Virus record (IMG/VR): IMGVR_UViG_2706795384_000001
Location: 7,201 to 71,200 of that record
Strand: one strand, 5' to 3'
Length of the DNA: 64,000 bases
Origin: a virus
Taxonomy: Duplodnaviria; Caudoviricetes
Position numbers and translations under genes: made by a program. This document shows, piece after piece, positions 1-64,000 of the stretch. Position 1 is the first letter of the stretch. Every line of letters begins with the position of its first letter. The notes below the pieces were generated by a model. That model searched no databases, was not told where the DNA came from, and saw only the letters and a list, made by a program, of their open reading frames with translations.

Positions 1-2
1 AC

Positions 3-431
3 GGCAAGCCCGTTGTTGAGGCTGAGGAACAGACCAACAACAGCGCTGCCACGGGCAAGCATGCTGCCCCCGCCGCTGGCGACGCCCCCAAGACTGTGAT
101 TGTCTCCGAGGCTGCGTTCTCCGAGCTCATGGCATCCAACCAGACCAATTCGGAAAAGCTGGCCGCTATGGAAGCTGACAACCGCAAGCGCCACGTGGCT
201 GGTTTGGTCAGCGACTACACCAAAGCCGGGAAGATTCACCCCACCGAAAAGTCCTACTTCACGGAAGCCCTGGCGACCAACGAGGAATCCACCCGCAAGC
301 TGCTGGACGCTCGCGCTGGCATTCCCGTGGTGGCGATTGGGTCCGAGAACGTGGATCCGGTCCAGTTCAGCGAAAACCAGAACTTTGACGACGCGTTCAA
401 GTTCTTCAACCTTCCGATTGGAGGCAACTAA
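3..431 (+). CDS. C-terminal part of Mu-like prohead protease/scaffold protein (5' truncated by window)
   Basis: Frame open from base 3; acidic helical C-terminus (AGKIHPTEKSYF...) just upstream of capsid genes. Confidence 0.6.
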   Translation, partial: GKPVVEAEEQTNNSAATGKHAAPAAGDAPKTVIVSEAAFSELMASNQTNSEKLAAMEADNRKRHVAGLVSDYTKAGKIHPTEKSYFTEALATNEESTRKLLDARAGIPVVAIGSENVDPVQFSENQNFDDAFKFFNLPIGGN

Positions 432-434
432 GCC

Positions 435-815
435 ATGGGCCAGTTTGAAAACGCCGTAGACGTTGTACGCGATCCCGGCAAGAACTACACCGCCAAGACC
501 GGCGCCGCAGCCGTCCGCGGCTCGCGCTTCCTGTCCTACGTCGCCGGTGGCACCCGTCAGGTGTCCAAGGTAGGCGAGGCCACCGCCACGTCCGCCGTTA
601 TCGGCGTCGCCAAGTACGACGCCCCGGCGAACAAGGAAGTGGGCGTCCTCAAGGGCGGCGCATGCGGCGTTATCGCTGGCGGCGCTGTCGCCATTGGTGA
701 CCGCGTTGTGTCCGACGCGCAGGGCCGTGCTGTCAAGGCCGCGGACGGTGCCCCGTTCGTCGGTGTCGCCTACACGGACGCCGCGCTCAACGCCGTCGTT
801 TACATCGACTTCTAA
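435..815 (+). CDS. Capsid cement/decoration protein (DUF2190-like)
   Basis: 126 aa, Ala/Gly/Val-rich, GAVAIGDRVVSDAQGRAV motif, between scaffold and capsid. Confidence 0.7.
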   Translation: MGQFENAVDVVRDPGKNYTAKTGAAAVRGSRFLSYVAGGTRQVSKVGEATATSAVIGVAKYDAPANKEVGVLKGGACGVIAGGAVAIGDRVVSDAQGRAVKAADGAPFVGVAYTDAALNAVVYIDF

Positions 816-840
816 GCCAGAAAGGCACGGAAAAACAAAA

Positions 841-1737
841 ATGAGCTCTCTCATGTACCCGCCCCAGGGTCCGACTGTCAACGGTCAGCAAATCACCGTT
901 GATTGGGCACTCAAGACGCCCACCTTCATTTCCAAGGCCGTGACCCTTGCCCTGCAGGGCCGGTTCATCAGTGACTACATTTTCCGTGCTGGCAATGCCG
1001 CCGCGGGTGCTGTGGTCTACGAACGGACCCTCGGCCCGAACGAGAAGTACCCGGCCAAGGGCGACGTTGAAATCGTGAACCCGGGCGACGAGTTCCCGCT
1101 GGTGGACGTTGGCGAGGTTTCCAAGGAAACCGCCATTGTTGACAAGTTCGGTGCCGCCGCGCTGGTGACTTACGAACAGATTCGTCGTAACCAGACGGAC
1201 AAGGTAACTGAGGCAATCGTCAAGATTTCCAACGCTATCTTGCGCAAGACCGACAACCGCGCCATGGCTGCACTGGCCAATGACCCTGACAAGCTGGTTG
1301 TGGCTGCTGCTTCCGGCTGGGGCACGGCTGACCCGGACCCGTTCGCTGACATTGTTGGCGCCGTGGGTCTTGGCGAGGGCCAGGAACTGGACTACAACCT
1401 CGATACCGTCCTTATCAACCCCCTTGACGCGGCCAAGCTGCTCAAGAACCGGGACATTCGAGACCAGCTTCCCCGTGAAGCCGTCAGCAACAACCCGTTG
1501 CTGACCGGACGCTTGGAAGGTCTCGCGGGTCTCTCGTGGATTCAGACCAACCGCAAGGCGCCGGGTTCGCTCTACATTCTGCAGCGCAACATCACGGGTG
1601 TGCACGCTGAGGAACTGAGCACCTACACTCGCAACATTGATGAAGCGGCCAACGAGCGTTGGCGCGTACAGGGCGCCCGTGTTTCGGTGCCGATCATCAC
1701 CGATCCCAAGTCCATTATCGAACTGACGGGAATCTAG
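841..1737 (+). CDS. Major capsid protein (HK97 fold)
   Basis: 298 aa from ATG 841; position; GAVVYE, PGDEFP, KFGAAALVTYE motifs. Confidence 0.85.
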   Translation: MSSLMYPPQGPTVNGQQITVDWALKTPTFISKAVTLALQGRFISDYIFRAGNAAAGAVVYERTLGPNEKYPAKGDVEIVNPGDEFPLVDVGEVSKETAIVDKFGAAALVTYEQIRRNQTDKVTEAIVKISNAILRKTDNRAMAALANDPDKLVVAAASGWGTADPDPFADIVGAVGLGEGQELDYNLDTVLINPLDAAKLLKNRDIRDQLPREAVSNNPLLTGRLEGLAGLSWIQTNRKAPGSLYILQRNITGVHAEELSTYTRNIDEAANERWRVQGARVSVPIITDPKSIIELTGI

Positions 1738-1739
1738 CC

Positions 1740-2129
1740 ATGGCCCCCACTGCTGCACGTAAAGCGTCGGAAGCGCTCAAGGGCGCCCCGGTCCCCGCGC
1801 CGGCTGAGGAAGCCCAGCTGGACCTCCCGGCAACCGAGACGGACGCCAAGGCCGCCGCTGACAAGGAAGCCGCTGATAAGGCGGCTGCCGAGGCAGAGGC
1901 AGCCAAGGAAGCCGACGAGGCCAAGGTCACCGCTGACGTGGAGGCCACCCACGCGGACGAACAGGACGACACCGACGACTTGGTGGAAGCCACCGTCGTT
2001 ATTGCCATGTTCAACTATTTCGCGGAAGACGGCACGCACCTTTCGGCGCTCAAGGGCACCAAGGTGCACGTTGAGCCGGACGTTGCCGCGCGCGGCGTCC
2101 GTATCGGCGCGCTGACCGTCCAGGACTAG
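1740..2129 (+). CDS. Hypothetical virion-associated protein, Ala/Glu-rich N-terminus
   Basis: ATG right after capsid stop; low-complexity N-half plus small beta C-domain. Confidence 0.6.
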   Translation: MAPTAARKASEALKGAPVPAPAEEAQLDLPATETDAKAAADKEAADKAAAEAEAAKEADEAKVTADVEATHADEQDDTDDLVEATVVIAMFNYFAEDGTHLSALKGTKVHVEPDVAARGVRIGALTVQD

Positions 2130-2147
2130 CCCGAAAGGCTAAACAAA

Positions 2148-2657
2148 ATGGCTGAGGCCACAACGTGGGGTGTCAGCGTCGAGGAAGTTTCGGCGCTGGC
2201 CCCCCATATTGTTATTACCGAATCTGAGGCGCCCCCGGTTGGTGGCGCCCCGGACCCCTTCGTCAACGGCGCCGCGGTGCGGAAGCTCACGCGCATGCAG
2301 GTCAATGGGTTCATCAACGACATAACCGCCATGGTGGATATGCGGATCCATGAGCGCGCGCGGATTGCTGACCCGGTGTTTAGCGCCAAGATTGCCGCCG
2401 CCGCCAAGGACGTGGTGAGGAATGGCGCCGGTTCTTACTTGGTGTCTGCTGCGTTCCCCATCAAGGCCGGACCCAACGAGAACACCAGCTATGCCGCGGA
2501 ACTTTGGAACCGTTACAAGCTGGGGCTTGAGGAACTGGAAAAGGCCATTGCCAGCTTCATCAAGGACGGTGTTGGCCTCAACCCGCTGCCGGACGCCCCG
2601 TCGCGGATCACTAGCTTTTTCCCGGCTGTCAGAGTCCGCGACGACATGAGGTTTTAG
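2148..2657 (+). CDS. Head-to-tail adaptor
   Basis: RBS GAAAGG; position after capsid; helical 169 aa. Confidence 0.6.
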   Translation: MAEATTWGVSVEEVSALAPHIVITESEAPPVGGAPDPFVNGAAVRKLTRMQVNGFINDITAMVDMRIHERARIADPVFSAKIAAAAKDVVRNGAGSYLVSAAFPIKAGPNENTSYAAELWNRYKLGLEELEKAIASFIKDGVGLNPLPDAPSRITSFFPAVRVRDDMRF

Positions 2658-2660
2658 CAC

Positions 2661-3131
2661 ATGGGTGCCATATTGCACTTCAAGATTGAGGGCGGGGAAG
2701 CATTCAATGTGATGCTTGACCGTTTCCAGGAGAACTTTCACAACGCCGAACCCGTATTCGAGGCCATGGCCGAATACCAAAAGGGGATTTGGCGTAAACA
2801 GTTCGATCAAGAGGGCGCATATACCGGCGCCGGCATGTGGTCAGCGCTCAAACCTGACTACGGAGCTTGGAAGCAACGGCACTACCCCGGCAAGCCCATA
2901 TTGCAACTGACTGGCGACCTCATGGCGTCCATGACGGAACGCCCGTTCGGGGTTGACGAAATCACCGACGAACAAATGGTTATTGGCACAGCCGTGCCAT
3001 ATAGCGCGTTCCATCAGCGCGGCACGGAAACCATGCCAGCGCGGCCCATGGTGCAAAAGCCGTCAGGGCGTGACCGGCTGCAATTCGCCAAGTACCTCCA
3101 AAACTGGATTGTGAAAGGAAGCGTGACGTAA
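2661..3131 (+). CDS. Virion morphogenesis/tail completion protein (Mu gpG-like)
   Basis: W-x-x-L-K-P-x-Y, ILQLTGDL, YSAFHQRGT...MPARP motifs. Confidence 0.75.
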   Translation: MGAILHFKIEGGEAFNVMLDRFQENFHNAEPVFEAMAEYQKGIWRKQFDQEGAYTGAGMWSALKPDYGAWKQRHYPGKPILQLTGDLMASMTERPFGVDEITDEQMVIGTAVPYSAFHQRGTETMPARPMVQKPSGRDRLQFAKYLQNWIVKGSVT

Positions 3132-3748
3132 TGCTTGGTGCTGAGGGAGTGGCCCGGGCGCTGGTGTACCGGATTCAAGCGCGGTTCCCGGCCAAGCTCG
3201 CGGAAATCCGCACCCGGCTGGCCGTGGACGCCGCCGAACTGCCGGAGCTCAACGCGATCTATCCGCACGAAATCAACCTGCGAGCCGTCAACGCTTACCC
3301 CTGCATGTCCGTGGTGGAGTACGAGACCACCGGGCGGATTGGCAACAGGCAGATGGACTCAGACGGCGACTATGACGAATACAGCTACCGCTACCGCATG
3401 CGGGTTTTCATCTGGGGCATGGGCACCGATCATGTGGGCACGGACTTGCTGCGCAAGCGGCTGACGCTGGCCGCGCGCGAGGTGCTGCTGAATGACAAGA
3501 TTTTCTATGATCAGGGCGGACAGTACGCCGAACTAGACCCCGCAACACTCAAGGAATCATTCAGCGACGTTGGCGACGTGGCCGACAACCAGTTCCTTGG
3601 TGGCGCGTACCTGGAATTTGAGGTTGTCACCCAAGAGACCTTGAAGGCGTACCAAGGCCGGGTGAGCGACGACCCGGCCACGATCATTCCTGAGTTGGGC
3701 GCCGTGGGTGAGGGCGACACGCACCCCGTCCCCCAACCGGAACCCTAG
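3131..3748 (+). CDS. Probable tail terminator
   Basis: TAATG coupling; neck position; 205 aa. Confidence 0.55.
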   Translation: MLGAEGVARALVYRIQARFPAKLAEIRTRLAVDAAELPELNAIYPHEINLRAVNAYPCMSVVEYETTGRIGNRQMDSDGDYDEYSYRYRMRVFIWGMGTDHVGTDLLRKRLTLAAREVLLNDKIFYDQGGQYAELDPATLKESFSDVGDVADNQFLGGAYLEFEVVTQETLKAYQGRVSDDPATIIPELGAVGEGDTHPVPQPEP

Positions 3749-3766
3749 ACAAATGAACCTATAGCC

Positions 3767-4042
3767 ATGAGTGAAAACGTGCGGGTTCATAACCCCAACC
3801 CATTTGAAGTGGTCATAGACCTTGAGGGGCACAGCCTTGACGGGCACACTGCCACGGACGTGAGCCGGGACACCCTCACGGACCACCTCATTGACACCGG
3901 CCAGTTGCTAATCCAGCACCCGGCCCCGGCTGAACCATCGGAACCCGTCCTTGTGACGCCGACCGTGGTTCAGTCGAAAAACAGGCGCCGAAACAACAAC
4001 ACCGAGGCCACCGGCAACGGTTCTGAGACAGGAGAAAACTAA
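3767..4042 (+). CDS. Hypothetical protein
   Basis: 91 aa; stop coupled to sheath start. Confidence 0.6.
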   Translation: MSENVRVHNPNPFEVVIDLEGHSLDGHTATDVSRDTLTDHLIDTGQLLIQHPAPAEPSEPVLVTPTVVQSKNRRRNNNTEATGNGSETGEN

Positions 4043-5490
4043 TGGCTATTGGTGTTGAGGTCAGCACCTCTCTGCGTACCGGCCCGACGAACCCGGGGGC
4101 AATTTCCGGCCGTCTGCAAATCGCTGGTATCACCGAGCGTGGTTCCGCCACTGAGTCCGTGCTGGTGAAGTCGCTGGCACAGTATGAAAGCCTCTTTGGC
4201 ACCCGTCAGGCTTTCGCGTCCAACATGTACGATTCGGCGCGCACGTTCTTTGAGGAAGGCGGCAGCGAGCTTGTAGTTTCGCGCGCCGTTGGTCCGGCTG
4301 CCACTGCCGGGTTCTTGGTCCTCAAGTCCACTGCTGGCACCGTGGATACGCTGCGTATCGCCGCACGTAACCCCGGCTCGCATTCGTCCGCGATCACGGC
4401 TGAGGTGACCGTTTCCGGTGGCCTGTTCACGATCACGGTTCGGCGTAGCTCTGAGGTCATTGGCCTGTTCTCGAATCTGTCCACCCCGGCTGACGCCGTG
4501 GCTGCCGCGTCCACCAACTCGCATGTGGTGATCACGGACATGGGCGACGCGACCGCAGCACCGGGCAACCAGCCCAAGGCATTGGTCCCCACCGTGCTGT
4601 CCGCTGGCGTTGACGACCGCGCCGCTGTCACGTCCACGATTGTGGCCGCTGCGCTGTCCAACCCCGGCCCCGTCACCAAGGGCGCTGCTGTCGCGGCACC
4701 TGGCTATGCTGCATCGGCCATTGGCGCTGCTCTCATTGCGCACGCCAAGGCCAACGCCAAGGTGGCCCTGTTGTCCCCCGTGGCTGGTGCCACCGCTTCC
4801 GCGGCTGCTGCTGAGGCTAAGGCGCTGGTTGGCGCTGACGGCGCCTATGCTGGCGTGTTCTACCCGCACGTGGTCATTCCTGACGGCAACGGCACCCGCA
4901 CGCTGTCGCCGGAAGCCTACGTCGGCGCCGTGCGAGCTCGCGCGCACGTCAACATTGGGTTCTGGGCTGCCCCTGCCGGTGAACGCGCCCTGCCGCGCTG
5001 GATCGTTGGCACCGTCGCGGCCATTGACCGGCCCACCAACAACACGCTTGCTGATTCCCAGTTGAACGGCATTGTGACCATTGGCGGAAAGCCGCGGCTT
5101 TACGGCTGGGCATCCCTTGCCCTTGACCGTGACAACCTTGGGGTTCTGACCGCTCAGGACTCCCTCAACAACCTGACGGTTCAGGTGGAAGACACGCTCG
5201 AAGAGTTCATGTTTTCCACCATCGACAACCGCGGCATCCTGTTGAGCCGGATTGAATCCGCCGTAACCGGAATCGTTGACCCCATCGCACAGGCCAATGG
5301 TTTCTTCCCCCGCAAGGTGGACAACGAGATTGTGGATCCCGGCTACCGCGTGACGGTGGACGAAACCATCAACACCGCCACAAGCATGGCAAATAACGAG
5401 GTCCGGGTGGCCCTCAGTGTTCGCCTTGCCCCGCTCGCGGCGCTGATCAAGGCCGAAATCATCAAGGTTGCCCTGTCGGCATCCGTATAA
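4042..5490 (+). CDS. Tail sheath protein
   Basis: 482 aa; FFEEGG-x-ELVVSR, FYPHV, APAG, RLYGW, LSVRLAPLA motifs typical of contractile sheaths. Confidence 0.9.
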   Translation: MAIGVEVSTSLRTGPTNPGAISGRLQIAGITERGSATESVLVKSLAQYESLFGTRQAFASNMYDSARTFFEEGGSELVVSRAVGPAATAGFLVLKSTAGTVDTLRIAARNPGSHSSAITAEVTVSGGLFTITVRRSSEVIGLFSNLSTPADAVAAASTNSHVVITDMGDATAAPGNQPKALVPTVLSAGVDDRAAVTSTIVAAALSNPGPVTKGAAVAAPGYAASAIGAALIAHAKANAKVALLSPVAGATASAAAAEAKALVGADGAYAGVFYPHVVIPDGNGTRTLSPEAYVGAVRARAHVNIGFWAAPAGERALPRWIVGTVAAIDRPTNNTLADSQLNGIVTIGGKPRLYGWASLALDRDNLGVLTAQDSLNNLTVQVEDTLEEFMFSTIDNRGILLSRIESAVTGIVDPIAQANGFFPRKVDNEIVDPGYRVTVDETINTATSMANNEVRVALSVRLAPLAALIKAEIIKVALSASV

Positions 5491-5513
5491 CCCAAGAAAG
5501 GAATAACTGAGTC

Positions 5514-5921
5514 ATGACAAAGACAACCAAGCGGAATTTCATTACCACTATCTTGGGCGTTACGGGCACTTGGTCCACCTCCACTGGTGGAACTCTCAAC
5601 GCTGACGTGACACGCGACTACGACGGCGGGGCGGCGATCCCTGACCTGATTGGTGGCGCACCCACGGCGGACGACCTGGAACTGTCCCGGTCCTTTGACC
5701 CCGTGCGTGACCTGCCCCTGTTGGAAAAGCTGCGCAAGGAAGTGGGCCGGGGACGGTACACCATCACCAAACAGCCCACCGACGCCAACTTCACCAAGGT
5801 GGGCAAGCCGTTGACTTACGCCAACTGCCTCTTGCTTTCGGTGAATGACCCGGAATCGGACGCCAACAGTTCGGACGTTTCGCCCATCACGGTGAAGTTC
5901 GCCACGACGGGCGCCGTCTAG
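5514..5921 (+). CDS. Tail tube protein
   Basis: 135 aa after sheath; strong RBS AGAAAGGA. Confidence 0.8.
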   Translation: MTKTTKRNFITTILGVTGTWSTSTGGTLNADVTRDYDGGAAIPDLIGGAPTADDLELSRSFDPVRDLPLLEKLRKEVGRGRYTITKQPTDANFTKVGKPLTYANCLLLSVNDPESDANSSDVSPITVKFATTGAV

Positions 5922-5937
5922 GCCGGCGGGAAAACGT

Positions 5938-6081
5938 CCCACCCTGACTTGCTGGGGTCAGGGTGGGCAATCAGTGGGACGGGGCGCGTCCGAGTTGTCC
6001 GTGCTTGGACACGCGCCCCGTCCCACACCCATTTAACGAATCGGGCAATTCTTGATGCAGACCACCCCGCACGAGGCGGGG
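5938..6081 (+). other. Three-hairpin intergenic structure between tube and chaperone genes
   Basis: Stems 5938-5948/5957-5967 (11 bp), 5974-5989/6011-6026 (16 bp), 6065-6070/6076-6081. Confidence 0.7.
6017..6059 (+). promoter_or_regulatory. Putative late-class promoter (CCCGTCCCACA box, -10 AATTCT 6047-6052)
   Basis: Same box and spacing as the copies at 14780 and 21537. Confidence 0.4.
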
Positions 6082-6107
6082 CGGCGGACTGAACGGACAA
6101 ACAGGCC

Positions 6108-6647
6108 ATGACTGAAACACCCCAGGATTTCGGAACCATCCCCGCTGCTGCTCCCGTGGCTGCCCCGGAACCGCAGTACCCCAGCCACACCGAACCGGCG
6201 CCCGTTGAGCGCGAGGAATCGCCGCTGGACGCGCTGCGTGCGGAAGCCAAGCGAGACCTTGACGAGCCGGTGACCTTCAAGGTGTCCGGGCGCGAGGGTT
6301 TCGCCGTGCGGTTCTCCAACCAGATCGAACCGGAAGACGTGAAGCGCTACCGCAAGAACGCATTGGGTAAGCGCAAGAACCCGGAAGACGCGGACCAGAT
6401 TGTCGCATCGGCCCAGCCGCTGATCGAGAACAACCGCGGCATTCTGCTAAACGGCAAGGTGATTACCGCGGCTGACGGTGAAGACCTGACGTTCGGGCAC
6501 AAGGAATTTGCCGAAATGTTCGGCGGCATGGGCGCAATTCACGCCGTCCGGCTGTTCCTTGGACCGGGCCAGACCCTTTCCATGGGTGGCGCCCTGTTCG
6601 AGGCTGCCGGATACGGCGCCGAAGTCGAGTCCGTGGACCCTCACTAG
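6108..6647 (+). CDS. Tail assembly chaperone
   Basis: Between tube and tape measure; ends ...VDPH. Confidence 0.75.
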   Translation: MTETPQDFGTIPAAAPVAAPEPQYPSHTEPAPVEREESPLDALRAEAKRDLDEPVTFKVSGREGFAVRFSNQIEPEDVKRYRKNALGKRKNPEDADQIVASAQPLIENNRGILLNGKVITAADGEDLTFGHKEFAEMFGGMGAIHAVRLFLGPGQTLSMGGALFEAAGYGAEVESVDPH

Positions 6648-6649
6648 CC

Positions 6650-6835
6650 CTAGTTGAGTTCCTGGAGGATCACCCATGGTTCAAGCAAATGGCCCTAGAG
6701 GCCGAGGTTTTGGGCTTGGACCCCGTGGTGGTGGTGGACGAACCAAACCGGGTTTTCCGGGCGGTTCGGTCCGCCGCCGCCAAGGTGATTGCCGAGACTA
6801 GGGCAGAAAAGCAACGTAAACAGAACGGCAAGTAA
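6650..6835 (+). CDS. Tail assembly chaperone extension (-1 frame; probable frameshift product)
   Basis: Open -1 frame (LVEFLEDHPWFKQMALEAE...NGK) overlapping the chaperone end; not in ORF track. Confidence 0.55.
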   Translation, partial: LVEFLEDHPWFKQMALEAEVLGLDPVVVVDEPNRVFRAVRSAAAKVIAETRAEKQRKQNGK

Positions 6836-6847
6836 TGAATTGGAGGG

Positions 6848-9800
6848 GTGCCGGTGGCAACCACTGAGGAACGGGTTGTCCTTACCGTAGCGACCAAGGA
6901 CGAGCTCACAGCACCCCTCCAAGACATGACCAAAAAGGTGGAAGGCGCCGCGGACAAGGTGGCGAAAGCTTCCCAGCGCGAGGCGTCCGCCGTCGAAAAG
7001 GCCATGAATCAGGTCACCAAGTCAACGGCCACCGTCATGGGGTCCAGCGACAAAATGGCCAAAGTCTATGACCAAGCTGTGGGCCGTATGGGCACCAGTT
7101 CGGGCCGGGTGGGCACCGTCATTAATAACGGCATCGGTGGGGCCGTAGACCGGGCAATGCGCGGCGCTGCTAACTCCATCCGGGCAGCCACCCCCGGCAT
7201 TATCGCTGCCGCTGACCGCATAGGCGCGGGAATCGGCAGCGCCCTTGGTTCGTCGGTCAATACAGCCGTGACCGTAGGCGACAAAATAGGCACCGCTCTA
7301 GGCAGCGGACTGAACACCGCCGGTAAGACCCTTGGGGTTGCTGGCGTCGTTGTGGGTGGCGTCGTCGGCAAAGCAATTTCCGGTGGCATCAACCGCCAAC
7401 TCAACATTGAAGACGCCCGGGCCAAGCTGTCCGGGCTTGGTACTGACGCGGCCAGCGTCAACAGCATTATGGATTCTGCCCTGCAAGCCGTACAGGGCAC
7501 CGCGTTTGGTCTGGATTCGGCAGCCACCGCCGCGGCGTCTGCTGTGGCGTCCGGCATTCAGCCTGGTAAAGACCTGACGCGCACCCTCAAGCTGGTTGGC
7601 GACGCCGCCACCATTGCTGGCACTGATTACGGCGAAATGGGCGCGATCTTCAATAAGATTTCCGCATCCGGCGTGATCCAGGGTGAAGAACTCGCGCAGC
7701 TTGGTGACCGCGGCATCCCCATTTTGCAGTTGCTTGGCAAGGAAATGGGCGTTACCGCGGCTGAGGTCAAGGACTTGGCCTCCAAGGGCAAGGTTGACTT
7801 TGCTACCTTCCAGAACGCCATGGAAAAGGGCATGGGCGGCGCTGCCCTCAAGTCCGGCGAAACCACCCGTGGTTCCATGGCCAACATGGGCGCGGCACTG
7901 TCCCGCGTGGGCGCTACCCTGACGGCTGGGTTCTTCCCGCTGGCTGTGGGCGGTTTCAACGAGGTAACCAAGACCCTTGACGGCATGAACAAGGCCATAA
8001 AGCCGGCTGCCACCGCTTTTGGTACATGGTTTGCTGGCAAGGCTGGCCCCGTGGTCTCCACATTCTCAGAACGCGCGCTTAGGGCGTTTGGTGAGGTAAC
8101 GGGCGGGTTCGCCGCCATGCAAGCTGGCTACAAGCGAGCCGACGACGGCATCACGTCCAGTGGACTGCCGGGGTTTATGGAGCGCATCGGCATTGCTGCT
8201 GGCAAGGTCCGTGACGCCGTGGCCGGAATGAATCCGAACCTTGACCACCTCAAGGGCTTGGTTGCCCCGCTGGCTGGCATGTTCTTGGCCATGGGTTCCG
8301 GGCTGCTGGGCAACCTGCCCATCATTGGCCGGTTCCTGCCGGTACTGAACCCGTTCTTGGGCATCCTGCTGGGTCTCATTGCGGCCAGCCCGGAACTACG
8401 CCGCGCCCTTGGTGACGCTTTCCAAGCCATTGTTCCGGCGCTGGGGTCCGTGGTGGCTGCCTTTGCCCCTCTCGTGCCCATTCTGGCTGAGGTGGTGGCG
8501 TGGGGCGTTGACCTTGTGGTCAAGGTGCTGGACCTCATGGTGCCCCTGTTCCCGGTACTCGTGCCGCTGGTGGTGGCATTCGTTACCGTCGCCAAGCTCG
8601 CTGGCCCCGCCATGGCGGCGTGGAAGGTGGCAACGGTCCTGTTCACGGGCGCGCAAATCGGTTTCCAAACCGCCATGGGTGTCAGCACCGTGCTGACTCA
8701 AGCGCAGACGGCGGCGACCGAGCGCGGCACCGCTGGATTCGTGGCCATGAAGGTTGCGCAGTATGGTGCCGTGGCTGCCATGGCGGTGGCGACGGCTGCG
8801 CAGTGGCTTTTTAACGCGGCTGTGTCAGCAAACCCCATCAGCCTCATTGTCATAGCCATTGCCGCCCTGGTAGCTGGTGTCATTTGGGCCTACAACAACA
8901 TTGGTTGGTTCAAAGACGGGGTGGACGCCGCCCTGAAATGGATAGGCGAGGCGTTCCAGAACGTAGTCAACTGGTGGAACTCCGATTTCATGCCAGCCCT
9001 GTCCGCCGTGGGCCAATGGTTCGTTGACGTATTCACCAACGTGTCGCAATTCTTGTCCGACACCTTCACTAACGTAGGTAATTGGTTCCGCGATTTCATC
9101 GGCTTTTTCGTTGACGGCTGGGGCATGCTGGTTGATTTCTGGAACGGCATTTTGCTGCCAGCAATCCAAGCGGTGGGTGACTTTTTCGCCCCGATCCTTG
9201 ACTGGATCACGCGGCTAATCTGGAACGCCACGACCATTGCCGTGGCTTTGTTCTTCAAGCTGGTGGATTTCTGGAACGGGGTATTGCAGCCAGCCCTCCA
9301 AGCTGTGGGCGACTGGTTCAACAGCATTTTCACATGGATTTTCGAGACCATCGTTCGGCCCGTGGTTGACGGAATAGTTGGACTGTTCCGCACCTTGGTG
9401 GACTGGTGGAACCTCACTCTTATGCCAGCCCTGCAAGCTGTCGGTCAGTGGTTCTCCGACATTTTCAGCTGGATTTACAACACCATCATTTTGCCGTACA
9501 TCACTTTCTGGATTGACGCTTTCCGCATGGTGGTGGACTGGTGGAACCTCACGTTCCTGCCAGCCCTGCAAGCCGTGGGCCAGTGGTTTTCTGACGTGCT
9601 GAACTGGATTTACAACGTCATTATCAAGCCCGTAGTGGACCTGATAGTCGGCGCTTTTACGGCCCTGACGGACTGGTGGAATAACACCCTGTCGCCCATG
9701 ATTACGACCGTAGGCGGCTGGTTCCGTGACGGAATCGGCAAGGCAATTGAGGGCGTGTCAGGTTTCATAGATGGGCTGATAAAGGGCTTCCAGGGCTTTA

Positions 9801-10387
9801 TTTCTTTCTGGTCCGAAAAGCTCAAGCCCGTAGCTGACGCCATAGCTGAGATTTTCAAGGGCATTGGTGACGCTATCGGAAACGCCCTCGGCAAAATGGG
9901 CGAGTTCATGAATAACCCGCTTGGTGGTATCCAAGACTGGCTGAACATTGACAAGGACAGCAACGGGCAAGGCGTCATGCCGAACAACAGCGGCGGCGGC
10001 GTCTACAAGGGCGGCGGCGTGCTGGGTTACGCCGGCGGCGGCACGGTCTTGCCCGGGTTCGGCCCGGGCAAGGACACCATCCCCGCCATGCTGTCCCGTG
10101 GCGAGTCCGTGCTGGTTCCTGAGCTCACGGCAGCGCTTGGGCCATCCAACATCATGGCAGCCAACCGCGAGGCGTCCGGCGGACGCCCTGCCGGGTCCGG
10201 CCCCACCGCTTCCCTTGTGGCGGCTGTGGGCGGCGGCGGCGGTTCCACTCTCACCATTGAGCGCGGCGCCGTCGAGGTCAACATCACCGTGGAAGGCGGC
10301 ACCCCGGAAGCCGCTGGCGACATTGCGGAAGCCGTCGAGGAAGCCGTGAACAAGGTCTTTGAGGAAATCAAGAGGCGGGGTTACTAA
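6848..10387 (+). CDS. Tape measure protein
   Basis: 1179 aa; tape-measure N-domain (LNIEDARAKL, GTAFGLD), Trp/Phe periodic repeats, C-terminal YAGGG...DTIPAMLS motif. Confidence 0.95.
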   Translation: MPVATTEERVVLTVATKDELTAPLQDMTKKVEGAADKVAKASQREASAVEKAMNQVTKSTATVMGSSDKMAKVYDQAVGRMGTSSGRVGTVINNGIGGAVDRAMRGAANSIRAATPGIIAAADRIGAGIGSALGSSVNTAVTVGDKIGTALGSGLNTAGKTLGVAGVVVGGVVGKAISGGINRQLNIEDARAKLSGLGTDAASVNSIMDSALQAVQGTAFGLDSAATAAASAVASGIQPGKDLTRTLKLVGDAATIAGTDYGEMGAIFNKISASGVIQGEELAQLGDRGIPILQLLGKEMGVTAAEVKDLASKGKVDFATFQNAMEKGMGGAALKSGETTRGSMANMGAALSRVGATLTAGFFPLAVGGFNEVTKTLDGMNKAIKPAATAFGTWFAGKAGPVVSTFSERALRAFGEVTGGFAAMQAGYKRADDGITSSGLPGFMERIGIAAGKVRDAVAGMNPNLDHLKGLVAPLAGMFLAMGSGLLGNLPIIGRFLPVLNPFLGILLGLIAASPELRRALGDAFQAIVPALGSVVAAFAPLVPILAEVVAWGVDLVVKVLDLMVPLFPVLVPLVVAFVTVAKLAGPAMAAWKVATVLFTGAQIGFQTAMGVSTVLTQAQTAATERGTAGFVAMKVAQYGAVAAMAVATAAQWLFNAAVSANPISLIVIAIAALVAGVIWAYNNIGWFKDGVDAALKWIGEAFQNVVNWWNSDFMPALSAVGQWFVDVFTNVSQFLSDTFTNVGNWFRDFIGFFVDGWGMLVDFWNGILLPAIQAVGDFFAPILDWITRLIWNATTIAVALFFKLVDFWNGVLQPALQAVGDWFNSIFTWIFETIVRPVVDGIVGLFRTLVDWWNLTLMPALQAVGQWFSDIFSWIYNTIILPYITFWIDAFRMVVDWWNLTFLPALQAVGQWFSDVLNWIYNVIIKPVVDLIVGAFTALTDWWNNTLSPMITTVGGWFRDGIGKAIEGVSGFIDGLIKGFQGFISFWSEKLKPVADAIAEIFKGIGDAIGNALGKMGEFMNNPLGGIQDWLNIDKDSNGQGVMPNNSGGGVYKGGGVLGYAGGGTVLPGFGPGKDTIPAMLSRGESVLVPELTAALGPSNIMAANREASGGRPAGSGPTASLVAAVGGGGGSTLTIERGAVEVNITVEGGTPEAAGDIAEAVEEAVNKVFEEIKRRGY
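8970..9720 (+). repeat. Tape-measure internal repeats (PA[L/I][Q/S]AVG-x-[W/F]F units)
   Basis: Units start at 8993, 9158, 9290, 9425, 9560; spacing 55, 44, 45, 45 aa. Confidence 0.85.
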
Positions 10388-11055
10388 TGGTCAGCATTCT
10401 GGTGCAAAAGCCGCAGTATTGGCACACCATGCGCGTTATCACTGACAACGGGTTCCAAGGGTCTATGAACTCCACCCCGGTGGTCTTCACGTATAGCGAC
10501 GTGGCCAAGTACGGGCAGATTGAGCGCGAGGGCAAGAAAGCCATTTCCCGCTTGGTGTCGCCCGGGCTGCGTCAACTGTCCTTCACGCACACCGTGGCCA
10601 GCCTGGACTACCAACAGACGGTGGAACCGATCGTCCAGCGGTTCACCAACCTCTCTGCCGCTGGCGTCCGGGTGCGCTTCCCCAATGGGTCCGGCCCATT
10701 CGAGCAACCCTGCTGGTGGGTTATCAAGGGCTTGGACGTGAACGTTATTCGTCGCGCCCTGGACAACTCCATCAGTCACGCCCAACTGTCGTGGACCCTT
10801 GAGGAACACGTCGACGTAACGGCCAACCAGATCAAGCCGCGCCCGGTGCCCAAGGCGCCCGTTGTGGCCCCGCAGCCGGTGGCCGCGCCGTCGCGCACTT
10901 ACCGCGTGGTGTCCGGCGATTGCCTGTGGAACATTGCCGTGCGGTTCTTTGGCAATGGGGCGCGCTGGCCGGAAATTTACAACCTCAACCGGGCTGTCAT
11001 TGGTGGAAACCCCAATCTGATCTTCCCGGGCCAGGTCTACCGGATTCCGGGGTAA
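10387..11055 (+). CDS. LysM-containing tail/baseplate protein (tube initiator-like)
   Basis: C-terminal LysM: YRVVSGDCLWNIA...NPNLIFPGQ. Confidence 0.85.
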   Translation: MVSILVQKPQYWHTMRVITDNGFQGSMNSTPVVFTYSDVAKYGQIEREGKKAISRLVSPGLRQLSFTHTVASLDYQQTVEPIVQRFTNLSAAGVRVRFPNGSGPFEQPCWWVIKGLDVNVIRRALDNSISHAQLSWTLEEHVDVTANQIKPRPVPKAPVVAPQPVAAPSRTYRVVSGDCLWNIAVRFFGNGARWPEIYNLNRAVIGGNPNLIFPGQVYRIPG

Positions 11056-11060
11056 CGGGC

Positions 11061-12404
11061 ATGGGCAGCACGCTAGACGGGAACCGTCTAAAGAACATTC
11101 AAGTGACGGGCAAGGGGCTGGAAGCGGACCTTGTGGAGGCTTGCATCAAAGCGAGCTTTTCCACCAGCACGTCCCAAGTAACTGAGTTCTCGCTGACGTT
11201 CTTGGACACCATGGACCTGCAAACCTTCCGTTCGGGGATCCTCAGTTCCGGCGCCACCGTGAAATATGGGGGCTGGCACATGGTCAGCCGGGTGGTGTCC
11301 GTGGCGTCCGGCAGCGCTGGCCCGGAACTGACGGTCAAGGCGCCGTCAGCGTTCGTGGAGGGCTTCAAATCCGAGACCGGCGGCAACTCGTGGGGCGAAC
11401 AGGACGTCGCCGCGTGGGTGGTAGCCCAAGGCAAGCGCCGGGGCATGACCACCGTTGTGCAACCCGGGCTTGGGCGCCGCACCATCGTTAGAGCTGACTC
11501 TGACGGCGGCGATAAGGAAAGCACGTGGGACGTGCTGGCAGCGCTGGCGACGGCCACCGGGTGTTGGCTGTTTGAGTATGGCCCCGTGCTGGTTTTCGCG
11601 CGCCCGTCGTGGCTCATGAAGAACGACTGGGGCGGACGGCATTGGCCGTTTTACTGGAACAACTGGGCTGACTATAGCGAGGGCTTGCAGGGCATGCCAG
11701 CTTACGCCGTGGACCCGGGCAGCAACCCGGCTGAGTCCATGTCCTTGCGGGTTCTCTCTGCTGACGCTGACGAGGCGCGCCCGGGCGACCGGGTGACCAT
11801 GGAGGGCGCGGCCGTCGGTTCCATGGCTGGTGAGTGGATCGTTGTAGGTGTCAGCTACCCCATGACGGTGGCCGGGGTGGTCACTTTGTCGTGCCAGCGG
11901 CCCATTGACCCGGTTATCCCGCCGGAAAACACGGGTACGGGCACCGCCGGCACGGCAGCCAAAAAGGCCACCGTGGTGAGCGTCGCCACGAGCAAGCCAA
12001 GCGCCGGGGCGAACACGTCCGGCGTTGACGGCTGGATTGCCCGGACGAACGGCAAGTATGTGGACACGGACGGCGCCTATGGTGCGCAGTGTGTTGACCT
12101 GGTGAGCCTCTACAACACCCAGTTTGTGGGTGGCCGTGCCCTGTTCGGCAACGGTAACCAGTGGTACGGCAACCCGGGCGCCACAGCTTCCTACGTCCGT
12201 GTGCCGCCAAGCCAGCGCGCCCAAAAGGGTGACATTGCTTGCTGGGGCGGCGTGTACGGCGGCGGCTACGGCCACGTGTGCATTGTGGTGGACGACCTTG
12301 GCGGACAGTTGCGGACGTTCACGCAGAACCCCGGCCCCGCCCACTTTGAAACGCTCACTAAGTCCGGGCTGCAGGGCTACCTCCGACCACGAAAGTTCGC
12401 ATAA
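11061..12404 (+). CDS. Baseplate hub protein with C-terminal CHAP peptidase
   Basis: ATG 11061; hub-like N-terminus; CHAP motifs GAQCVDL and YGHVCIV. Confidence 0.8.
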   Translation: MGSTLDGNRLKNIQVTGKGLEADLVEACIKASFSTSTSQVTEFSLTFLDTMDLQTFRSGILSSGATVKYGGWHMVSRVVSVASGSAGPELTVKAPSAFVEGFKSETGGNSWGEQDVAAWVVAQGKRRGMTTVVQPGLGRRTIVRADSDGGDKESTWDVLAALATATGCWLFEYGPVLVFARPSWLMKNDWGGRHWPFYWNNWADYSEGLQGMPAYAVDPGSNPAESMSLRVLSADADEARPGDRVTMEGAAVGSMAGEWIVVGVSYPMTVAGVVTLSCQRPIDPVIPPENTGTGTAGTAAKKATVVSVATSKPSAGANTSGVDGWIARTNGKYVDTDGAYGAQCVDLVSLYNTQFVGGRALFGNGNQWYGNPGATASYVRVPPSQRAQKGDIACWGGVYGGGYGHVCIVVDDLGGQLRTFTQNPGPAHFETLTKSGLQGYLRPRKFA

Positions 12405-12808
12405 TGACAACCGTCTGGTCTTGGCTCATGCTCGCGCGGGTGTCCCGTCTAGTCCGGGACTTGCGCACGGGCGTGGGAACCGATGAAGCCTACACCGCCG
12501 CTGAGGGCATGCCCCTGCAAGTGGCTGAGGCAATCAGCCACGCATGTGCCCCGGACGGGCTGAACTGGCCCCGGGATGATGCCAAGCTGCTGGCCGTCTT
12601 GGTGCGCGACGGGTACAGCGTCCCCGTGGATTCCGCCCCTTATGGTTCAGTGGTTGAGACGACGTCGGGGCGTCTGGGATTGGTAACCAATGGTGGCGCA
12701 ATTGAATCCCATGGCGCCGCGTTGTCAGTTGTTCCGCATGAATCAGGGCGTTGGGTGAGGGCGTGGCTTATCCCCGGCGTTTCGTACTTTGAGAGGGTCA
12801 CCACGTGA
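12404..12808 (+). CDS. Hypothetical tail protein, possibly degenerate NlpC/P60 fold
   Basis: Coupled to neighbours; WPR...PYGSVV...GRLGL...AIESHG layout. Confidence 0.5.
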   Translation: MTTVWSWLMLARVSRLVRDLRTGVGTDEAYTAAEGMPLQVAEAISHACAPDGLNWPRDDAKLLAVLVRDGYSVPVDSAPYGSVVETTSGRLGLVTNGGAIESHGAALSVVPHESGRWVRAWLIPGVSYFERVTT

Positions 12809-14769
12809 GTGCACTACAGGAAGCCATGAGGAAGCCCGGGCGCGTGGCGTCCCCGGATTCGGTCCCGTCGCTGTACCGCGGCATCGTCACCGAGGTGCGC
12901 TCTGACGGCATGCTGTGGGTGCTGATCCCGCGGCTTTCTGGTGACAGCCCAATTGGCCCCATGCCGGCGGCGTCCTACGCCCTGACCGTGGGGGAACGCG
13001 TCCTTATCGGCGCTGTAGAGGACTCCCGTAGCGACCTCATGATCATTTGCCGCGAGTACGGCGATTCGTCCGCGTTCCCGGCTTTCGAGGGCGTGCACTT
13101 GAAGAACCCGCCCACGGGGCCGGACAACGCCGTGCGGAAGGACTACGCGGACGCGTTGGGGTCCGTGCTGGCCACAAATGACACGATTGTGCGCCGCGGT
13201 GTCACGGGGTCCATCCTGGTGCAAGAGGCGTACCTCGGCGGCGTCCAGTCCGCAGCGAACGCGGCCACCCGCAAGAGCTACGTGGACGCTCAAGTTGCCC
13301 TAAAAATGCCCAAGGTGCCCACCTTGCTGCCCGGGACCGCGCACGACTTGGACGACTACCAAGCCCAAGACATTTACCACCAGTCATTCAACGCCGCTGC
13401 ATCCATCAGCATGAACTACCCGGTGCCACTGGCCGGGTTGCTGGAATGCTTTGCGCCGTCTACCACCTTCATTTACCAGCGGTACACCACGTACAACACC
13501 ACCACCCGGATTTTCTGGCGCGCCAAGTATTCCACGAGCGCGTGGGGTGGCTGGAAGGAAGTCCAGGACGTTGCCAGCTTCCTGACCGCCATGGCTGGCA
13601 AGGCCGCGTTGGTGCACACCCACGTTGCCGGGGACATTACGGGCGGCGTCTTTGCCGCTGCCCTGTTGCCAGCGGCCACCACGGGCGCGCAGGGCGCCAT
13701 GTCGGCAGCGGACAAGACCAAGCTGGACGCGGCCACCATTAACCCCACAGCGTCCACCATTGCCATGCGGAATAGCGCTGGCGACCTGACCAGCAATAAC
13801 TACTTCATGCCGTCCGGGCAAGCCCAATCCGCGCTTCCCCAGTCCCTCACCCGCCGGGACTACGTGGACGCTCAAGTTGCCACGAGGGCGGCGAGCTCGC
13901 ACGGGCACACCTACGCTGACATTTCCGGCACGGTGCCCACGGCTGCGCTGCCACCGCTGGCGATCAATGAGACATTCCCGGTGGCCAGCCAAGCCGCCAT
14001 GCTGGCCCTGACCGCGCAACGCGGTGATATGGCGATCCGTTCCGACAATGGCCGCAGCTATGTGCTATCCACGGACAGCCCGGGCACGCTCGCGGACTGG
14101 AAAGAGATTATGGCTGCCGGTCAGGTTCAGTCCGTGGCTGGTAAGACGGGTGTGGTGTCCTTGGTCAAGGGTGACGTTGGCCTTGGGAACGTGGACAACA
14201 CCGCGGATACCGCTAAGCCGGTCAGCACGGCAACGCAGACGGCGCTCAACGCCAAAGCGAACACGAGCCACACCCATTTGTGGGCGGACCTCACGGACAA
14301 GCCAACGACGTTTGCCCCGTCCGCGCATGTGCACAGCGCCGCGGACCTGACCAGCGGCACGGTGCCCGTTGCGCGGCTGCCGCTGGCCACGGGTTCGGCA
14401 GCCGGGGCCATGTCCGCCGCTGACAAGGCTACTTTTGACGTGGTGAGCGTGGACACGGGCTGGGTTGACGTGCCCCTTACGGCGCCTTGGGTGAACTACG
14501 ACGCCGGGGTGCACGCCACGGCTCAAGTCCGGCGCATCGGCAATGACGTTGAGTTCAAGGCGTTTCTGAAATCGGGATCCTTGGGCACCAACGTGGGTGT
14601 GATCCCGGCGGGGTTCCGGCCCGTGTCGCAACGCTGGCCAACGGCCACGTTCCAGTCCACTGCCATTGGTTCCACGTTCTGCGTGATATACCCGGACGGC
14701 ACGGTGTACCTGGCGGGGTCCGGCGCGGTTACTTACGTTTCCATTGAGTGCCGGTGGATGCTGGGGTAA
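12805..14769 (+). CDS. Baseplate spike-like N-terminus fused to tail-fibre modules (pyocin-knob-like, HxH repeats, C-terminal head)
   Basis: YRGIVTEV...GERVL N-domain; IYQRYTTY...WGGWKE knob; DTGWVDV...VRRIGNDV C-domain. Confidence 0.7.
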   Translation: MSALQEAMRKPGRVASPDSVPSLYRGIVTEVRSDGMLWVLIPRLSGDSPIGPMPAASYALTVGERVLIGAVEDSRSDLMIICREYGDSSAFPAFEGVHLKNPPTGPDNAVRKDYADALGSVLATNDTIVRRGVTGSILVQEAYLGGVQSAANAATRKSYVDAQVALKMPKVPTLLPGTAHDLDDYQAQDIYHQSFNAAASISMNYPVPLAGLLECFAPSTTFIYQRYTTYNTTTRIFWRAKYSTSAWGGWKEVQDVASFLTAMAGKAALVHTHVAGDITGGVFAAALLPAATTGAQGAMSAADKTKLDAATINPTASTIAMRNSAGDLTSNNYFMPSGQAQSALPQSLTRRDYVDAQVATRAASSHGHTYADISGTVPTAALPPLAINETFPVASQAAMLALTAQRGDMAIRSDNGRSYVLSTDSPGTLADWKEIMAAGQVQSVAGKTGVVSLVKGDVGLGNVDNTADTAKPVSTATQTALNAKANTSHTHLWADLTDKPTTFAPSAHVHSAADLTSGTVPVARLPLATGSAAGAMSAADKATFDVVSVDTGWVDVPLTAPWVNYDAGVHATAQVRRIGNDVEFKAFLKSGSLGTNVGVIPAGFRPVSQRWPTATFQSTAIGSTFCVIYPDGTVYLAGSGAVTYVSIECRWMLG

Positions 14770-14779
14770 GACACCCCGG

Positions 14780-14824
14780 CCCGTCCCACAGTGAAACGGC
14801 GTTGCCCTCCACCATGGGGGCATG
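14780..14824 (+). promoter_or_regulatory. Putative late-class leaderless promoter (CCCGTCCCACA; -10 CACCAT 14810-14815; ATG 14822)
   Basis: Intergenic; no SD; ATG 6 nt after -10. Confidence 0.5.
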
Positions 14825-16762
14825 GCACTTACCAATACCGCCCGTCTTGGGCTTGAGCAGTACAGTTCCGGCGCTGACCCGCACCCGGGACGCGTCAAGT
14901 TCAATGAGGAACGCGCGCTTTTGGATGCCTTGGTGGCTATCGCGTCCCAAGGCACCACGGCGCAGCGTCCGGCTGCCGGTAAGGCGCGGTCATTCTACTG
15001 GGACACGTCCGTCGACCGGCTGTATTTCGACAACGGCACCACGTGGAAGGAAGTAACCACCAACGGCGGCGGCGGTCCCGGCGCTGCCATTGTCCCGGGC
15101 GCGGCTGCCGTCGAGGGCACTTCCGGGCGTTCCGCTCGCGCTGACCACACCCACAGCTTGCCGTTGGCCACCGCTGCCGTTGATGGGGCCATGCCCAAGG
15201 CTGACAAAGCCAAGCTTGACGCCGCTGGCCCCGCCGCGACGGCCAACACCATTGTCATGCTGGACGCTGCCGGACGCGCTAAGGTAGCCAACCCGTCCGC
15301 GACCACGGACATTGCAAACAAGACCTATGTGGATACCGCAGTTGCCACCAAGGCAGCCACAGACCACGTGCACGACGCCGCCGACGTCACTTCCGGTGTG
15401 TTCACCGCGGCGCGCATTCCCGTGGGCACTACCACTTCCGCCGGGTCCATGAGCGCAGCGGACAAGGTGAAGCTGAACGCAGCAAGCGCGCTGGCAACCC
15501 CCAACACGTTGGTGATGCTGGACGCCAACGGGCGCACCCAAGTGGCTGCCCCGTCCGTAGGTGCGGATACCGCAAACAAGACCTATGTGGACGCTCAAGT
15601 TGCCACGAGGGCGACGACGGCCCACAGCCACGCTTGGGCGGACATTACCAGCGGCGTGCCCACCACCTTTACCCCGTCAGCCCACAGCCACGCGGCTGCC
15701 GACGTCAGTTCCGGCGTGTTCGCTGCTGCCCGTCTTCCCGCAGCAACAGGCGCGGCCCAAGGCGCCATGTCGGCAGCGGACAAGACCAAGCTGGACGCGG
15801 CCACCGCACTGGCCACCCCGTCAACACTGGTGATGCTGGACGCATCCGGGCGCGCTGCTGTGGCTGCCCCGTCCGGCGGCGGCGACATTGCAAACAAAAC
15901 CTATGTTGACGGCCAGGTTGCCACCAAGGCGAACACCACCCACACCCACACGTGGGGGCAGATCACGGGTGCCCCGGCAACCTATGCCCCGTCTGCGCAC
16001 AATCATGATTGGTTCGACCTCACGGGCGTGCCCACGGCTTCCCGGGCACAATCCGGCGTCATGTCCGCTTCCGCTTACGCGCTGCTCTACGATGCCACCG
16101 CGGCTTACGCCACGTCCAACATTGTCATGCGTGACGCGAACGGCAATATCGAAATCAATCGACCTGTTCAGGACATTGACGGCGCAAACAAGCTCTATGT
16201 TGACGACCAAATGGCCGCTGCGCGCGCTGGCAAGCTGGACGTTTCGACGTTCACGGACGCGATTTCCACCAGCGGCACGGCTCGCGCGATCCGGTCCCCA
16301 AACCTGGCGGCTTACATGACGTTCCACAACAGTGGCGTGGTGGAGTCGCCCGCGATCTACAACACCAACGCGGCCAGCGGATCCAATTTCCGCGCCGTCT
16401 GGGTGAACTCCACGGGTGGCCTTGGTTACAACCTGTCGAGCGAGAAATTCAAGACCAACATTCAGCCTTACGAGGTCCCGCTGGAAGTCTTGGAACAGAT
16501 CGAACCAAAGCGCTTCCAGTACATCGAAAACGTGGAAGAAATGGGCGCTGAGGCTGCCCCTGTCCGCGTCAACTTCATTGCGGAACACCTCCACGACGCC
16601 GGACTAACCGAGTACGTCAGCTATGACGACGAGGGCACCGAGCGGGAGAACTGCCAAACCATTAACGAACAGCTAATGGTGAATGCGTTGTGGAGTTTCG
16701 CACGTCAGCAAAACCAGCAAATCAAGGATTTGCAATCGACAGTCAACGCATTGCGCGGCTAG
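14822..16762 (+). CDS. Tail fibre with C-terminal intramolecular chaperone (peptidase S74-like)
   Basis: Repeated NKTYVD..VAT.A..HxH units; SSEKFKTNI cleavage-type motif; terminal coiled coil. Confidence 0.8.
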   Translation: MALTNTARLGLEQYSSGADPHPGRVKFNEERALLDALVAIASQGTTAQRPAAGKARSFYWDTSVDRLYFDNGTTWKEVTTNGGGGPGAAIVPGAAAVEGTSGRSARADHTHSLPLATAAVDGAMPKADKAKLDAAGPAATANTIVMLDAAGRAKVANPSATTDIANKTYVDTAVATKAATDHVHDAADVTSGVFTAARIPVGTTTSAGSMSAADKVKLNAASALATPNTLVMLDANGRTQVAAPSVGADTANKTYVDAQVATRATTAHSHAWADITSGVPTTFTPSAHSHAAADVSSGVFAAARLPAATGAAQGAMSAADKTKLDAATALATPSTLVMLDASGRAAVAAPSGGGDIANKTYVDGQVATKANTTHTHTWGQITGAPATYAPSAHNHDWFDLTGVPTASRAQSGVMSASAYALLYDATAAYATSNIVMRDANGNIEINRPVQDIDGANKLYVDDQMAAARAGKLDVSTFTDAISTSGTARAIRSPNLAAYMTFHNSGVVESPAIYNTNAASGSNFRAVWVNSTGGLGYNLSSEKFKTNIQPYEVPLEVLEQIEPKRFQYIENVEEMGAEAAPVRVNFIAEHLHDAGLTEYVSYDDEGTERENCQTINEQLMVNALWSFARQQNQQIKDLQSTVNALRG

Positions 16763-16774
16763 GGAGGAACCCGT

Positions 16775-17071
16775 GTGGACGCGTTTCTGGGACTTATCCC
16801 GGCATTGGTCAAAGACTGGGGGCCGGCTGGGTTTGTCATCATCATTGTTGTTGGCATTCTCGTTGTTATCCGGCATGAGGCAAGGGCAAATACCGCAAGT
16901 GCGGAAAAATTGCGCGCCGATCATGAGACCACTATTACCCGCAAAAATGGTGAGCTCGAAACCGCTTACAAGCGGATTGAATACCTGGAAGGGCGCGTGG
17001 CCTATTGGTATGACCGATGGAAAGCCTTGGCCGGCGTTGACGAACATGAAAAGGCTGGGGGGCCGGAATGA
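16775..17071 (+). CDS. Single-TM plus coiled-coil membrane protein (lysis cassette)
   Basis: GTG with RBS GGGAGG; hydrophobic FVIIIVVGILVVI. Confidence 0.7.
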   Translation: MDAFLGLIPALVKDWGPAGFVIIIVVGILVVIRHEARANTASAEKLRADHETTITRKNGELETAYKRIEYLEGRVAYWYDRWKALAGVDEHEKAGGPE

Positions 17072-18000
17072 GCGAGCAAATGGGATTTGAACCGCAGCCC
17101 GTGGAGGTTGAGGGCGACACCGAAAAGGCGCCGCACCGGCACGCCAAGCCGCGCCCCACTGTTTCCCCATGGCTGGGCATTCTGTTGCTCGCGCTTGCCG
17201 TGGGTGTGACGTTATGGGCTTTCGAGTACGGGGCCACCAAAAAGGACAACAGCGCCCTGACCACCAACGTGGAAGCCCTGGCCGCTGGGGTCCAACAGCA
17301 ATGCGCCACCGGCAAGCCGCTGTATGACAACGAGGGCCGGAACCTTTGCCCCGTCGCTAAGGAAGCCGAGAAAGACCCCACTACGGTGGTCAAGGCTGCT
17401 GACGGGCGCGGCATCACCGGCACCGAGATAGTCAACGGTTACATGATGGTGAAGTACAGCGACGGAGCCGTCGAACAGGTGGGCAAGGTCCAAGGTAACG
17501 ACGGCAAAGACGGCGACCCCGGCAAGGACGGGCGAGCGATCACCGGCACCGACATTGTGGCCGGTGAAATGATCCTCAATTTTAGCGACGAAACCAGCGA
17601 CAACTTGGGGCCGGTTGTTGGCCCTGCTGGCGTCGGCATCCAGGACGTGCGCAACGTCGACGGCTCGCTCACCATTGTGCTGACCAATGGCCAGTTCATC
17701 AACGCCGGAATCCTGCCGCCGGGTCCGGCTGGCCCAATCGGCGCAACTGGCCCGGAAGGGCCGGAAGGCAAACAGGGCGTTCAAGGCGTTCAAGGCTTCC
17801 CGGGCGAGCCGCCCTTTTCGTGGACCAAGGTAGACGGCGCCACGGGTGCGGTCATTGAGACGTGCGCGAGGTCCAGCAACTTTGACCCGGCAGCCCCCAC
17901 GTATGTGTGCACCGGGTCCGCCCCGGCCCCGCAGCCCACCGCTGCCCCCACGACCGAACCAACACCAACCACCGCAACCAGCAAAGGAAACCAGCCATGA
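17068..18000 (+). CDS. Membrane-anchored collagen-like protein
   Basis: TM at aa ~35-55; Gly-X-Y runs (GPAGPIGATGPEGPEGKQG). Confidence 0.75.
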   Translation: MSEQMGFEPQPVEVEGDTEKAPHRHAKPRPTVSPWLGILLLALAVGVTLWAFEYGATKKDNSALTTNVEALAAGVQQQCATGKPLYDNEGRNLCPVAKEAEKDPTTVVKAADGRGITGTEIVNGYMMVKYSDGAVEQVGKVQGNDGKDGDPGKDGRAITGTDIVAGEMILNFSDETSDNLGPVVGPAGVGIQDVRNVDGSLTIVLTNGQFINAGILPPGPAGPIGATGPEGPEGKQGVQGVQGFPGEPPFSWTKVDGATGAVIETCARSSNFDPAAPTYVCTGSAPAPQPTAAPTTEPTPTTATSKGNQP

Positions 18001-19649
18001 CAACTGCACTGCAGGAACGATTCCTGAACGGCGCCGCCGGTAACTACTACGATCCAGACGGCGTGTATGCATTCCAGTGCGTGGACACCGCCATTGCCTA
18101 CGCCATGGCGTGCTACCCGGAAGTGAACTGGGAAACCACGTTTGGCCGCGGCAACGCAAAGGACCATTACCCCAAGTCGAACGCCTACTTTGACAGCATC
18201 CCCAACGTGGTGGGAGACCTCAACAGCTACCCACAGCGCGGCGACATTGTGGTCTGGGGCGGCGACAACTTCAACCCCTACGGGCACATTGCTGTGGTGC
18301 TGTGGGCGGACGGTTATAGCATGCGTGTGCTGCAACAGAACGCTGACGGTTCCGCGCGTCTGCCTACGCAAATAGCAACGGTGGGCTACGTCATTCCGGG
18401 CGCTGGCGGCGTCGTGGGCTGGCTGCGTCCCAAGGTGTCCGGCACGGTTCCCACCCCGGCCCCTGCACCGTCCGGCTACCTCAACGGCATTGATATTTCC
18501 ATGCACCAAGGGACTGCAATCAACCTGGCTGGCACGGGTGCGCAGTTCGTCGGCATCAAGGCCACCGAGGGCGTGGGATACACGGATCCCAACTACCTCA
18601 CGAATGTGTCCAAGGCGCGCCGGGACGGCTTGCCCATCCTGCACTACCACTTTGCCCGTCCGTTCGCCGCTGACGGCAACACCGCCACCGCGGAAGCTGA
18701 CTGGTTCCTTTCCGTGGTCCGCTCCCAGATCGGGCCGGACGACATCCTTGTCTTGGACTTCGAGGCTGAGAACACCCACCGCACGGATTGGGCCAATGAC
18801 TTCCTGGACTTGGTGCAAATCAACACGGACAAGCGCCCGTGGCTGTACGCCAACCAGACCGTGGCCAACCAAGGCGGCTGGGATGCTGTCAAGGCCAAGT
18901 TCCCGCTGTGGTGCGCTCGCTACCCGTCCCCGGTCATTCAGTCGTGGTCCCCGCTCAACGCGGCCCCGTCCGTTCCTGGCTGGAACCTTGTTATGTGGCA
19001 GTACAGCCAGAATGGCCGACTGCCCGGTTACGGCGGCGACCTTGACCTGAACGTGTTCTATGGCGACCGTGGAGCGTGGCAGGTCTTGGCAGCCGGCGGC
19101 AACTTCATTGCCCCGGTTCCCCCGGCTGTCGTGGCGCCCCCGGTTGGTGGCACCGCGTCACAGTGCATTGTTGACCCGGGCGACACTCTGAGCTCCATAG
19201 CTGGACAGTTCGGCGTTGCGCTCTCTGACCTGATCAAGGCCAACCCGGGCATCAACCCTGACCTGATTTACCCGGGCCAGGTGTTGAACCTTCCCGGCGG
19301 TGGTCCGCTGTCCGTTCCGGGCGCTGTCTCTCAGTGCATTGTGGACGCCGGGGACACGCTCGCTGGTATCGCTGCACAGTTCGGCGTTGACCTCAACGCG
19401 TTGATTCACCTCAACGGCATTGCGAACCCGGACGTGATCTTCCCGGGCCAACTGCTGAACCTCCCGGCAAAGGCAGCCCCGGCCCCGGCAGCACCCGCCC
19501 CGGCGGTCAGCCAAGTAATCGTGGACCCGGGCGACACCTTGGGCGGTATCGCTGCGCAGTTCGGCGTCAACGTCCATGACCTTGCCCGTGTCAACGGCAT
19601 CACCAACCCGGACTATATCCAGGTTGGCCAAGTCCTCAACCTTCCGTGA
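17997..19649 (+). CDS. Endolysin: CHAP + GH25 muramidase + 3 LysM
   Basis: ATG 17997 with RBS AAAGGA; QCVD/YGHIAVV; GIDIS..., KATEG, DFE, WQYS..DLDLN; three VDxGDTL..IAxQFGV repeats. Confidence 0.92.
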   Translation: MTTALQERFLNGAAGNYYDPDGVYAFQCVDTAIAYAMACYPEVNWETTFGRGNAKDHYPKSNAYFDSIPNVVGDLNSYPQRGDIVVWGGDNFNPYGHIAVVLWADGYSMRVLQQNADGSARLPTQIATVGYVIPGAGGVVGWLRPKVSGTVPTPAPAPSGYLNGIDISMHQGTAINLAGTGAQFVGIKATEGVGYTDPNYLTNVSKARRDGLPILHYHFARPFAADGNTATAEADWFLSVVRSQIGPDDILVLDFEAENTHRTDWANDFLDLVQINTDKRPWLYANQTVANQGGWDAVKAKFPLWCARYPSPVIQSWSPLNAAPSVPGWNLVMWQYSQNGRLPGYGGDLDLNVFYGDRGAWQVLAAGGNFIAPVPPAVVAPPVGGTASQCIVDPGDTLSSIAGQFGVALSDLIKANPGINPDLIYPGQVLNLPGGGPLSVPGAVSQCIVDAGDTLAGIAAQFGVDLNALIHLNGIANPDVIFPGQLLNLPAKAAPAPAAPAPAVSQVIVDPGDTLGGIAAQFGVNVHDLARVNGITNPDYIQVGQVLNLP

Positions 19650-19667
19650 GAGAGAGATAAATAAATC

Positions 19668-20126
19668 ATGATTGTTTTCGACGTTCCCCAGTGGCAGTTC
19701 CTGTTCCAGCTATTCGGCGGCACCGTCATGACGCTGCTGGTGGGTCTCGTGACCACCCGCGTGACGGCTTCCAGCACGCGCGGCATTTTGCTGGCCGCGC
19801 TGTCGGTGCTGTCGTCCATCGTCACCGAGCTTGTGGCGGCGCTACAGACCAACACGCCCTATAACTTGGGCACCGCGCTGGCGTTTGGCCTCTTGACGTT
19901 CGTTGTGGCCGTTGGCACTCACTATGGCCTCTTGAAACACACCAACCTTGAGACCGCAGCACAGAACACCCTTGTGACCGCTTCCGCCGCTGAGGTCCGC
20001 GCGCATGAGCAAGCGAAAGCCCTTGAACTGCTGTCCAAGGCTGGCGTGAAGACCTCAGAAACCGCCGCTGAGGATGGACCTGTCCCCGCTATCAAGTACG
20101 TGCCTTTGCACCGCAAAAACGAGTAG
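19668..20126 (+). CDS. Holin
   Basis: Three hydrophobic segments, charged tail, follows endolysin. Confidence 0.75.
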   Translation: MIVFDVPQWQFLFQLFGGTVMTLLVGLVTTRVTASSTRGILLAALSVLSSIVTELVAALQTNTPYNLGTALAFGLLTFVVAVGTHYGLLKHTNLETAAQNTLVTASAAEVRAHEQAKALELLSKAGVKTSETAAEDGPVPAIKYVPLHRKNE

Positions 20127-20130
20127 CTAG

Positions 20131-20172
20131 ACACAAGAAAGCCCCCACCGTTTGGTGGGGGCTTTCTTGTGT
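20131..20172. terminator. Bidirectional intrinsic terminator
   Basis: Perfect 19-bp inverted repeat ACACAAGAAAGCCCCCACC-GTTT-GGTGGGGGCTTTCTTGTGT between convergent genes. Confidence 0.9.
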
Positions 20173-20178
20173 TCGGGG

Positions 20179-20397
20179 TTAGATGCTGACGTACTTTTGT
20201 ACCGTGTCCAGCAAGTGCATGTAGTCGCCACTGAGGGCGTCGTCGTAGAACTCTTTGGCTTCCTCCCGGTGTCCCGCTTTCTCAAGGGCTTTACGGACCC
20301 GGGAAGCGATCATGAAGCCGTTACCGTCCTGCCCTTCCAGCGGGACAACGACGTCGGGAAACTTGGGCTGTCCTGCAACCTCTGAGGCGTTAGGCAT
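20179..20397 (-). CDS. Small conserved-type phage protein (DGNGF...SGDYMHLL)
   Basis: 72 aa, last gene of leftward cassette. Confidence 0.75.
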   Translation of the reverse strand: MPNASEVAGQPKFPDVVVPLEGQDGNGFMIASRVRKALEKAGHREEAKEFYDDALSGDYMHLLDTVQKYVSI

Positions 20398-20713
20398 CGT
20401 TCTGGTTCCCCCAAACGGTCACGTTGTCGGTGGCCTCAACTTGGAGAATCTGACGCACGCCGTCAGCTTCCAAGCCCCAGCGGTCTTCCCCCATGGGGTA
20501 GCTGGCTGTCACGATCAAGGGCTTGTTGGGTGATTCACTGGTGAAAATCTTGTCACCGGGGACAATTTCGCTGGCTTTCTTGGTGCTGCGCATGGTGGTG
20601 CCTTTCGGTTGGTTGTGGCGATTTTTTAGAGCAAGGTCATGGCGGATAGCTGAGGGAATGTGGATCCCGACGAACACGAGAGCCACAAGCATGATGATTG
20701 CGAGGGCGTGCAT
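20390..20713 (-). CDS. Hypothetical protein with N-terminal TM; internal start at 20593 with its own RBS
   Basis: ATG 20713 (MHALAIIML); in-frame GAAAGG-ATG at 20593 (MRSTKK, SH3-like). Confidence 0.55.
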   Translation of the reverse strand: MHALAIIMLVALVFVGIHIPSAIRHDLALKNRHNQPKGTTMRSTKKASEIVPGDKIFTSESPNKPLIVTASYPMGEDRWGLEADGVRQILQVEATDNVTVWGNQNDA

Positions 20714-20717
20714 GGGG

Positions 20718-21188
20718 TCAGAGTGTGGTGTGGACGTGGTAAGCGATTTTGTAGTCCGATTCGAGGCGCTTGTAACCCTTGCGGATTTCCTCAGCCGCTT
20801 CCTTGGTGGCAATCCCGGTTTCACAGTCCCAAGTGTTGAAAGTGAGAGTGTTCTCACCAACAACTTTGAAGGTAGGGGCGGCGGCGGTTCCGGTGCGTTC
20901 CCGGTAGGCGGCGGCAGCGGCTTTGGCAATGTCAGCGGCGGTGGTTCCGGGTTCGATCCACACGGCGTCCGAGTCTTCCCATGCGTCGCCGTTTTCGTCC
21001 ACGGTGTAGAACCCGTAACTGAGTTCTTCCGTGTCGAAACCTTCACCCATGACGCCCGGGCCAACCTGCATGAGGCCACCGTCGATAATGAGAGTTGCGC
21101 AGCCGCCGCCCGTGTCCTCAACGGTTCCGTTGATTCCCTCAGACTTGAAGGCTTCGAGCATTTCGTTGAAGGTAATGGCGGTGGTCAT
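20718..21188 (-). CDS. Hypothetical acidic early protein
   Basis: RBS GAAAGAGG; directly below promoter at 21227-21256. Confidence 0.75.
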   Translation of the reverse strand: MTTAITFNEMLEAFKSEGINGTVEDTGGGCATLIIDGGLMQVGPGVMGEGFDTEELSYGFYTVDENGDAWEDSDAVWIEPGTTAADIAKAAAAAYRERTGTAAAPTFKVVGENTLTFNTWDCETGIATKEAAEEIRKGYKRLESDYKIAYHVHTTL

Positions 21189-21226
21189 GGCTTCCTCTTT
21201 CGTTGTGGCTGGTTACTACATAAAGA

Positions 21227-21256
21227 AATGTAGCACGTCACTACAGAACTATGCAA
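21227..21256 (-). promoter_or_regulatory. Sigma-A-like promoter (TTGCAT-N18-TACATT) with palindrome TGTAG-N7-CTACA (21229-21245)
   Basis: Read directly; near-identical to promoter at 56291. Confidence 0.75.
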
Positions 21257-21470
21257 CCCGCTTGTGAAACCCGCCCGGTTTGCCCGTCCGCTGGACGTGA
21301 GCAAGGAAGGGCTGAATGGTTTCAGGCTTCCATGCCGGGGAATGGCTCACCTCATAGTCAGGGGTGGGCATGTTGCCGCGCATCTTCCAAGCGCGCACGG
21401 TCTTGACCTCCACCTTGAGTAGCTTGGCAATTTCGTTGTAGCCAATCAGGCGAACGGGTTTCTTGGTCAT
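21249..21470 (-). CDS. Small HTH DNA-binding protein (MerR/excisionase-like)
   Basis: ATG 21470; IGYNEIAKLLKVEVKTVRAWKMRGNMPTPD. Confidence 0.8.
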   Translation of the reverse strand: MTKKPVRLIGYNEIAKLLKVEVKTVRAWKMRGNMPTPDYEVSHSPAWKPETIQPFLAHVQRTGKPGGFHKRVA

Positions 21471-21500
21471 GAGGACTCCCAGGGTAGTTGTGGTCACTTG

Positions 21501-21530
21501 AGTGTAGCGGGGCGCTACGGGCAGCCGCAA
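21501..21530 (-). promoter_or_regulatory. Sigma-A-like promoter of the HTH gene (TTGCGG-N18-TACACT) with palindrome TGTAG-N7-CTACG (21503-21519)
   Basis: Same geometry as 21227 and 56291 promoters. Confidence 0.65.
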
Positions 21531-21536
21531 CGGCGC

Positions 21537-21581
21537 CCCGTCCCCCAGACCCCGGCGCCCCGCTGCCATGATTGGCCCATG
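21537..21581 (+). promoter_or_regulatory. Putative late-class leaderless promoter (CCCGTCCCCCA; -10 CATGAT 21567-21572; ATG 21579)
   Basis: Box 42 nt before ATG, as at 14780; no SD. Confidence 0.5.
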
Positions 21582-21920
21582 GCTACTGGCGTACTATCTT
21601 TCCCGTTCAAGCTGAACCCGGACGGCACCGCCGCAACTGTGGGCTATGGGACAGACCGCGAGGTGGAGGAAGCTATCGCGGCGTTGGTCCTCACCCACAT
21701 TGGCGAACGGCTCATGAATCCGAGCTTTGGCGTGCCTGACCCGGTGTTTTCCGGCTTGGGCGTTGGAGACATTCAAGTGGGGTTGGACCAGTACGGCCCC
21801 GCGGGTATCACCATTCAATCTGTCACCACTGAACCAGTAGACGGCACGGACCAAGTGGTGCGCGCCAAAGTGGCTTGGCAGTACAACTCAGACGGAACAG
21901 GAAACGGTAACAATGGCTGA
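21579..21920 (+). CDS. Baseplate wedge protein (gp25/GPW-like)
   Basis: LSFPF...GERLMNPSFG motif. Confidence 0.85.
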   Translation: MATGVLSFPFKLNPDGTAATVGYGTDREVEEAIAALVLTHIGERLMNPSFGVPDPVFSGLGVGDIQVGLDQYGPAGITIQSVTTEPVDGTDQVVRAKVAWQYNSDGTGNGNNG

Positions 21921-23046
21921 CGTGTCCAAGGACGTGCCCGAATACGAGGCATTGAATCTGCTCAACTACGGCACCGAACCTGACCTTGTGGCTGCCGCGA
22001 CGGCCTATGCCATGGCTGCGCTGCCCGAATGGCAGCCCCGGGCCGGGAACACGGAAATGGTCCTTATTGAGTCGCTGGCCGTCATGCTGGGGCCGGAAAT
22101 CATGGCCATTCAAATGCTGCCCGGGCAGATCGTGGAACAGTTGATGAAGCTCTACGGTGTGGCACGCAGCGAGGGCGCCCCCGTGATTGGCCGCGCCAAG
22201 TTCACGGTCACGAACAGTTCCCCGACGCAGATAATCCCGGCTGGCACCCGGCTGCGTCTGCCCATCCCGGGCACGGGCGAAACCGTGGATTTCCTCACTC
22301 AGGACGAGCTCCAAATAATCACGTCTGAGGCTGCCACGGGCGAGGTGAACATTTACGCCGAATACCTTGGACCCGTGGGCAACGCGACGCCCAACGCTTC
22401 CCCTCTTGAGGTGGTGGACACCCTGCCGTTCGTTGAGTCCGTGGCCACCGTGGGCGCCCTGTCCGGCGGCGCTGGCCCGGAACCAGACTACGAGTTCCAA
22501 GGCCGCGCATCGGCCACGCTCGCGCGCCTGACCTCCACGCTGGTGCTGCCGGAATCCTTCCAATACGCTGCCGCGTCGCGCCCGGAAGTTGGCCGCGCCA
22601 AGGTCTTTGACCTCTACAACCCGGCGGCACCGCTGGTGAACCCCGCAGTTGGCTATGTGACCGTGGCGCTGGCTGGCCACAATGGTGAGGTGCTGCCGGG
22701 AACTGTGACCGCGGACATTGCCAACTGGCTGGCAGGTCAGGCGCTTTCCTCCCTCAAGGTCACCGTCATTGACCCCACCTACACCACCGTGAACCTGACC
22801 GTGAGCGTGAAGGCTTCCGTTGGCTTCACCGTGGCCCAAGTTCAGGCGTCGGTTACGGCTGCCCTGGCGGACTGGCTGAACGCCAAGACGTGGGACTGGA
22901 ACCCCGTAGTGGGCCAGTTCGCTATTGCCGCCAAGGTGGGCGCCGCCGCCGGGGTGGCTGAGGTTACCAGCGTGCCGGCCAACATCAACTTGACGGGCAA
23001 GGCGCCTTTGCCGATTCTTGGCACCGTCACCGTGAACGTGGTCTAA
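21913..23046 (+). CDS. Baseplate J-like protein
   Basis: 377 aa; IIPAGT, GGAGPE-x-D, V-x-RA-x-V motifs. Confidence 0.85.
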   Translation: MADVSKDVPEYEALNLLNYGTEPDLVAAATAYAMAALPEWQPRAGNTEMVLIESLAVMLGPEIMAIQMLPGQIVEQLMKLYGVARSEGAPVIGRAKFTVTNSSPTQIIPAGTRLRLPIPGTGETVDFLTQDELQIITSEAATGEVNIYAEYLGPVGNATPNASPLEVVDTLPFVESVATVGALSGGAGPEPDYEFQGRASATLARLTSTLVLPESFQYAAASRPEVGRAKVFDLYNPAAPLVNPAVGYVTVALAGHNGEVLPGTVTADIANWLAGQALSSLKVTVIDPTYTTVNLTVSVKASVGFTVAQVQASVTAALADWLNAKTWDWNPVVGQFAIAAKVGAAAGVAEVTSVPANINLTGKAPLPILGTVTVNVV

Positions 23047-23055
23047 GGGGCTGAC

Positions 23056-24912
23056 ATGGCGACTCTGAGGAACGGGGCAACGAACCCCGACATGCTGGGC
23101 AGCGGTGGAACCACCACCGTGCTGACCAACTTTGTGGGCAACTCCCGCGGCCCCGCAACAACCTATTGGAACGTGTCCCCGGGCACGGGCGGCAGCGCCA
23201 CCCGCGAGGCTGTCCTGACGGGAGGACCGGATCCGCGCATGCCGGAAGGCGGCGGGTTCATCCGGTACACCCAGACCGTGGCGAACACTGGCGGAAGCTG
23301 TGGCGTGTACTACCGAGACACCGCGGCACTGACCCCCGGCGTGGCTGGCGACACTCGTTATTGGCAAGCGTGGGTTCGGCCCTCAGTGACCCGGCAAATG
23401 CGTATGTCCGGCAGCTTCAAGGACAACGCCGCCGCGGACATTACGACGGGCACGGGCGCGTTCACCACTTGCGTGGGCGGGGAATGGACCCAGCTTGCAG
23501 ACCTGGCGATCACGGCCACGGGCGACTATGTGAAGTTGCAAGCGTGGCCTGTCGCCATTGGCCCGGTGGCTGCCGGTGAAACCATTGACGTGGTGGCGTG
23601 GGTGACTCAGACGCCGTGGCCCATGTTTGATGGGTTCACCCCCAACAACGACGAGTTCAGCACCTCATGGGTGGGAAGCGCCGGGGTGTCCCTCACGACG
23701 CTGACGGCCAACACGGTCACCGGCATGAGCAACAGCGCTGGCACGGGCGGCGCCATGCGTGTTTGGCAGTCCCTTGACGCTCCGATGAACTCAAGCCGGT
23801 CTATGAAGTCCGTTCAAACGGTGGCGAGCACCGGCGGTTCCGCTGGCATCATCTACCAAAGCAGTGTGGGCGGCGTGGCCGGGGACGTGAAATCTGCCAG
23901 CTATTGGGTGAAGTACAACAAAGACCGCTACGTCCGGCCCTTGTTCCGGCTGCGCAATGGCTCAACCTTGGTGTCTACGGACATACCCGGCAACACAGTG
24001 TTTATCCCGGCCAACACTTGGGGTGAGCTCAAGGTTGAGGGGATCGTCGCTAATCAGGACTACACCAACATGCAAGTGTGGCCATGGATTCAGGCGCCCA
24101 CGGGCAACCTGGAGGTGGGCGACACCATGCAGTTGGCGCGCATTCTGCTGGTGGACGGCGCCAAGCTACCCGCGGACGGCTGGTGGGACGGCGACGAACC
24201 GGGCAGCGGCAAATACGTGTTTGCTTGGGACGGCGCGGCCAACGCGTCCACCTCCACACGCATGGACCGGCTGGACATAATCCACTGGTGGACCCGTTTC
24301 TGGTATGGGTTCCTGCCGGCGGCGTACAAGGAAATAGATGCCGTGGTCCAGCCGGAAAACGGCAGCTATCCCATGCTGAGGTTCATGGACGGCGCGGGGC
24401 AGGTGTCTGGGCAGGTCCGTGACCTTTCGGACCTCATGCGCAGCGGCCAATTCACGGACCCGGCCACTACGCCGGACTATGCCGTGCGCTGGCTTGCGCA
24501 GCTTATGGGCGTCAACGCGAAACAGCGCGCCATTGACGTGCCAGCGTTGCGTGCGTATCTGCTGGACCTGGTGGCGTCTGGGCGTCCGGCTGTGGGCACT
24601 ACCCAAAGCATTGTGGACGCGGCCAAGCGGTTCCTGATTGGGGATCGTCAGGTAACGGTGATCCCGTCGCCCACGGCAGCCCACACCATTTTGGTGTTGG
24701 CTCGCGCCGATGAAGTACCGGGCACTCTTGCGCAGTTGGTAACGAATATTCGGTCCACGGGCGTTGTCCCGGCTGGCCATAACTTGGTGGCTCAATATGC
24801 CACGGCGTCTTGGGACCAGTACGAGGCAGCCGCCGGGGCGACGTGGACGCAAGCGGACGCCAACCAGCCCACATGGCGCGCGTCCGAGAGTTTGGGAATC
24901 GTGCTGGAATGA
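23056..24912 (+). CDS. Baseplate/tail protein: duplicated carbohydrate-binding-like modules plus P2 gpI-like C-domain
   Basis: Internal duplication (TGGSCGVYY / TGGSAGIIY); C-terminal FLPAAY...DP..TPDYAVRWLAQLMG. Confidence 0.65.
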   Translation: MATLRNGATNPDMLGSGGTTTVLTNFVGNSRGPATTYWNVSPGTGGSATREAVLTGGPDPRMPEGGGFIRYTQTVANTGGSCGVYYRDTAALTPGVAGDTRYWQAWVRPSVTRQMRMSGSFKDNAAADITTGTGAFTTCVGGEWTQLADLAITATGDYVKLQAWPVAIGPVAAGETIDVVAWVTQTPWPMFDGFTPNNDEFSTSWVGSAGVSLTTLTANTVTGMSNSAGTGGAMRVWQSLDAPMNSSRSMKSVQTVASTGGSAGIIYQSSVGGVAGDVKSASYWVKYNKDRYVRPLFRLRNGSTLVSTDIPGNTVFIPANTWGELKVEGIVANQDYTNMQVWPWIQAPTGNLEVGDTMQLARILLVDGAKLPADGWWDGDEPGSGKYVFAWDGAANASTSTRMDRLDIIHWWTRFWYGFLPAAYKEIDAVVQPENGSYPMLRFMDGAGQVSGQVRDLSDLMRSGQFTDPATTPDYAVRWLAQLMGVNAKQRAIDVPALRAYLLDLVASGRPAVGTTQSIVDAAKRFLIGDRQVTVIPSPTAAHTILVLARADEVPGTLAQLVTNIRSTGVVPAGHNLVAQYATASWDQYEAAAGATWTQADANQPTWRASESLGIVLE

Positions 24913-24990
24913 GTTGGTAAAACTTCAACCCACCCCCTATAGTTTCTGGGAGACCCCCGGGGCTATATTGGGGGTAGGGGTTGAGGCAGC

Positions 24991-25031
24991 AAAAAGCCCC
25001 CGCGTCGGTCCACCCAGCGCAGGGGCTTTTT
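24991..25031 (+). terminator. Intrinsic terminator ending the virion region
   Basis: AAAAAGCCCC...GGGGCTTTTT. Confidence 0.75.
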
Positions 25032-25124
25032 CAGTAATCGCCACAACTACTGGTGTCAGCTTATCAGTGCCACCACAAGATATAGGTCTCGTAATCGCCA
25101 CAGATAACTACAGAGAAAGGCCCA

Positions 25125-25382
25125 TTGGCCATGTTGAAGCTACGCAATGCCCTGGTTCGTTTCGGTCACTGGTTTGCCGGCACGCAGCCGGCGCCCCAGG
25201 AACAGCCAGCGCCGCCCCGGACGCGGCTGGAAGAACTCCACGACCAGCGCATGGAACAGGTCTATGCCCGGGCCATGGGCGCCCTTGAGTCCCGGCCCCC
25301 GAACATGACCGACAAAGACCGTCTGATCCTTTCCCGCTCCATTGTGGACATGCTGGAAAGGAACGTCGGTCATGCGGGTTGA
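25125..25382 (+). CDS. Hypothetical protein
   Basis: RBS GAAAGG; start 25125 or 25131. Confidence 0.7.
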   Translation: MAMLKLRNALVRFGHWFAGTQPAPQEQPAPPRTRLEELHDQRMEQVYARAMGALESRPPNMTDKDRLILSRSIVDMLERNVGHAG

Positions 25383-25596
25383 GTTGATTGGCGGACCCGC
25401 GGACGGCGCCAAAGTTGAGTTGGCGGACGACATGCAAGCGGTCCATATCCCATGCACCGTGGTAACCGACAACCCCGCGTTCCAGTCCAAGAACATCGGC
25501 CCGGGCTTCCCATGCGTGGCAACCTACGCCCATTTTCAGACCCTCCCAAGCGGCACCCGGGTGTTCCGCTTGTCCGGGATTCACAGCAAAGCATGA
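25372..25596 (+). CDS. Hypothetical protein (LIGGPADG motif)
   Basis: ATG 25372 overlapping the previous gene. Confidence 0.65.
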   Translation: MRVELIGGPADGAKVELADDMQAVHIPCTVVTDNPAFQSKNIGPGFPCVATYAHFQTLPSGTRVFRLSGIHSKA

Positions 25597-25760
25597 TCAC
25601 CCGGGGCAGCGAGGTGGTCCACAGAAGGAACCACCAACTTGGCAAGGTGCTGGGGTTTGTCCCCGGCGGCTATGAGGTCATATGGTCCGGGTCCAAGGCC
25701 ATTACCTATGAAGATGAACGGACCATTGAATTGCGATTCCCCGACGACGAAAGAGAACCC

Positions 25761-27005
25761 ATGGAAAGCATGAAAGTCATTGCCCTGCAAGCTGAGAACG
25801 TCAAGCGCCTTACCGCGGTGCGTCTTGCCTTTGACGGCACCCTACAGGTGATTGGTGGCGACAACGGCGAGGGTAAATCCTCAGTCCTTGATGCCATTTG
25901 GCTGGCCATTGGTGGCCGTCAAGCCGTCAGCGAGACGCAGACCACCCGGCCCATTCACGACGGCGCCGACACAGCGACGGCCACCGTGGACCTTGGGGAA
26001 ATCATCGTCACGAGGACGTGGAAGCGGGGCAAGCCCGGAGCGGTCAAGGTCACCACCCCGGAAGGGGCAGAACACAAGTCACCACAAGCGATCCTTGACG
26101 CCCTCACGGCCAACGTGGGCATGGACCCGCTCGCATTCACTCAGCTTTCAGCCAAAGCGCAGGTAGCGCAGTTGCTTGAGCTTGTGGACCTCCCATTCGT
26201 CCCGGCGGAACTGGATGAACAGTACGCCGAGACGTTCAAGGAACGCACGGAAGTGAACCGCCGCGTGGTCGATGTTGAGGCGCGTTTGAACACCTACCCG
26301 CTGCCCCCGGAAGACCTGCCGGAAGCTGAGGTGGACATTGCCGGACTGGTGGAGGAAGTCCGCAAGGGTGACGCCAAGGTTGCCGCGGTGCACCGGGCTA
26401 ATGAGGACTACGCCGGGGCGTTCACCGCGGTGCGCGACCTTGAGGCGCGGCTTGTGGCTGCCAAGGCGCACGAGGAAGCCATGCGCCAAGCGCTGGCGAC
26501 GGCGGAAGCTGAACTGGACGCGTCCCCCGACGTGAAGGCGCTTCACGAGAAACTGTCGACCGTGGGCGAAACGAACAGGTTGGTGCGCTTGGAAGCGGAA
26601 CGGCAACGGGGCTTGGCCTTGTTCGCTGAGGTCAAGACCAAAGCCAACGCCCTCACGGTCAAGCTGGACAACATCAAGGAAACCCGGACTCAAGGGCTGG
26701 CCAACGCCAATTGGCCCATTGAGGGCTTGGGCTTTGACGCTGACGGGCTGACCTACAACGGCGTGCCGTTCAAGCAAGCCTCAAGCGCTGAACAGATCAG
26801 GGTGAGCATGGCCATGGCCATGGCGCTGCAGCCCACGCTCAAGACCCTGTTCATTCGTGACGGCTCGCTACTGGACGGCAAGAACATGGCCATGGTGGCG
26901 GACTTGGCGGCTAAGAACGGCTTCCAAGTGATCATGGAACGCGTGGGCGCCAACGACAAGGGCGCGATCATCATCGAAGACGGAACAGTAAAGGCAGCAT
27001 CCTAA
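25761..27005 (+). CDS. SMC/RecF/Rad50-like ABC-family ATPase
   Basis: Walker A GDNGEGKSS, coiled coil, signature ASSAEQ, Walker B LFIRDGSLLD; frame is open upstream, ATG 25761 has an RBS. Confidence 0.85.
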   Translation: MESMKVIALQAENVKRLTAVRLAFDGTLQVIGGDNGEGKSSVLDAIWLAIGGRQAVSETQTTRPIHDGADTATATVDLGEIIVTRTWKRGKPGAVKVTTPEGAEHKSPQAILDALTANVGMDPLAFTQLSAKAQVAQLLELVDLPFVPAELDEQYAETFKERTEVNRRVVDVEARLNTYPLPPEDLPEAEVDIAGLVEEVRKGDAKVAAVHRANEDYAGAFTAVRDLEARLVAAKAHEEAMRQALATAEAELDASPDVKALHEKLSTVGETNRLVRLEAERQRGLALFAEVKTKANALTVKLDNIKETRTQGLANANWPIEGLGFDADGLTYNGVPFKQASSAEQIRVSMAMAMALQPTLKTLFIRDGSLLDGKNMAMVADLAAKNGFQVIMERVGANDKGAIIIEDGTVKAAS

Positions 27006-27007
27006 CT

Positions 27008-27262
27008 ATGACACTCAAAGTTGACCCGGCAGAGGTTCCCCGGTTGTTGTCCGCGGTGAAGCGGGGAACCGCACGCAGCGGACGGCTACGGGCGAAAGCT
27101 GAGGCGCGTTACAAGCGCGACCTTGCACGGGCCAACGAACCCCGGCGGCTTGCTGTGGTGGCAGCCAAGGACGCTGGCATCAAACGCGAGGAAATCGCGC
27201 AAGCCGCCGGGGTGTCAGTCGCTCGCTTGTACCAGATCATTGAGGGCGCTCAAGACGCCTAA
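27008..27262 (+). CDS. HTH DNA-binding protein
   Basis: GIKREEIAQAAGVSVARLYQII. Confidence 0.75.
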   Translation: MTLKVDPAEVPRLLSAVKRGTARSGRLRAKAEARYKRDLARANEPRRLAVVAAKDAGIKREEIAQAAGVSVARLYQIIEGAQDA

Positions 27263-27279
27263 AACGTCAAGGGGTGGAC

Positions 27280-27309
27280 TTGGTAATTGTCTGCCCCCTG
27301 GTATAGGTT
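27280..27309 (+). promoter_or_regulatory. Possible sigma-A promoter (TTGGTA-N18-TAGGTT)
   Basis: Intergenic, upstream of recombination genes. Confidence 0.35.
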
Positions 27310-27346
27310 TATTCCACCGAATCGCCACAAAAAACTACCCAAGGAA

Positions 27347-27709
27347 GTGACCTTTTTGGACCCGATCCAAGCCGCCCACATGCTCCCGAAATTGACCCGG
27401 GAACAGGGCAAAGCTGTTGTGCTGGAATCCCTACGCATGACCTATGAAGTCCTGCCAGCGGACGCCCCCATTGAGCAGACAGCCCGGGCCGTCGCCATGT
27501 TGTTGCAGGGCGACGTGTCCGCCCGTGAGCTTGAGGAAGCATATTCCTTGTGGCTGCTGCGAACGCAGATAGCTGACCCCAACGGCGACCTTGAGTGGCT
27601 GCTGGACCTCCCGAACACGGAAGCCAACCGCGAGGCCGAACAAGCCAACGCTGAGGGCAACCTCATGGCATCCATCAACGCCATTCTTGACAAGGCTGGC
27701 GTCAAATGA
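27347..27709 (+). CDS. Hypothetical protein
   Basis: GTG 27347 after AAGGAA. Confidence 0.65.
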   Translation: MTFLDPIQAAHMLPKLTREQGKAVVLESLRMTYEVLPADAPIEQTARAVAMLLQGDVSARELEEAYSLWLLRTQIADPNGDLEWLLDLPNTEANREAEQANAEGNLMASINAILDKAGVK

Positions 27710-28659
27710 CCGCGGTTGCTGAGGCAACTCAGTACGTCGACCACTCCATCCCGGGCCACGCGCCGGGGTCTGAGGAATGGGTGCGATACCTCACGGCCTC
27801 CAAAATTGCGGCAATCATGGGCCACAGCACCTATGACAGCTATTTCAGCATGTGGCACCGCATGGCGGGGAACATCAGCCCGGACGCGGCCAGCGAGGAA
27901 GCCCTGCGCGGCCACTACCTTGAACCGTCCATTGCCAACTGGTTTGGCGACCAGATGCCCGGTTACAAGCTGCTTCCAACGGGCATGTGGGTGGCCAAAG
28001 ACGACCCGCGGTTCGCCGCCACCCCTGACCGCTTCATGGTCCCCGTGGAACCCGGGCTTGTCCTCTCGTTGGGCGAGGTCAAAAGCTCCAATAACGATTG
28101 GGAGTGGGGCGCCGAGGACACCGAGGAAGTGCCCCTGCCCTACTACGACCAGACACAGTGGCAAATGCGCTGCATCCGAACCTACTACCCGCAAATTGAG
28201 GGCGTGCACGTCCCCGTGCTGACCACCGGGCTGAATTTCGCCAAGTATTACGTCCCGTGGGATCCGGACTACGTGGAAATTCTGGAAGCCAAGGCCAACG
28301 AGTTCATGGGCAAGCTGGAAGCCGGGGAATCCCCCAGCATTGACCCACTGGACGGCCATATCCAGACGTACACGGCCATTCGGAAGCTGCACCCGGATAT
28401 TGAACCTCACAGCGTTGCCTTGACCGACGACGAGGCCCGGGCGTTTTTCGACGCCCACGCCACGGACAAGGAACTTGCCCTGCGCTTGCAAGCTGCCAAG
28501 AACGTTATTGCGGCCAAGATGGGCAACGCTCAAACGGCCAAGTGGCGTGGCAGAAAGATATTCACCCGCATGTCCAAGCAAGGTGGCACGCCCTATCTGA
28601 CCGCAGCCCGGGGACTTCCCACTGCAGACCTCTTGAAAGAAATGGAAACCGCCGCATGA
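27706..28659 (+). CDS. YqaJ/lambda-exonuclease-family recombination exonuclease (RecE-like)
   Basis: LTASKIAAIMG, ATPDR, EVK, YYDQTQWQM motifs; next to RecT. Confidence 0.88.
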   Translation: MTAVAEATQYVDHSIPGHAPGSEEWVRYLTASKIAAIMGHSTYDSYFSMWHRMAGNISPDAASEEALRGHYLEPSIANWFGDQMPGYKLLPTGMWVAKDDPRFAATPDRFMVPVEPGLVLSLGEVKSSNNDWEWGAEDTEEVPLPYYDQTQWQMRCIRTYYPQIEGVHVPVLTTGLNFAKYYVPWDPDYVEILEAKANEFMGKLEAGESPSIDPLDGHIQTYTAIRKLHPDIEPHSVALTDDEARAFFDAHATDKELALRLQAAKNVIAAKMGNAQTAKWRGRKIFTRMSKQGGTPYLTAARGLPTADLLKEMETAA

Positions 28660-29600
28660 GTACCCCCGCACAGGAACGCGCCGTTGTAGTACAAGACCAA
28701 GTTCGCGGTCTGCTGTTGCACCACCGCCGTCAACTGACCAGCACGCTACCCTCCCACCTCAAGGACAAGGGCGACGCGTGGCTGTCCGGGGCGCTGGCTG
28801 CCCTGCAACGTAACCCCGACCTTGCAACCGCCGCGCTCAACGCACCCCACACCCTTGTTTCGGCACTGTCTGAGGCAGCCCAAAAGGGCTTGAACCCGGG
28901 AACGCCGGAATACTACCTGACCCCGCGCCGGAACAAGGGGCAGGACGAAATTCTTGGTATCACGGGCTACCAAGGCGAAATTGAGATGATTTTCCGGGCC
29001 GGGGCCGTGGCCACCATCGTGGCTGAGGTTGTCCACGAAAAGGACGAATACACCTACGAGCGAGGCGTAAACGACCGCCCCATCCATAAGATTCCTGGCG
29101 GCAACTTTGGCCGTGCGGCTGACCGGGGCAAGATGATTGGCGTCTATGCCTACTGCATCATGAAGGACGGCAGCGTTTCCCGCATCATCGAACACGGCGA
29201 GGACCATATCGAAAAGGTCAAGGCTGAGGCCAAGGGCGTTGACGGCCAGTTTTCCCCATGGCGCAAGTGGCCGGACCAGATGTGGCTCAAGACCGCCGTC
29301 CACTCTCTCAGCAAGTGGGTGCCCACGTCTGCCGAGTACATCAGGGAACAGCACCGCGCCGTGGCCGTTGGCGCAGCGACCGCCGTACCGGAAAGCGCCA
29401 AGGGCAACGCCGGGGGCGCGCCGTCCGGCGACACACCACGGCCAGCACCCGCCAATATCAATGACGACCCTAACCAGGGTGGACAATTTGAAGACCTTGG
29501 GGAACGCCCGAACGCTGACACCAACACTGGTGAGACGTTCGAGAATGACCCAACCGCGGCGGCTTGGGGGCTTGGGGATCCCGAATCGCAACAACAGTAA
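28656..29600 (+). CDS. recT: RecT-family single-strand annealing protein
   Basis: GLNPG..YYL-x-P, GYQGEIEM, M..KT motifs; acidic tail. Confidence 0.88.
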   Translation: MSTPAQERAVVVQDQVRGLLLHHRRQLTSTLPSHLKDKGDAWLSGALAALQRNPDLATAALNAPHTLVSALSEAAQKGLNPGTPEYYLTPRRNKGQDEILGITGYQGEIEMIFRAGAVATIVAEVVHEKDEYTYERGVNDRPIHKIPGGNFGRAADRGKMIGVYAYCIMKDGSVSRIIEHGEDHIEKVKAEAKGVDGQFSPWRKWPDQMWLKTAVHSLSKWVPTSAEYIREQHRAVAVGAATAVPESAKGNAGGAPSGDTPRPAPANINDDPNQGGQFEDLGERPNADTNTGETFENDPTAAAWGLGDPESQQQ

Positions 29601-29629
29601 AACCGCCACAACTAACTAAGGAACACAGC

Positions 29630-29788
29630 GTGAAAATGTCTGGGGTAGAGAACCACGTATTGGTGGGGGTCCGTGACTCCCGCACTTGGCCGCGACACAA
29701 GACCAAGGCCGTGAGCCGCAAGGCCAAGAGGGCAGCAATTGCCCGGGCAGCGCAAGCCAAGCGCGACGCTATCAGGGGTGACCGGTAA
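29630..29788 (+). CDS. Small basic protein
   Basis: GTG with RBS AAGGA. Confidence 0.5.
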   Translation: MKMSGVENHVLVGVRDSRTWPRHKTKAVSRKAKRAAIARAAQAKRDAIRGDR

Positions 29789-29790
29789 CC

Positions 29791-30039
29791 ATGTCACTGA
29801 GTCTGGGGAAAATTAATTCCATCCGTTTGGGTCTGGACCTTGGGGGTTCGGGCACCATCATGGCGACTTCAAAGCCGCTGCGCATTGCTGACAACGCGTT
29901 CCTCAAGTGCTGCAACAGGTGCGGCAACACCTACGAGACCGCGACCCGCCGGCAGCCCGTCATGAAGTTGTGCACCGATTGCAAGGACGTGCTGAGTCCG
30001 CAGGAACGTCGCACGTACATGGTCAGGCCAGCCAAATGA
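29791..30039 (+). CDS. Cys-rich (zinc-finger-like) protein
   Basis: CNRC and CTDC pairs. Confidence 0.6.
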   Translation: MSLSLGKINSIRLGLDLGGSGTIMATSKPLRIADNAFLKCCNRCGNTYETATRRQPVMKLCTDCKDVLSPQERRTYMVRPAK

Positions 30040-30368
30040 GCGAGCCAACCACACCACGGGAAGAAAAGCCCATTTGGCGCGACGGCGGACCCGGCAGCGT
30101 CAAGGGGACGGCGTACCAGTCCGAACAGGACGGCGACGCGATCAAGGCTGCATACCTGGGGGCCATGGAGACCGTGCGCGAGCTTATGGAGCGCCGCGGC
30201 GAGCTCACGGAAAAGGTCCGGTATCTGCACGGGCGCACCGAGTACACGCTGAACTATGACGCGTGCGCTGGGCTGTCCGACATTGAGAAAGTGGCTTTGG
30301 CCTACGGTGGCATACCCCCGTTTGGTGGGAGTGTGCGAGGCATCCGGGTAACTGTCTACAACGACTGA
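30036..30368 (+). CDS. Hypothetical protein
   Basis: ATGA coupling. Confidence 0.65.
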   Translation: MSEPTTPREEKPIWRDGGPGSVKGTAYQSEQDGDAIKAAYLGAMETVRELMERRGELTEKVRYLHGRTEYTLNYDACAGLSDIEKVALAYGGIPPFGGSVRGIRVTVYND

Positions 30369-30508
30369 ACCCGCTAGACCTCTCACCATTCACCAGACCG
30401 CCGCACGACACATCAACACCAAGGGGGGATTCCATGCCGTTGCACGTTGTGGAGTCCCCCACTGTGTCGCGCCCACGCTCGCTCAAAAGCGGGGGAAAGA
30501 CGCCGCCA

Positions 30509-30961
30509 ATGTCAGGCAAGGACACACGCGCCTACATCACAGTGACCAATGAACTGTTTGACCACCCCAAGTTCAAGCGCATCAAGAACCCTTGGGCACG
30601 GTTGCACCTCATTGAGCTTTGGACCTACTGCAACAGGTACAAGACCGATGGAGTGATTGACGAGGACGCCCTCATGGAGAAGGGCGACGACGTGGGCGAG
30701 GAACTGCTAAAGCGGGGATGGGTCCACGGACCAGACGCCCAAGGCGATTACCAGATGCACGACTACCTCAAGCACCAGAAAAGCAAGGCCGAAATCGAGG
30801 GGCTTACCAGGCATCGGACGACGGCAGCACAGTACGGAAACCACACCCGCTGGCATGAAGCAAAGGACGTGTTCGAGGCGTCTTGCGGGTTCTGCACTGG
30901 GGATTTGGAACCGCCGCGGACGAAATCCCGGAAAACCAGCGTTGGCCCTCATTCCAGCTAA
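30509..30961 (+). CDS. RepA-like replication initiator, N-terminal winged-helix part
   Basis: YITVTNELFDHPKF, LWTYC...TDG, YQMHDYLKHQ, GNHTRWH motifs; followed by iterons. Confidence 0.7.
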   Translation: MSGKDTRAYITVTNELFDHPKFKRIKNPWARLHLIELWTYCNRYKTDGVIDEDALMEKGDDVGEELLKRGWVHGPDAQGDYQMHDYLKHQKSKAEIEGLTRHRTTAAQYGNHTRWHEAKDVFEASCGFCTGDLEPPRTKSRKTSVGPHSS

Positions 30962-31040
30962 CACACAGCCAATCCCACGCAACACACAGGAAACTCACAG
31001 CGACATTTTGAGGGTCAAAAACCCCTAGAATCCGCCGATC

Positions 31041-31158
31041 TATCGCAAGTGCGATCACAAAAGCGATCACAAATGTGATCACAAACCGTATCGCAAACGC
31101 ATCACAAAACCGTCGCACCATAACCAGAACCAGAACCACAACCAGAACCACAACCAAC
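31041..31158 (+). repeat. Iteron-like array: 5-6 x 12-bp (K-ATCRCAA-N4) then 6 x 6-bp ACCAGA/ACCACA; probable replication origin
   Basis: Units at 31041, 31053, 31065, 31077, 31089, 31101; hexamers 31123-31158. Confidence 0.75.
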
Positions 31159-31255
31159 AAAACAGTGTGGGTCACCTTTCGTACTTGTAGAGGTGCTGAG
31201 AAATTCAAAACGTCCAGTTAGTTAACGCGCGGAAGCGCAGAAAGCGAGCAACCCG

Positions 31256-31639
31256 ATGCCCGACATGACCAACGCTCAACTAGCCCTCATGGCCGCTGCG
31301 AGCTACACCACCCCCGAACACGACACCATCAACGGCGTAACCTCCATAGCTGATTCGTTCCTCGAATGGCTGGACGAGAAAGACACCCACTACCAGGTGG
31401 CCCACCACGTCAAATGCCCCACATGCGCCGCGGCCCCCGGCAACGTCTGCCGCGACCGCTGGAACGCCGTAATGGGCACACCCCACCCCGACCGCATCAG
31501 CGCAGCCGTGGCAGCCCCACCAACCAGCCCACTGGAAAGGACATGCCCCTACTGCATGGCAAGCCCGGGCACGCAGTGCGCCGCCCCAAGTGGCCAAATC
31601 ATTGCCGGTTTCCACGCATCCCGCGAGGCATCCGAATGA
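31256..31639 (+). CDS. Protein with two CPxCxAxPGxxC zinc fingers
   Basis: CPTCAAAPGNVC and CPYCMASPGTQC. Confidence 0.75.
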   Translation: MPDMTNAQLALMAAASYTTPEHDTINGVTSIADSFLEWLDEKDTHYQVAHHVKCPTCAAAPGNVCRDRWNAVMGTPHPDRISAAVAAPPTSPLERTCPYCMASPGTQCAAPSGQIIAGFHASREASE

Positions 31640-31998
31640 CCACGGGCATGACCAACAACCAAGCCGCCCTGTTGGCAGCAACCACAGCCAACGCCAACCG
31701 CTTGGTAACCAACCGCGAGATTGTCCAAGCCACCATGTCATTCAAGGAACTGCTAGACACCTTGGACAAGCAAGACGCAACCACACAAGCGGAAGCCGAA
31801 AAAGCAGAGGACTACCAGGCGTTACCCGCATACTGCCAACCCCACTTGAAAGAGGTCTACGCAGACTTTTGGGGGCAAGGCGTACCCAAAGCGCGAGCCC
31901 TCCAACCCGGCGAACACTGCACAGGTAACCCATTCAGCCCAACCCAATGCGAAAACAGCCCCGCCCCACAACCCAACGAGGAAGGAACAAACCAATGA
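31636..31998 (+). CDS. Hypothetical protein; N-terminus resembles that of 31256 ORF
   Basis: MTNNQAALLAA vs MTNAQLALMAA. Confidence 0.65.
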   Translation: MTTGMTNNQAALLAATTANANRLVTNREIVQATMSFKELLDTLDKQDATTQAEAEKAEDYQALPAYCQPHLKEVYADFWGQGVPKARALQPGEHCTGNPFSPTQCENSPAPQPNEEGTNQ

Positions 31999-32705
31999 CA
32001 ACCCCCACAAACCACAGCGGTGACACACTCACCGTTTCCGTATCCACAGAGGTGGAAAACCCTGTGGAAAACCTATTGAGTGCGCTCAACGCGGACGTTT
32101 CCCCAGCAAAAGCACTGGCCATGTCCCTTGAGCTCTTGACCGGCCTCACGGAAGCCATGCCGGAAGACACCCGGGAACGCCTGTCCCGGCTTGGGGCCAC
32201 CATCAAGGGATACCCGGACCCCAAGACGGCGCGAGACGCTGAGGCAGCCCGTGAGCGTGCCGACGCAGCCCATATGAGGAACCGGGCGACCGGCTACGAC
32301 CTCAAGGCGGCGGCGTTGGAAGCTCTCACCCCGGAAGAATGGCTTGCGCACAAGACAGCCAAGGACCTGGCACAGGCCAAGAGGTCCGCGGAACGTCAGG
32401 AAGCCCGGGATGGGTCCATTTCGGTGGACATAACCACTGAGGTGCAAGAGACCGTGCGGGTGACCAAAGAGGAAATGAGCGCAGCCGGCTGGCACCACGA
32501 GAGCCAGTGCAACAGTGGGCATGAGTTAATGGCGGGTGTCGCAACCGTGGATGAAGCCGCGGCGTTGCGTGCGGACACCCACTATGCCTTGCAGGATTAC
32601 CACGACCGGGCGCACGGCATTACCCAGTGGGCGAACTGCCCTCATGAGCCGTGCAAGCTGCTGCCGGAAGCAGCCAAGGTCTTCAAGATCGGGGGACGGT
32701 CCTAA
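31995..32705 (+). CDS. Hypothetical protein
   Basis: ATGA coupling, RBS GAAGGAA. Confidence 0.7.
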   Translation: MTTPTNHSGDTLTVSVSTEVENPVENLLSALNADVSPAKALAMSLELLTGLTEAMPEDTRERLSRLGATIKGYPDPKTARDAEAARERADAAHMRNRATGYDLKAAALEALTPEEWLAHKTAKDLAQAKRSAERQEARDGSISVDITTEVQETVRVTKEEMSAAGWHHESQCNSGHELMAGVATVDEAAALRADTHYALQDYHDRAHGITQWANCPHEPCKLLPEAAKVFKIGGRS

Positions 32706-32995
32706 TGGCTGGTGAAGCAACAGCAAAGCGCCCGTGGGAAGCGCAGCGGCGTGCCGCGGCGGCGATCCTGCAAAGCATGGCCAACGAGGCAGAGGCAAAG
32801 GCGGCAGAGGCCAAGGTGAATCTGTTGTACGCCGATTCCTGCCCACCACATCCGGCAGCCCACCCGGCGGCGCATATCGCTGAGGATGCCGTTTTGCGGT
32901 CCCGGGCGAGGACAGCGCAGCACTACGACGCGGAACTCGCGGACCTCAACACAGCCCTTGCGGCAATTGCAGACCTGGAAGGGCCAGAACGATGA
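32705..32995 (+). CDS. Hypothetical protein
   Basis: TAATG coupling. Confidence 0.6.
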   Translation: MAGEATAKRPWEAQRRAAAAILQSMANEAEAKAAEAKVNLLYADSCPPHPAAHPAAHIAEDAVLRSRARTAQHYDAELADLNTALAAIADLEGPER

Positions 32996-33459
32996 AACAA
33001 CGGGACGCGCACGACGCAGCGGGGCGCATCTATGACGCCATGGACGACGGAAAACTCAAGACCATAACCCAAATCAGTGCGGGCAACAACGGGCACGTTG
33101 AGGCTTGGGTGGGGAACCCGGCATTGGGTTACTCGTTGGATAAGTCCGGCGCGGACCTTTTGGCGTTCATGGACCTGTTCCCCGGCGGAAGCATCAACCG
33201 CATGGGGCTGCAGAGCGCATCCCGCAAGGGCAGACCCGCAATTGACCGGGCCAGGTACATGACAAGCACGGACAGCGCCCGTGGCAACGTGCTGGTGATC
33301 CTCCACTACTACGTGGCCCACCAGTGCGAGGCATTCAGCGGACGCGCCGAAACCGGGGGCAAGCCCAAATGGTGGTGTGTGTCCTGCAAGAAACCCGTCA
33401 CCACCACCAAAGCCCGGGAAATCGGCCTCTTGCCCAAGCTGAACAGGAAGCGGAAATGA
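32992..33459 (+). CDS. Hypothetical protein
   Basis: ATGA coupling. Confidence 0.65.
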   Translation: MKQRDAHDAAGRIYDAMDDGKLKTITQISAGNNGHVEAWVGNPALGYSLDKSGADLLAFMDLFPGGSINRMGLQSASRKGRPAIDRARYMTSTDSARGNVLVILHYYVAHQCEAFSGRAETGGKPKWWCVSCKKPVTTTKAREIGLLPKLNRKRK

Positions 33460-33635
33460 GGATCCAGCGAGTTCACAACGGCGACTTGGTGCCCGTGGAA
33501 GGGCTGGACGTACCCCACGGCACTGAGCTTTACATCACCGGGGCCACGGGCGCGCTCAAGGTGGAGGAAGACCCGGTGACCAGCATTCTGACCATCACCA
33601 AAATGTGGGGCGACCTCACCCTGCAGACCCCATGA
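33456..33635 (+). CDS. Hypothetical protein
   Basis: ATGA coupling. Confidence 0.55.
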   Translation: MRIQRVHNGDLVPVEGLDVPHGTELYITGATGALKVEEDPVTSILTITKMWGDLTLQTP

Positions 33636-33765
33636 GGTGGCTCAAGCGCCTGTTCCAGCCTCATAACCCACGGTCAGCCGGCTGCCGCTATTTCTGTTGG
33701 TCATTCGACACCCTGGCTGAGGTCTGCGAAATCTGCGAAAAATAGCAATCTGGGGGTGTGCGCCA

Positions 33766-33797
33766 AAACAGGCACACACCCCCATAGATTGGAAATG
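33766..33797 (+). promoter_or_regulatory. AAACAGGCAC-box promoter 1 (-10 TAGATT)
   Basis: Box + 9 nt + -10 + 6 nt + G; embedded in hairpin 33751-33784. Confidence 0.8.
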
Positions 33798-33829
33798 TAA
33801 GCACCACGCCACAACGAAAGACGGACCCC

Positions 33830-34276
33830 GTGAGAATCACCCACAAAGACACCAAAGAGTTCAAAGACGTAGAGCTAGCCAGTGGGCTGCACTCCATGAC
33901 AGTGGAAACGGCCAACGGCGCCCGAATCACCATCGTGGAAACCCCGGAAGGCTTGAGCCTCCACGAGGGCAGCCACCGCAGCCTCAGAGTCAGCCCCATA
34001 GCCTCAAACGTCATTGCCGTAGCAATCCGTGACCCGTTCATTGAGACCGCAGCCCCCATGACCCAAGTAGCCAACGAGGACGCTCTCGCGCTAATCCCCG
34101 GCGGTTCCAAGCTCTACAGCATCCGAACCAAAACACTGTGGGACTGGTGGGGCGTAACGTCGCCACTCGTGGCCAGCAACGACATAGGGGAAGACGGCAA
34201 TTCCCACATGCACGCCGCAAATTTCTGGAAAGCGGAAGCGCCCCTGCTGCTGGCCGCAAAGCCGGACAATGACTGA
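33830..34276 (+). CDS. Hypothetical protein
   Basis: GTG with GAAAG RBS. Confidence 0.7.
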   Translation: MRITHKDTKEFKDVELASGLHSMTVETANGARITIVETPEGLSLHEGSHRSLRVSPIASNVIAVAIRDPFIETAAPMTQVANEDALALIPGGSKLYSIRTKTLWDWWGVTSPLVASNDIGEDGNSHMHAANFWKAEAPLLLAAKPDND

Positions 34277-34523
34277 GGACGACATTGTTGAGGATCAGGA
34301 CCAGCTAGACGCCCTCCCGCTGGGGTCCGTGGTCATTGACAGCTACCGGGCGCCCCTCAATGGCGACGTTTACCGCTCACACATCACTAACGGGTTCGTT
34401 CGCTGGTTCCAGGCAGGACCACAAGGCGTTTTCGTCACCGTGTGTTTCCCCGCCAAAGTCCTCCACCGCACTGACCTACCCACCACCACCGAACTGTTCC
34501 TGAAAGGACTAATCAGCCAATGA
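34269..34523 (+). CDS. Hypothetical protein (DALPLGSVV motif)
   Basis: Coupled ORF. Confidence 0.65.
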   Translation: MTEDDIVEDQDQLDALPLGSVVIDSYRAPLNGDVYRSHITNGFVRWFQAGPQGVFVTVCFPAKVLHRTDLPTTTELFLKGLISQ

Positions 34524-34990
34524 CCACCCTTGACGAAATCAGGGAACGCACTAGGTCCGCACTGAACACCCGGTTGCGCACCCTCAAGATAGAGCCGGAC
34601 CCCATCATGGGTGAATACTCACCCTTGCTGGCTGCCACGGACGACGGCCTATTCAACCTGATCCTGACCGTTTCGGACGGCAACTATGACACCCCGGTTG
34701 TCCCTTTGGCAGACGCCCACCAGATCGTGCACGCAGCCCGGGACGCCCACGCCCTCATGCTGGCCCTTGACGCAATCCGGGCACAGGTGAGCTTCACGGC
34801 CGAACAGTTCCGCAACACCTCCAACCGGCTCAACCAGGAAGTCATTGACGGCAGCCCTGACCGCGACGTCGACGCCGCTGCCCGATACGCGAACTACGCG
34901 AGCGCCAACGAGGCCATAGCCAGCCGGCTGGACAAGATCATTGACGACGTACTCAACCCCAAAGAGGAAGGCAACCCCGATGCCAACTAA
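34520..34990 (+). CDS. Hypothetical protein
   Basis: ATGA coupling, RBS GAAAGGA. Confidence 0.7.
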   Translation: MTTLDEIRERTRSALNTRLRTLKIEPDPIMGEYSPLLAATDDGLFNLILTVSDGNYDTPVVPLADAHQIVHAARDAHALMLALDAIRAQVSFTAEQFRNTSNRLNQEVIDGSPDRDVDAAARYANYASANEAIASRLDKIIDDVLNPKEEGNPDAN

Positions 34991-35246
34991 GCGCCCCGTG
35001 AAGCCCCTGACCCGCAAGGTGGGCACCAAGCCCCTGCCCCAGTACGCCGAAACGAAACAGGCCAGCCCCCGCATTGTCGTGGACCCGGAAGCCAAGACCG
35101 TCATTCTGGACCTGCAAATGGACGGGGTGTTCCTCAAGATGGACCCCGAAACCGCGCGCAAGCTGGGGGCAGCACTGGCAGCCGGGGCAGCGAAAGCGGA
35201 AGGCCGCACCAAGGGCCACGTGTTCATGATTGACGGGGGCGAGTAA
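34980..35246 (+). CDS. Hypothetical protein
   Basis: RBS GAGGAAGG. Confidence 0.65.
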   Translation: MPTKRPVKPLTRKVGTKPLPQYAETKQASPRIVVDPEAKTVILDLQMDGVFLKMDPETARKLGAALAAGAAKAEGRTKGHVFMIDGGE

Positions 35247-36457
35247 TGAGCTCACTCACTGACCCCAAGGGCATCAAGGCCACTGCCCGGGCGATCTATG
35301 AGGGCGGACGGGAACACCCGCTTGCTGACCTGGCCCGACTCATTGACGGCGCAATCAGCGACGCCAACTTCCGGGGGCTGGGACAGTTCGACGTGGCCCG
35401 GTGGGTGGCTTACGTGATCACGGAAGACCAGAAAGCCCGGATTGCCGAGGCGGACAAGACAGCACCCCACGGCCAGTTCGTACCCAACCCGCCCGGTGGG
35501 CTACTGGACTCTGCCAAGCCCCTGCCCCGGGTGAACTCGTGGGAGAACAAGCCAGCACCCAAGAACACCGCAGAAACGCCAGTAATCGAACTGGAACACC
35601 TGAACAGCGGCATGCTGCAAGAGCTCCTGAACCCGCACCCGGGCAAGGCTGCCCGGTGGATCATTGACCACTTGGAACCCGGCGCGTTTGACGACCTCAA
35701 AGCCATGGCCGTGCCCGTGGGCGCGCCAAACCCTGACCCCGAATATCCCAAGGTGCCGGACGCTGGCGAGTATCCCAAAGTGGAGTGGAACGACTCCCGC
35801 CCCGTCAAAGTCAGCTACCGGCAAGGCCCGGGGCTGTGGGACTTCCTCAAAGACGTGCCCACCATTCCCGACACCCCGAACCCGCTTGAGGGCTTCACCA
35901 AAGGGTGGGTGGCCTTTGGCGAGAAAAACCCACTGCCGCCCCTGCCCGACTTCCCCAAGCTGGACCTGTCAGGCATCCCCGCCATGCCCGTGGACATAAA
36001 AGAGAGCTTGGAACGCGCGAGCGAGCAACTACGCGAGAGCATGGAACGCGCCGCCAAGGCCGTCCGCAAGGGCATTGACGACGCCCGGGCAGCGGAAGCA
36101 CGCCGAATCCTGGCCGAACAGCCCCACGAACACATTTACGGGCGCGGGTCTAACGGTCTCTGCCGTATCTGTGGGGCAGAGTCCAACAGCCGGCGCGCGA
36201 GGGCTAAACGCCGCGCAATCCACAACGAGAAAGCCAAAGCCGCCGCAAAATACCCGCAGCACGCTTTTGGTGAGGAAGTGGACGTTTTGAGCCACCTCAT
36301 GAAAGCGCGAGTTCACGCCCCGGCGAACCATGAGGGCATGGTCACGGTGGTGTGGCCTGACGGCAGGGGCATGACACTGGAACATGTAACCACCCTCAGC
36401 GCCCCAGCGTCCCGACTCCACGAGGCGTTGAAAGCCAAGGGTGACGGCCATGAGTAG
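35246..36457 (+). CDS. Hypothetical Pro-rich mosaic protein
   Basis: 403 aa, TAATG coupling. Confidence 0.7.
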   Translation: MSSLTDPKGIKATARAIYEGGREHPLADLARLIDGAISDANFRGLGQFDVARWVAYVITEDQKARIAEADKTAPHGQFVPNPPGGLLDSAKPLPRVNSWENKPAPKNTAETPVIELEHLNSGMLQELLNPHPGKAARWIIDHLEPGAFDDLKAMAVPVGAPNPDPEYPKVPDAGEYPKVEWNDSRPVKVSYRQGPGLWDFLKDVPTIPDTPNPLEGFTKGWVAFGEKNPLPPLPDFPKLDLSGIPAMPVDIKESLERASEQLRESMERAAKAVRKGIDDARAAEARRILAEQPHEHIYGRGSNGLCRICGAESNSRRARAKRRAIHNEKAKAAAKYPQHAFGEEVDVLSHLMKARVHAPANHEGMVTVVWPDGRGMTLEHVTTLSAPASRLHEALKAKGDGHE

Positions 36458-36686
36458 ACGCCCCGGGCGTGCCAAAATGTGTGGGTGGCTGAGTTCGGCG
36501 CTTCACAGCATCCAGACGCGGCCAACCAACCCCGCTGACATAAAGCGCCTTGGTGCCCTCTCAGTCAAGGCAGAGAAAGACCTGCAAGCCCTTGCGTTTA
36601 TCGCGTTCCACCTGTCCTGGAACGTGTCCGCTGACCTTGATATGGCGTGGGAAAGCATCCAAGAGTATGACGCCGCACATGGATGA
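36450..36686 (+). CDS. Hypothetical protein
   Basis: Coupled ORF. Confidence 0.5.
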   Translation: MSRRPGRAKMCGWLSSALHSIQTRPTNPADIKRLGALSVKAEKDLQALAFIAFHLSWNVSADLDMAWESIQEYDAAHG

Positions 36687-37035
36687 AATCCCGGGGCTGT
36701 GGGGCGAACCAGAGGCGCCCCCAGCCCCGCGAGCTCTGCCCGTGTCGTGGGACGGCATCCCCATGGAATGGCGGGAATGGCACGCTGAGAACCAAATCAC
36801 GATATGCCCACCCATCCCCCGCGAGCCATGCCCCCACTGTGGCTTTGACGACGCCCCGCGCTCTATGTGCCGGGGCGTCCGGGTGGGTTCCAAGCTGCTG
36901 GGGCCACTCTTTGCGTTCCGCTGCCAGAGTTGCGGCGGCGACACCGTGCACGACCTGCAAGCTGGGGATACCTGGATCCTTGAGCTAGACGACTACGGGC
37001 CGGAAGGCTCAAACAACGTAAGGGTTGACCTATGA
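36679..37035 (+). CDS. Zinc-binding hypothetical protein
   Basis: CPHC and CQSC pairs. Confidence 0.65.
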   Translation: MDEIPGLWGEPEAPPAPRALPVSWDGIPMEWREWHAENQITICPPIPREPCPHCGFDDAPRSMCRGVRVGSKLLGPLFAFRCQSCGGDTVHDLQAGDTWILELDDYGPEGSNNVRVDL

Positions 37036-37181
37036 AACGCTTTTGGAAGTGACTAACCCGGCCCGACGCTGAAACAGCCCTCATGAACCGGGACGTTGAG
37101 AACATCACCGCACTGTTCAACTCCCTGCCCCTGCCCAAAAACGAAATCCCAAGCACCATACGCAAGGTCCGTTACTGGTAA

Positions 37182-37215
37182 AAACAGGCACGCCCCGGGG
37201 CAGACTGAGAGTATG
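37182..37215 (+). promoter_or_regulatory. AAACAGGCAC-box promoter 2 (-10 CAGACT), leaderless
   Basis: ATG 37213 exactly 31 nt from box start. Confidence 0.8.
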
Positions 37216-37539
37216 ACGACTAAACCGACACCCAACGCTGAGGTGCACCGCACCACGATAGCTAACCGTTTCCGGGGCTGGTGCGACACCCACCAAGACG
37301 GCTGGAACGGCACCCGGCCCACCGCTGAAAAGTGGGTCAAGAACCACAACGAGACCCACCACAAGGACAAGGCCACCTGTTGCCACTGCAACCGGCCAAT
37401 CACCCGGAACACAGCCCCCAAGCCGCGTGGCGCCGAACGCTGGCCCAAACGCGAGTGGGTGCACAACGTGGAAGACTTCGACCCCAAGAAACCAATGGAC
37501 TGTTTCGACCCCGAACCCTCACCAGGATGGACCCCATGA
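37213..37539 (+). CDS. Hypothetical Cys/His-rich protein
   Basis: Leaderless ATG. Confidence 0.65.
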   Translation: MTTKPTPNAEVHRTTIANRFRGWCDTHQDGWNGTRPTAEKWVKNHNETHHKDKATCCHCNRPITRNTAPKPRGAERWPKREWVHNVEDFDPKKPMDCFDPEPSPGWTP

Positions 37540-37850
37540 CCGCCGCAGAACCTCAGATTGGGGATACTGTCACCATCAACTCACCCGGGCACCGCATGCA
37601 CGGCAGAACCGGGGTTGTGGAGTACACCAAAAGCATTCTGGGCACTACCGGGGTGAGCATCAAGGGCGACCGTTACGGGTTCCTACCCAACGAGGTGGTG
37701 GCCGTCGCCCCGGCCCCTGAACCGTGCCATGAATGCCGGTGCCACATATCCCCGCCCTGTTCCGCGTGCGAGAACTGCACCCACTACGACGGGCGCGGCG
37801 ACAATTGCGAGAACCCCTGCCGAGACTGCCAAGACCACGAGGAAGACTGA
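37536..37850 (+). CDS. KOW/SH3-like plus Cys-rich protein
   Basis: IGDTVTI...HGRTGVV; CRCHISPPCSAC. Confidence 0.65.
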   Translation: MTAAEPQIGDTVTINSPGHRMHGRTGVVEYTKSILGTTGVSIKGDRYGFLPNEVVAVAPAPEPCHECRCHISPPCSACENCTHYDGRGDNCENPCRDCQDHEED

Positions 37851-38708
37851 ATGACCGCCACAGCTATTGATTCCATTCTTGCCGCCCACCCAGTCTGGGA
37901 ATACCGGATAGTGTCCCAGTCCATTACGTGCGCCGGTCCCGGCTGTGAATGGGAGGTATATCTGCCCCTCACGCACCGGGCTGAGGACGCGCACCGCGCC
38001 CACCAGGCTGAGGCCGTCGCCGCCGCCCTTGCACCCAAGCCCGTTGAGCTCACCACCAAGCCGCTGACCATGAACAGCACCCAACGCCCGGAAGTGTTGC
38101 GCCGATTCAACAGCGACATGGAGGGCGGCAAGCTCACCCTTGTGCACGATTCCGGGCTTCACCGTTACCTGACGTTCCGGCCCCGCAAGGGTAATTTCTG
38201 CTGGTTCGACATCATCACCAGCCCGGGCCAGTTGACCATCCGGGGCGACATGGGCGACTTTGTGTTCGTGCGCGAGCCGGACATGCTGAGGGACTTTTTC
38301 AGCCGCGACGTGAACCCCCACTATTGGCGGGAAAAGCTGGTGGCGCAAGACGTTTCCACCCCTGCATGGCAATATGAGCGCGATCTATTCCGCAAGTACG
38401 TGGCCCAACACTTTTGGGACCGCCGCACCCAGTACACCCCGGACGTGGCAGCCGCCCTATGGGAGGAAATCCGGCAGACCGGCCCCTTGGACGACTGGAC
38501 CGACGCCCACGACGCCACAAGCGCGTGGAACGCCCTAACCAGCTTCACCAGCGAGCAAGCCCCGGGCTACCGCTACGAACCGGACTACGAGGAAGAGTTC
38601 CACGACTACAGCTTCCAATATCTGTGGTGCTGCCACGCCGTGCTGTCGGTCTGCCGTGCGTATCGTGAGTACCACAAACCCAAGACCCTGGAAGGGGCCA
38701 CAGCATGA
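37851..38708 (+). CDS. Hypothetical protein
   Basis: 285 aa; CWFDIIT-x-PGQLTIRGDMG motif. Confidence 0.75.
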   Translation: MTATAIDSILAAHPVWEYRIVSQSITCAGPGCEWEVYLPLTHRAEDAHRAHQAEAVAAALAPKPVELTTKPLTMNSTQRPEVLRRFNSDMEGGKLTLVHDSGLHRYLTFRPRKGNFCWFDIITSPGQLTIRGDMGDFVFVREPDMLRDFFSRDVNPHYWREKLVAQDVSTPAWQYERDLFRKYVAQHFWDRRTQYTPDVAAALWEEIRQTGPLDDWTDAHDATSAWNALTSFTSEQAPGYRYEPDYEEEFHDYSFQYLWCCHAVLSVCRAYREYHKPKTLEGATA

Positions 38709-39127
38709 CAATTGCGCCTATCACCCAATCCGAAATAGACAACGTGGAGGTGACCCGCGAGGGCGACACATTACGTGCCGTCAACGGGGTTATCAAAGTG
38801 ACCGCGTGGATTACGGACCAACCCTCGGTGATCCGAACCCGGGCCGTGATGCTGTTGGCACTTGCCAACTACATTGACAGCCCACCCTTGCCGCCCTTTG
38901 AGTTCCCCAAGAACCACGCAGCCGTGTTACTCGCTGACACGCCCATGGTTGACGGTGCGGTTGGTTTGGCCAGGTTCACCCGCATTGAGAACAGCGGCTG
39001 GTTTAGCGCCGGGTTTGGCTGGCTGACTGAGGACACCATCCGCCGCGAGTTCACCAACTTGCGGGTGGTCTCTTGGGGCGTCCAAGGCGACCCCGAAAAC
39101 CAGATGCCGGACGAAACAACCGAGTAA
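38705..39127 (+). CDS. Hypothetical protein
   Basis: ATGA coupling. Confidence 0.7.
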   Translation: MTIAPITQSEIDNVEVTREGDTLRAVNGVIKVTAWITDQPSVIRTRAVMLLALANYIDSPPLPPFEFPKNHAAVLLADTPMVDGAVGLARFTRIENSGWFSAGFGWLTEDTIRREFTNLRVVSWGVQGDPENQMPDETTE

Positions 39128-39135
39128 GCCACCCC

Positions 39136-39175
39136 AAAAGCCCCGTGACGCATCCCACAGTGTCGCGGGGCTTTT
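39136..39175 (+). terminator. Intrinsic terminator
   Basis: AAAAGCCCCGTGAC...GTCGCGGGGCTTTT. Confidence 0.75.
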
Positions 39176-39213
39176 GCGTACTGTCAGCCCACCAGCAAAC
39201 AAAGAGGTTGACC

Positions 39214-39375
39214 ATGGCAAAGCACCGCGTAACCCACCTGACCAAGTGCCATGAGTGCGCCACACTCGTGGAGGAACCCTGCCGGTTCGCATTTGAGTAC
39301 GCCCTATGCTCGCGCCACAAGGACTGTAAACCGTGCCCCCTTTTAGAGTGGCGGGAAAAACAGGCACGGCACTAA
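39214..39375 (+). CDS. Small Cys-rich protein
   Basis: RBS AAAGAGG; six Cys. Confidence 0.55.
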   Translation: MAKHRVTHLTKCHECATLVEEPCRFAFEYALCSRHKDCKPCPLLEWREKQARH

Positions 39376-39391
39376 ATAGTGTGGGGATATG
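39358..39391 (+). promoter_or_regulatory. AAACAGGCAC-box promoter 3 (-10 TAGTGT), leaderless
   Basis: ATG 39389 at +31. Confidence 0.8.
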
Positions 39392-39820
39392 AGCACTTTT
39401 CAGAAACCCCGACGCAACACCCGCGCCCAACTGATTGACCAAGCCCGAACCCTTGGGGATCCCAACTGGTCCCTGTCCGTGCCGGCTGAGGCCAAGCAAC
39501 TTATCAACGCCCTTGCCGAACAGGTGGCCATTTCCATGCCACCACCTCAAGCGGTGATCCCGGAAGACGCCCCGCGTGACCCCATTGTGACGCTCGCGCA
39601 CAGCGCCAACCAATACCTTGAATACCGCAAGGGCAAGCTTGAAGACCACCTAGCCAACCTGGAACGCACCATTGCCGACCTACGCAAGTACCCCGGCAGC
39701 GACGGCGTGAACCTCATGATCCGCGCCACTGAGGCAGCCAACGCCGCCACCCAACTGCAAGCCGCAATGGAACACGCCGAACAGTTCGCCTACCTTGTGG
39801 GGGAACGCAAACATGACTAA
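39389..39820 (+). CDS. Hypothetical coiled-coil protein
   Basis: Leaderless ATG. Confidence 0.7.
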   Translation: MSTFQKPRRNTRAQLIDQARTLGDPNWSLSVPAEAKQLINALAEQVAISMPPPQAVIPEDAPRDPIVTLAHSANQYLEYRKGKLEDHLANLERTIADLRKYPGSDGVNLMIRATEAANAATQLQAAMEHAEQFAYLVGERKHD

Positions 39821-40388
39821 GCGGCAATACCTTGTGACATTCGAGGACGGCCACGGCGACTTAGACGCCCTCATGGTGGAACTGCTGCCAAGCAACGCCA
39901 AGGTGGAAAGGCTCGCTGACACAGTGGGCGGGTTCCCCGCTATCTGGGATGCCGACGCCCCACCGGGCAGCATTATGGTGTTCCAGGCTGACAAGCGGGA
40001 ACCAATCGGGCATATCACCCCGGAACCCTCCACGGGCCGGAACTACGGCCCAACCCCGGAAGAATGGGACCAGCTACGGGAACGTGTCAAGGACATGGTG
40101 AAGGGCAACCCGTGGGGCCATGTTGAGGTGATGCAACCAGACGGCACCATGGCCCCGCCTCCTGTTCCCGGGGCGATCCTTGGGACTGGCGGCTGGGTAG
40201 TCCAGGACCCGCCCCCGGCGCGCAAGGGTTCCGACGCGCTCAACCTGCCTGTGTGCGTCAACTGCCACAACATGATTCTCCTGTTTGACGACCACGCCCA
40301 AAGCTGCCCCACACGCCAAGGCGCGTGGCAGCCCCTTGACCTTCCCCCCGGATTCCTGCAACCCAAGGACAACGACCATGAGAACTGA
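39813..40388 (+). CDS. Hypothetical protein
   Basis: Coupled ORF. Confidence 0.65.
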   Translation: MTKRQYLVTFEDGHGDLDALMVELLPSNAKVERLADTVGGFPAIWDADAPPGSIMVFQADKREPIGHITPEPSTGRNYGPTPEEWDQLRERVKDMVKGNPWGHVEVMQPDGTMAPPPVPGAILGTGGWVVQDPPPARKGSDALNLPVCVNCHNMILLFDDHAQSCPTRQGAWQPLDLPPGFLQPKDNDHEN

Positions 40389-40920
40389 ACCGCTGCCCCA
40401 CGAGGACAAAGCACAATTCGAGCTTGCCCGGGCCGTATTCGAGGCGGACAACGGCGCCGCCAAAGACCCTGCATATGAATGGGAGGTAGCCCAGCCAGAA
40501 CTCACGGAATATGCCTTTGGAATCGCCGCTGGCCTTATGCGCCGGGGCTACGCCAAGATTCCCTTGGACCTCATAAGCACGTCGGAAGTGCGCCCCATCA
40601 TCCGTGATTTGGTGGACCCTGACCCGTGCGACATTGACCATAACGGTGGCTGCCAAGCCCATCTTTACCTTTCCCTCAAGCCCGGGGACACATGCCCCCA
40701 GCAAACCGCCAAGAACTGGCTGGAAACCCACCCGGCGCCCGTCCAAGACAAACCCGGGGACGGCGATCTTGTCTGCAGCGGCTGTTCCACATTCACCAGT
40801 TGGGTGGACGCCCCGGAAAAGGGCTGGAAGATCACCCACCGGGGGCCGGATGGCAAGGCCAACATACTGGCCGCGTGGTGCCCCAACTGCGAGCCTTGGG
40901 CGCACCTTGCCAAGGATTGA
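40378..40920 (+). CDS. Hypothetical protein (DPDPCDIDHNGGCQAH motif)
   Basis: RBS AAGGA. Confidence 0.65.
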   Translation: MRTEPLPHEDKAQFELARAVFEADNGAAKDPAYEWEVAQPELTEYAFGIAAGLMRRGYAKIPLDLISTSEVRPIIRDLVDPDPCDIDHNGGCQAHLYLSLKPGDTCPQQTAKNWLETHPAPVQDKPGDGDLVCSGCSTFTSWVDAPEKGWKITHRGPDGKANILAAWCPNCEPWAHLAKD

Positions 40921-41067
40921 GCTTATAAGAGACCACCGTGGCCACATAGCAGGACATGTGGCCACGGTTACCAAGGAAGAACAGGAAGCCGCAGACAAGC
41001 GCGCGGCTGACCGCAACCCGCCCAACACGGACGGCGACTATGACCCCTATGACGATTGGATTGACTG

Positions 41068-41298
41068 GTGAAACAAGGAAAATACTGGTGCTTGGCCCTC
41101 ACGGTGCTGGCCGCGCTGCTGTTCGCTGCGCAGATTTGGACCGGGGACGGGCGCTATGGCGGCATTGCGTGGCTTGCTGTGGGGCTGGCAATCGTGGCCG
41201 GGTTGGTGGGCATCACCCAATCAGTCAAAGCAGAAAGCCAGGAACTCAAAAGCCACTTGGGCATGGACCAGAAACAGGCACGCGAGGGGCGAGACTGA
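41068..41298 (+). CDS. Two-TM membrane protein
   Basis: Two hydrophobic segments. Confidence 0.65.
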   Translation: MKQGKYWCLALTVLAALLFAAQIWTGDGRYGGIAWLAVGLAIVAGLVGITQSVKAESQELKSHLGMDQKQAREGRD

Positions 41299-41305
41299 AA
41301 GTATG
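41272..41305 (+). promoter_or_regulatory. AAACAGGCAC-box promoter 4 (-10 GAGACT), leaderless
   Basis: ATG 41303 at +31. Confidence 0.8.
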
Positions 41306-41497
41306 ACCAATAACCAGCATCCCGACTTTCCCACCGGCCCCACAGCTTTGGAGCAAGACGCAATTGGCGTTTTTGAGGTAACTCAAGCGCTCATTGCCGC
41401 TGGCTTCACTGAGGAACAGGCATTCAAGTACATAGCGATACGGTCCGCCGTCGTCGTGAACTGCGCAAGCTGTGGGGCGGCACCCAATGAACAGTAA
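41303..41497 (+). CDS. Small hypothetical protein
   Basis: Leaderless ATG. Confidence 0.6.
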   Translation: MTNNQHPDFPTGPTALEQDAIGVFEVTQALIAAGFTEEQAFKYIAIRSAVVVNCASCGAAPNEQ

Positions 41498-41990
41498 CGA
41501 CTTTCAGCCGCGCCCCGCCGGGGACGTGGTGCCCGATCCGTTCGTGGAGGGCAGCAACAACAGGTGGATGCCGTTCGATCCCATCAAAGCGGCCATGGGC
41601 TACCACGCAGCCCGGGCGCTGGCGTACCACCGCCAAACCGAGCTTGAACCCGGCAACACCAACGCCGTGGCGCTCATGGTCACTGAGTACCACATTGCAA
41701 GCCTCTACTACGCCCAAGTGACCGGGGGCATGACCCGCAAGGGCTGTATTGGGTTCAACAAAGGCATGCGAGAACGCCCGGAAGCGACCCTGCACAACAT
41801 CATTCACATGCTGACGTTCTTGGGCGTTGACCCCCGGGAAATCAGGCCGTTCGTCAGCCCTGAAACGGACCCCGAACCAGTCCACGTGAGCGTGAGTATG
41901 CCCCGCAGCGCCGTGACCAACCGTTACCGAGTCAATCGCCCAACCATCACACCCGCAGACGCCAACCAGGAAGACCAGAACAATGCCTGA
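41487..41990 (+). CDS. Hypothetical protein
   Basis: Coupled ORF. Confidence 0.65.
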   Translation: MNSNDFQPRPAGDVVPDPFVEGSNNRWMPFDPIKAAMGYHAARALAYHRQTELEPGNTNAVALMVTEYHIASLYYAQVTGGMTRKGCIGFNKGMRERPEATLHNIIHMLTFLGVDPREIRPFVSPETDPEPVHVSVSMPRSAVTNRYRVNRPTITPADANQEDQNNA

Positions 41991-43071
41991 AATGCTCAAG
42001 TGCACTGAATTTATGGCCGAAATTGAGCCGGACGCTAAGCCCGGTTCCTTCATGCTTTGCCGCCATGGCCGGCTGTACCGTCTCAAGCGCAAGGGCTGGC
42101 AGCCAGTCCGCAACCCGTGGCTCAAATGGTCCATCAAGAGGCAGTTACGCAAGGCCATGCTTGAACGCGCCTTTGAACTCGCGCTTGAAGCATGCAAAGC
42201 CGCCGCCGCGCGCGACGAACAGCGCAACGGACCAGACCCCAAGCTTGCCCCGGGTTGGTCCCGGGTAGCCAACCCCGAACAATACGCCGCGAACCTGAAC
42301 CTTGACCCGGAATATTTGGCAGCCCTCAACAACCTGCCCCGCGAGCTTCGAGACCCGGACGGCTTCGAGGTCAACCGCGTAGTGGGCAGGGCCACCCTGA
42401 AAGCGGGAGAGGACATAAAAGCCGGGGACGTTGTGGAACTCGACATGGAGAACCCGCCCAACGCTGACTTCCGCAAAGACCCCGAATATGCGGAAGCCCT
42501 CAAGGAATGGAAGGCATCCAAAGACGCCAATGTGGTCATGGAAGTGCCCATTGAGCGCACGGAATCGGGATCCTTGGAACAGTCCGGCCCCACCAAAACC
42601 ACCATTGAGGGCCACGAAATCAGCACCCTTGACCAAGCGGAAGCCGTCCGCGAGTTCTACCAAGCCAACTACCAGCGCTTGAAGCACGAGGGCAAGGACA
42701 CCACCCGGGTTGAGTACATGGTCGGGCAACTGGACAAGCACATTGGCATTCACTTCGAGCGCATCCCGCTGACCAAGATTGACGGCACCTACCTGACCGA
42801 GGACGAAATCCGGGACGCCGCCGCCAAGCTCAACCTGGACGTGGCCATTGACGTGTCCGCTGGCAGCGCCAAGGTGGACGTGATCACCACCCCCAACGCC
42901 GAACCCAAGCAAGCCCGTGGTGGCGTAATCACTGACCCGCCCCTGCCCCCGGGGGCTATCAGCGTCCAGCTTTCCCCGGGCAGCGTGAGCCTTGACGCTG
43001 TGGCTGGCGAGGTCATGAATGCCGCGGCTGACGAAATCCGCCGAACCGGCGCCCGGGGCGTGTGGCTGTGA
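41983..43071 (+). CDS. Hypothetical mosaic protein
   Basis: 362 aa. Confidence 0.7.
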   Translation: MPEMLKCTEFMAEIEPDAKPGSFMLCRHGRLYRLKRKGWQPVRNPWLKWSIKRQLRKAMLERAFELALEACKAAAARDEQRNGPDPKLAPGWSRVANPEQYAANLNLDPEYLAALNNLPRELRDPDGFEVNRVVGRATLKAGEDIKAGDVVELDMENPPNADFRKDPEYAEALKEWKASKDANVVMEVPIERTESGSLEQSGPTKTTIEGHEISTLDQAEAVREFYQANYQRLKHEGKDTTRVEYMVGQLDKHIGIHFERIPLTKIDGTYLTEDEIRDAAAKLNLDVAIDVSAGSAKVDVITTPNAEPKQARGGVITDPPLPPGAISVQLSPGSVSLDAVAGEVMNAAADEIRRTGARGVWL

Positions 43072-43490
43072 CGCATCCCCTTGTGGAGTTCCTGACGGCG
43101 CGACTGGCCGAACAGGAAGCCCTAGCCAAGACGTGCCTACTGCCTGAACACACGCACCCCTACGGTGACGAAAGGATCCCGGCCTCACGCCCGGACCAGT
43201 GGGCAAGGGACTTGGATAACTACCTCGGCGGACCCTACGGCAAGCACACGGGCTATTGGTCCCCCACCCAGGTGCTGGCCGAAATCCACGTAAAACGCGG
43301 CCTTGTGGCCGAACACCAGCCCCAGAACGGCGGACAGTGGAACGGTGGCGAGGCAAGCAACTATCTGTGTTGCACCATGTGCGGCCACGCAGACGCCGCC
43401 CCCATGAACTACCCCTGCAACGTGCTGCGCTGGCTGGGGCAGCCCTACCAAGACCACGAGGACTACCAAGGCGCATGGGCGCATGAGTAA
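43068..43490 (+). CDS. DUF6221-like protein (paralogue 1)
   Basis: LVEFLTARLAEQE...VLAEIHVKRGL...LRWLGQPYQDHEDY. Confidence 0.7.
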   Translation: MTHPLVEFLTARLAEQEALAKTCLLPEHTHPYGDERIPASRPDQWARDLDNYLGGPYGKHTGYWSPTQVLAEIHVKRGLVAEHQPQNGGQWNGGEASNYLCCTMCGHADAAPMNYPCNVLRWLGQPYQDHEDYQGAWAHE

Positions 43491-43842
43491 CCCAGTTGAC
43501 TTCCTCAAAGCTCGCTTGGACGAGGAAGAACAGACGGCACTAAAAGCCCTCACAATCGACAAAGGGCAGCCCATCCCCAAGGATGCCGAATACAGCTACA
43601 GCATGGACGTGCACGGTTATGAGAGCTTCGCAACTGAAGCGCAGTCCAAGATCGTGGATACCTGGAACCCCATAAGGGTGCTGGCTGAGGTAAAGGCCAA
43701 GCGTGAGGCACTGGCCCACTACGAGTCCATGGACTGGACCGTTGAGCCGTCCGGCGAACAGCAATATGCGGCCAAGTTCGTCACGTTCATGGTGAACGTC
43801 TACGCGGACCACCCGGACTTCCACCCGGGCTGGAAAGACTGA
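43483..43842 (+). CDS. DUF6221-like protein (paralogue 2)
   Basis: PVDFLKARLDEEE...VLAEVKAKR...VYADHPDFHPGW. Confidence 0.7.
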   Translation: MSNPVDFLKARLDEEEQTALKALTIDKGQPIPKDAEYSYSMDVHGYESFATEAQSKIVDTWNPIRVLAEVKAKREALAHYESMDWTVEPSGEQQYAAKFVTFMVNVYADHPDFHPGWKD

Positions 43843-43890
43843 CCCCGTGTTAGGCTGTACCCGTCCTTGACGATTAGATCCGTTGACCTG

Positions 43891-43919
43891 AAAGCCCCCG
43901 GTAACCCCGGGGGCTTTTT
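43891..43919 (+). terminator. Intrinsic terminator
   Basis: AAAGCCCCCGG-TAAC-CCCGGGGGCTTTTT. Confidence 0.8.
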
Positions 43920-43928
43920 GGTGCCCAC

Positions 43929-43990
43929 ATGTAAAGAATCGGGCCGTTTTCTTACACGTCCTGGCAACGTGTAAAGCTTCCTTACACGTC
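43929..43990. repeat. Paired TGTAAAG / CTTACACGT inverted motifs (two pairs)
   Basis: ATGTAAAG 43929, CTTACACGT 43951, ACGTGTAAAG 43967, CTTACACGT 43981. Confidence 0.65.
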
Positions 43991-44009
43991 CCCCCGCGAG
44001 CCCCGGCAG

Positions 44010-44043
44010 AAACAGGCACGCGCCCACAGAGAATGGGAATATG
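44010..44043 (+). promoter_or_regulatory. AAACAGGCAC-box promoter 5 (-10 GAGAAT), leaderless
   Basis: ATG 44041 at +31. Confidence 0.8.
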
Positions 44044-44850
44044 ACCACTACACCGATGCTTGAGGGAGTCCGGGCGCTCATTGAAGCCAACGGGCACACC
44101 CTCCCGGCGCAACTCAAAAGCGCCGAACTGTTCGCCGGATATGGCGGCTTGGCCCAAGCCATTGAACGCAGCTTTGACGCCGAAACAATCTGGCTTAGCG
44201 AGTTTGACGACGCCCCAAGCAAGATACTTGCCCACCACTGGCCGGACGCCCCGAACCTTGGGGACGTGACCCGGATTGATTGGGCGGCGCTGGCAGCCAA
44301 CCCGGCCATGCGGCCCAACATCATGGCTGGCGGGTTCCCCTGCCAGGACGTGAGCCTTTCCGGGCGCCGCGCTGGCCTCACGTCCGCCACAAGGTCCGGG
44401 CTGTGGTTCCACTTCCTACGCGGGATTGTGGCCCTGCAGCCTGAGTTCGTGCTATTCGAGAACGTCCGCGGCATCCTGTCTGCCAAGTCCGTGCGAGACA
44501 TGGACAGCACCCCCGAAACGCTCGCGCTGGACGCCGAAATTGAAGAACTGACCACCCGCCGCGACACGCTGGCCATATCATTGGATGCCCTCTATGACAA
44601 CGCAGACCATGCCGAATACAACGCAATTGAAGACCGAATTTCTGGCCTCTTGGAACAGCGAGACCGGGCAATGGGAAACAGCACAGATGGACCTATTCAG
44701 CGAGCTCTCGGAACCGTTCTCGGGGACTTGGCCGACGCAGGGTATGACGCGCAATGGAGTGGCCTACGCGCTGCCGACGTGGGCGCCCCCCATGGCCGAT
44801 TCCGCGTTTTCGGGCTTGGAATCCGGCGAGACCTCCTCAACGCTGTTTAA
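44041..44850 (+). CDS. C5-cytosine DNA methyltransferase, N-terminal (catalytic) part
   Basis: Motifs I LFAGYGG, IV GFPCQD, VI ENV, VIII PHGRFRVF. Confidence 0.9.
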   Translation: MTTTPMLEGVRALIEANGHTLPAQLKSAELFAGYGGLAQAIERSFDAETIWLSEFDDAPSKILAHHWPDAPNLGDVTRIDWAALAANPAMRPNIMAGGFPCQDVSLSGRRAGLTSATRSGLWFHFLRGIVALQPEFVLFENVRGILSAKSVRDMDSTPETLALDAEIEELTTRRDTLAISLDALYDNADHAEYNAIEDRISGLLEQRDRAMGNSTDGPIQRALGTVLGDLADAGYDAQWSGLRAADVGAPHGRFRVFGLGIRRDLLNAV

Positions 44851-45511
44851 GACGCCAACCAGTCAACTGGCGATCAATGGGGGCAGCCAGCACCCGGACA
44901 AGCGCAAGGCCGGGGGAAACGGCCCGACGCTGGCGGACGAAATCGAACACCTGTTGCCGAACGTGTCCGTGCTGTTCCCGACGCCCACCACCCAAGACGG
45001 CGCCAACGACGGCGGACCCTCCCAATTCGAGCGCAACACGCCCCCGCTCAACACCATGGTCAAGATGCTGCCCACCCCGGCAGCCAACGACAGTGGCAAC
45101 ACCCCGGAAGACCACCTACGGAAGAAACCCGGGCGCACCCAGATAACCAGCTTGCAGGTCATTGCTGATTACGGCCTCTTTGCGTCCGGCGGCAAGCTGG
45201 TGGACCCTGACGACGCCCCGCCCATGAGCGAGTGGGGCGACTACGAGCCAGCAATTAGGCGCTGGGAAGCGATCTTTGGGCACATGTCCCCACCGGCCAC
45301 TGAACCCCGCGGCAAGGACGGGGCAAGCCGTCTAAGCCCCCGCTTTGTGGAGTGGATGATGGGCCAGCAACCCGGGCACGTCACGGACGTGGACATAACC
45401 AGCAACGCCCAACTCAAGGCACTGGGCAATGGGGTGGTCCCGCAACAGGCTGTTGCCGCGATTCACCACCTGTTTGAACGATTCGTCGCCGCATATGGGA
45501 GGACAGCGTGA
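44585..45511 (+). CDS. C5-cytosine DNA methyltransferase, C-terminal part (TRD plus motifs IX-X); start uncertain
   Basis: RLSPRFVEWMMG...QLKALGNGVVPQQA; overlaps previous ORF in another frame. Confidence 0.8.
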   Translation: MPSMTTQTMPNTTQLKTEFLASWNSETGQWETAQMDLFSELSEPFSGTWPTQGMTRNGVAYALPTWAPPMADSAFSGLESGETSSTLFKTPTSQLAINGGSQHPDKRKAGGNGPTLADEIEHLLPNVSVLFPTPTTQDGANDGGPSQFERNTPPLNTMVKMLPTPAANDSGNTPEDHLRKKPGRTQITSLQVIADYGLFASGGKLVDPDDAPPMSEWGDYEPAIRRWEAIFGHMSPPATEPRGKDGASRLSPRFVEWMMGQQPGHVTDVDITSNAQLKALGNGVVPQQAVAAIHHLFERFVAAYGRTA

Positions 45512-45846
45512 GGAAGAAACGCGAGCCGCGCACATTCGATTTCCGGCGCACCTACTGGGGTCACGCCTTTGACGTGCACGGCGTCCCGGACAAAAAACGC
45601 CCCGGCCAGTGGAAGCGCGGCAAGTTCACGGGCTGGACCATATCCACACCCCGGCCCATGCCAGGTGACCGGATGCTATGGGCCACCGCGCTGGGGCACA
45701 TAGTCGCTGAAATCACCGAAGTGGACCCATACCGTGACCCCCAAGACATGGCCAAAATCAAGGGCAAAGTTGTGGAGCGCGTAAGAACAGGCACGGGCGC
45801 TGAAACACTGAACACAGACGTAACTACCAAGAAAGTGAACCCGTGA
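45508..45846 (+). CDS. Hypothetical protein
   Basis: GTGA coupling, RBS GGAGG. Confidence 0.7.
   Translation: MRKKREPRTFDFRRTYWGHAFDVHGVPDKKRPGQWKRGKFTGWTISTPRPMPGDRMLWATALGHIVAEITEVDPYRDPQDMAKIKGKVVERVRTGTGAETLNTDVTTKKVNP
45785..45816 (+). promoter_or_regulatory. Box promoter 6, variant GAACAGGCAC (-10 AACACT)
   Basis: Same spacing; lies within the preceding ORF, upstream of the second MTase. Confidence 0.6.
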
Positions 45847-47441
45847 CCCCTGAACTGACCCCAGAGGAAGCCGCCGCCGTCGCTGAGGCGCTGGAAATTG
45901 CCAACGAAATCCAGATGCCAGCCCCGGCCCTCCACTACACCGATGAAAACGTGACCTTGTGGCACGGCGACTGTGTGGAAGTCCTCAAGACCTTGCCGGA
46001 CAACAGCGTCGACGCCGTCGTCACAGACCCGCCCTATGGCATCCGGTTTATGGGCAAAGCGTGGGACGGTGAAGACATTGAGGAAATGACCCGCAAGCGC
46101 CGCGAGTCCAAGCCCATGCCTGACGGTGTGGGTGGCCCGAACGGCGGCTATCAGTCCGCAAGCACTGAGGCCGGACGCTACAACCAGACGTTGACGGCGA
46201 ACCAGGCATTTGGGGAATGGTGCCTTGAGTGGACGCGCGAGTGCTTCCGTGTCCTCAAGCCCGGTGGCCACATTCTCGCGTTCGGTGGTTCCCGCACGTG
46301 GCACCGGCTCGCGTCCGCGGTGGAGGACGCCGGGTTCGAGATTCGGGACTCAATCGCGTGGCTCTACGGATCCGGGTTCCCCAAGTCCATGGACATTTCC
46401 AAAGCAATCGACAAAATGCGGCACGAGTCCGCGGACAAGCTCAAGGTCACCTCTTGGCTGGCTGATCAGGCCGACGCCAACAACATCACCCGCCGCATGC
46501 TGGACATTGCCATGGGCACCAGCGACATGGGCGGCTGGTGGCTGTCCCGGCTGGAACACCGTTGCCAAGTGCCCACCATGGAGCAAATCCCGCGGGTGCT
46601 GGCCACCCTTGGGGTGGAAGCTGAGGACGTGCCGGCCGAAATCCAGGAACTTATCTTTGAGCTCAACGGTGCCAAGGGCACCCCGGGCAAGGCATGGCTT
46701 GAGCGCGAGGTTGTGGGCACCCGGGAGACCGGCGACGCGCTGGGCTGGCTGCAATCCACTGGCAGCATTACCAAGACCGTGGACGTGACCACCGCAGCGA
46801 GCGAGGCAGCCAAGCAATGGGAAGGCTGGGGCACCACCTTGAAGCCGTCCTTTGAGCCTGTCGTTGTGGGCCGTAAGCCCATGCGGCTGACCACTGCGGC
46901 CAACGTGGTCAAGCACGGCACCGGGGGCATGAACATTGCCGCCACGAGGGTGGGCGACGAACCCCGCACGAACAAGGGCGGCAGCGCGTCCAGTCTGCAC
47001 GCCGTCAGCCGGGTGGAACAGGGCTACCGGGACACCATCACCGAGTGCGAGGGCGAGGCGTCCACCGTGACCGGGCGCTGGCCAACCAATGTGCTGCTGG
47101 ACGACTTCACCGCGGAACTACTCAACCAGCAAGAACGCGACGCCGCCCAATTCTTCCCCGTCTTCCAGTACGAGGCCAAAGCCCCGGCCAGCGAACGCCC
47201 CAACGTGGACGGCATCCAGCACCCCACAGTGAAGCCGCTGGACCTCATGCGCTGGCTTATTCGACTCGTGACACCCCCGGGCGGCACCGTACTGGAACCC
47301 TTTGCAGGGTCCGGCACGACGGCTGAGGCATGCGTAATGGAGGGTATGCAGTGCATAGCCATTGAACGGGAAACCGACTACCTGCCCTTGATCCGGCAGC
47401 GCCTTGAAAAGCCCATTGAGGTGGCCCTGTTCCAGGTCTGA
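45843..47441 (+). CDS. Beta-class N4-C/N6-A DNA methyltransferase
   Basis: VTDPPYG, HPTVKP, VLEPFAGSGTT. Confidence 0.92.
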   Translation: MTPELTPEEAAAVAEALEIANEIQMPAPALHYTDENVTLWHGDCVEVLKTLPDNSVDAVVTDPPYGIRFMGKAWDGEDIEEMTRKRRESKPMPDGVGGPNGGYQSASTEAGRYNQTLTANQAFGEWCLEWTRECFRVLKPGGHILAFGGSRTWHRLASAVEDAGFEIRDSIAWLYGSGFPKSMDISKAIDKMRHESADKLKVTSWLADQADANNITRRMLDIAMGTSDMGGWWLSRLEHRCQVPTMEQIPRVLATLGVEAEDVPAEIQELIFELNGAKGTPGKAWLEREVVGTRETGDALGWLQSTGSITKTVDVTTAASEAAKQWEGWGTTLKPSFEPVVVGRKPMRLTTAANVVKHGTGGMNIAATRVGDEPRTNKGGSASSLHAVSRVEQGYRDTITECEGEASTVTGRWPTNVLLDDFTAELLNQQERDAAQFFPVFQYEAKAPASERPNVDGIQHPTVKPLDLMRWLIRLVTPPGGTVLEPFAGSGTTAEACVMEGMQCIAIERETDYLPLIRQRLEKPIEVALFQV

Positions 47442-47442
47442 G

Positions 47443-47474
47443 AAACAGGCACGCACGGCAATAGGCTGAGACTG
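47443..47474 (+). promoter_or_regulatory. AAACAGGCAC-box promoter 7 (-10 TAGGCT)
   Basis: +31 = G of GTAAGC leader, as in promoter 1. Confidence 0.8.
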
Positions 47475-47499
47475 TAAGCCACAACGAAAGGGGCAACCC

Positions 47500-47925
47500 A
47501 TGCTTCAATACACCTACCCGGACGCCGGGACCGTCCCCGAATGGATCAAAGAGGGCGGCACTGTTGCTGTGGTCCAGAACGTCCGGTACGGCTACGGCAC
47601 GAGAGTAAATAAAGGCTTTGTTGAGCGCCTTACCAAAACCCAAGTGGTCCTGAATGACGGGCGCCGGTTCAACCTCAAGAACGGGCTAAAGGAAATGGGG
47701 GCAACCACCCGGCACACCTACGGCCCCGGGCCGTTGTTCTTGGCTGATTGGGAAAGCAAAGAGGTTAAGTCAGCTCTACATGTCCAGTTCATGCAGAACA
47801 CCGCGTCACTCATTGCCGTCAAGGCTCGCGCTTTCGAGAACGAACCAGACGGCAAGAAAGCCGTTGAGCTCATAGACCTGCTGACCCAGTGGGCCAAAGC
47901 TGACGGCATGGAGGTGCCCAAGTGA
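47500..47925 (+). CDS. Hypothetical protein
   Basis: RBS GAAAGGGG. Confidence 0.7.
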   Translation: MLQYTYPDAGTVPEWIKEGGTVAVVQNVRYGYGTRVNKGFVERLTKTQVVLNDGRRFNLKNGLKEMGATTRHTYGPGPLFLADWESKEVKSALHVQFMQNTASLIAVKARAFENEPDGKKAVELIDLLTQWAKADGMEVPK

Positions 47926-48356
47926 GCTTGCACATGGTCAAGGCCATTGAGGAACTGGCGGACAAGTGGCATGGAGACTTCCCCGCCAAGGCTGCCGAGT
48001 TGCGCGCGATCCTGGAACGCTACCCGCTGCCCCCGGAAGACGCCGACGAACGCGACTCAACGCACTGGCTGTTCCAGCGCCACAGTGAAACCCTCACCCG
48101 GGTGGCCAACGCCGTCAACGGCCCACCCAAGCCGCTGTGGAGTCATTCCCACCATGACCTTGGTGAGAAAGCGGAAGCCATGGCCAGCGAGCTCAACGAA
48201 GCCCGGGAGAAACTGAACCCGGGTGCTGACATGGTGGACGCCATGGCCGCTGACTTAGCGGAAGCGTTCAACATTCCCAGCCAACGCTACGCACGACAAG
48301 AAATCCGTTTCGTGCTGGCACTCGCGCGAGGTGAGGATCCCAATGACCTCCGGTAG
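47922..48356 (+). CDS. Hypothetical protein
   Basis: GTGA coupling. Confidence 0.65.
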   Translation: MSLHMVKAIEELADKWHGDFPAKAAELRAILERYPLPPEDADERDSTHWLFQRHSETLTRVANAVNGPPKPLWSHSHHDLGEKAEAMASELNEAREKLNPGADMVDAMAADLAEAFNIPSQRYARQEIRFVLALARGEDPNDLR

Positions 48357-48702
48357 TCGCCATAAAACGGTTGAGGACTCCCGGGAATGCTTGCACTGTG
48401 GGCAGACCCGGGGGCAGGTCCGCACTGAGGGCAACGGGTGCGCCACGGTGGATTATGAGGGCCACTGCCAAGAGGACTGGCCCCAGCACCGTTGGGTGGA
48501 CTGGAAGCCCCAAGAAATCCCCAATTTCATCAAGACCGAGGCAAAACACAAGTACGTCCGCGCAAACCTGGCGGACTTTCAATATGCCGACTGTGAGGAC
48601 ACGATCAAGGGCCATGTGTACCCCGTGACCGATGAAGACAAGTCTTTTTTCCAAGCTGGCCGATGCATCTTTTGCGGAATCGAGGAACCAACCAATGCGT
48701 GA
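48343..48702 (+). CDS. Cys-rich hypothetical protein
   Basis: CLHC...CIFC. Confidence 0.6.
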   Translation: MTSGSRHKTVEDSRECLHCGQTRGQVRTEGNGCATVDYEGHCQEDWPQHRWVDWKPQEIPNFIKTEAKHKYVRANLADFQYADCEDTIKGHVYPVTDEDKSFFQAGRCIFCGIEEPTNA

Positions 48703-49120
48703 CCAACACACCGTAAAAGTCCGGGTGTCGCTGACCTTCGAGGAACTGGACGAAAACGGCACCACCGTGCGCGAGTCAACGAACAAGTTCGGGGTAAGCC
48801 ACACCATGACCGTCAACAACGAGGTCAAGGCACGCTACCCCAACGCGGAAGCAACATGGGCGGCTAACAAGGTGGGCCACAGTATCGCGGACGCCTTGAG
48901 TGAAGCCCTGCCGCCGTTCTTGGACGGCAAGACCGGGCAAGCGTTCTGCCCCTCCACCATCCATAAGGGCGTGCGAGTCCCGGCGCCCTTTGGCGGCGTG
49001 TTCATCAATTACACCCGTCCCGGCGTCGAACCCCGCGTTTGGTACTGCGAGGAATGCGCCACCATGGGCAAGCTCACGGGCATGTTCCGGCCAGATAAGG
49101 ACGCCACACATGGCGACTGA
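48695..49120 (+). CDS. Hypothetical protein
   Basis: RBS GAGGA. Confidence 0.6.
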   Translation: MRDQHTVKVRVSLTFEELDENGTTVRESTNKFGVSHTMTVNNEVKARYPNAEATWAANKVGHSIADALSEALPPFLDGKTGQAFCPSTIHKGVRVPAPFGGVFINYTRPGVEPRVWYCEECATMGKLTGMFRPDKDATHGD

Positions 49121-49403
49121 GGTCTACACCCCGGAACCCGTCCAAGGGCACACCATGAAGCCGGATATTGAGATTGACGAGGACGGCATCACGTGGCTTT
49201 TCATTGAGTCCCAATATGGGAGCTTCAAAGCGAACCACGAGACCGTGACCGCCCCGCCGTTCTCCGATTTCGCGGACCCCATCACCAGGAACCTTGGATT
49301 TGACCCCGGCCACATTGACCCAGCCCGGGTGGTCCACAGCTACTACGCGCAAGGGTTCATGGACCCCAAGAGTGGGGTCAAGTTCACGGGCAACGTGCTG
49401 TGA
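49110..49403 (+). CDS. Hypothetical protein
   Basis: RBS AAGGA. Confidence 0.6.
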   Translation: MATEVYTPEPVQGHTMKPDIEIDEDGITWLFIESQYGSFKANHETVTAPPFSDFADPITRNLGFDPGHIDPARVVHSYYAQGFMDPKSGVKFTGNVL

Positions 49404-49500
49404 TTCCCAAGCCCACGCCGCTGCGCTGGCCCAACCCCTACACGGACCCCCGGGGCATTTACCTAGTGAACCGGATTATCGAACGAAAGCGAGAAAAAGA

Positions 49501-49743
49501 ATGTCAAGCAAGCCTGAACTCGGAACAACAGTCCTCTACACCACCAGCGAGGGCGTAGACGTTCCGGCGGTGGTCACTGCCGTGGTGGGAGACCGGGCAT
49601 GCCTCAAGATCATGTTCCCGCCGCACGTCAACGAGGACACCATCGAACCGGACCAGCAAATCCCCGTAGAGGGCACCCAATGGGGCACCGTGGCTTACCC
49701 CTACGCCTACCCGGCCAAGCCAAGGCATTGGCGCTACCGCTAA
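49501..49743 (+). CDS. Small SH3-like hypothetical protein
   Basis: PELGTTVLY...PAVVTAV. Confidence 0.6.
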   Translation: MSSKPELGTTVLYTTSEGVDVPAVVTAVVGDRACLKIMFPPHVNEDTIEPDQQIPVEGTQWGTVAYPYAYPAKPRHWRYR

Positions 49744-49776
49744 AACAGGCACACCGCTGCTTAGGGTGAGAATATG
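49743..49776 (+). promoter_or_regulatory. AAACAGGCAC-box promoter 8 (-10 TAGGGT), leaderless
   Basis: ATG 49774 at +31; box overlaps upstream stop. Confidence 0.8.
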
Positions 49777-50145
49777 ACCACTTACCCGCAGCCGTTGCGC
49801 GATCTTGCCACCCTTGTGGTGACCGCCCAACACGCCTGGACCACCGAGACCGAACTACAAGCATCCATAGCTGAAACGCTCAAGGCCGCTGGACTGGACC
49901 CCACCCGCGAGGTGGTCCTGTCTGGTGGCCTTGGGCGTGTCGACCTCATGGTCGGCAAGGTGGGTGTTGAGGTGAAAATCAAGGGGTCATGGCAGCAACT
50001 CACCCGGCAGGTCATGCGCTACACCCACGCCCCTGAAATCGGGGCTTTGCTGGTGATCACCACCAAGGCCGCACACGCCCAAAACGTGCCCGTGCAAGCC
50101 AATGGCAAACCGATTCTTACCGTCTTCCTGAATGGGGCATTTTGA
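49774..50145 (+). CDS. Small PD-(D/E)XK-like nuclease
   Basis: GRVDLMV-x4-VEVK...QVMRY. Confidence 0.65.
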   Translation: MTTYPQPLRDLATLVVTAQHAWTTETELQASIAETLKAAGLDPTREVVLSGGLGRVDLMVGKVGVEVKIKGSWQQLTRQVMRYTHAPEIGALLVITTKAAHAQNVPVQANGKPILTVFLNGAF

Positions 50146-51884
50146 GCGTCCAACAACTCGAATTGCCGTTGACCGCCCCCCGGACATACGGCACTTACGC
50201 ATACGAGCAAGTAGGCAACCGGGGGCGCTGGGTTCTCAATCTGGAACCAGCCGTTGCCATGCGCGCCAAGCACATTTTCCGGCGCGTCCAACAGACCATT
50301 GCCGGGACTGTGGCCGTCATGGACTCGCTGGACGTAGCCCGGGACTTGGAATGGCTCATGGAGCGTTGGCCGCTGGAACCCGCGGACGCTGGGACCGCCA
50401 CGAGGCTCTACCAGACAGCCCGGGCGCACCGCCGCCGCGAGGAAACCGTCCAACGCATCGTGTCCGGCCAGCAACGGCTTGACCTGCCCCGCGAGCCAGC
50501 CAAAGCGCCCCGCGATTACCAGCTGGTTGCCGTGGACCTGTTGCGCTCCACCGGCCGGCTGCTGCTGACCGACTCCCGCGGCTTGGGTAAGACGTTCACC
50601 GGGCTGCTAAACAGCGTCCACACGGACGCCCTGCCCATGCTGGTGGTGCCCCCGGCGCACTTGCCCGGTAGGTGGGCGACTGAGGCGCAAGAGGCGTTCC
50701 CGTTCCTCAACGTCCAGACAGCCAAAAAGGGCACACCCCCGGAAAACTGGACCCCGGAAGACATGCCCGACGTCCTGATCGTGCCCTATTCCAAGCTGGC
50801 CGGATGGGCTAACCACCTCATGGGCGTGCCCCGCACCATCGTGTTTGATGAAGTCCAAGACCTACGCACGGGCAAGGGCACCCGCAAGGGTTTGGCCGCG
50901 GCCATGCTTTGCCAGGAAACCCCGTACAAGCTGGGGCTGACCGCCACCCCGATTTACAACTACGGCGGCGAAATCTGGAACATTTTGGACATTCTCGCGC
51001 CCGGGGAACTGGGAACCGCGGAAGAGTTCAGCCGTGAATGGGGATCCGCAAGCGCCAACGGCAAGATAGCGGTCAAAGACCCGGCAGCCTTGGGCAGCTA
51101 CCTACGTGAGCAAGGCTTGATGCTGGGCAGGAACCGCCGCGACGTAGGCCGCGAGCTTCCGCCCCACGTAACCGTTCCCGTGACCGTAGAGAGCGACCCG
51201 GAAGCGCTGGAAAAGGTCAAGGGCGACGCCCGGGCCATGGCGGAACTGATCCTTGCGAACACCACGAGCTCATGGGACCGCATGAAAGCCGCCGGGGAAT
51301 TGGACTGGAAGCTGCGCGAGGCCACCGGCATTGCCAAAGCCCCTTATGTGGCTGAGTTTGTGCGGCTGCTGTTGGAATCGGAAGAACGCATTGTGCTGTT
51401 TGGTTGGCACCGGGCTGTGTACGACATTTGGGCGGACCTCTTGGCTGAGTTCAACCCCGTGTTCTACACCGGCAGCGAGTCCAACACCCAAAAGGATGCC
51501 GCGGCCGCTGCGTTCATCCGTGGAGACTCCCGAATCCTGATCATGTCCCTACGTTCCGGCAGCGGCGTGGACGGGCTGCAGGAAGCATCCAAGGTGTGCG
51601 TGTTCGGGGAACTGGACTGGTCCCCGCAAGTGCACTTGCAAGGCATTGGCCGGCTGGACCGCGACCCCGCAGACCCCACCATTGACCTGACCCAGGTAGA
51701 ACCCACCGTTGCTTACTTCCTAACCACCGACGACGGCAGCGACCCCGTGATCATGGAAACGCTGGGCATCAAACGGAACCAGTCCGAACCCATCGTGAAC
51801 CCTGACGGCAAGCTCACCCCCAACGCCGCCCCCGACGTATCCCGTGCCCGTTCGCTGGCCAAACAAATCCTTGGAGTGTCCTAA
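50142..51884 (+). CDS. SNF2-family helicase/ATPase
   Basis: LLTDSRGLGKT, FDEVQ, LTATP, GVDGLQ, QGIGRLDR. Confidence 0.85.
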   Translation: MSVQQLELPLTAPRTYGTYAYEQVGNRGRWVLNLEPAVAMRAKHIFRRVQQTIAGTVAVMDSLDVARDLEWLMERWPLEPADAGTATRLYQTARAHRRREETVQRIVSGQQRLDLPREPAKAPRDYQLVAVDLLRSTGRLLLTDSRGLGKTFTGLLNSVHTDALPMLVVPPAHLPGRWATEAQEAFPFLNVQTAKKGTPPENWTPEDMPDVLIVPYSKLAGWANHLMGVPRTIVFDEVQDLRTGKGTRKGLAAAMLCQETPYKLGLTATPIYNYGGEIWNILDILAPGELGTAEEFSREWGSASANGKIAVKDPAALGSYLREQGLMLGRNRRDVGRELPPHVTVPVTVESDPEALEKVKGDARAMAELILANTTSSWDRMKAAGELDWKLREATGIAKAPYVAEFVRLLLESEERIVLFGWHRAVYDIWADLLAEFNPVFYTGSESNTQKDAAAAAFIRGDSRILIMSLRSGSGVDGLQEASKVCVFGELDWSPQVHLQGIGRLDRDPADPTIDLTQVEPTVAYFLTTDDGSDPVIMETLGIKRNQSEPIVNPDGKLTPNAAPDVSRARSLAKQILGVS

Positions 51885-52117
51885 TGTTCCGACGCCGCTA
51901 CACCGTGCAAGCGTTCCACCCCGCAGACTATGCCCCGTTCCGTTCCCGGAAGTTCCGCACCATGGAACAGGTCATGGACTTTGTGGACCTGATCCGGGGC
52001 AGCTACCCCGCTACTGAGATTCAAGTGCACGACCGCAAAGACAACCGGGTTGTGGTCAGCTACCCGCCCCGGTACGGCGTTAGCGGTGGCCCGTTGTGGT
52101 GGCCCCATGGCGGCTGA
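51884..52117 (+). CDS. Hypothetical protein
   Basis: TAATG coupling. Confidence 0.55.
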   Translation: MFRRRYTVQAFHPADYAPFRSRKFRTMEQVMDFVDLIRGSYPATEIQVHDRKDNRVVVSYPPRYGVSGGPLWWPHGG

Positions 52118-52469
52118 CACGTGGCCCCGGGACGCAGACGGCAACATACGCATGGTGCTGTACGTCGCGGGGCCAATGACCGGGCTACCGGCCTACAACC
52201 GCCCCAAATTCAACGAGGTAACCGACGAATTACGGCGCTTTGGGTATCACGTGTTAAATCCGGCACGGCAGCCGTTAGGTTTGGAATATAACGACTATAT
52301 GAGGCGCGGAATCAACGACGTTCACAAGTCTGACGGGGTGGCTCTACTCCCAGGCTGGGAACAATCGAACGGTGCACGCCTTGAACAACTAATAGCCAGA
52401 AAGCTGGGGCTGGAATGCCGGCCCTATACCGACTGGGAAAACCTCTACGAACAGGAACCGCCACAATGA
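52107..52469 (+). CDS. DUF4406 / nucleoside deoxyribosyltransferase-like protein
   Basis: YVAGPMTG...NPA...LLPGWEQSNGARLE. Confidence 0.8.
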   Translation: MAADTWPRDADGNIRMVLYVAGPMTGLPAYNRPKFNEVTDELRRFGYHVLNPARQPLGLEYNDYMRRGINDVHKSDGVALLPGWEQSNGARLEQLIARKLGLECRPYTDWENLYEQEPPQ

Positions 52470-53047
52470 GCTCACCAATCCGTGAATACCTGACCTACAC
52501 CAACGACGAGGACACCCGGGCGTTGTCCATCAACCCCCACGCTGACGGCGGGGTGTTCCTCAAGCTGTCCAGCGTCAAGGCCAACGGCCACAACCAGCTT
52601 GGCAGCATCTTGGTCAAGCATGACGACCTCCCGGCAATCATGTTTGAACTCACGGGCGGGGCGCCGTCTGAACAGGACTTTGCCGACGCCAAGGAAATTG
52701 CAGACGCGATCCGTTCCGGGGACAACACCCAGTTGAACGTCACCACCACCGTGCGCCGTCTGCTGCTGGCCCTCCACTTGAACATTCACAGCGTCACGGT
52801 GGACGCCCCACCCGTTCCCCGCGAGGGCTGCCCGGGCTGCGCTGCCACGGATGAAGCTGTGGAAGCTGCCGCCCACGCTGAGACCCTGCAAGACCCGGAC
52901 TATGACCCCACAGCCAAGGAACTGGACGCCCACGAGGTGCCCGACACTGAACCCAACACGGTGGCCCTCTTGGCAGCCGAGAACGCGAACTTGCGGAACA
53001 AGCTTGCCGCCATTCAAGCGCTCACCAACCCCGCTGTGGCTCTCTGA
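52466..53047 (+). CDS. Hypothetical protein
   Basis: ATGA coupling. Confidence 0.65.
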   Translation: MSSPIREYLTYTNDEDTRALSINPHADGGVFLKLSSVKANGHNQLGSILVKHDDLPAIMFELTGGAPSEQDFADAKEIADAIRSGDNTQLNVTTTVRRLLLALHLNIHSVTVDAPPVPREGCPGCAATDEAVEAAAHAETLQDPDYDPTAKELDAHEVPDTEPNTVALLAAENANLRNKLAAIQALTNPAVAL

Positions 53048-53051
53048 ACCC

Positions 53052-53333
53052 ATGGCAACAACACCCAAAGGAACCCCGGCAGAGTTGCGGGGCAACTGCG
53101 CAAACCCTGAATGCGCGTGCCCCATCCGAACAGGCGGTTACGTCACCCCCGAAACAAGGGGCGCACGCCGCCACAGCAAAGACGGCGTATGCACCAGGTG
53201 CAAACGCCTTGGTTACAACGTCAGCCCCGAACACCTGACCGACGCCCAACTGTTCAAGGAATTTGAGTGGTCCCCCGAACTGCTGGCGGACGCCGTGAGC
53301 TACGGAATGGAACAGTTGGATGATGTTGCATAA
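53052..53333 (+). CDS. Cys-rich hypothetical protein
   Basis: CANPECACP...CTRC. Confidence 0.6.
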   Translation: MATTPKGTPAELRGNCANPECACPIRTGGYVTPETRGARRHSKDGVCTRCKRLGYNVSPEHLTDAQLFKEFEWSPELLADAVSYGMEQLDDVA

Positions 53334-53733
53334 CCCGCCCCTCATAATCGTGGCCCACGTGCCCATGGTGGACGCCTTGAACGCAAACAAGGGCGGACAC
53401 TGGGGCAGCACCAGCCCCAAGGTCAAGGTGTTGCGCGAGCAAGGCGGCTGGCTCATGCGCGAAAAGCATAAGGGCCGGAACCACTACTTTGAGCGCTGCC
53501 ACATCAACGTCCGGGTGCTGTTCCCGAACAAGGACCGCAACCGCGACACCATGAATTACTACCCCACCAGCAAAGCCCACGTAGACGGGTTCATTGACGC
53601 CAAATTAGCGGCGAATGACCACGAGGGCATTGTTATTGGACCCCACCTGTGGCCCACCCGGGAACTGTCCGGCATCCCCCGCATAGCCAAGTTCATCTAT
53701 ACGATTCACCACTTGGACAGCACCTATGAGTGA
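53320..53733 (+). CDS. RusA-like Holliday junction resolvase
   Basis: RNRDTMNY...KAHVDGF...NDH motif layout. Confidence 0.7.
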   Translation: MMLHNPPLIIVAHVPMVDALNANKGGHWGSTSPKVKVLREQGGWLMREKHKGRNHYFERCHINVRVLFPNKDRNRDTMNYYPTSKAHVDGFIDAKLAANDHEGIVIGPHLWPTRELSGIPRIAKFIYTIHHLDSTYE

Positions 53734-53929
53734 CCACATAGCGGCTATCCGCGCTGACCTTGACCACGACCGCATGAAGCTGTTGGCCGAGCTCAACGCG
53801 GAAGCCCACACCCCGGCCTATTACCGGCCCCCACGCAACGAACACCCCAGCGCTGGCCACCGCCGCGCCGAACAACTCAGACACGAAAACGCAGCGTTCT
53901 ACGCCGCAAGGAAGGCAAAGACCCCATGA
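53726..53929 (+). CDS. Hypothetical protein
   Basis: Coupled ORF. Confidence 0.55.
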   Translation: MSDHIAAIRADLDHDRMKLLAELNAEAHTPAYYRPPRNEHPSAGHRRAEQLRHENAAFYAARKAKTP

Positions 53930-54306
53930 GGCACTACACCAGCCGCGCACGCCGTCACGACCGCCAAAAAGGCTTGATGCTGGGCGCGTTCCTACTCGTG
54001 GCCATTCTCTTGGTGGGCGTCGTGGCCGTCACCCAGAACGCGAGCAAGCAAGCGCAGACCTGCACCGTGGCAGCCAAGCACATGACCAACGACGTGCAAG
54101 ACGGCCAAAGCGTCCGCGTGTACCAGGTGGAAACTGAGGAATGCGGGGTCATGAGGATCACCGACAACGCCCTGCAGGGAGTTTTCAACAGCGCGGACCT
54201 GTTCGCCGCCGTCCGAGAGGGCCAGCGCTACCGCTTCACCACCGTAGGTTGGCGGATCCCGTTTCTAAGCCAATTCCCCACCGTCGTCAAGATTGAGAGC
54301 GCATAG
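53926..54306 (+). CDS. Membrane-anchored/secreted protein
   Basis: N-terminal TM; GQRYRFTTVGWRIPFLSQFP C-terminus. Confidence 0.7.
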   Translation: MRHYTSRARRHDRQKGLMLGAFLLVAILLVGVVAVTQNASKQAQTCTVAAKHMTNDVQDGQSVRVYQVETEECGVMRITDNALQGVFNSADLFAAVREGQRYRFTTVGWRIPFLSQFPTVVKIESA

Positions 54307-54308
54307 CC

Positions 54309-54698
54309 ATGCCTGAATCCTTCCGCTACCGCACGCCCTTGAAGGCCGTCACGGAAGCACCCGCCGCCCACCTTATCTACGTCCTTGAGCAAACCCGCGT
54401 GGAGCGGGAAGCCCAAACCGAAAAATGGGGCGAACAGAACTGGCCCAACGGCACCGGCCCCGAAGTAGTCCTAGAGGCTCGCGAGGGCAACAACATGGAC
54501 ATTCTGGCCTACCGGCACAAGAACACAACTGATTTCAACGCCAAGCAAGGCACCCTCACATACAAGGACATATTCCTCGAGGAAGTGTTCGAGGCAATGG
54601 CCGAATCAGACCCCACCGCGCTGCGTAAGGAACTGATCCAATGCGCCGCCGTCGCGCTCGCATGGGTCCAGAAAATCGACAGGGACGCAGCCAGGTGA
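54309..54698 (+). CDS. MazG-like nucleotide pyrophosphohydrolase
   Basis: LEEVFEA...RKELIQCAAVALAW. Confidence 0.7.
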   Translation: MPESFRYRTPLKAVTEAPAAHLIYVLEQTRVEREAQTEKWGEQNWPNGTGPEVVLEAREGNNMDILAYRHKNTTDFNAKQGTLTYKDIFLEEVFEAMAESDPTALRKELIQCAAVALAWVQKIDRDAAR

Positions 54699-54853
54699 CG
54701 AACTACCGAGACCCCAGCACCCGCAAGAACGCCACCACCGGGCGCCGCTCCGACGACTACACCCCGGACCCCATGCCCCAAGTCCGTGGCCGCGGACCCG
54801 GCAAGCCAAAGCCTGTTGAGCGCAAAGAAAGGCCACGCCGCCGTGACCAGTAA
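54695..54853 (+). CDS. Small basic protein
   Basis: GTGA coupling. Confidence 0.45.
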   Translation: MTNYRDPSTRKNATTGRRSDDYTPDPMPQVRGRGPGKPKPVERKERPRRRDQ

Positions 54854-55199
54854 CTATGAGTTCGGTGGACCCGGACAAGGCAAAGGCCGATACATCAAAG
54901 CGGAAATTGCCGCCCACGTTGGCGAACTGCTGGGGCAAGAACACTGGATGAAAGACCTTGCTACCAAACCCCAGCCAGCCCCCTACATGGTTTTTGAGGC
55001 ACCAGAACCCCGCGACCCCGCAGCGATCCGGGCAGACCTCATGGCAGCCGAGAAACTGGAACACGACCCCGACGTCGTGCACGAGGAAGGCAGCTGGGGC
55101 GCTGCCGGCTGCCCCCGCTGTGACGCCATGGAACCCCTCAGCAACGAACTGCTACGGTCCACACTGCGAGGGCCGGAAGGCGCCGCCAATGGGGGCTAA
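54843..55199 (+). CDS. Hypothetical protein
   Basis: GTG with RBS GAAAGG. Confidence 0.6.
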   Translation: MTSNYEFGGPGQGKGRYIKAEIAAHVGELLGQEHWMKDLATKPQPAPYMVFEAPEPRDPAAIRADLMAAEKLEHDPDVVHEEGSWGAAGCPRCDAMEPLSNELLRSTLRGPEGAANGG

Positions 55200-55536
55200 G
55201 CGCGCACCGGCCACCGAACGATTCTGGGCGAAAGTGGACAAGAGGGAACCCCACGAGTGCTGGCCGTGGACGGCAGCAAAGACAGCGGCCCGTGAGGATT
55301 ACCAATATGGAGCGCTCAAGGTGGGTGGGCGCGTCGTTAGGGCCAACCGCTTTGCTTTGGAGCTCAAGCTGGGGCGCCCACTGGGTCCGGGGATGAAGGC
55401 GCGGCACACATGCGATAACCCGCCCTGTTGCAACCCAGCCCACCTCCTGGAGGGCACCCAAGCGCAAAACCTGCAAGACATGCACGACCGGGGGCGACAC
55501 CCCTACAAACGAAAGAGGCAAGAACATGGCCGGTGA
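55189..55536 (+). CDS. HNH endonuclease
   Basis: RFWAKV...CWPW...[15 protein letters not shown]...N. Confidence 0.88.
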
Positions 55537-56095
55537 AACCACCATAACGGTGATAGGCAATCTGACGAACGATCCCGAATTACGGTTCACGCCGTCCGGC
55601 AGCCCGGTGGCCAACTTCACCATTGCCAGCACCCCGCGCACGTTCGACCGGCAGAGCAACGAGTGGAAGGACGGGGAAACCCTGTTTTTGCGCGCGAGTA
55701 TCTGGCGCGACCCCGCGGAGAACGTGGCAGAGTCCCTGACCAAGGGCATGCGCGTGATTGTGTCCGGGCGGCTCAAGTCCCGCAGCTACGAGACCAAGGA
55801 AGGCGAAAAGCGCACGGTCATTGAGCTTGAGGTGGACGAAATTGGCCCGTCTTTGCGCTATGCCAACGCCAAGGTGAACCGGACCCAGCGCAACAACAAC
55901 GGCGGCGGTGGGTTTGGTGGCGGTAATCAGGGCGGCGGGGCCAGCCAGGGCGGCGGCAATGGATACAATCAGGGTGGCGGTTTTGGTGGCGGTGCAAGTT
56001 CCGCGCCGGCCAATGCGGACGACCCGTGGGCTACCCCGGGCGTGAGCAATGCTGGCGGCTGGGGTAACGGCCCCGATTCCGAACCGCCGTTTTAG
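55526..56095 (+). CDS. ssb: Single-stranded DNA-binding protein
   Basis: [16 protein letters not shown]; Gly-rich tail; terminal EPPF. Confidence 0.96.
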
Positions 56096-56237
56096 CTTCC
56101 AGTTGGTCCGGTTAGGTGCGTTTAGTGTGTGAGCGGAATTAGTACGCCGTGGACCACTCTAAAGATGATGTAGACGTTGCCAGCGATCCGGTAGCCAACG
56201 GGTGAAGGTGGAGGGCGTAGGGCGTTACGTTGGAAGC
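56095..56237 (+). ncRNA. Candidate structured RNA between ssb and its terminator
   Basis: About 150 nt non-coding; GCTTCCA/TGGAAGC closure, TGGTCC/GGACCA and CGTTG/CAACG stems. Confidence 0.3.
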
Positions 56238-56247
56238 CTTACGGGAT

Positions 56248-56279
56248 AGCCCCGGCGCACGCTCGCGCCGGGGCTTTTT
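56248..56279 (+). terminator. Intrinsic terminator
   Basis: AGCCCCGGCGC-ACGCTC-GCGCCGGGGCT-TTTT. Confidence 0.88.
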
Positions 56280-56290
56280 CGTGCCCTCAC

Positions 56291-56320
56291 TTGCGTAGCT
56301 ATGTAGTGAGGTGCTACATT
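56291..56320 (+). promoter_or_regulatory. Sigma-A-like promoter (TTGCGT-N18-TACATT) with palindrome TGTAG-N7-CTACA (56302-56318)
   Basis: Near-identical to promoter at 21227-21256 (minus strand). Confidence 0.78.
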
Positions 56321-56361
56321 CTTTCTAACGCAGTAACCCGCCACAGCAAAGGACCAGGAAC

Positions 56362-56586
56362 ATGGACGCAGAACTCAAGAACTCAATCGAACAGACCGCA
56401 ACCCGCCACGCAAATGAGGCGGCGCGGTTGCTGGACGAACTCGCGACCCACGCCACGCGCCTTGCCGAGCAAGTCCGACGCAGCCCCCGCAGCGGCTACA
56501 CGGCGGACGGCCTCAACGCCGAGGTTGCCGCGATCATGGCCCGTCTTGCCAAGGCCGACGCTTTGGTCACACTCACTGAACGCTAA
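56362..56586 (+). CDS. Small helical early protein
   Basis: RBS AAAGGA. Confidence 0.7.
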   Translation: MDAELKNSIEQTATRHANEAARLLDELATHATRLAEQVRRSPRSGYTADGLNAEVAAIMARLAKADALVTLTER

Positions 56587-56618
56587 ACCCCACCCCGCCA
56601 CAGCTAAGGAACCCCGAA

Positions 56619-58217
56619 ATGACCGCCACAGCTTACAAGTACGTTTCCACCGTCGAACCCACCTATGGCACCCGCACCGTGACCAACACCGAGACGGGCC
56701 ACGTCGTTACTGACGGCGATTTCGTGACCGTTGGCAAGGCCAAGACCGAATGGCGCGTTTGCTACCTCTACACAGACGGGCGCGTCCAGCTTGAACGGCA
56801 AGCCCAAAGCCCCAAGCGTGGCATGACCCGCCGCTTTGACCACATGGACAACCTCACGGTGGTTTACACCACCCGCAAGGCCGTAGAGGCCGACGACGAA
56901 CCCACGGTGGACGTTCACGTCTTTGCCAAGGGTGACCGTTTGTTCCACAACACAAGCCCGGTTATCTACACCGTGACCAAGGTGACCGCCCGGAAGGTGC
57001 ACACCGAAAGCCCCAGCGGCCTCAAGGTGGTGTTCGACGCGCAACACGACTCTTTGACCCCGGCCCCGGAACTGATCCCGGACACCACCCCGGCGTTGCC
57101 CGTCGTCAAGTCCGTTGTCCGTGAAATCACTTACTACGGCGCCCGGTGCATCAACACCACCACCCACCATGACAAGTCCGCCACGGGGCTGCGCACGGTT
57201 CGCATGGAATGGCTGGACAACGCAGACCCAAAGAACGGCGGCTGGGAAGCGGGAACCGTCACGGAAAAGCTGATAAAGGGCGACGCGTGGAGGAACCCCG
57301 CAAAGTTCGTGGAGCTTGTCCCGGAACACGTCATTGGTGGCTTTGGGGAAGAACTGGAACCCGCCCCGGGAAGCGAGGAAGCCGTGCGCAAGGCCGTGGC
57401 CGATGCCAAGGAAGACGCCGCGCTACTCGCGGACGTTCCCGCCCCCAAGCTGTCCAAAAAGAACCAAGCCCGTTATGACGAATGGGCGGCGCGTGTTGAG
57501 GGTGAGGGCTTCCACGTTGGGCAAGAGGTCATGGCCACCCGCGTGGAGACTGACGCCCGGGATTACGTCACCCGCCAATGGGAGGAACCCGCGGTTATCA
57601 CTGAGGTGCGAGCTTTTGACGCCGTGGTGAGGTTTGCGGACGGTTCCCACGGAAGTTCCGGCATTGGGGTGCGCGTCTTGGACGAAAGCGCCACCGCCGC
57701 TGACGGGTGGCCTACGGTTGCCGTCCTTGCGGAAACCATGGTGGGCATGGTTGGTATGGGCGAGGCTGTGGACTTGGAGGACGCCGCGGATGCCGCCGAC
57801 GATCTGTTCCCGGACGTACCCGCGGACGAAACCGAGCGTGCCGCGTACCACGCCCGGGCGGAAGCGATCATGAACGAGGCCATGGACGTTGCAAGGGCTG
57901 CGCTTGACGGCGACACCCCCACGCCGTTGCTGCACCCCAAGCGCGAGGTCTTCGACGTGAAGGCGTCCAAGGACGGCAAAGAGGTTGTGGAGGTGGTCAC
58001 GGTCTTGGGCAGCATTCACCGGGCGCGTTCTGTGGCTGACATGCTCGCGTGCAAGTACGGGTTCGGCCCGATTGCTTTGGAGTACCACACCAGCACCTTT
58101 GAAGCTCATTATGGGAAGGGTGGCGCGCTGGTTGAGATTGAGGACATGGACCCCGACGCCACGTTCGAGGTTGGCCCGTTTGATGAACAATTGACCGCTG
58201 AAATGGCGGCTGAGTAG
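56619..58217 (+). CDS. Large acidic multi-module early protein (several SH3/KOW-like units)
   Basis: 532 aa; VTDGDFVTV, FAKGDRLF, FHVGQEVMA segments. Confidence 0.75.
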   Translation: MTATAYKYVSTVEPTYGTRTVTNTETGHVVTDGDFVTVGKAKTEWRVCYLYTDGRVQLERQAQSPKRGMTRRFDHMDNLTVVYTTRKAVEADDEPTVDVHVFAKGDRLFHNTSPVIYTVTKVTARKVHTESPSGLKVVFDAQHDSLTPAPELIPDTTPALPVVKSVVREITYYGARCINTTTHHDKSATGLRTVRMEWLDNADPKNGGWEAGTVTEKLIKGDAWRNPAKFVELVPEHVIGGFGEELEPAPGSEEAVRKAVADAKEDAALLADVPAPKLSKKNQARYDEWAARVEGEGFHVGQEVMATRVETDARDYVTRQWEEPAVITEVRAFDAVVRFADGSHGSSGIGVRVLDESATAADGWPTVAVLAETMVGMVGMGEAVDLEDAADAADDLFPDVPADETERAAYHARAEAIMNEAMDVARAALDGDTPTPLLHPKREVFDVKASKDGKEVVEVVTVLGSIHRARSVADMLACKYGFGPIALEYHTSTFEAHYGKGGALVEIEDMDPDATFEVGPFDEQLTAEMAAE

Positions 58218-58236
58218 ACCGCAGTAAACCGCAACA

Positions 58237-58261
58237 GCCACCCCTTGTGGGTGGCTTTTTG
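58237..58261 (+). terminator. Intrinsic terminator
   Basis: AGCCACCC-CTTGT-GGGTGGCT-TTTT. Confidence 0.8.
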
Positions 58262-58273
58262 CGTTCCCGGGAA

Positions 58274-58307
58274 AAACAGGCACGCGCCGCGAAACAATGA
58301 GGATATG
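58274..58307 (+). promoter_or_regulatory. AAACAGGCAC-box promoter 9 (-10 AACAAT), leaderless
   Basis: ATG 58305 at +31. Confidence 0.8.
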
Positions 58308-58547
58308 AAAGCTTACGAGTATCAGACGGTGAAAGTCCCCCGCGCTCCCAAGGCACGCAGCAAGGCGCTGACGGCCTACGGCCAGCAAGGGTGGGAAGTC
58401 ATGGAAACCAAGGACGCGTGGCAACACACGGTGACGGTGACCATGCGGCGATTGCTGCCCGACGCAGCCAAGCCAAAGCCCAAGCCCATTGGGCTGCTGC
58501 CGTCGCTCATAGCTTGGGCCATGAACCGCCACAACACTGCTAAGTAA
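58305..58547 (+). CDS. DUF4177-like protein
   Basis: YEYQTV...YGQQGWEV. Confidence 0.6.
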   Translation: MKAYEYQTVKVPRAPKARSKALTAYGQQGWEVMETKDAWQHTVTVTMRRLLPDAAKPKPKPIGLLPSLIAWAMNRHNTAK

Positions 58548-58558
58548 AGGAACCCGTT

Positions 58559-59674
58559 TTGAAACTCACCATTGATTCCAGCGCGCTGAACGACGCCGTG
58601 GCGTTCGCTTCCCGTGCTGTGAACCCCCGCCATGCCGTGCCGACGTTGACGGGGCTTGTCCTTGAAGCTGCTGGCGGGGTTCTGTCCGTGCGAGGCTTTG
58701 ACCAGACCAAGGCCAACGCCATTGACGTGGCCGCGGACATTGAGGTGGACGGCAAGGCGCTGTTGCCCGGGGCGGTGCTGGCCAACATGCTCAAGGCGCT
58801 GCCGAACAGCAAGCCGCTTGACCTGGAGGTGGCCGAACGCGCCACGCTCAAGGTGGGCAAAGCCAAATACACCACCCCGGTCATGCCCATGGGCGACTAC
58901 CCCACTTTGCCGGGGCTGCCCCAGCGCCTTGGGTTCGTGGAATCGGACGCTTTCGCCCGGGCTGTGGGCCAAGTGGCGCACGCTGCCGGACGAAACACGA
59001 CGCCGGAAATCCTGAACGGCATCAAGGTGGAGGTCCGGGGCGACACGCTGGCGTTGCTGGCAACTGACCGTTACCGCATGGCCTACGCAGAAATGCCGTT
59101 CCAGCGCTACGCGGACACCCCATATGACGCTGATTTCCTTGTGCTGGCTGACGTGCTGGTGGGTGCTGCCCGGGCTGGCAGCGGCAACATGGACGTGCTG
59201 GGTTCGGAAGCCCGAATTGGGTTCGTGTCAGCCACGAGGACCAGCACCGCCAACGTCATGGGCGGCGACTACCCGCCAATTCGAAACCTGTTCCCGGAAG
59301 ACCACATGATTGCCAACCGGGCCACCGTGGACGTTGATAGCTTGCTTGGTGCGGTGACTCGTGCCGCCGTCGTCGTGGACGGGCAAAACCCCATCCGGCT
59401 GACGTTCCACCCGGGGGAAATAATCGTGGACGCTGGCCGCGCTGACTCCAACGCTGGCGAGGAAGCGGTGGAGGCGTGGCACGACTTCGAGACCGTAACG
59501 GCTGCCGGGTTCAATCCCACGTACCTGGCGGACGCGCTGCGTGCCCTGACCACCCCACAAGCGGCTTTCACGTTCCACGCGTCCACCACCCAAAAGCCAG
59601 TTGGCCTCAACGAGACGGGCGACGTGCTGACGGCAAAGCAACTGCTTATGCCCATGCGTATTACCAGCGTCTAG
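58559..59674 (+). CDS. dnaN: DNA polymerase III beta sliding clamp homologue
   Basis: 371 aa; LTGLVLE, GDYPTLP, ATDRYRMA, GDYPP, FNPTYLADAL, LLMPMR. Confidence 0.92.
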   Translation: MKLTIDSSALNDAVAFASRAVNPRHAVPTLTGLVLEAAGGVLSVRGFDQTKANAIDVAADIEVDGKALLPGAVLANMLKALPNSKPLDLEVAERATLKVGKAKYTTPVMPMGDYPTLPGLPQRLGFVESDAFARAVGQVAHAAGRNTTPEILNGIKVEVRGDTLALLATDRYRMAYAEMPFQRYADTPYDADFLVLADVLVGAARAGSGNMDVLGSEARIGFVSATRTSTANVMGGDYPPIRNLFPEDHMIANRATVDVDSLLGAVTRAAVVVDGQNPIRLTFHPGEIIVDAGRADSNAGEEAVEAWHDFETVTAAGFNPTYLADALRALTTPQAAFTFHASTTQKPVGLNETGDVLTAKQLLMPMRITSV

Positions 59675-59727
59675 GCGTGTTAATCTAAGAGTCCTTCCTG
59701 CGTCGGGTTGCGAGGGGTCATAGAGGG

Positions 59728-59759
59728 AACCGGGGTTATGCAAATGCCCCGGTTTTTTC
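59728..59759 (+). terminator. Intrinsic terminator
   Basis: AACCGGGG...CCCCGGTT-TTTT. Confidence 0.7.
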
Positions 59760-59767
59760 TTGCCCAA

Positions 59768-59800
59768 AAACAGGCACGCCGGCCGATAGTTTGGGAATTG
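59768..59800 (+). promoter_or_regulatory. AAACAGGCAC-box promoter 10 (-10 TAGTTT)
   Basis: Same box-to--10 spacing. Confidence 0.78.
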
Positions 59801-59830
59801 GAAGCACTTCCCACCGACGAAAGAGGATCC

Positions 59831-60253
59831 ATGATTCCCGTAGACCAAACCATTTTGCACACTGAGGAAACGGTGGGTAACTGCTGGCAAGCGTGCATTG
59901 CATCGTTGCTGGAACTGCCCATTGAGGACGTGCCCCACTTCATCTTGCACGAGGACTGGTGGGAAGCCACCAAGGCGTTCGTGTCCGTGCACAAGCCGGG
60001 TTGGACCATTGAGCATTACCCCACTGTTTTTCCGGCCTACCAGGACCCGGACCACCCGGAAGCCCCCACCCATGTGATTGGGTCCGGCCAGTCCCCGCGC
60101 GGCGACTTCCTGCATGCTGCGATTGTTGACGCCGTAACTGGTGAGCTCGCGCACGACCCGCACCCGTCCCGGGCCGGTTTTGTGGGCGAAATGGACGGCA
60201 TGTTCGCGCTCATTGCCAAGCCCGTGACCGAGTACGTGGAGGCAGCCAAGTGA
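59831..60253 (+). CDS. Hypothetical protein (GNCWQACIASLL...HDPHPSRAG)
   Basis: RBS GAAAGAGG. Confidence 0.7.
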   Translation: MIPVDQTILHTEETVGNCWQACIASLLELPIEDVPHFILHEDWWEATKAFVSVHKPGWTIEHYPTVFPAYQDPDHPEAPTHVIGSGQSPRGDFLHAAIVDAVTGELAHDPHPSRAGFVGEMDGMFALIAKPVTEYVEAAK

Positions 60254-60597
60254 GCTACGACATTTCAATGGAAAAGCCCCCCGCTGAGGGCTGCTGCGCA
60301 TGCCACGGTGGAAGCTACGAGGAAGTGGGGAACATGACCCGCAACGTGTCACCGTTGTGGCGGCACGCCGCCCCGCAGACTGATGGGCTGGCCGGTATTG
60401 GCGGCAAGACAGGTGGCGAGTTCGCCGCGTATCTGCGCACGGGCTTGGAACACATGAAAGCCCACCGGGCCGAGTATGAGCCGCTGGTGCGCGGCGACGG
60501 GACGTGGGGGAACTACACCAACGCCGTGGAATACATGACCAAGGTGGTGGAAGCCGCCGAGGCGAACCCAACGGCACGGTTCCGCGTGTGGTACTGA
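60250..60597 (+). CDS. Hypothetical protein
   Basis: GTGA coupling. Confidence 0.7.
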   Translation: MSYDISMEKPPAEGCCACHGGSYEEVGNMTRNVSPLWRHAAPQTDGLAGIGGKTGGEFAAYLRTGLEHMKAHRAEYEPLVRGDGTWGNYTNAVEYMTKVVEAAEANPTARFRVWY

Positions 60598-60605
60598 GTC
60601 CCGAA

Positions 60606-60637
60606 AAACAGGCACGGCGCGTGTCACGCTTGAAATA
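60606..60637 (+). promoter_or_regulatory. AAACAGGCAC-box promoter 11 (-10 CACGCT)
   Basis: Same spacing; intergenic. Confidence 0.78.
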
Positions 60638-60670
60638 AGAACACCCCGGCCACAAAGAAAGACCCACACC

Positions 60671-61045
60671 ATGGATTTGCTCACTATCTGGTTCTACGTT
60701 TTCCCCTTCATTTCCATTTTCGCGTGCATCAACCTGGCGCTCATTGTCGTTTGGATGTGGTTTCCGCGACCCAACGCCGTGGACGCCGCACGCAAGGCCG
60801 GTTTCCGCGACGGCTACAGCACCGGGCACAAGGACGGCGTGAATGAGGGCTACAGGGCCGGGGCTGAGGACAACCACCTTGAGGAAGCGCACTTTATCAA
60901 GTGCCCTGAATGTGACCACGCAATCCACATTCCCACCGTGCTGCATGTTGAGGGCGAGGGCGAGAACCAGCTAATTGGGTGCACCGTGGACACCACCGAA
61001 CTGTGGCTGCACCTTGAGGGCCACGAGACCGCCAAGCGTGGCTAA
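60671..61045 (+). CDS. Membrane-anchored protein
   Basis: N-terminal TM; G[F/Y]xxG repeats; CPEC. Confidence 0.65.
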   Translation: MDLLTIWFYVFPFISIFACINLALIVVWMWFPRPNAVDAARKAGFRDGYSTGHKDGVNEGYRAGAEDNHLEEAHFIKCPECDHAIHIPTVLHVEGEGENQLIGCTVDTTELWLHLEGHETAKRG

Positions 61046-61178
61046 TCCCAAGCCAAGGCCGCTGGCGATCCCGCCGGGGCCGATCACCGAACCGAGCTAC
61101 TGCCCCCGCTGTGGGCAGGGCTACATACTGCAACAGTTTGCCGACGAATGCCCCTGCAGGGAGGAACCCAAGCCGTGA
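61038..61178 (+). CDS. Small Cys-containing protein
   Basis: GTG coupling. Confidence 0.4.
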   Translation: MANPKPRPLAIPPGPITEPSYCPRCGQGYILQQFADECPCREEPKP

Positions 61179-61318
61179 GAATCACCTACGCAAGCACCAA
61201 CGACGACTTGAAGTTCCTCACCAACTTGGGTGTTCCGCTGGAAGACGTAGCCCACCGCATGGGACGCAGTGAGGACGCCGTCCAAGCCATGCTGACCAAA
61301 GACGAACCGGAAGACTGA
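61175..61318 (+). CDS. 47-aa HTH-like protein (not in ORF track)
   Basis: LGVPLEDVAHRMGRSEDAVQAML; RBS GGAGG. Confidence 0.55.
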   Translation: MRITYASTNDDLKFLTNLGVPLEDVAHRMGRSEDAVQAMLTKDEPED

Positions 61319-61320
61319 GA

Positions 61321-61617
61321 ATGCCACAGAATTGGAGTCCTGAAACCCTCAAGCTGCGTGCTGAGGCTGGACAGGCCATTGATAAGCTCGCGCGCTCCAT
61401 GCACAACGACCGCCGGGAATGGGGATACCAAGACAGTTGGACCGATGAACAGCGGGAAAAGGCCAAGCTAGACAACCAGCAACCCACCGCGTGGGTGGCC
61501 ATGGTCCAATATCAGGGGTTCACCGATCCTGAGGAAAGCGTCCAGGTGCATGCCACGTCAGGCGCCACCCCGGCCACTATCCGGGGCTTGGCTGAACACC
61601 TGACCGAGATTTACTAA
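61321..61617 (+). CDS. Hypothetical protein
   Basis: Coupled ORF. Confidence 0.65.
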   Translation: MPQNWSPETLKLRAEAGQAIDKLARSMHNDRREWGYQDSWTDEQREKAKLDNQQPTAWVAMVQYQGFTDPEESVQVHATSGATPATIRGLAEHLTEIY

Positions 61618-61652
61618 CCGCCACAACCCGCACACGAAAAGGAACCACGGAC

Positions 61653-62234
61653 ATGGGCAAAATTACTGAGTTCTTCCGCACGCTGTGGCACGGCAGCCCC
61701 CAGCCGCGTCTTGAAATGCCGGACCCAGACGGGAAGATCACCCGCAGCGAGGCACAACAGGCCATGGAAGTGGCGCGGCAGATGATGAACCCCAGCGAGG
61801 CCAGCAAGCGCGCTGACTATGAGATTGCCGTGCAAACGTTCATCCGTTATTGGACGGGCTTGGATGCCGTCAGCAACGGCTTGGGCTTTGGTCCTCAGTC
61901 GCCCACGCTCATTCAGGAGTTCATGCGCGGGTTCGTGAAGAACTGGACATGGATAACGGGCAACGCGGCTGACCTTGCGGACTACCCGGAAGTCATGGCC
62001 CCCACGTTTTACCAGGTCCCGGCGGCGGCGCCCGTCCGGTACGGCGACATTGTGGTGTTCAAACGGGACGCGCTCCACCCGCATGGCAACGTTGGAATTG
62101 TGGCCAAGACCCCCATTATTGATGGATACGTGAACGTATTCACGCAGACCTACACAGACGGGTGCCGGGTGGTTCTTGAACCGGCGAACCTTGCCGCGAT
62201 CTACAGGAAGAACCATGCTGCGGAAGTTCACTAG
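61653..62234 (+). CDS. CHAP-like protein lacking catalytic Cys/His
   Basis: GPQSPTL, RYGDIVVF, PHGNVGIV, VFTQ align by eye with the two active CHAP domains. Confidence 0.6.
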   Translation: MGKITEFFRTLWHGSPQPRLEMPDPDGKITRSEAQQAMEVARQMMNPSEASKRADYEIAVQTFIRYWTGLDAVSNGLGFGPQSPTLIQEFMRGFVKNWTWITGNAADLADYPEVMAPTFYQVPAAAPVRYGDIVVFKRDALHPHGNVGIVAKTPIIDGYVNVFTQTYTDGCRVVLEPANLAAIYRKNHAAEVH

Positions 62235-62577
62235 AGCGGATTACCCCCTAGACCTTGCCAACCAAGCTATCTACGTCCAAGACCGCATAGAGGTGGAGGA
62301 CGGCCACCACATTTGGCAGCTTGGCATTCACAAGGTCTGGGGGTATCCGCGGGGCGGCGCCCCAGTGAATTACCGGACGGCGTACCGGCTGACGTGGGAG
62401 GTGGAACACGGGGTGCGGCTGCCGTCCGACGTCCTGATCCTGCCCACGTGCGAGCGTCCCGAATGCGTGAACCCGGCGCACATGGTCCGCAGCACATTGA
62501 ACCCCAACCAGTTGCCCAAGATCACCACCGCGAGGCGCGAGCGACTGACCGGCGATTCCGTTAAGATGGGTGTCTAG
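62215..62577 (+). CDS. Degenerate HNH-like protein
   Basis: AYRLTWEVEHG...ILPTCERPECVNPAHM. Confidence 0.6.
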   Translation: MLRKFTRADYPLDLANQAIYVQDRIEVEDGHHIWQLGIHKVWGYPRGGAPVNYRTAYRLTWEVEHGVRLPSDVLILPTCERPECVNPAHMVRSTLNPNQLPKITTARRERLTGDSVKMGV

Positions 62578-62617
62578 ACCCCCTATTGATATACCGAGAG
62601 CATGAATGGAAGGTGAC

Positions 62618-63277
62618 ATGAGGCGTGTTTGCCCCGCATGCTCCCGCCGAACGGCTGAACTGGTAGACCCAGATTGCGCCGTATGCCGGGGTGAAGGGTT
62701 CCTGATCCTTCACCCCGCAGCACTCACCATGTATGAACCCAGCGTTGTGGCTGAGGCCGTAGGCATGGCCCTTGAGAGTTCAGCCCGACGCATTGAGACC
62801 ACCACCACCCTTTCCGACAATCGCCGCGCCCACCTGGCTGTGAGCGTCACGGATTTGGTCACGGCTCGCATCATCCAAGAACCGGGCAGCGTCCCCGTTG
62901 ATGCCCCGGCCCCTGTTGCCCCGGCCCCGGCTGGCCGTCGTCGCCGCCGTAAGCACGAGTCAGCTAACCAACTCTCGTTTTGCACCCCGGACATTCTCGC
63001 GGAAGGTGCCACGCAGACGCCCACGGCCCCATATGATGCCGCCGTACTGGACGCCCCCAAGCACCGCTATGACAAGGACGACCGGCCCCTCATGCGTGGG
63101 CTGCCCTTGCTCTCTGCTGACGGGCACCCGTCCCACCTTGCCCGGATTGAGGATCCCCAAGACGCCTACGCGTCCACCAGCGAGGATTACCAGACCCGCA
63201 GCCGCCGCACCCGTCAGGCCAGCATTGTGGTGGCCGCTGTACCCCACGCCGTGGCAGAGAGGAACAGGACAGCATGA
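62618..63277 (+). CDS. Hypothetical protein with N-terminal zinc finger
   Basis: CPAC...CAVC; RBS GGAAGG. Confidence 0.7.
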   Translation: MRRVCPACSRRTAELVDPDCAVCRGEGFLILHPAALTMYEPSVVAEAVGMALESSARRIETTTTLSDNRRAHLAVSVTDLVTARIIQEPGSVPVDAPAPVAPAPAGRRRRRKHESANQLSFCTPDILAEGATQTPTAPYDAAVLDAPKHRYDKDDRPLMRGLPLLSADGHPSHLARIEDPQDAYASTSEDYQTRSRRTRQASIVVAAVPHAVAERNRTA

Positions 63278-63933
63278 GCTTTGAAATGGACGCCGCAGAC
63301 GTTCCCAAGGTCACAGAGGAACTGGACACGGACGCAATTGTGGCCAACCGCATCAAGCGGAAGAACCACCGCCGGAACGGCCCCAAGTCCGGGCCAGCCG
63401 CATTGAAGCGCCGGGACCGCATCATTGAGGCGTTGAGGTTGCGCCGGGATGAAGGCAAGACGTGGGACCAAATCGCCCCGTTGACCGGGTTCAACTCCCG
63501 GCAATCGTGCTATGCCGCGTGCATGAAGTTCCTGGACAAGCGCGACCTGTTGGAAATTGACCTCTACCGGGACGTTGAGTATTCCCGGCTGGAAATCGCG
63601 GCCCAAGTGGTCATGGGCATCATCCAGGACGACACCGCCGCCGCTGGCATCCTGCTGGACGAACACGACATTGACGACATGGACGGGTTCCGCCGGAATA
63701 AGTACCTTGACGACGTGGCCGAAAGGGTGGGCAAGACCTTGGAAACCAAGCTCAAGGCCATTGACCGGCTGGTGAACGTTGGCGCGAGGGCTGGCAAGAT
63801 TCTGGGCTACGACGCGCCCACCAAGCTTGAGGGTAACGGCATGGGCGGTGACATTACGGTGACGTTCGCCCCGGCCATGAACAAGCCAGCCGAAATGGCG
63901 GAACCGGAAATGATCATTGAGCCGGAACAGTAA
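63274..63933 (+). CDS. Probable terminase small subunit (HTH)
   Basis: ALRLRRDEGKTWDQIA...GYDAPTKLE; position. Confidence 0.7.
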   Translation: MSFEMDAADVPKVTEELDTDAIVANRIKRKNHRRNGPKSGPAALKRRDRIIEALRLRRDEGKTWDQIAPLTGFNSRQSCYAACMKFLDKRDLLEIDLYRDVEYSRLEIAAQVVMGIIQDDTAAAGILLDEHDIDDMDGFRRNKYLDDVAERVGKTLETKLKAIDRLVNVGARAGKILGYDAPTKLEGNGMGGDITVTFAPAMNKPAEMAEPEMIIEPEQ

Positions 63934-64000
63934 GCGCAAGGGCCGGGTTGTCACGTACAACTACGCCCCGCACGAGGGACCGCAAAGCCTTGCCCACCAA
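63917..64000 (+). CDS. Probable terminase large subunit, first codons (truncated by window)
   Basis: TTG 63917; MSRNSKRKGRVVTYNYAPHEGPQSLAHQ resembles the terminase Y-x-PH..Q start. Confidence 0.5.
   Translation, partial: MSRNSKRKGRVVTYNYAPHEGPQSLAHQ

Follow-up and report, generated by a model that had tools for sequence, protein, structure and literature searches.

Box-bearing sites in the window

The window analysed here is a stretch of 64,000 nucleotides corresponding to bases 7201–71200 of a 71,200-bp virus record. Within it, the 10-mer AAACAGGCAC occurs exactly ten times (33766, 37182, 39358, 41272, 44010, 47443, 49743, 58274, 59768 and 60606) and a G variant, GAACAGGCAC, once (45785), all on the + strand. 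The eleven copies given in a preliminary description are thus right in number and position for the window, but the genome holds twelve, the additional one lying at genome position 4833, 2.4 kb upstream of the window start. Over the entire record, exact AAACAGGCAC is found 11 times in the forward and 0 times in the reverse orientation, compared with 0.18 (+ strand) and 0.08 (- strand) copies expected by chance under a first-order Markov model. Two further one-mismatch matches in the window, at 3979 and 7284, are attributed to chance because they lack a -10 partner.

Numbered from left to right, the sites fall into two arrangements. At six of them an ATG begins exactly 31 nt from the box start, as previously described: site 2 (37180..37215; -10 hexamer CAGACT; ATG 37213; 108-aa ORF), site 3 (39356..39391; TAGTGT; ATG 39389; 143-aa ORF), site 4 (41270..41305; GAGACT; ATG 41303; 64-aa ORF), site 5 (44008..44043; GAGAAT; ATG 44041; DNA methyltransferase of 269 aa), site 8 (49741..49776; TAGGGT; ATG 49774; Cas4/PD-(D/E)XK nuclease gene) and site 9 (58272..58307; AACAAT; ATG 58305; 80-aa ORF followed by the sliding clamp gene). 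These putatively leaderless ORFs span 64–269 aa with a GC3 of 0.61–0.78.

The other five sites are followed by a predicted leader: site 1 (33764..33799; box 33766-33775; TAGATT at 33785-33790; leader of ~33 nt; GTG 33830), site 6 (45783..45818; AACACT; methyltransferase gene, GTG 45843), site 7 (47441..47476; TAGGCT; ATG 47500), site 10 (59766..59801; TAGTTT; ATG 59831) and site 11 (60604..60639; CACGCT; ATG 60671). All five carry a Shine-Dalgarno-like run, GAAAG(A/G), 6–10 nt before the start codon. A purine at box+31 had been proposed for most leader copies and is present in four of the five; the copy at 59768 has a T there and a G at +32.

The upstream gene's stop codon overlaps the extended box at site 8, and downstream of this site the nuclease gene is followed by a helicase and other genes as far as SSB. 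The operon at site 11 includes a 47-aa helix-turn-helix (HTH) gene. Outside the window, the box regulon also takes in an 'immunity protein' gene in the virion arm.

Anatomy of the composite element

Every hexamer beginning at box+19 in the window has an A at position 2 and a T at position 6, exactly as first listed; the chance of this pair is 0.036 per site. Fifty-seven sites were pooled from six related genomes. The box is invariant across them, and A-11 and T-7, which played no part in finding the sites, are present in 57/57. These two bases are the defining ones of a sigma-70-type -10 element. T-12 is relaxed (26/57), and the spacer of 8–9 nt between box and hexamer is free to vary. Positions -6 to -1 read G-R-R-A-A-T, that is, a GGGA-like discriminator with T at -1, followed by A at +1 in 48 of the 57 sites and by an ATG at +1 in approximately two-thirds. 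The box itself had been placed at -31 to -22; its position in place of a -35 element holds, but the conserved stretch is wider, wA-AAACAGGCAC-GC, covering 12–14 bases from about -33 to -20.

Taken together, these features make it highly likely that the composite of box and -10 hexamer is a promoter, with a sigma-A-type -10 element at -12 to -7 and the box replacing the -35, as originally suggested. Both the transcription start at box+31 and the use of sigma-A are deduced from the sequence pattern.

If the element instead worked in RNA, by directing the processing or translation of long read-through transcripts, this would account for the location of every copy on the transcribed strand and for the purine-rich run ahead of the ATG, which could serve such transcripts as a ribosome-binding site at very close spacing. 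However, that run ends 1 nt before the ATG, too near for a normal Shine-Dalgarno sequence, and isolated bases at -11 and -7 combined with a free 8–9-nt spacer are typical of DNA recognition by sigma region 2 rather than of RNA structure. Copies situated behind terminators, described below, would moreover rarely be read through. We regard an RNA-level role as most improbable.

Conservation in relatives and distribution in host-class genomes

Five relatives each have 8–10 syntenic box copies, even though they are only ~80–85% identical over 31–59% of the region. Site 1 has orthologous copies in all five, and in both Colucci and PrincessTrina the same G variant as at site 6 is found at a different site. 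The box is also retained on a more distantly related metagenome contig, where two copies have a spacing that is off by 1 nt, which is within promoter tolerance.

Gene annotation in the relatives offers an independent view of the start. Among 28 ATGs located at box+31 or +32, 26 are CDS starts picked independently by the annotators. More specifically, annotated starts lie at box+31 for the counterparts of site 2 in Colucci, PrincessTrina, KBurrousTX and DrYang, and for those of site 8 in PrincessTrina, Lymara, KBurrousTX and DrYang (box+32 in Colucci); the methyltransferase CDS downstream of site 5 likewise begins at box+31 in relatives. This comparative evidence, together with terminators directly upstream of boxes, supports the earlier proposal of mostly leaderless mRNAs. 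We are very probably dealing with a phage-specific promoter class whose mRNAs mostly start at the start codon.

IMG/VR contigs with multiple box copies belong only to Klausavirus and one relative, and the box signal is private to phages of the genus Klausavirus (Arthrobacter Cluster AR). Among 401 Actinomycetes-class genomes, the composite of box and ANNNT is not enriched (21 matches, against the 13 of a reversed control, and never more than 2 in any one genome), and a scan of GTDB species gives scattered single matches only.

This distribution bears on whether host machinery reads the box, be it through sigma-A domain 4 in an odd register, through an alternative sigma of the host or through one of its activators. 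If so, box promoters would work without any phage protein and would be strong promoters of the constitutive or early kind. Many actinobacterial promoters do function without a -35, none of the phage candidates considered below is tied to the box, and the discriminator resembles the GGGA motif that reportedly (in work of Feklistov from 2006) enables -10-only promoters. The reader may also be a host factor peculiar to Arthrobacter. Against host reading stand the lack of enrichment in the 401 genomes and in GTDB, and the lack of any match at a workable spacing to the usual TTGACA, ECF, SigB/F-type and WhiG-type motifs; AAAACA taken as a -35 would leave a 14-bp spacer. The canonical promoters of the phage are also quite unlike the box promoters. 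We consider host reading unlikely.

Terminators, hairpins and ordinary promoters

Several boxes directly follow hairpins. An intrinsic terminator (58236..58256, +), consisting of an 8-bp G+C-rich stem and a T run, ends 17 nt upstream of box 9, and a terminator-like hairpin with a T6 run (59726..59758, +) ends 9 nt upstream of box 10, an arrangement that recurs in Colucci. Overall, a hairpin and T run lie directly upstream of the box at 16 or more of 61 sites, compared with 2.4% of random positions (about 10-fold). Around box 1, a 14-bp inverted repeat (33751..33784, no strand assigned), of which the box occupies the loop and 3' arm, is retained by all five relatives although both arms have undergone base changes; it may mark where the early operon ends or act as a regulatory hairpin.

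The phage also employs ordinary -35/-10 promoters, since a canonical sigma-A-type promoter (24914..24943, +; TTGGTA-18-TATAGT) heads the operon 25131-33745. A second one (56291..56320, +; TTGCGT-18-TACATT) comes after a terminator at 56248-56275 and drives the genes at 56362 and 56619.

The same setting can be weighed against a role of the box in shut-off instead of activation, as a repressor or roadblock site or an operator over self-active promoters. Such a role brings to mind the stoperators of Cluster A mycobacteriophages (L5 gp71 sites), which are asymmetric, on a 13-bp scale, and present in many copies of one orientation in short intergenic gaps. The box shares these traits, and a conserved small HTH protein (61175) made from a box-driven operon would suit negative feedback. 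Stoperators, however, lack a -10 partner in fixed phase and occur in temperate phages that encode an immunity repressor; here a -10 is phased and neither an integrase nor an immunity repressor is annotated in the box-bearing phages. A fixed 19-nt phase to A-11/T-7 in 57/57 sites would be unexpected for a roadblock, copies placed directly after terminators have no transcription to stop, and ANNNT without the box is too unspecific for a promoter. A repressor site is accordingly a very doubtful reading.

Candidate readers of the box

The preliminary description saw no phage RNA polymerase or sigma factor, and our searches agree. Six-frame profile searches return no Sigma70_r2 or Sigma70_r4 match at E≤10; a lone Sigma70_r4_2 match of 13.3 bits, below the 25.7-bit cut-off, falls in a leftward MerR-like HTH gene. 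Homologue searches reveal no T7-like RNA polymerase, MotA, AsiA, WYL or WhiB domain in the phage, and non-structural ORFs reach 580 aa at most.

A highly divergent phage-encoded sigma that reads both box and ANNNT would be compatible with the fact that phage sigmas (T4 gp55, SPO1 gp28/gp34) can evade profile searches, with the more than half of the genes that are without known function, and with a second private class that follows the same ANNNT logic, as in sigma cascades. Yet in addition to the negative profile searches, the candidate early proteins have no sigma-like matches in PDB or Atlas, and A-11/T-7 with a GGGA-like discriminator is the signature read by the housekeeping sigma. We rate this explanation as quite improbable.

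Several phage proteins had been put forward as the reader. The double zinc-finger protein (Phage_zn_bind_8; 31256..31639, +) was rejected as a universal reader, its homologue being missing in box-bearing PrincessTrina and KBurrousTX. The 47-aa HTH protein (61175..61318, +) is 88–95% identical in relatives and 81% in the distant metagenome relative. It is also encoded by phage Abba, a phage without the AAACAGGCAC box, and is more likely tied to a second, late box, because its gene is inside a box-driven operon and common to a box-less phage. The best of the candidates left is a protein of 84 aa whose C-terminal part forms an HTH (27008..27262, +), encoded within the sigma-A-type operon. All relatives have it at 80–92% identity, and its recognition helix is invariant. 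It is confined to Klausavirus records, as are many other genus-specific genes; its fold model shows a generic helix-turn-helix and matches no known structure significantly. Its assignment as the box-reading factor is tentative, with a low probability.

The second box class, found in this phage and in Abba, has the form CC-GTCCCACA-N19-CANNNT-N6-ATG, with the box at -39 to -32 and all copies on the + strand. Like the AAACAGGCAC class, it combines a private box with invariant A-11/T-7 and a leaderless ATG; unlike it, it has another box at another position and heads virion genes. The second class is common to the genus Ayohtrevirus, itself without the AAACAGGCAC box.

Comparison with known promoter systems

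In geometry, the box matches the -26 element of PafBC promoters and is similar to the MotA box of T4. In the PafBC-dependent promoters of Actinobacteria, described as 'sigma adaptation', a factor-specific element at -28 to -23 accompanies a canonical -10, and a -35 is lacking (Mueller et al., 2021; PMC8635444). These promoters and those of the phage are alike in being hybrid promoters of the host phylum with a fixed distance to the -10, and the PafBC element lies within the box span of -33 to -20. The sequences differ at the same positions (tGTCgg in PafBC, CAGGCA in the box). PafBC itself, a WYL-domain heterodimer, belongs to the host and responds to DNA damage; the phage is without a WYL domain, and the 401 genomes show no host regulon of the box.

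T4 middle promoters rely on a MotA box and AsiA for 'sigma appropriation', in which host RNA polymerase acts with phage proteins (review PMC7403470). Like the MotA box, the present box is phage-private, asymmetric, present in many copies and replaces the -35 before a host-type -10; as in T4, the set would define a temporal class for host polymerase with phage proteins. The MotA box, however, differs in sequence and is centred near -30, the present box being centred near -26.5 in a phage with no MotA or AsiA homologue. The host here is also Gram-positive with high G+C, and the mRNAs would be mostly leaderless.

Actinobacterial leaderless promoters have the form TANNNT-N6/7-ATG, the norm in this phylum being a TANNNT 7–12 bp before the start, no conserved -35 and a purine start flanked by a pyrimidine (Cortes et al., 2013; PMC3898074). 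The phage promoters share the -10 position, the missing -35, the purine after a pyrimidine and the start codon at +1. Host leaderless promoters have no common upstream box, whereas in the phage T-12 is relaxed and specificity would come from the box.

Proposed mode of action

Because the promoters lie downstream of the canonical sigma-A operon, lack a -35 and are absent as a composite from host-class genomes, we infer that a phage factor is required and that the timing is 'middle'. That a phage-encoded factor helps to read the box is rather probable. As a whole, the best explanation, and a reasonably probable one, is that host sigma-A polymerase is steered by a putative phage factor at a private box.

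In this model, host RNA polymerase with housekeeping sigma-A would read a minimal -10 in which A-11 and T-7 alone are fixed, assisted by the GGGA-like discriminator. Transcription would start at the purine 7 nt past the hexamer's last T; since in most copies this is the A of the ATG, the mRNA would there be leaderless. In place of the absent -35, the asymmetric wA-AAACAGGCAC-GC would take over its role, and a putative phage-encoded protein would probably bind it and at the same time contact domain 4 of sigma or displace it. The class would drive 11 gene blocks of the non-structural arm, with methyltransferases, nuclease-helicase, recombination/SSB genes and the sliding clamp, as well as the 'immunity protein' gene of the virion arm. 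It would probably fire after the operon headed by the sigma-A-type promoter at 24914-24943, which encodes the 27008 candidate.

The box class in this genome and its relatives

The nearest relatives of this phage are Cluster AR Arthrobacter myophages, with approximately 80–85% identity over 31–59% of the tested region; phage sequence was detected in three soil DNA runs only, at small shares. The box AAACAGGCAC occurs, as listed in the preliminary description, in ten exact copies starting at 33766, 37182, 39358, 41272, 44010, 47443, 49743, 58274, 59768 and 60606 and in one G variant, GAACAGGCAC, at 45785, on the + strand throughout. Over the whole 71,200-bp record, of which the window covers bases 7201–71200, 11 exact copies were counted on the forward strand and none on the reverse strand, where 0.18 and 0.08 are expected, respectively. 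A twelfth AAACAGGCAC promoter is located on the + strand at genome positions 4833–4866 (window −2367), 2.4 kb before the window. It shares bases with the stop codon of a head-associated gene (655 aa) and would drive a leaderless 108-aa gene annotated as 'immunity protein' in the relatives. In phage Abba (Ayohtrevirus), the 655-aa-type and 'immunity protein' genes overlap and the promoter between them is absent.

All five relatives (Colucci, PrincessTrina, Lymara, KBurrousTX and DrYang; genus Klausavirus) carry 8–10 copies in the right arm, at matching positions and on the + strand only, and a left-arm copy at about 6.2 kb is also found in four of the five. L028, a metagenome contig that is more distantly related, carries five box sites of the same layout, plus two in which the hexamer lies one base farther. 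Within IMG/VR, several copies per contig are confined to Klausavirus phages and L028, and the matches listed from a metagenome scan for the box are single and chance-like. We found no published description of the box in literature on the motif in phages, on Klausavirus, on Cluster AR and on ArV2, the vB_ArtM-ArV1 paper being outside that search.

The first right-arm box is enclosed in a 14-bp inverted repeat (33751–33784) that is kept in 5/5 relatives despite changes in both arms; this repeat may mark the end of an early operon or regulate the promoter that it encloses. Separately, a degenerate box-like site, AATCCGGCAC-N9-TAGGTT-tggaaTATA, is present at 52257–52290 inside a nucleoside deoxyribosyltransferase-like gene. 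Being both intragenic and degenerate, it was rejected as a box promoter and is probably non-functional.

Anatomy of the box promoters

All eleven −10 hexamers that had been proposed 19 nt from the box start are correct. Likewise, the six ATG codons placed at box+31 without a leader (37213, 39389, 41303, 44041, 49774 and 58305) hold up, each opening a reading frame of 64–269 aa with high third-position G+C. The remaining five copies are followed by leaders of approximately 25–35 nt ending in a GAAAG(A/G) Shine-Dalgarno-like run. The leaders at 33800–33829, 47477–47499, 59802–59830 and 60640–60670 have in common a (G)CCACAA(C/A)GAAAG-like run that ends 6–10 nt before the start codon, the GAAAG of which would base-pair with the 16S rRNA 3' end.

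Sites from six genomes were pooled (57 sites) and numbered with the A of the ATG as +1. The extended box reads w-A-AAACAGGCAC-G-C and spans about −33 to −20, and the next 8–9 bases on its 3' side are free to vary and G+C-rich. Every one of the 57 sites carries A-11 and T-7, two positions that lay outside the search seed, and T at −12 is found in only 26. From −6 to −1 the consensus is G-R-R-A-A-T; the +1 position is A in 48/57 sites, with an ATG there in about 39. In the same 57 sites we found no TTGACA-like −35 element 16–18 bp upstream, the positions from −35 to −30 being devoid of TTG and holding only the A-rich bases of the box. Nor was an extended −10 motif (TGn, −15 to −13) found among them: at −15, 23 sites have G and 11 have T, and at −14, C and G occur in 26 sites each.

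Evidence for promoter function

Judged by these sequence features, the box sites are very probably −10-dependent promoters of the sigma-70/sigma-A type. Region 2 of the sigma-70 family recognises just this pattern, an A-11/T-7 pair standing alone among free neighbours. In addition, the discriminator of the box sites is similar to GGGA, a motif reported to stabilise −35-independent complexes in work on sigma region 1.2 in Thermus and E. coli. Promoters of Actinobacteria have been described as TANNNT located 7–12 bp before the start, with an unconserved −35 and purine starts flanked by pyrimidine (PMC3898074). From the ATG located 7 nt past T-7, together with T-1/A+1, we infer that transcription would start 6–8 nt after the hexamer.

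Gene annotation made blind to the box agrees with this layout, since 26 of the 28 ATGs at box+31 or +32 in the relatives are the CDS starts chosen by the annotators. The two exceptions are Colucci gp078 (L009 20118) and PrincessTrina gp081 (L010 22158), whose annotated starts differ from the box+31 ATG of their orthologues and were probably mis-called.

The surroundings of the box also fit a promoter. At no fewer than 16 of 61 sites, compared to 2.4% of random positions, a G+C-rich hairpin with a trailing T run ends 5–17 nt before the box; within the window, such a terminator directly precedes the copies at 58274 and 59768. A fresh promoter is exactly what a spot immediately downstream of a terminator needs. 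Furthermore, because promoters of the ordinary kind, in which both the −35 and the −10 hexamer are clear, exist elsewhere in the same genome (24914–24943 and 56291–56320), the box class represents a distinct architecture.

Two readings in which the box is something other than a promoter element were weighed against this evidence. According to the first, the copies are stoperator-like repressor sites, which they resemble in being asymmetric, intergenic, multi-copy and of a single orientation. Unlike stoperators, they keep a strict 19-nt phase to ANNNT, and unlike the temperate phages with an immunity repressor in which stoperators are found, the relatives have no annotated integrase or repressor. 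As it explains neither the strict phase to the −10 nor the placement after terminators, we regard this reading as very unlikely. The second, that the box is a signal acting at the RNA level, leaves the A-11/T-7 pattern unexplained and is extremely improbable.

What reads the box

The preliminary description saw no phage RNA polymerase or sigma factor, and domain searches bear this out, detecting neither in a genome whose largest non-structural ORF encodes 580 aa. More specifically, no sigma region 2 or 4, WYL or WhiB domain was detected in the genome. For a single-subunit RNA polymerase of the T7-like or N4-like kind, the profile PF00940 had no match in the phage and likewise none in the control, and the MotA and AsiA profiles (PF09158, PF09010) had none in the phage at E≤10 and none above the cut-off in control genomes. 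These searches weaken the possibility that a phage-encoded sigma factor is hidden among the reading frames, which we consider quite unlikely.

Alternatively, host factors could read the box directly. A scan of 401 genomes, sampled at the level of the host's class without singling out the genus Arthrobacter, gave 21 matches to 'box-N10-ANNNT' against 13 for the reversed control, with at most two per genome, and a stricter pattern gave at least 80 scattered single matches across GTDB species. Hence, the box does not represent a promoter type of general use in the host. Because the host-class scan showed no enrichment and no sigma motif fits, host factors are unlikely to read the box directly.

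Known alternative promoter types were also compared with the box. A sigma-54 promoter (TGGCAC-N5-TTGC, with GC at −12) was rejected: the box does contain GGCAC, but −13/−12 are without GC, and A-11/T-7 are invariant. Actinobacteria are not known to carry rpoN. ECF, SigB/F-type and WhiG-type promoters were rejected as unfit in sequence or spacing.

With no phage polymerase or sigma factor detected, no enrichment in the host class, and a geometry like that of PafBC or T4 promoters, we favour a reading in which host RNA polymerase with sigma-A would act together with a phage-encoded box reader. In PafBC-dependent hybrid promoters, which have a canonical −10 and lack a −35, the PafBC-specific −26 element covers −28 to −23, and PafBC sits between the DNA and domain 4 of sigma-A (PMC8635444). 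The phage promoters are alike in that the core of the box (−31 to −22) spans −28 to −23 and a −35 is absent. They differ in that these positions read CAGGCA instead of tGTCgg, of which GTC is read by PafB, and in that the phage genome has no WYL-domain reader resembling PafB or PafC. T4 middle promoters follow the same logic with a MotA box plus AsiA (PMC7403470). Here, AAACAGGCAC lies at −31 to −22, in contrast with the (a/t)(a/t)(a/t)TGCTTtA of a MotA box near −30.

Candidate readers

Among the candidates put forward in the preliminary description, the double zinc-finger protein (31256) can be excluded since a homologue is absent from PrincessTrina and KBurrousTX, which both have the box. 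The gene of the 84-aa helix-turn-helix (HTH) protein (27008–27262) belongs to the operon whose ordinary promoter lies at 24914. The protein is 80–92% identical across all relatives and its recognition helix is invariant; tblastn against 50,697 phage records located it in the 24 from Klausavirus only. Its AlphaFold model (pLDDT 76) predicts a long helix and a C-terminal helix-turn-helix, for which Foldseek returned nothing better than E=0.66.

The 47-aa HTH protein (61175–61318), unrelated to the former, is the best-conserved small protein, at 88–95% identity in the relatives and 81% in L028, compared with 26–69% for most proteins common to that contig. Its gene itself lies within a box-driven operon. 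When 1.8 billion proteins were searched with a profile of the 47-aa protein, a family of 44–72 aa with the pattern YA(S/T)T..DL..L..LG.P.E..A.RMGR...AV..ML emerged, and IMG/VR scans with this protein returned the same six contigs only. A small zinc-ribbon-like frame (CPRC ... CPC; approximately 61095–61178) ends by overlapping, within GTGA, the GTG codon at which the 47-aa HTH gene starts, which suggests translational coupling.

Pfam and PHROGs searches with 20 early or regulatory ORFs yielded generic HTH or zinc-finger labels only, and the candidate readers had no match in PDB sequences or the ESM Atlas.

A second box class and a possible cascade

This genome contains a second class, CC-GTCCCACA-N19-(C)ANNNT-N6-ATG, in seven + strand copies before virion genes (3728, 6020, 14783 and 21540, and, before the window, genome positions 1391, 5257 and 6984). 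A-11/T-7 are again invariant, and leaderless starts predominate. This second class also occurs in PrincessTrina, in Abba and before the portal gene of a metagenome contig (L144). Because Abba has this late box and a homologue of the 47-aa HTH protein and lacks the AAACAGGCAC box, that protein would fit better as the reader of the late box. In the non-structural arm of Abba (L145 32850–32890, 36440–36478 and 41050–41096), GTG(C/T)TAGTTTG, an extended −10 (TGn-TANNNT), is found where Klausavirus has AAACAGGCAC.

These observations suggest a cascade from ordinary promoters to the AAACAGGCAC class and then to the GTCCCACA class. Tentatively, a small phage HTH protein, perhaps the 84-aa protein at 27008, might slip between sigma-A domain 4 and the DNA and thereby redirect the housekeeping polymerase to a private −26-type element. 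It would then be a viral counterpart of PafBC, acting at one step of a three-step cascade whose last two steps would yield leaderless mRNAs.

Discussion

Promoters private to a phage, with a box in place of the −35, are a known kind. This class stands out by its −26-type geometry, found here in an actinobacterial host, and by starts that are systematically leaderless. To our knowledge, −35-less recognition is the rule in high-G+C Gram-positive bacteria and is poorly understood, with PafBC the only case explained structurally so far.

On the practical side, about 30 genes per genome obtain their true start codon from the box, and no fewer than two annotated starts in the relatives are corrected by it. 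The class also provides a resource of 12 near-identical natural promoters in this genome and 57 natural variants over six genomes. If the favoured reading is true, these would serve Arthrobacter and related industrial actinobacteria as orthogonal promoter parts that can be switched and bring leaderless translation with them. Klausavirus would then offer a compact system for the study of −35-less promoter specification in high-G+C Gram-positive bacteria, and a phage factor with the role of PafBC would show 'sigma adaptation' to be a general strategy.
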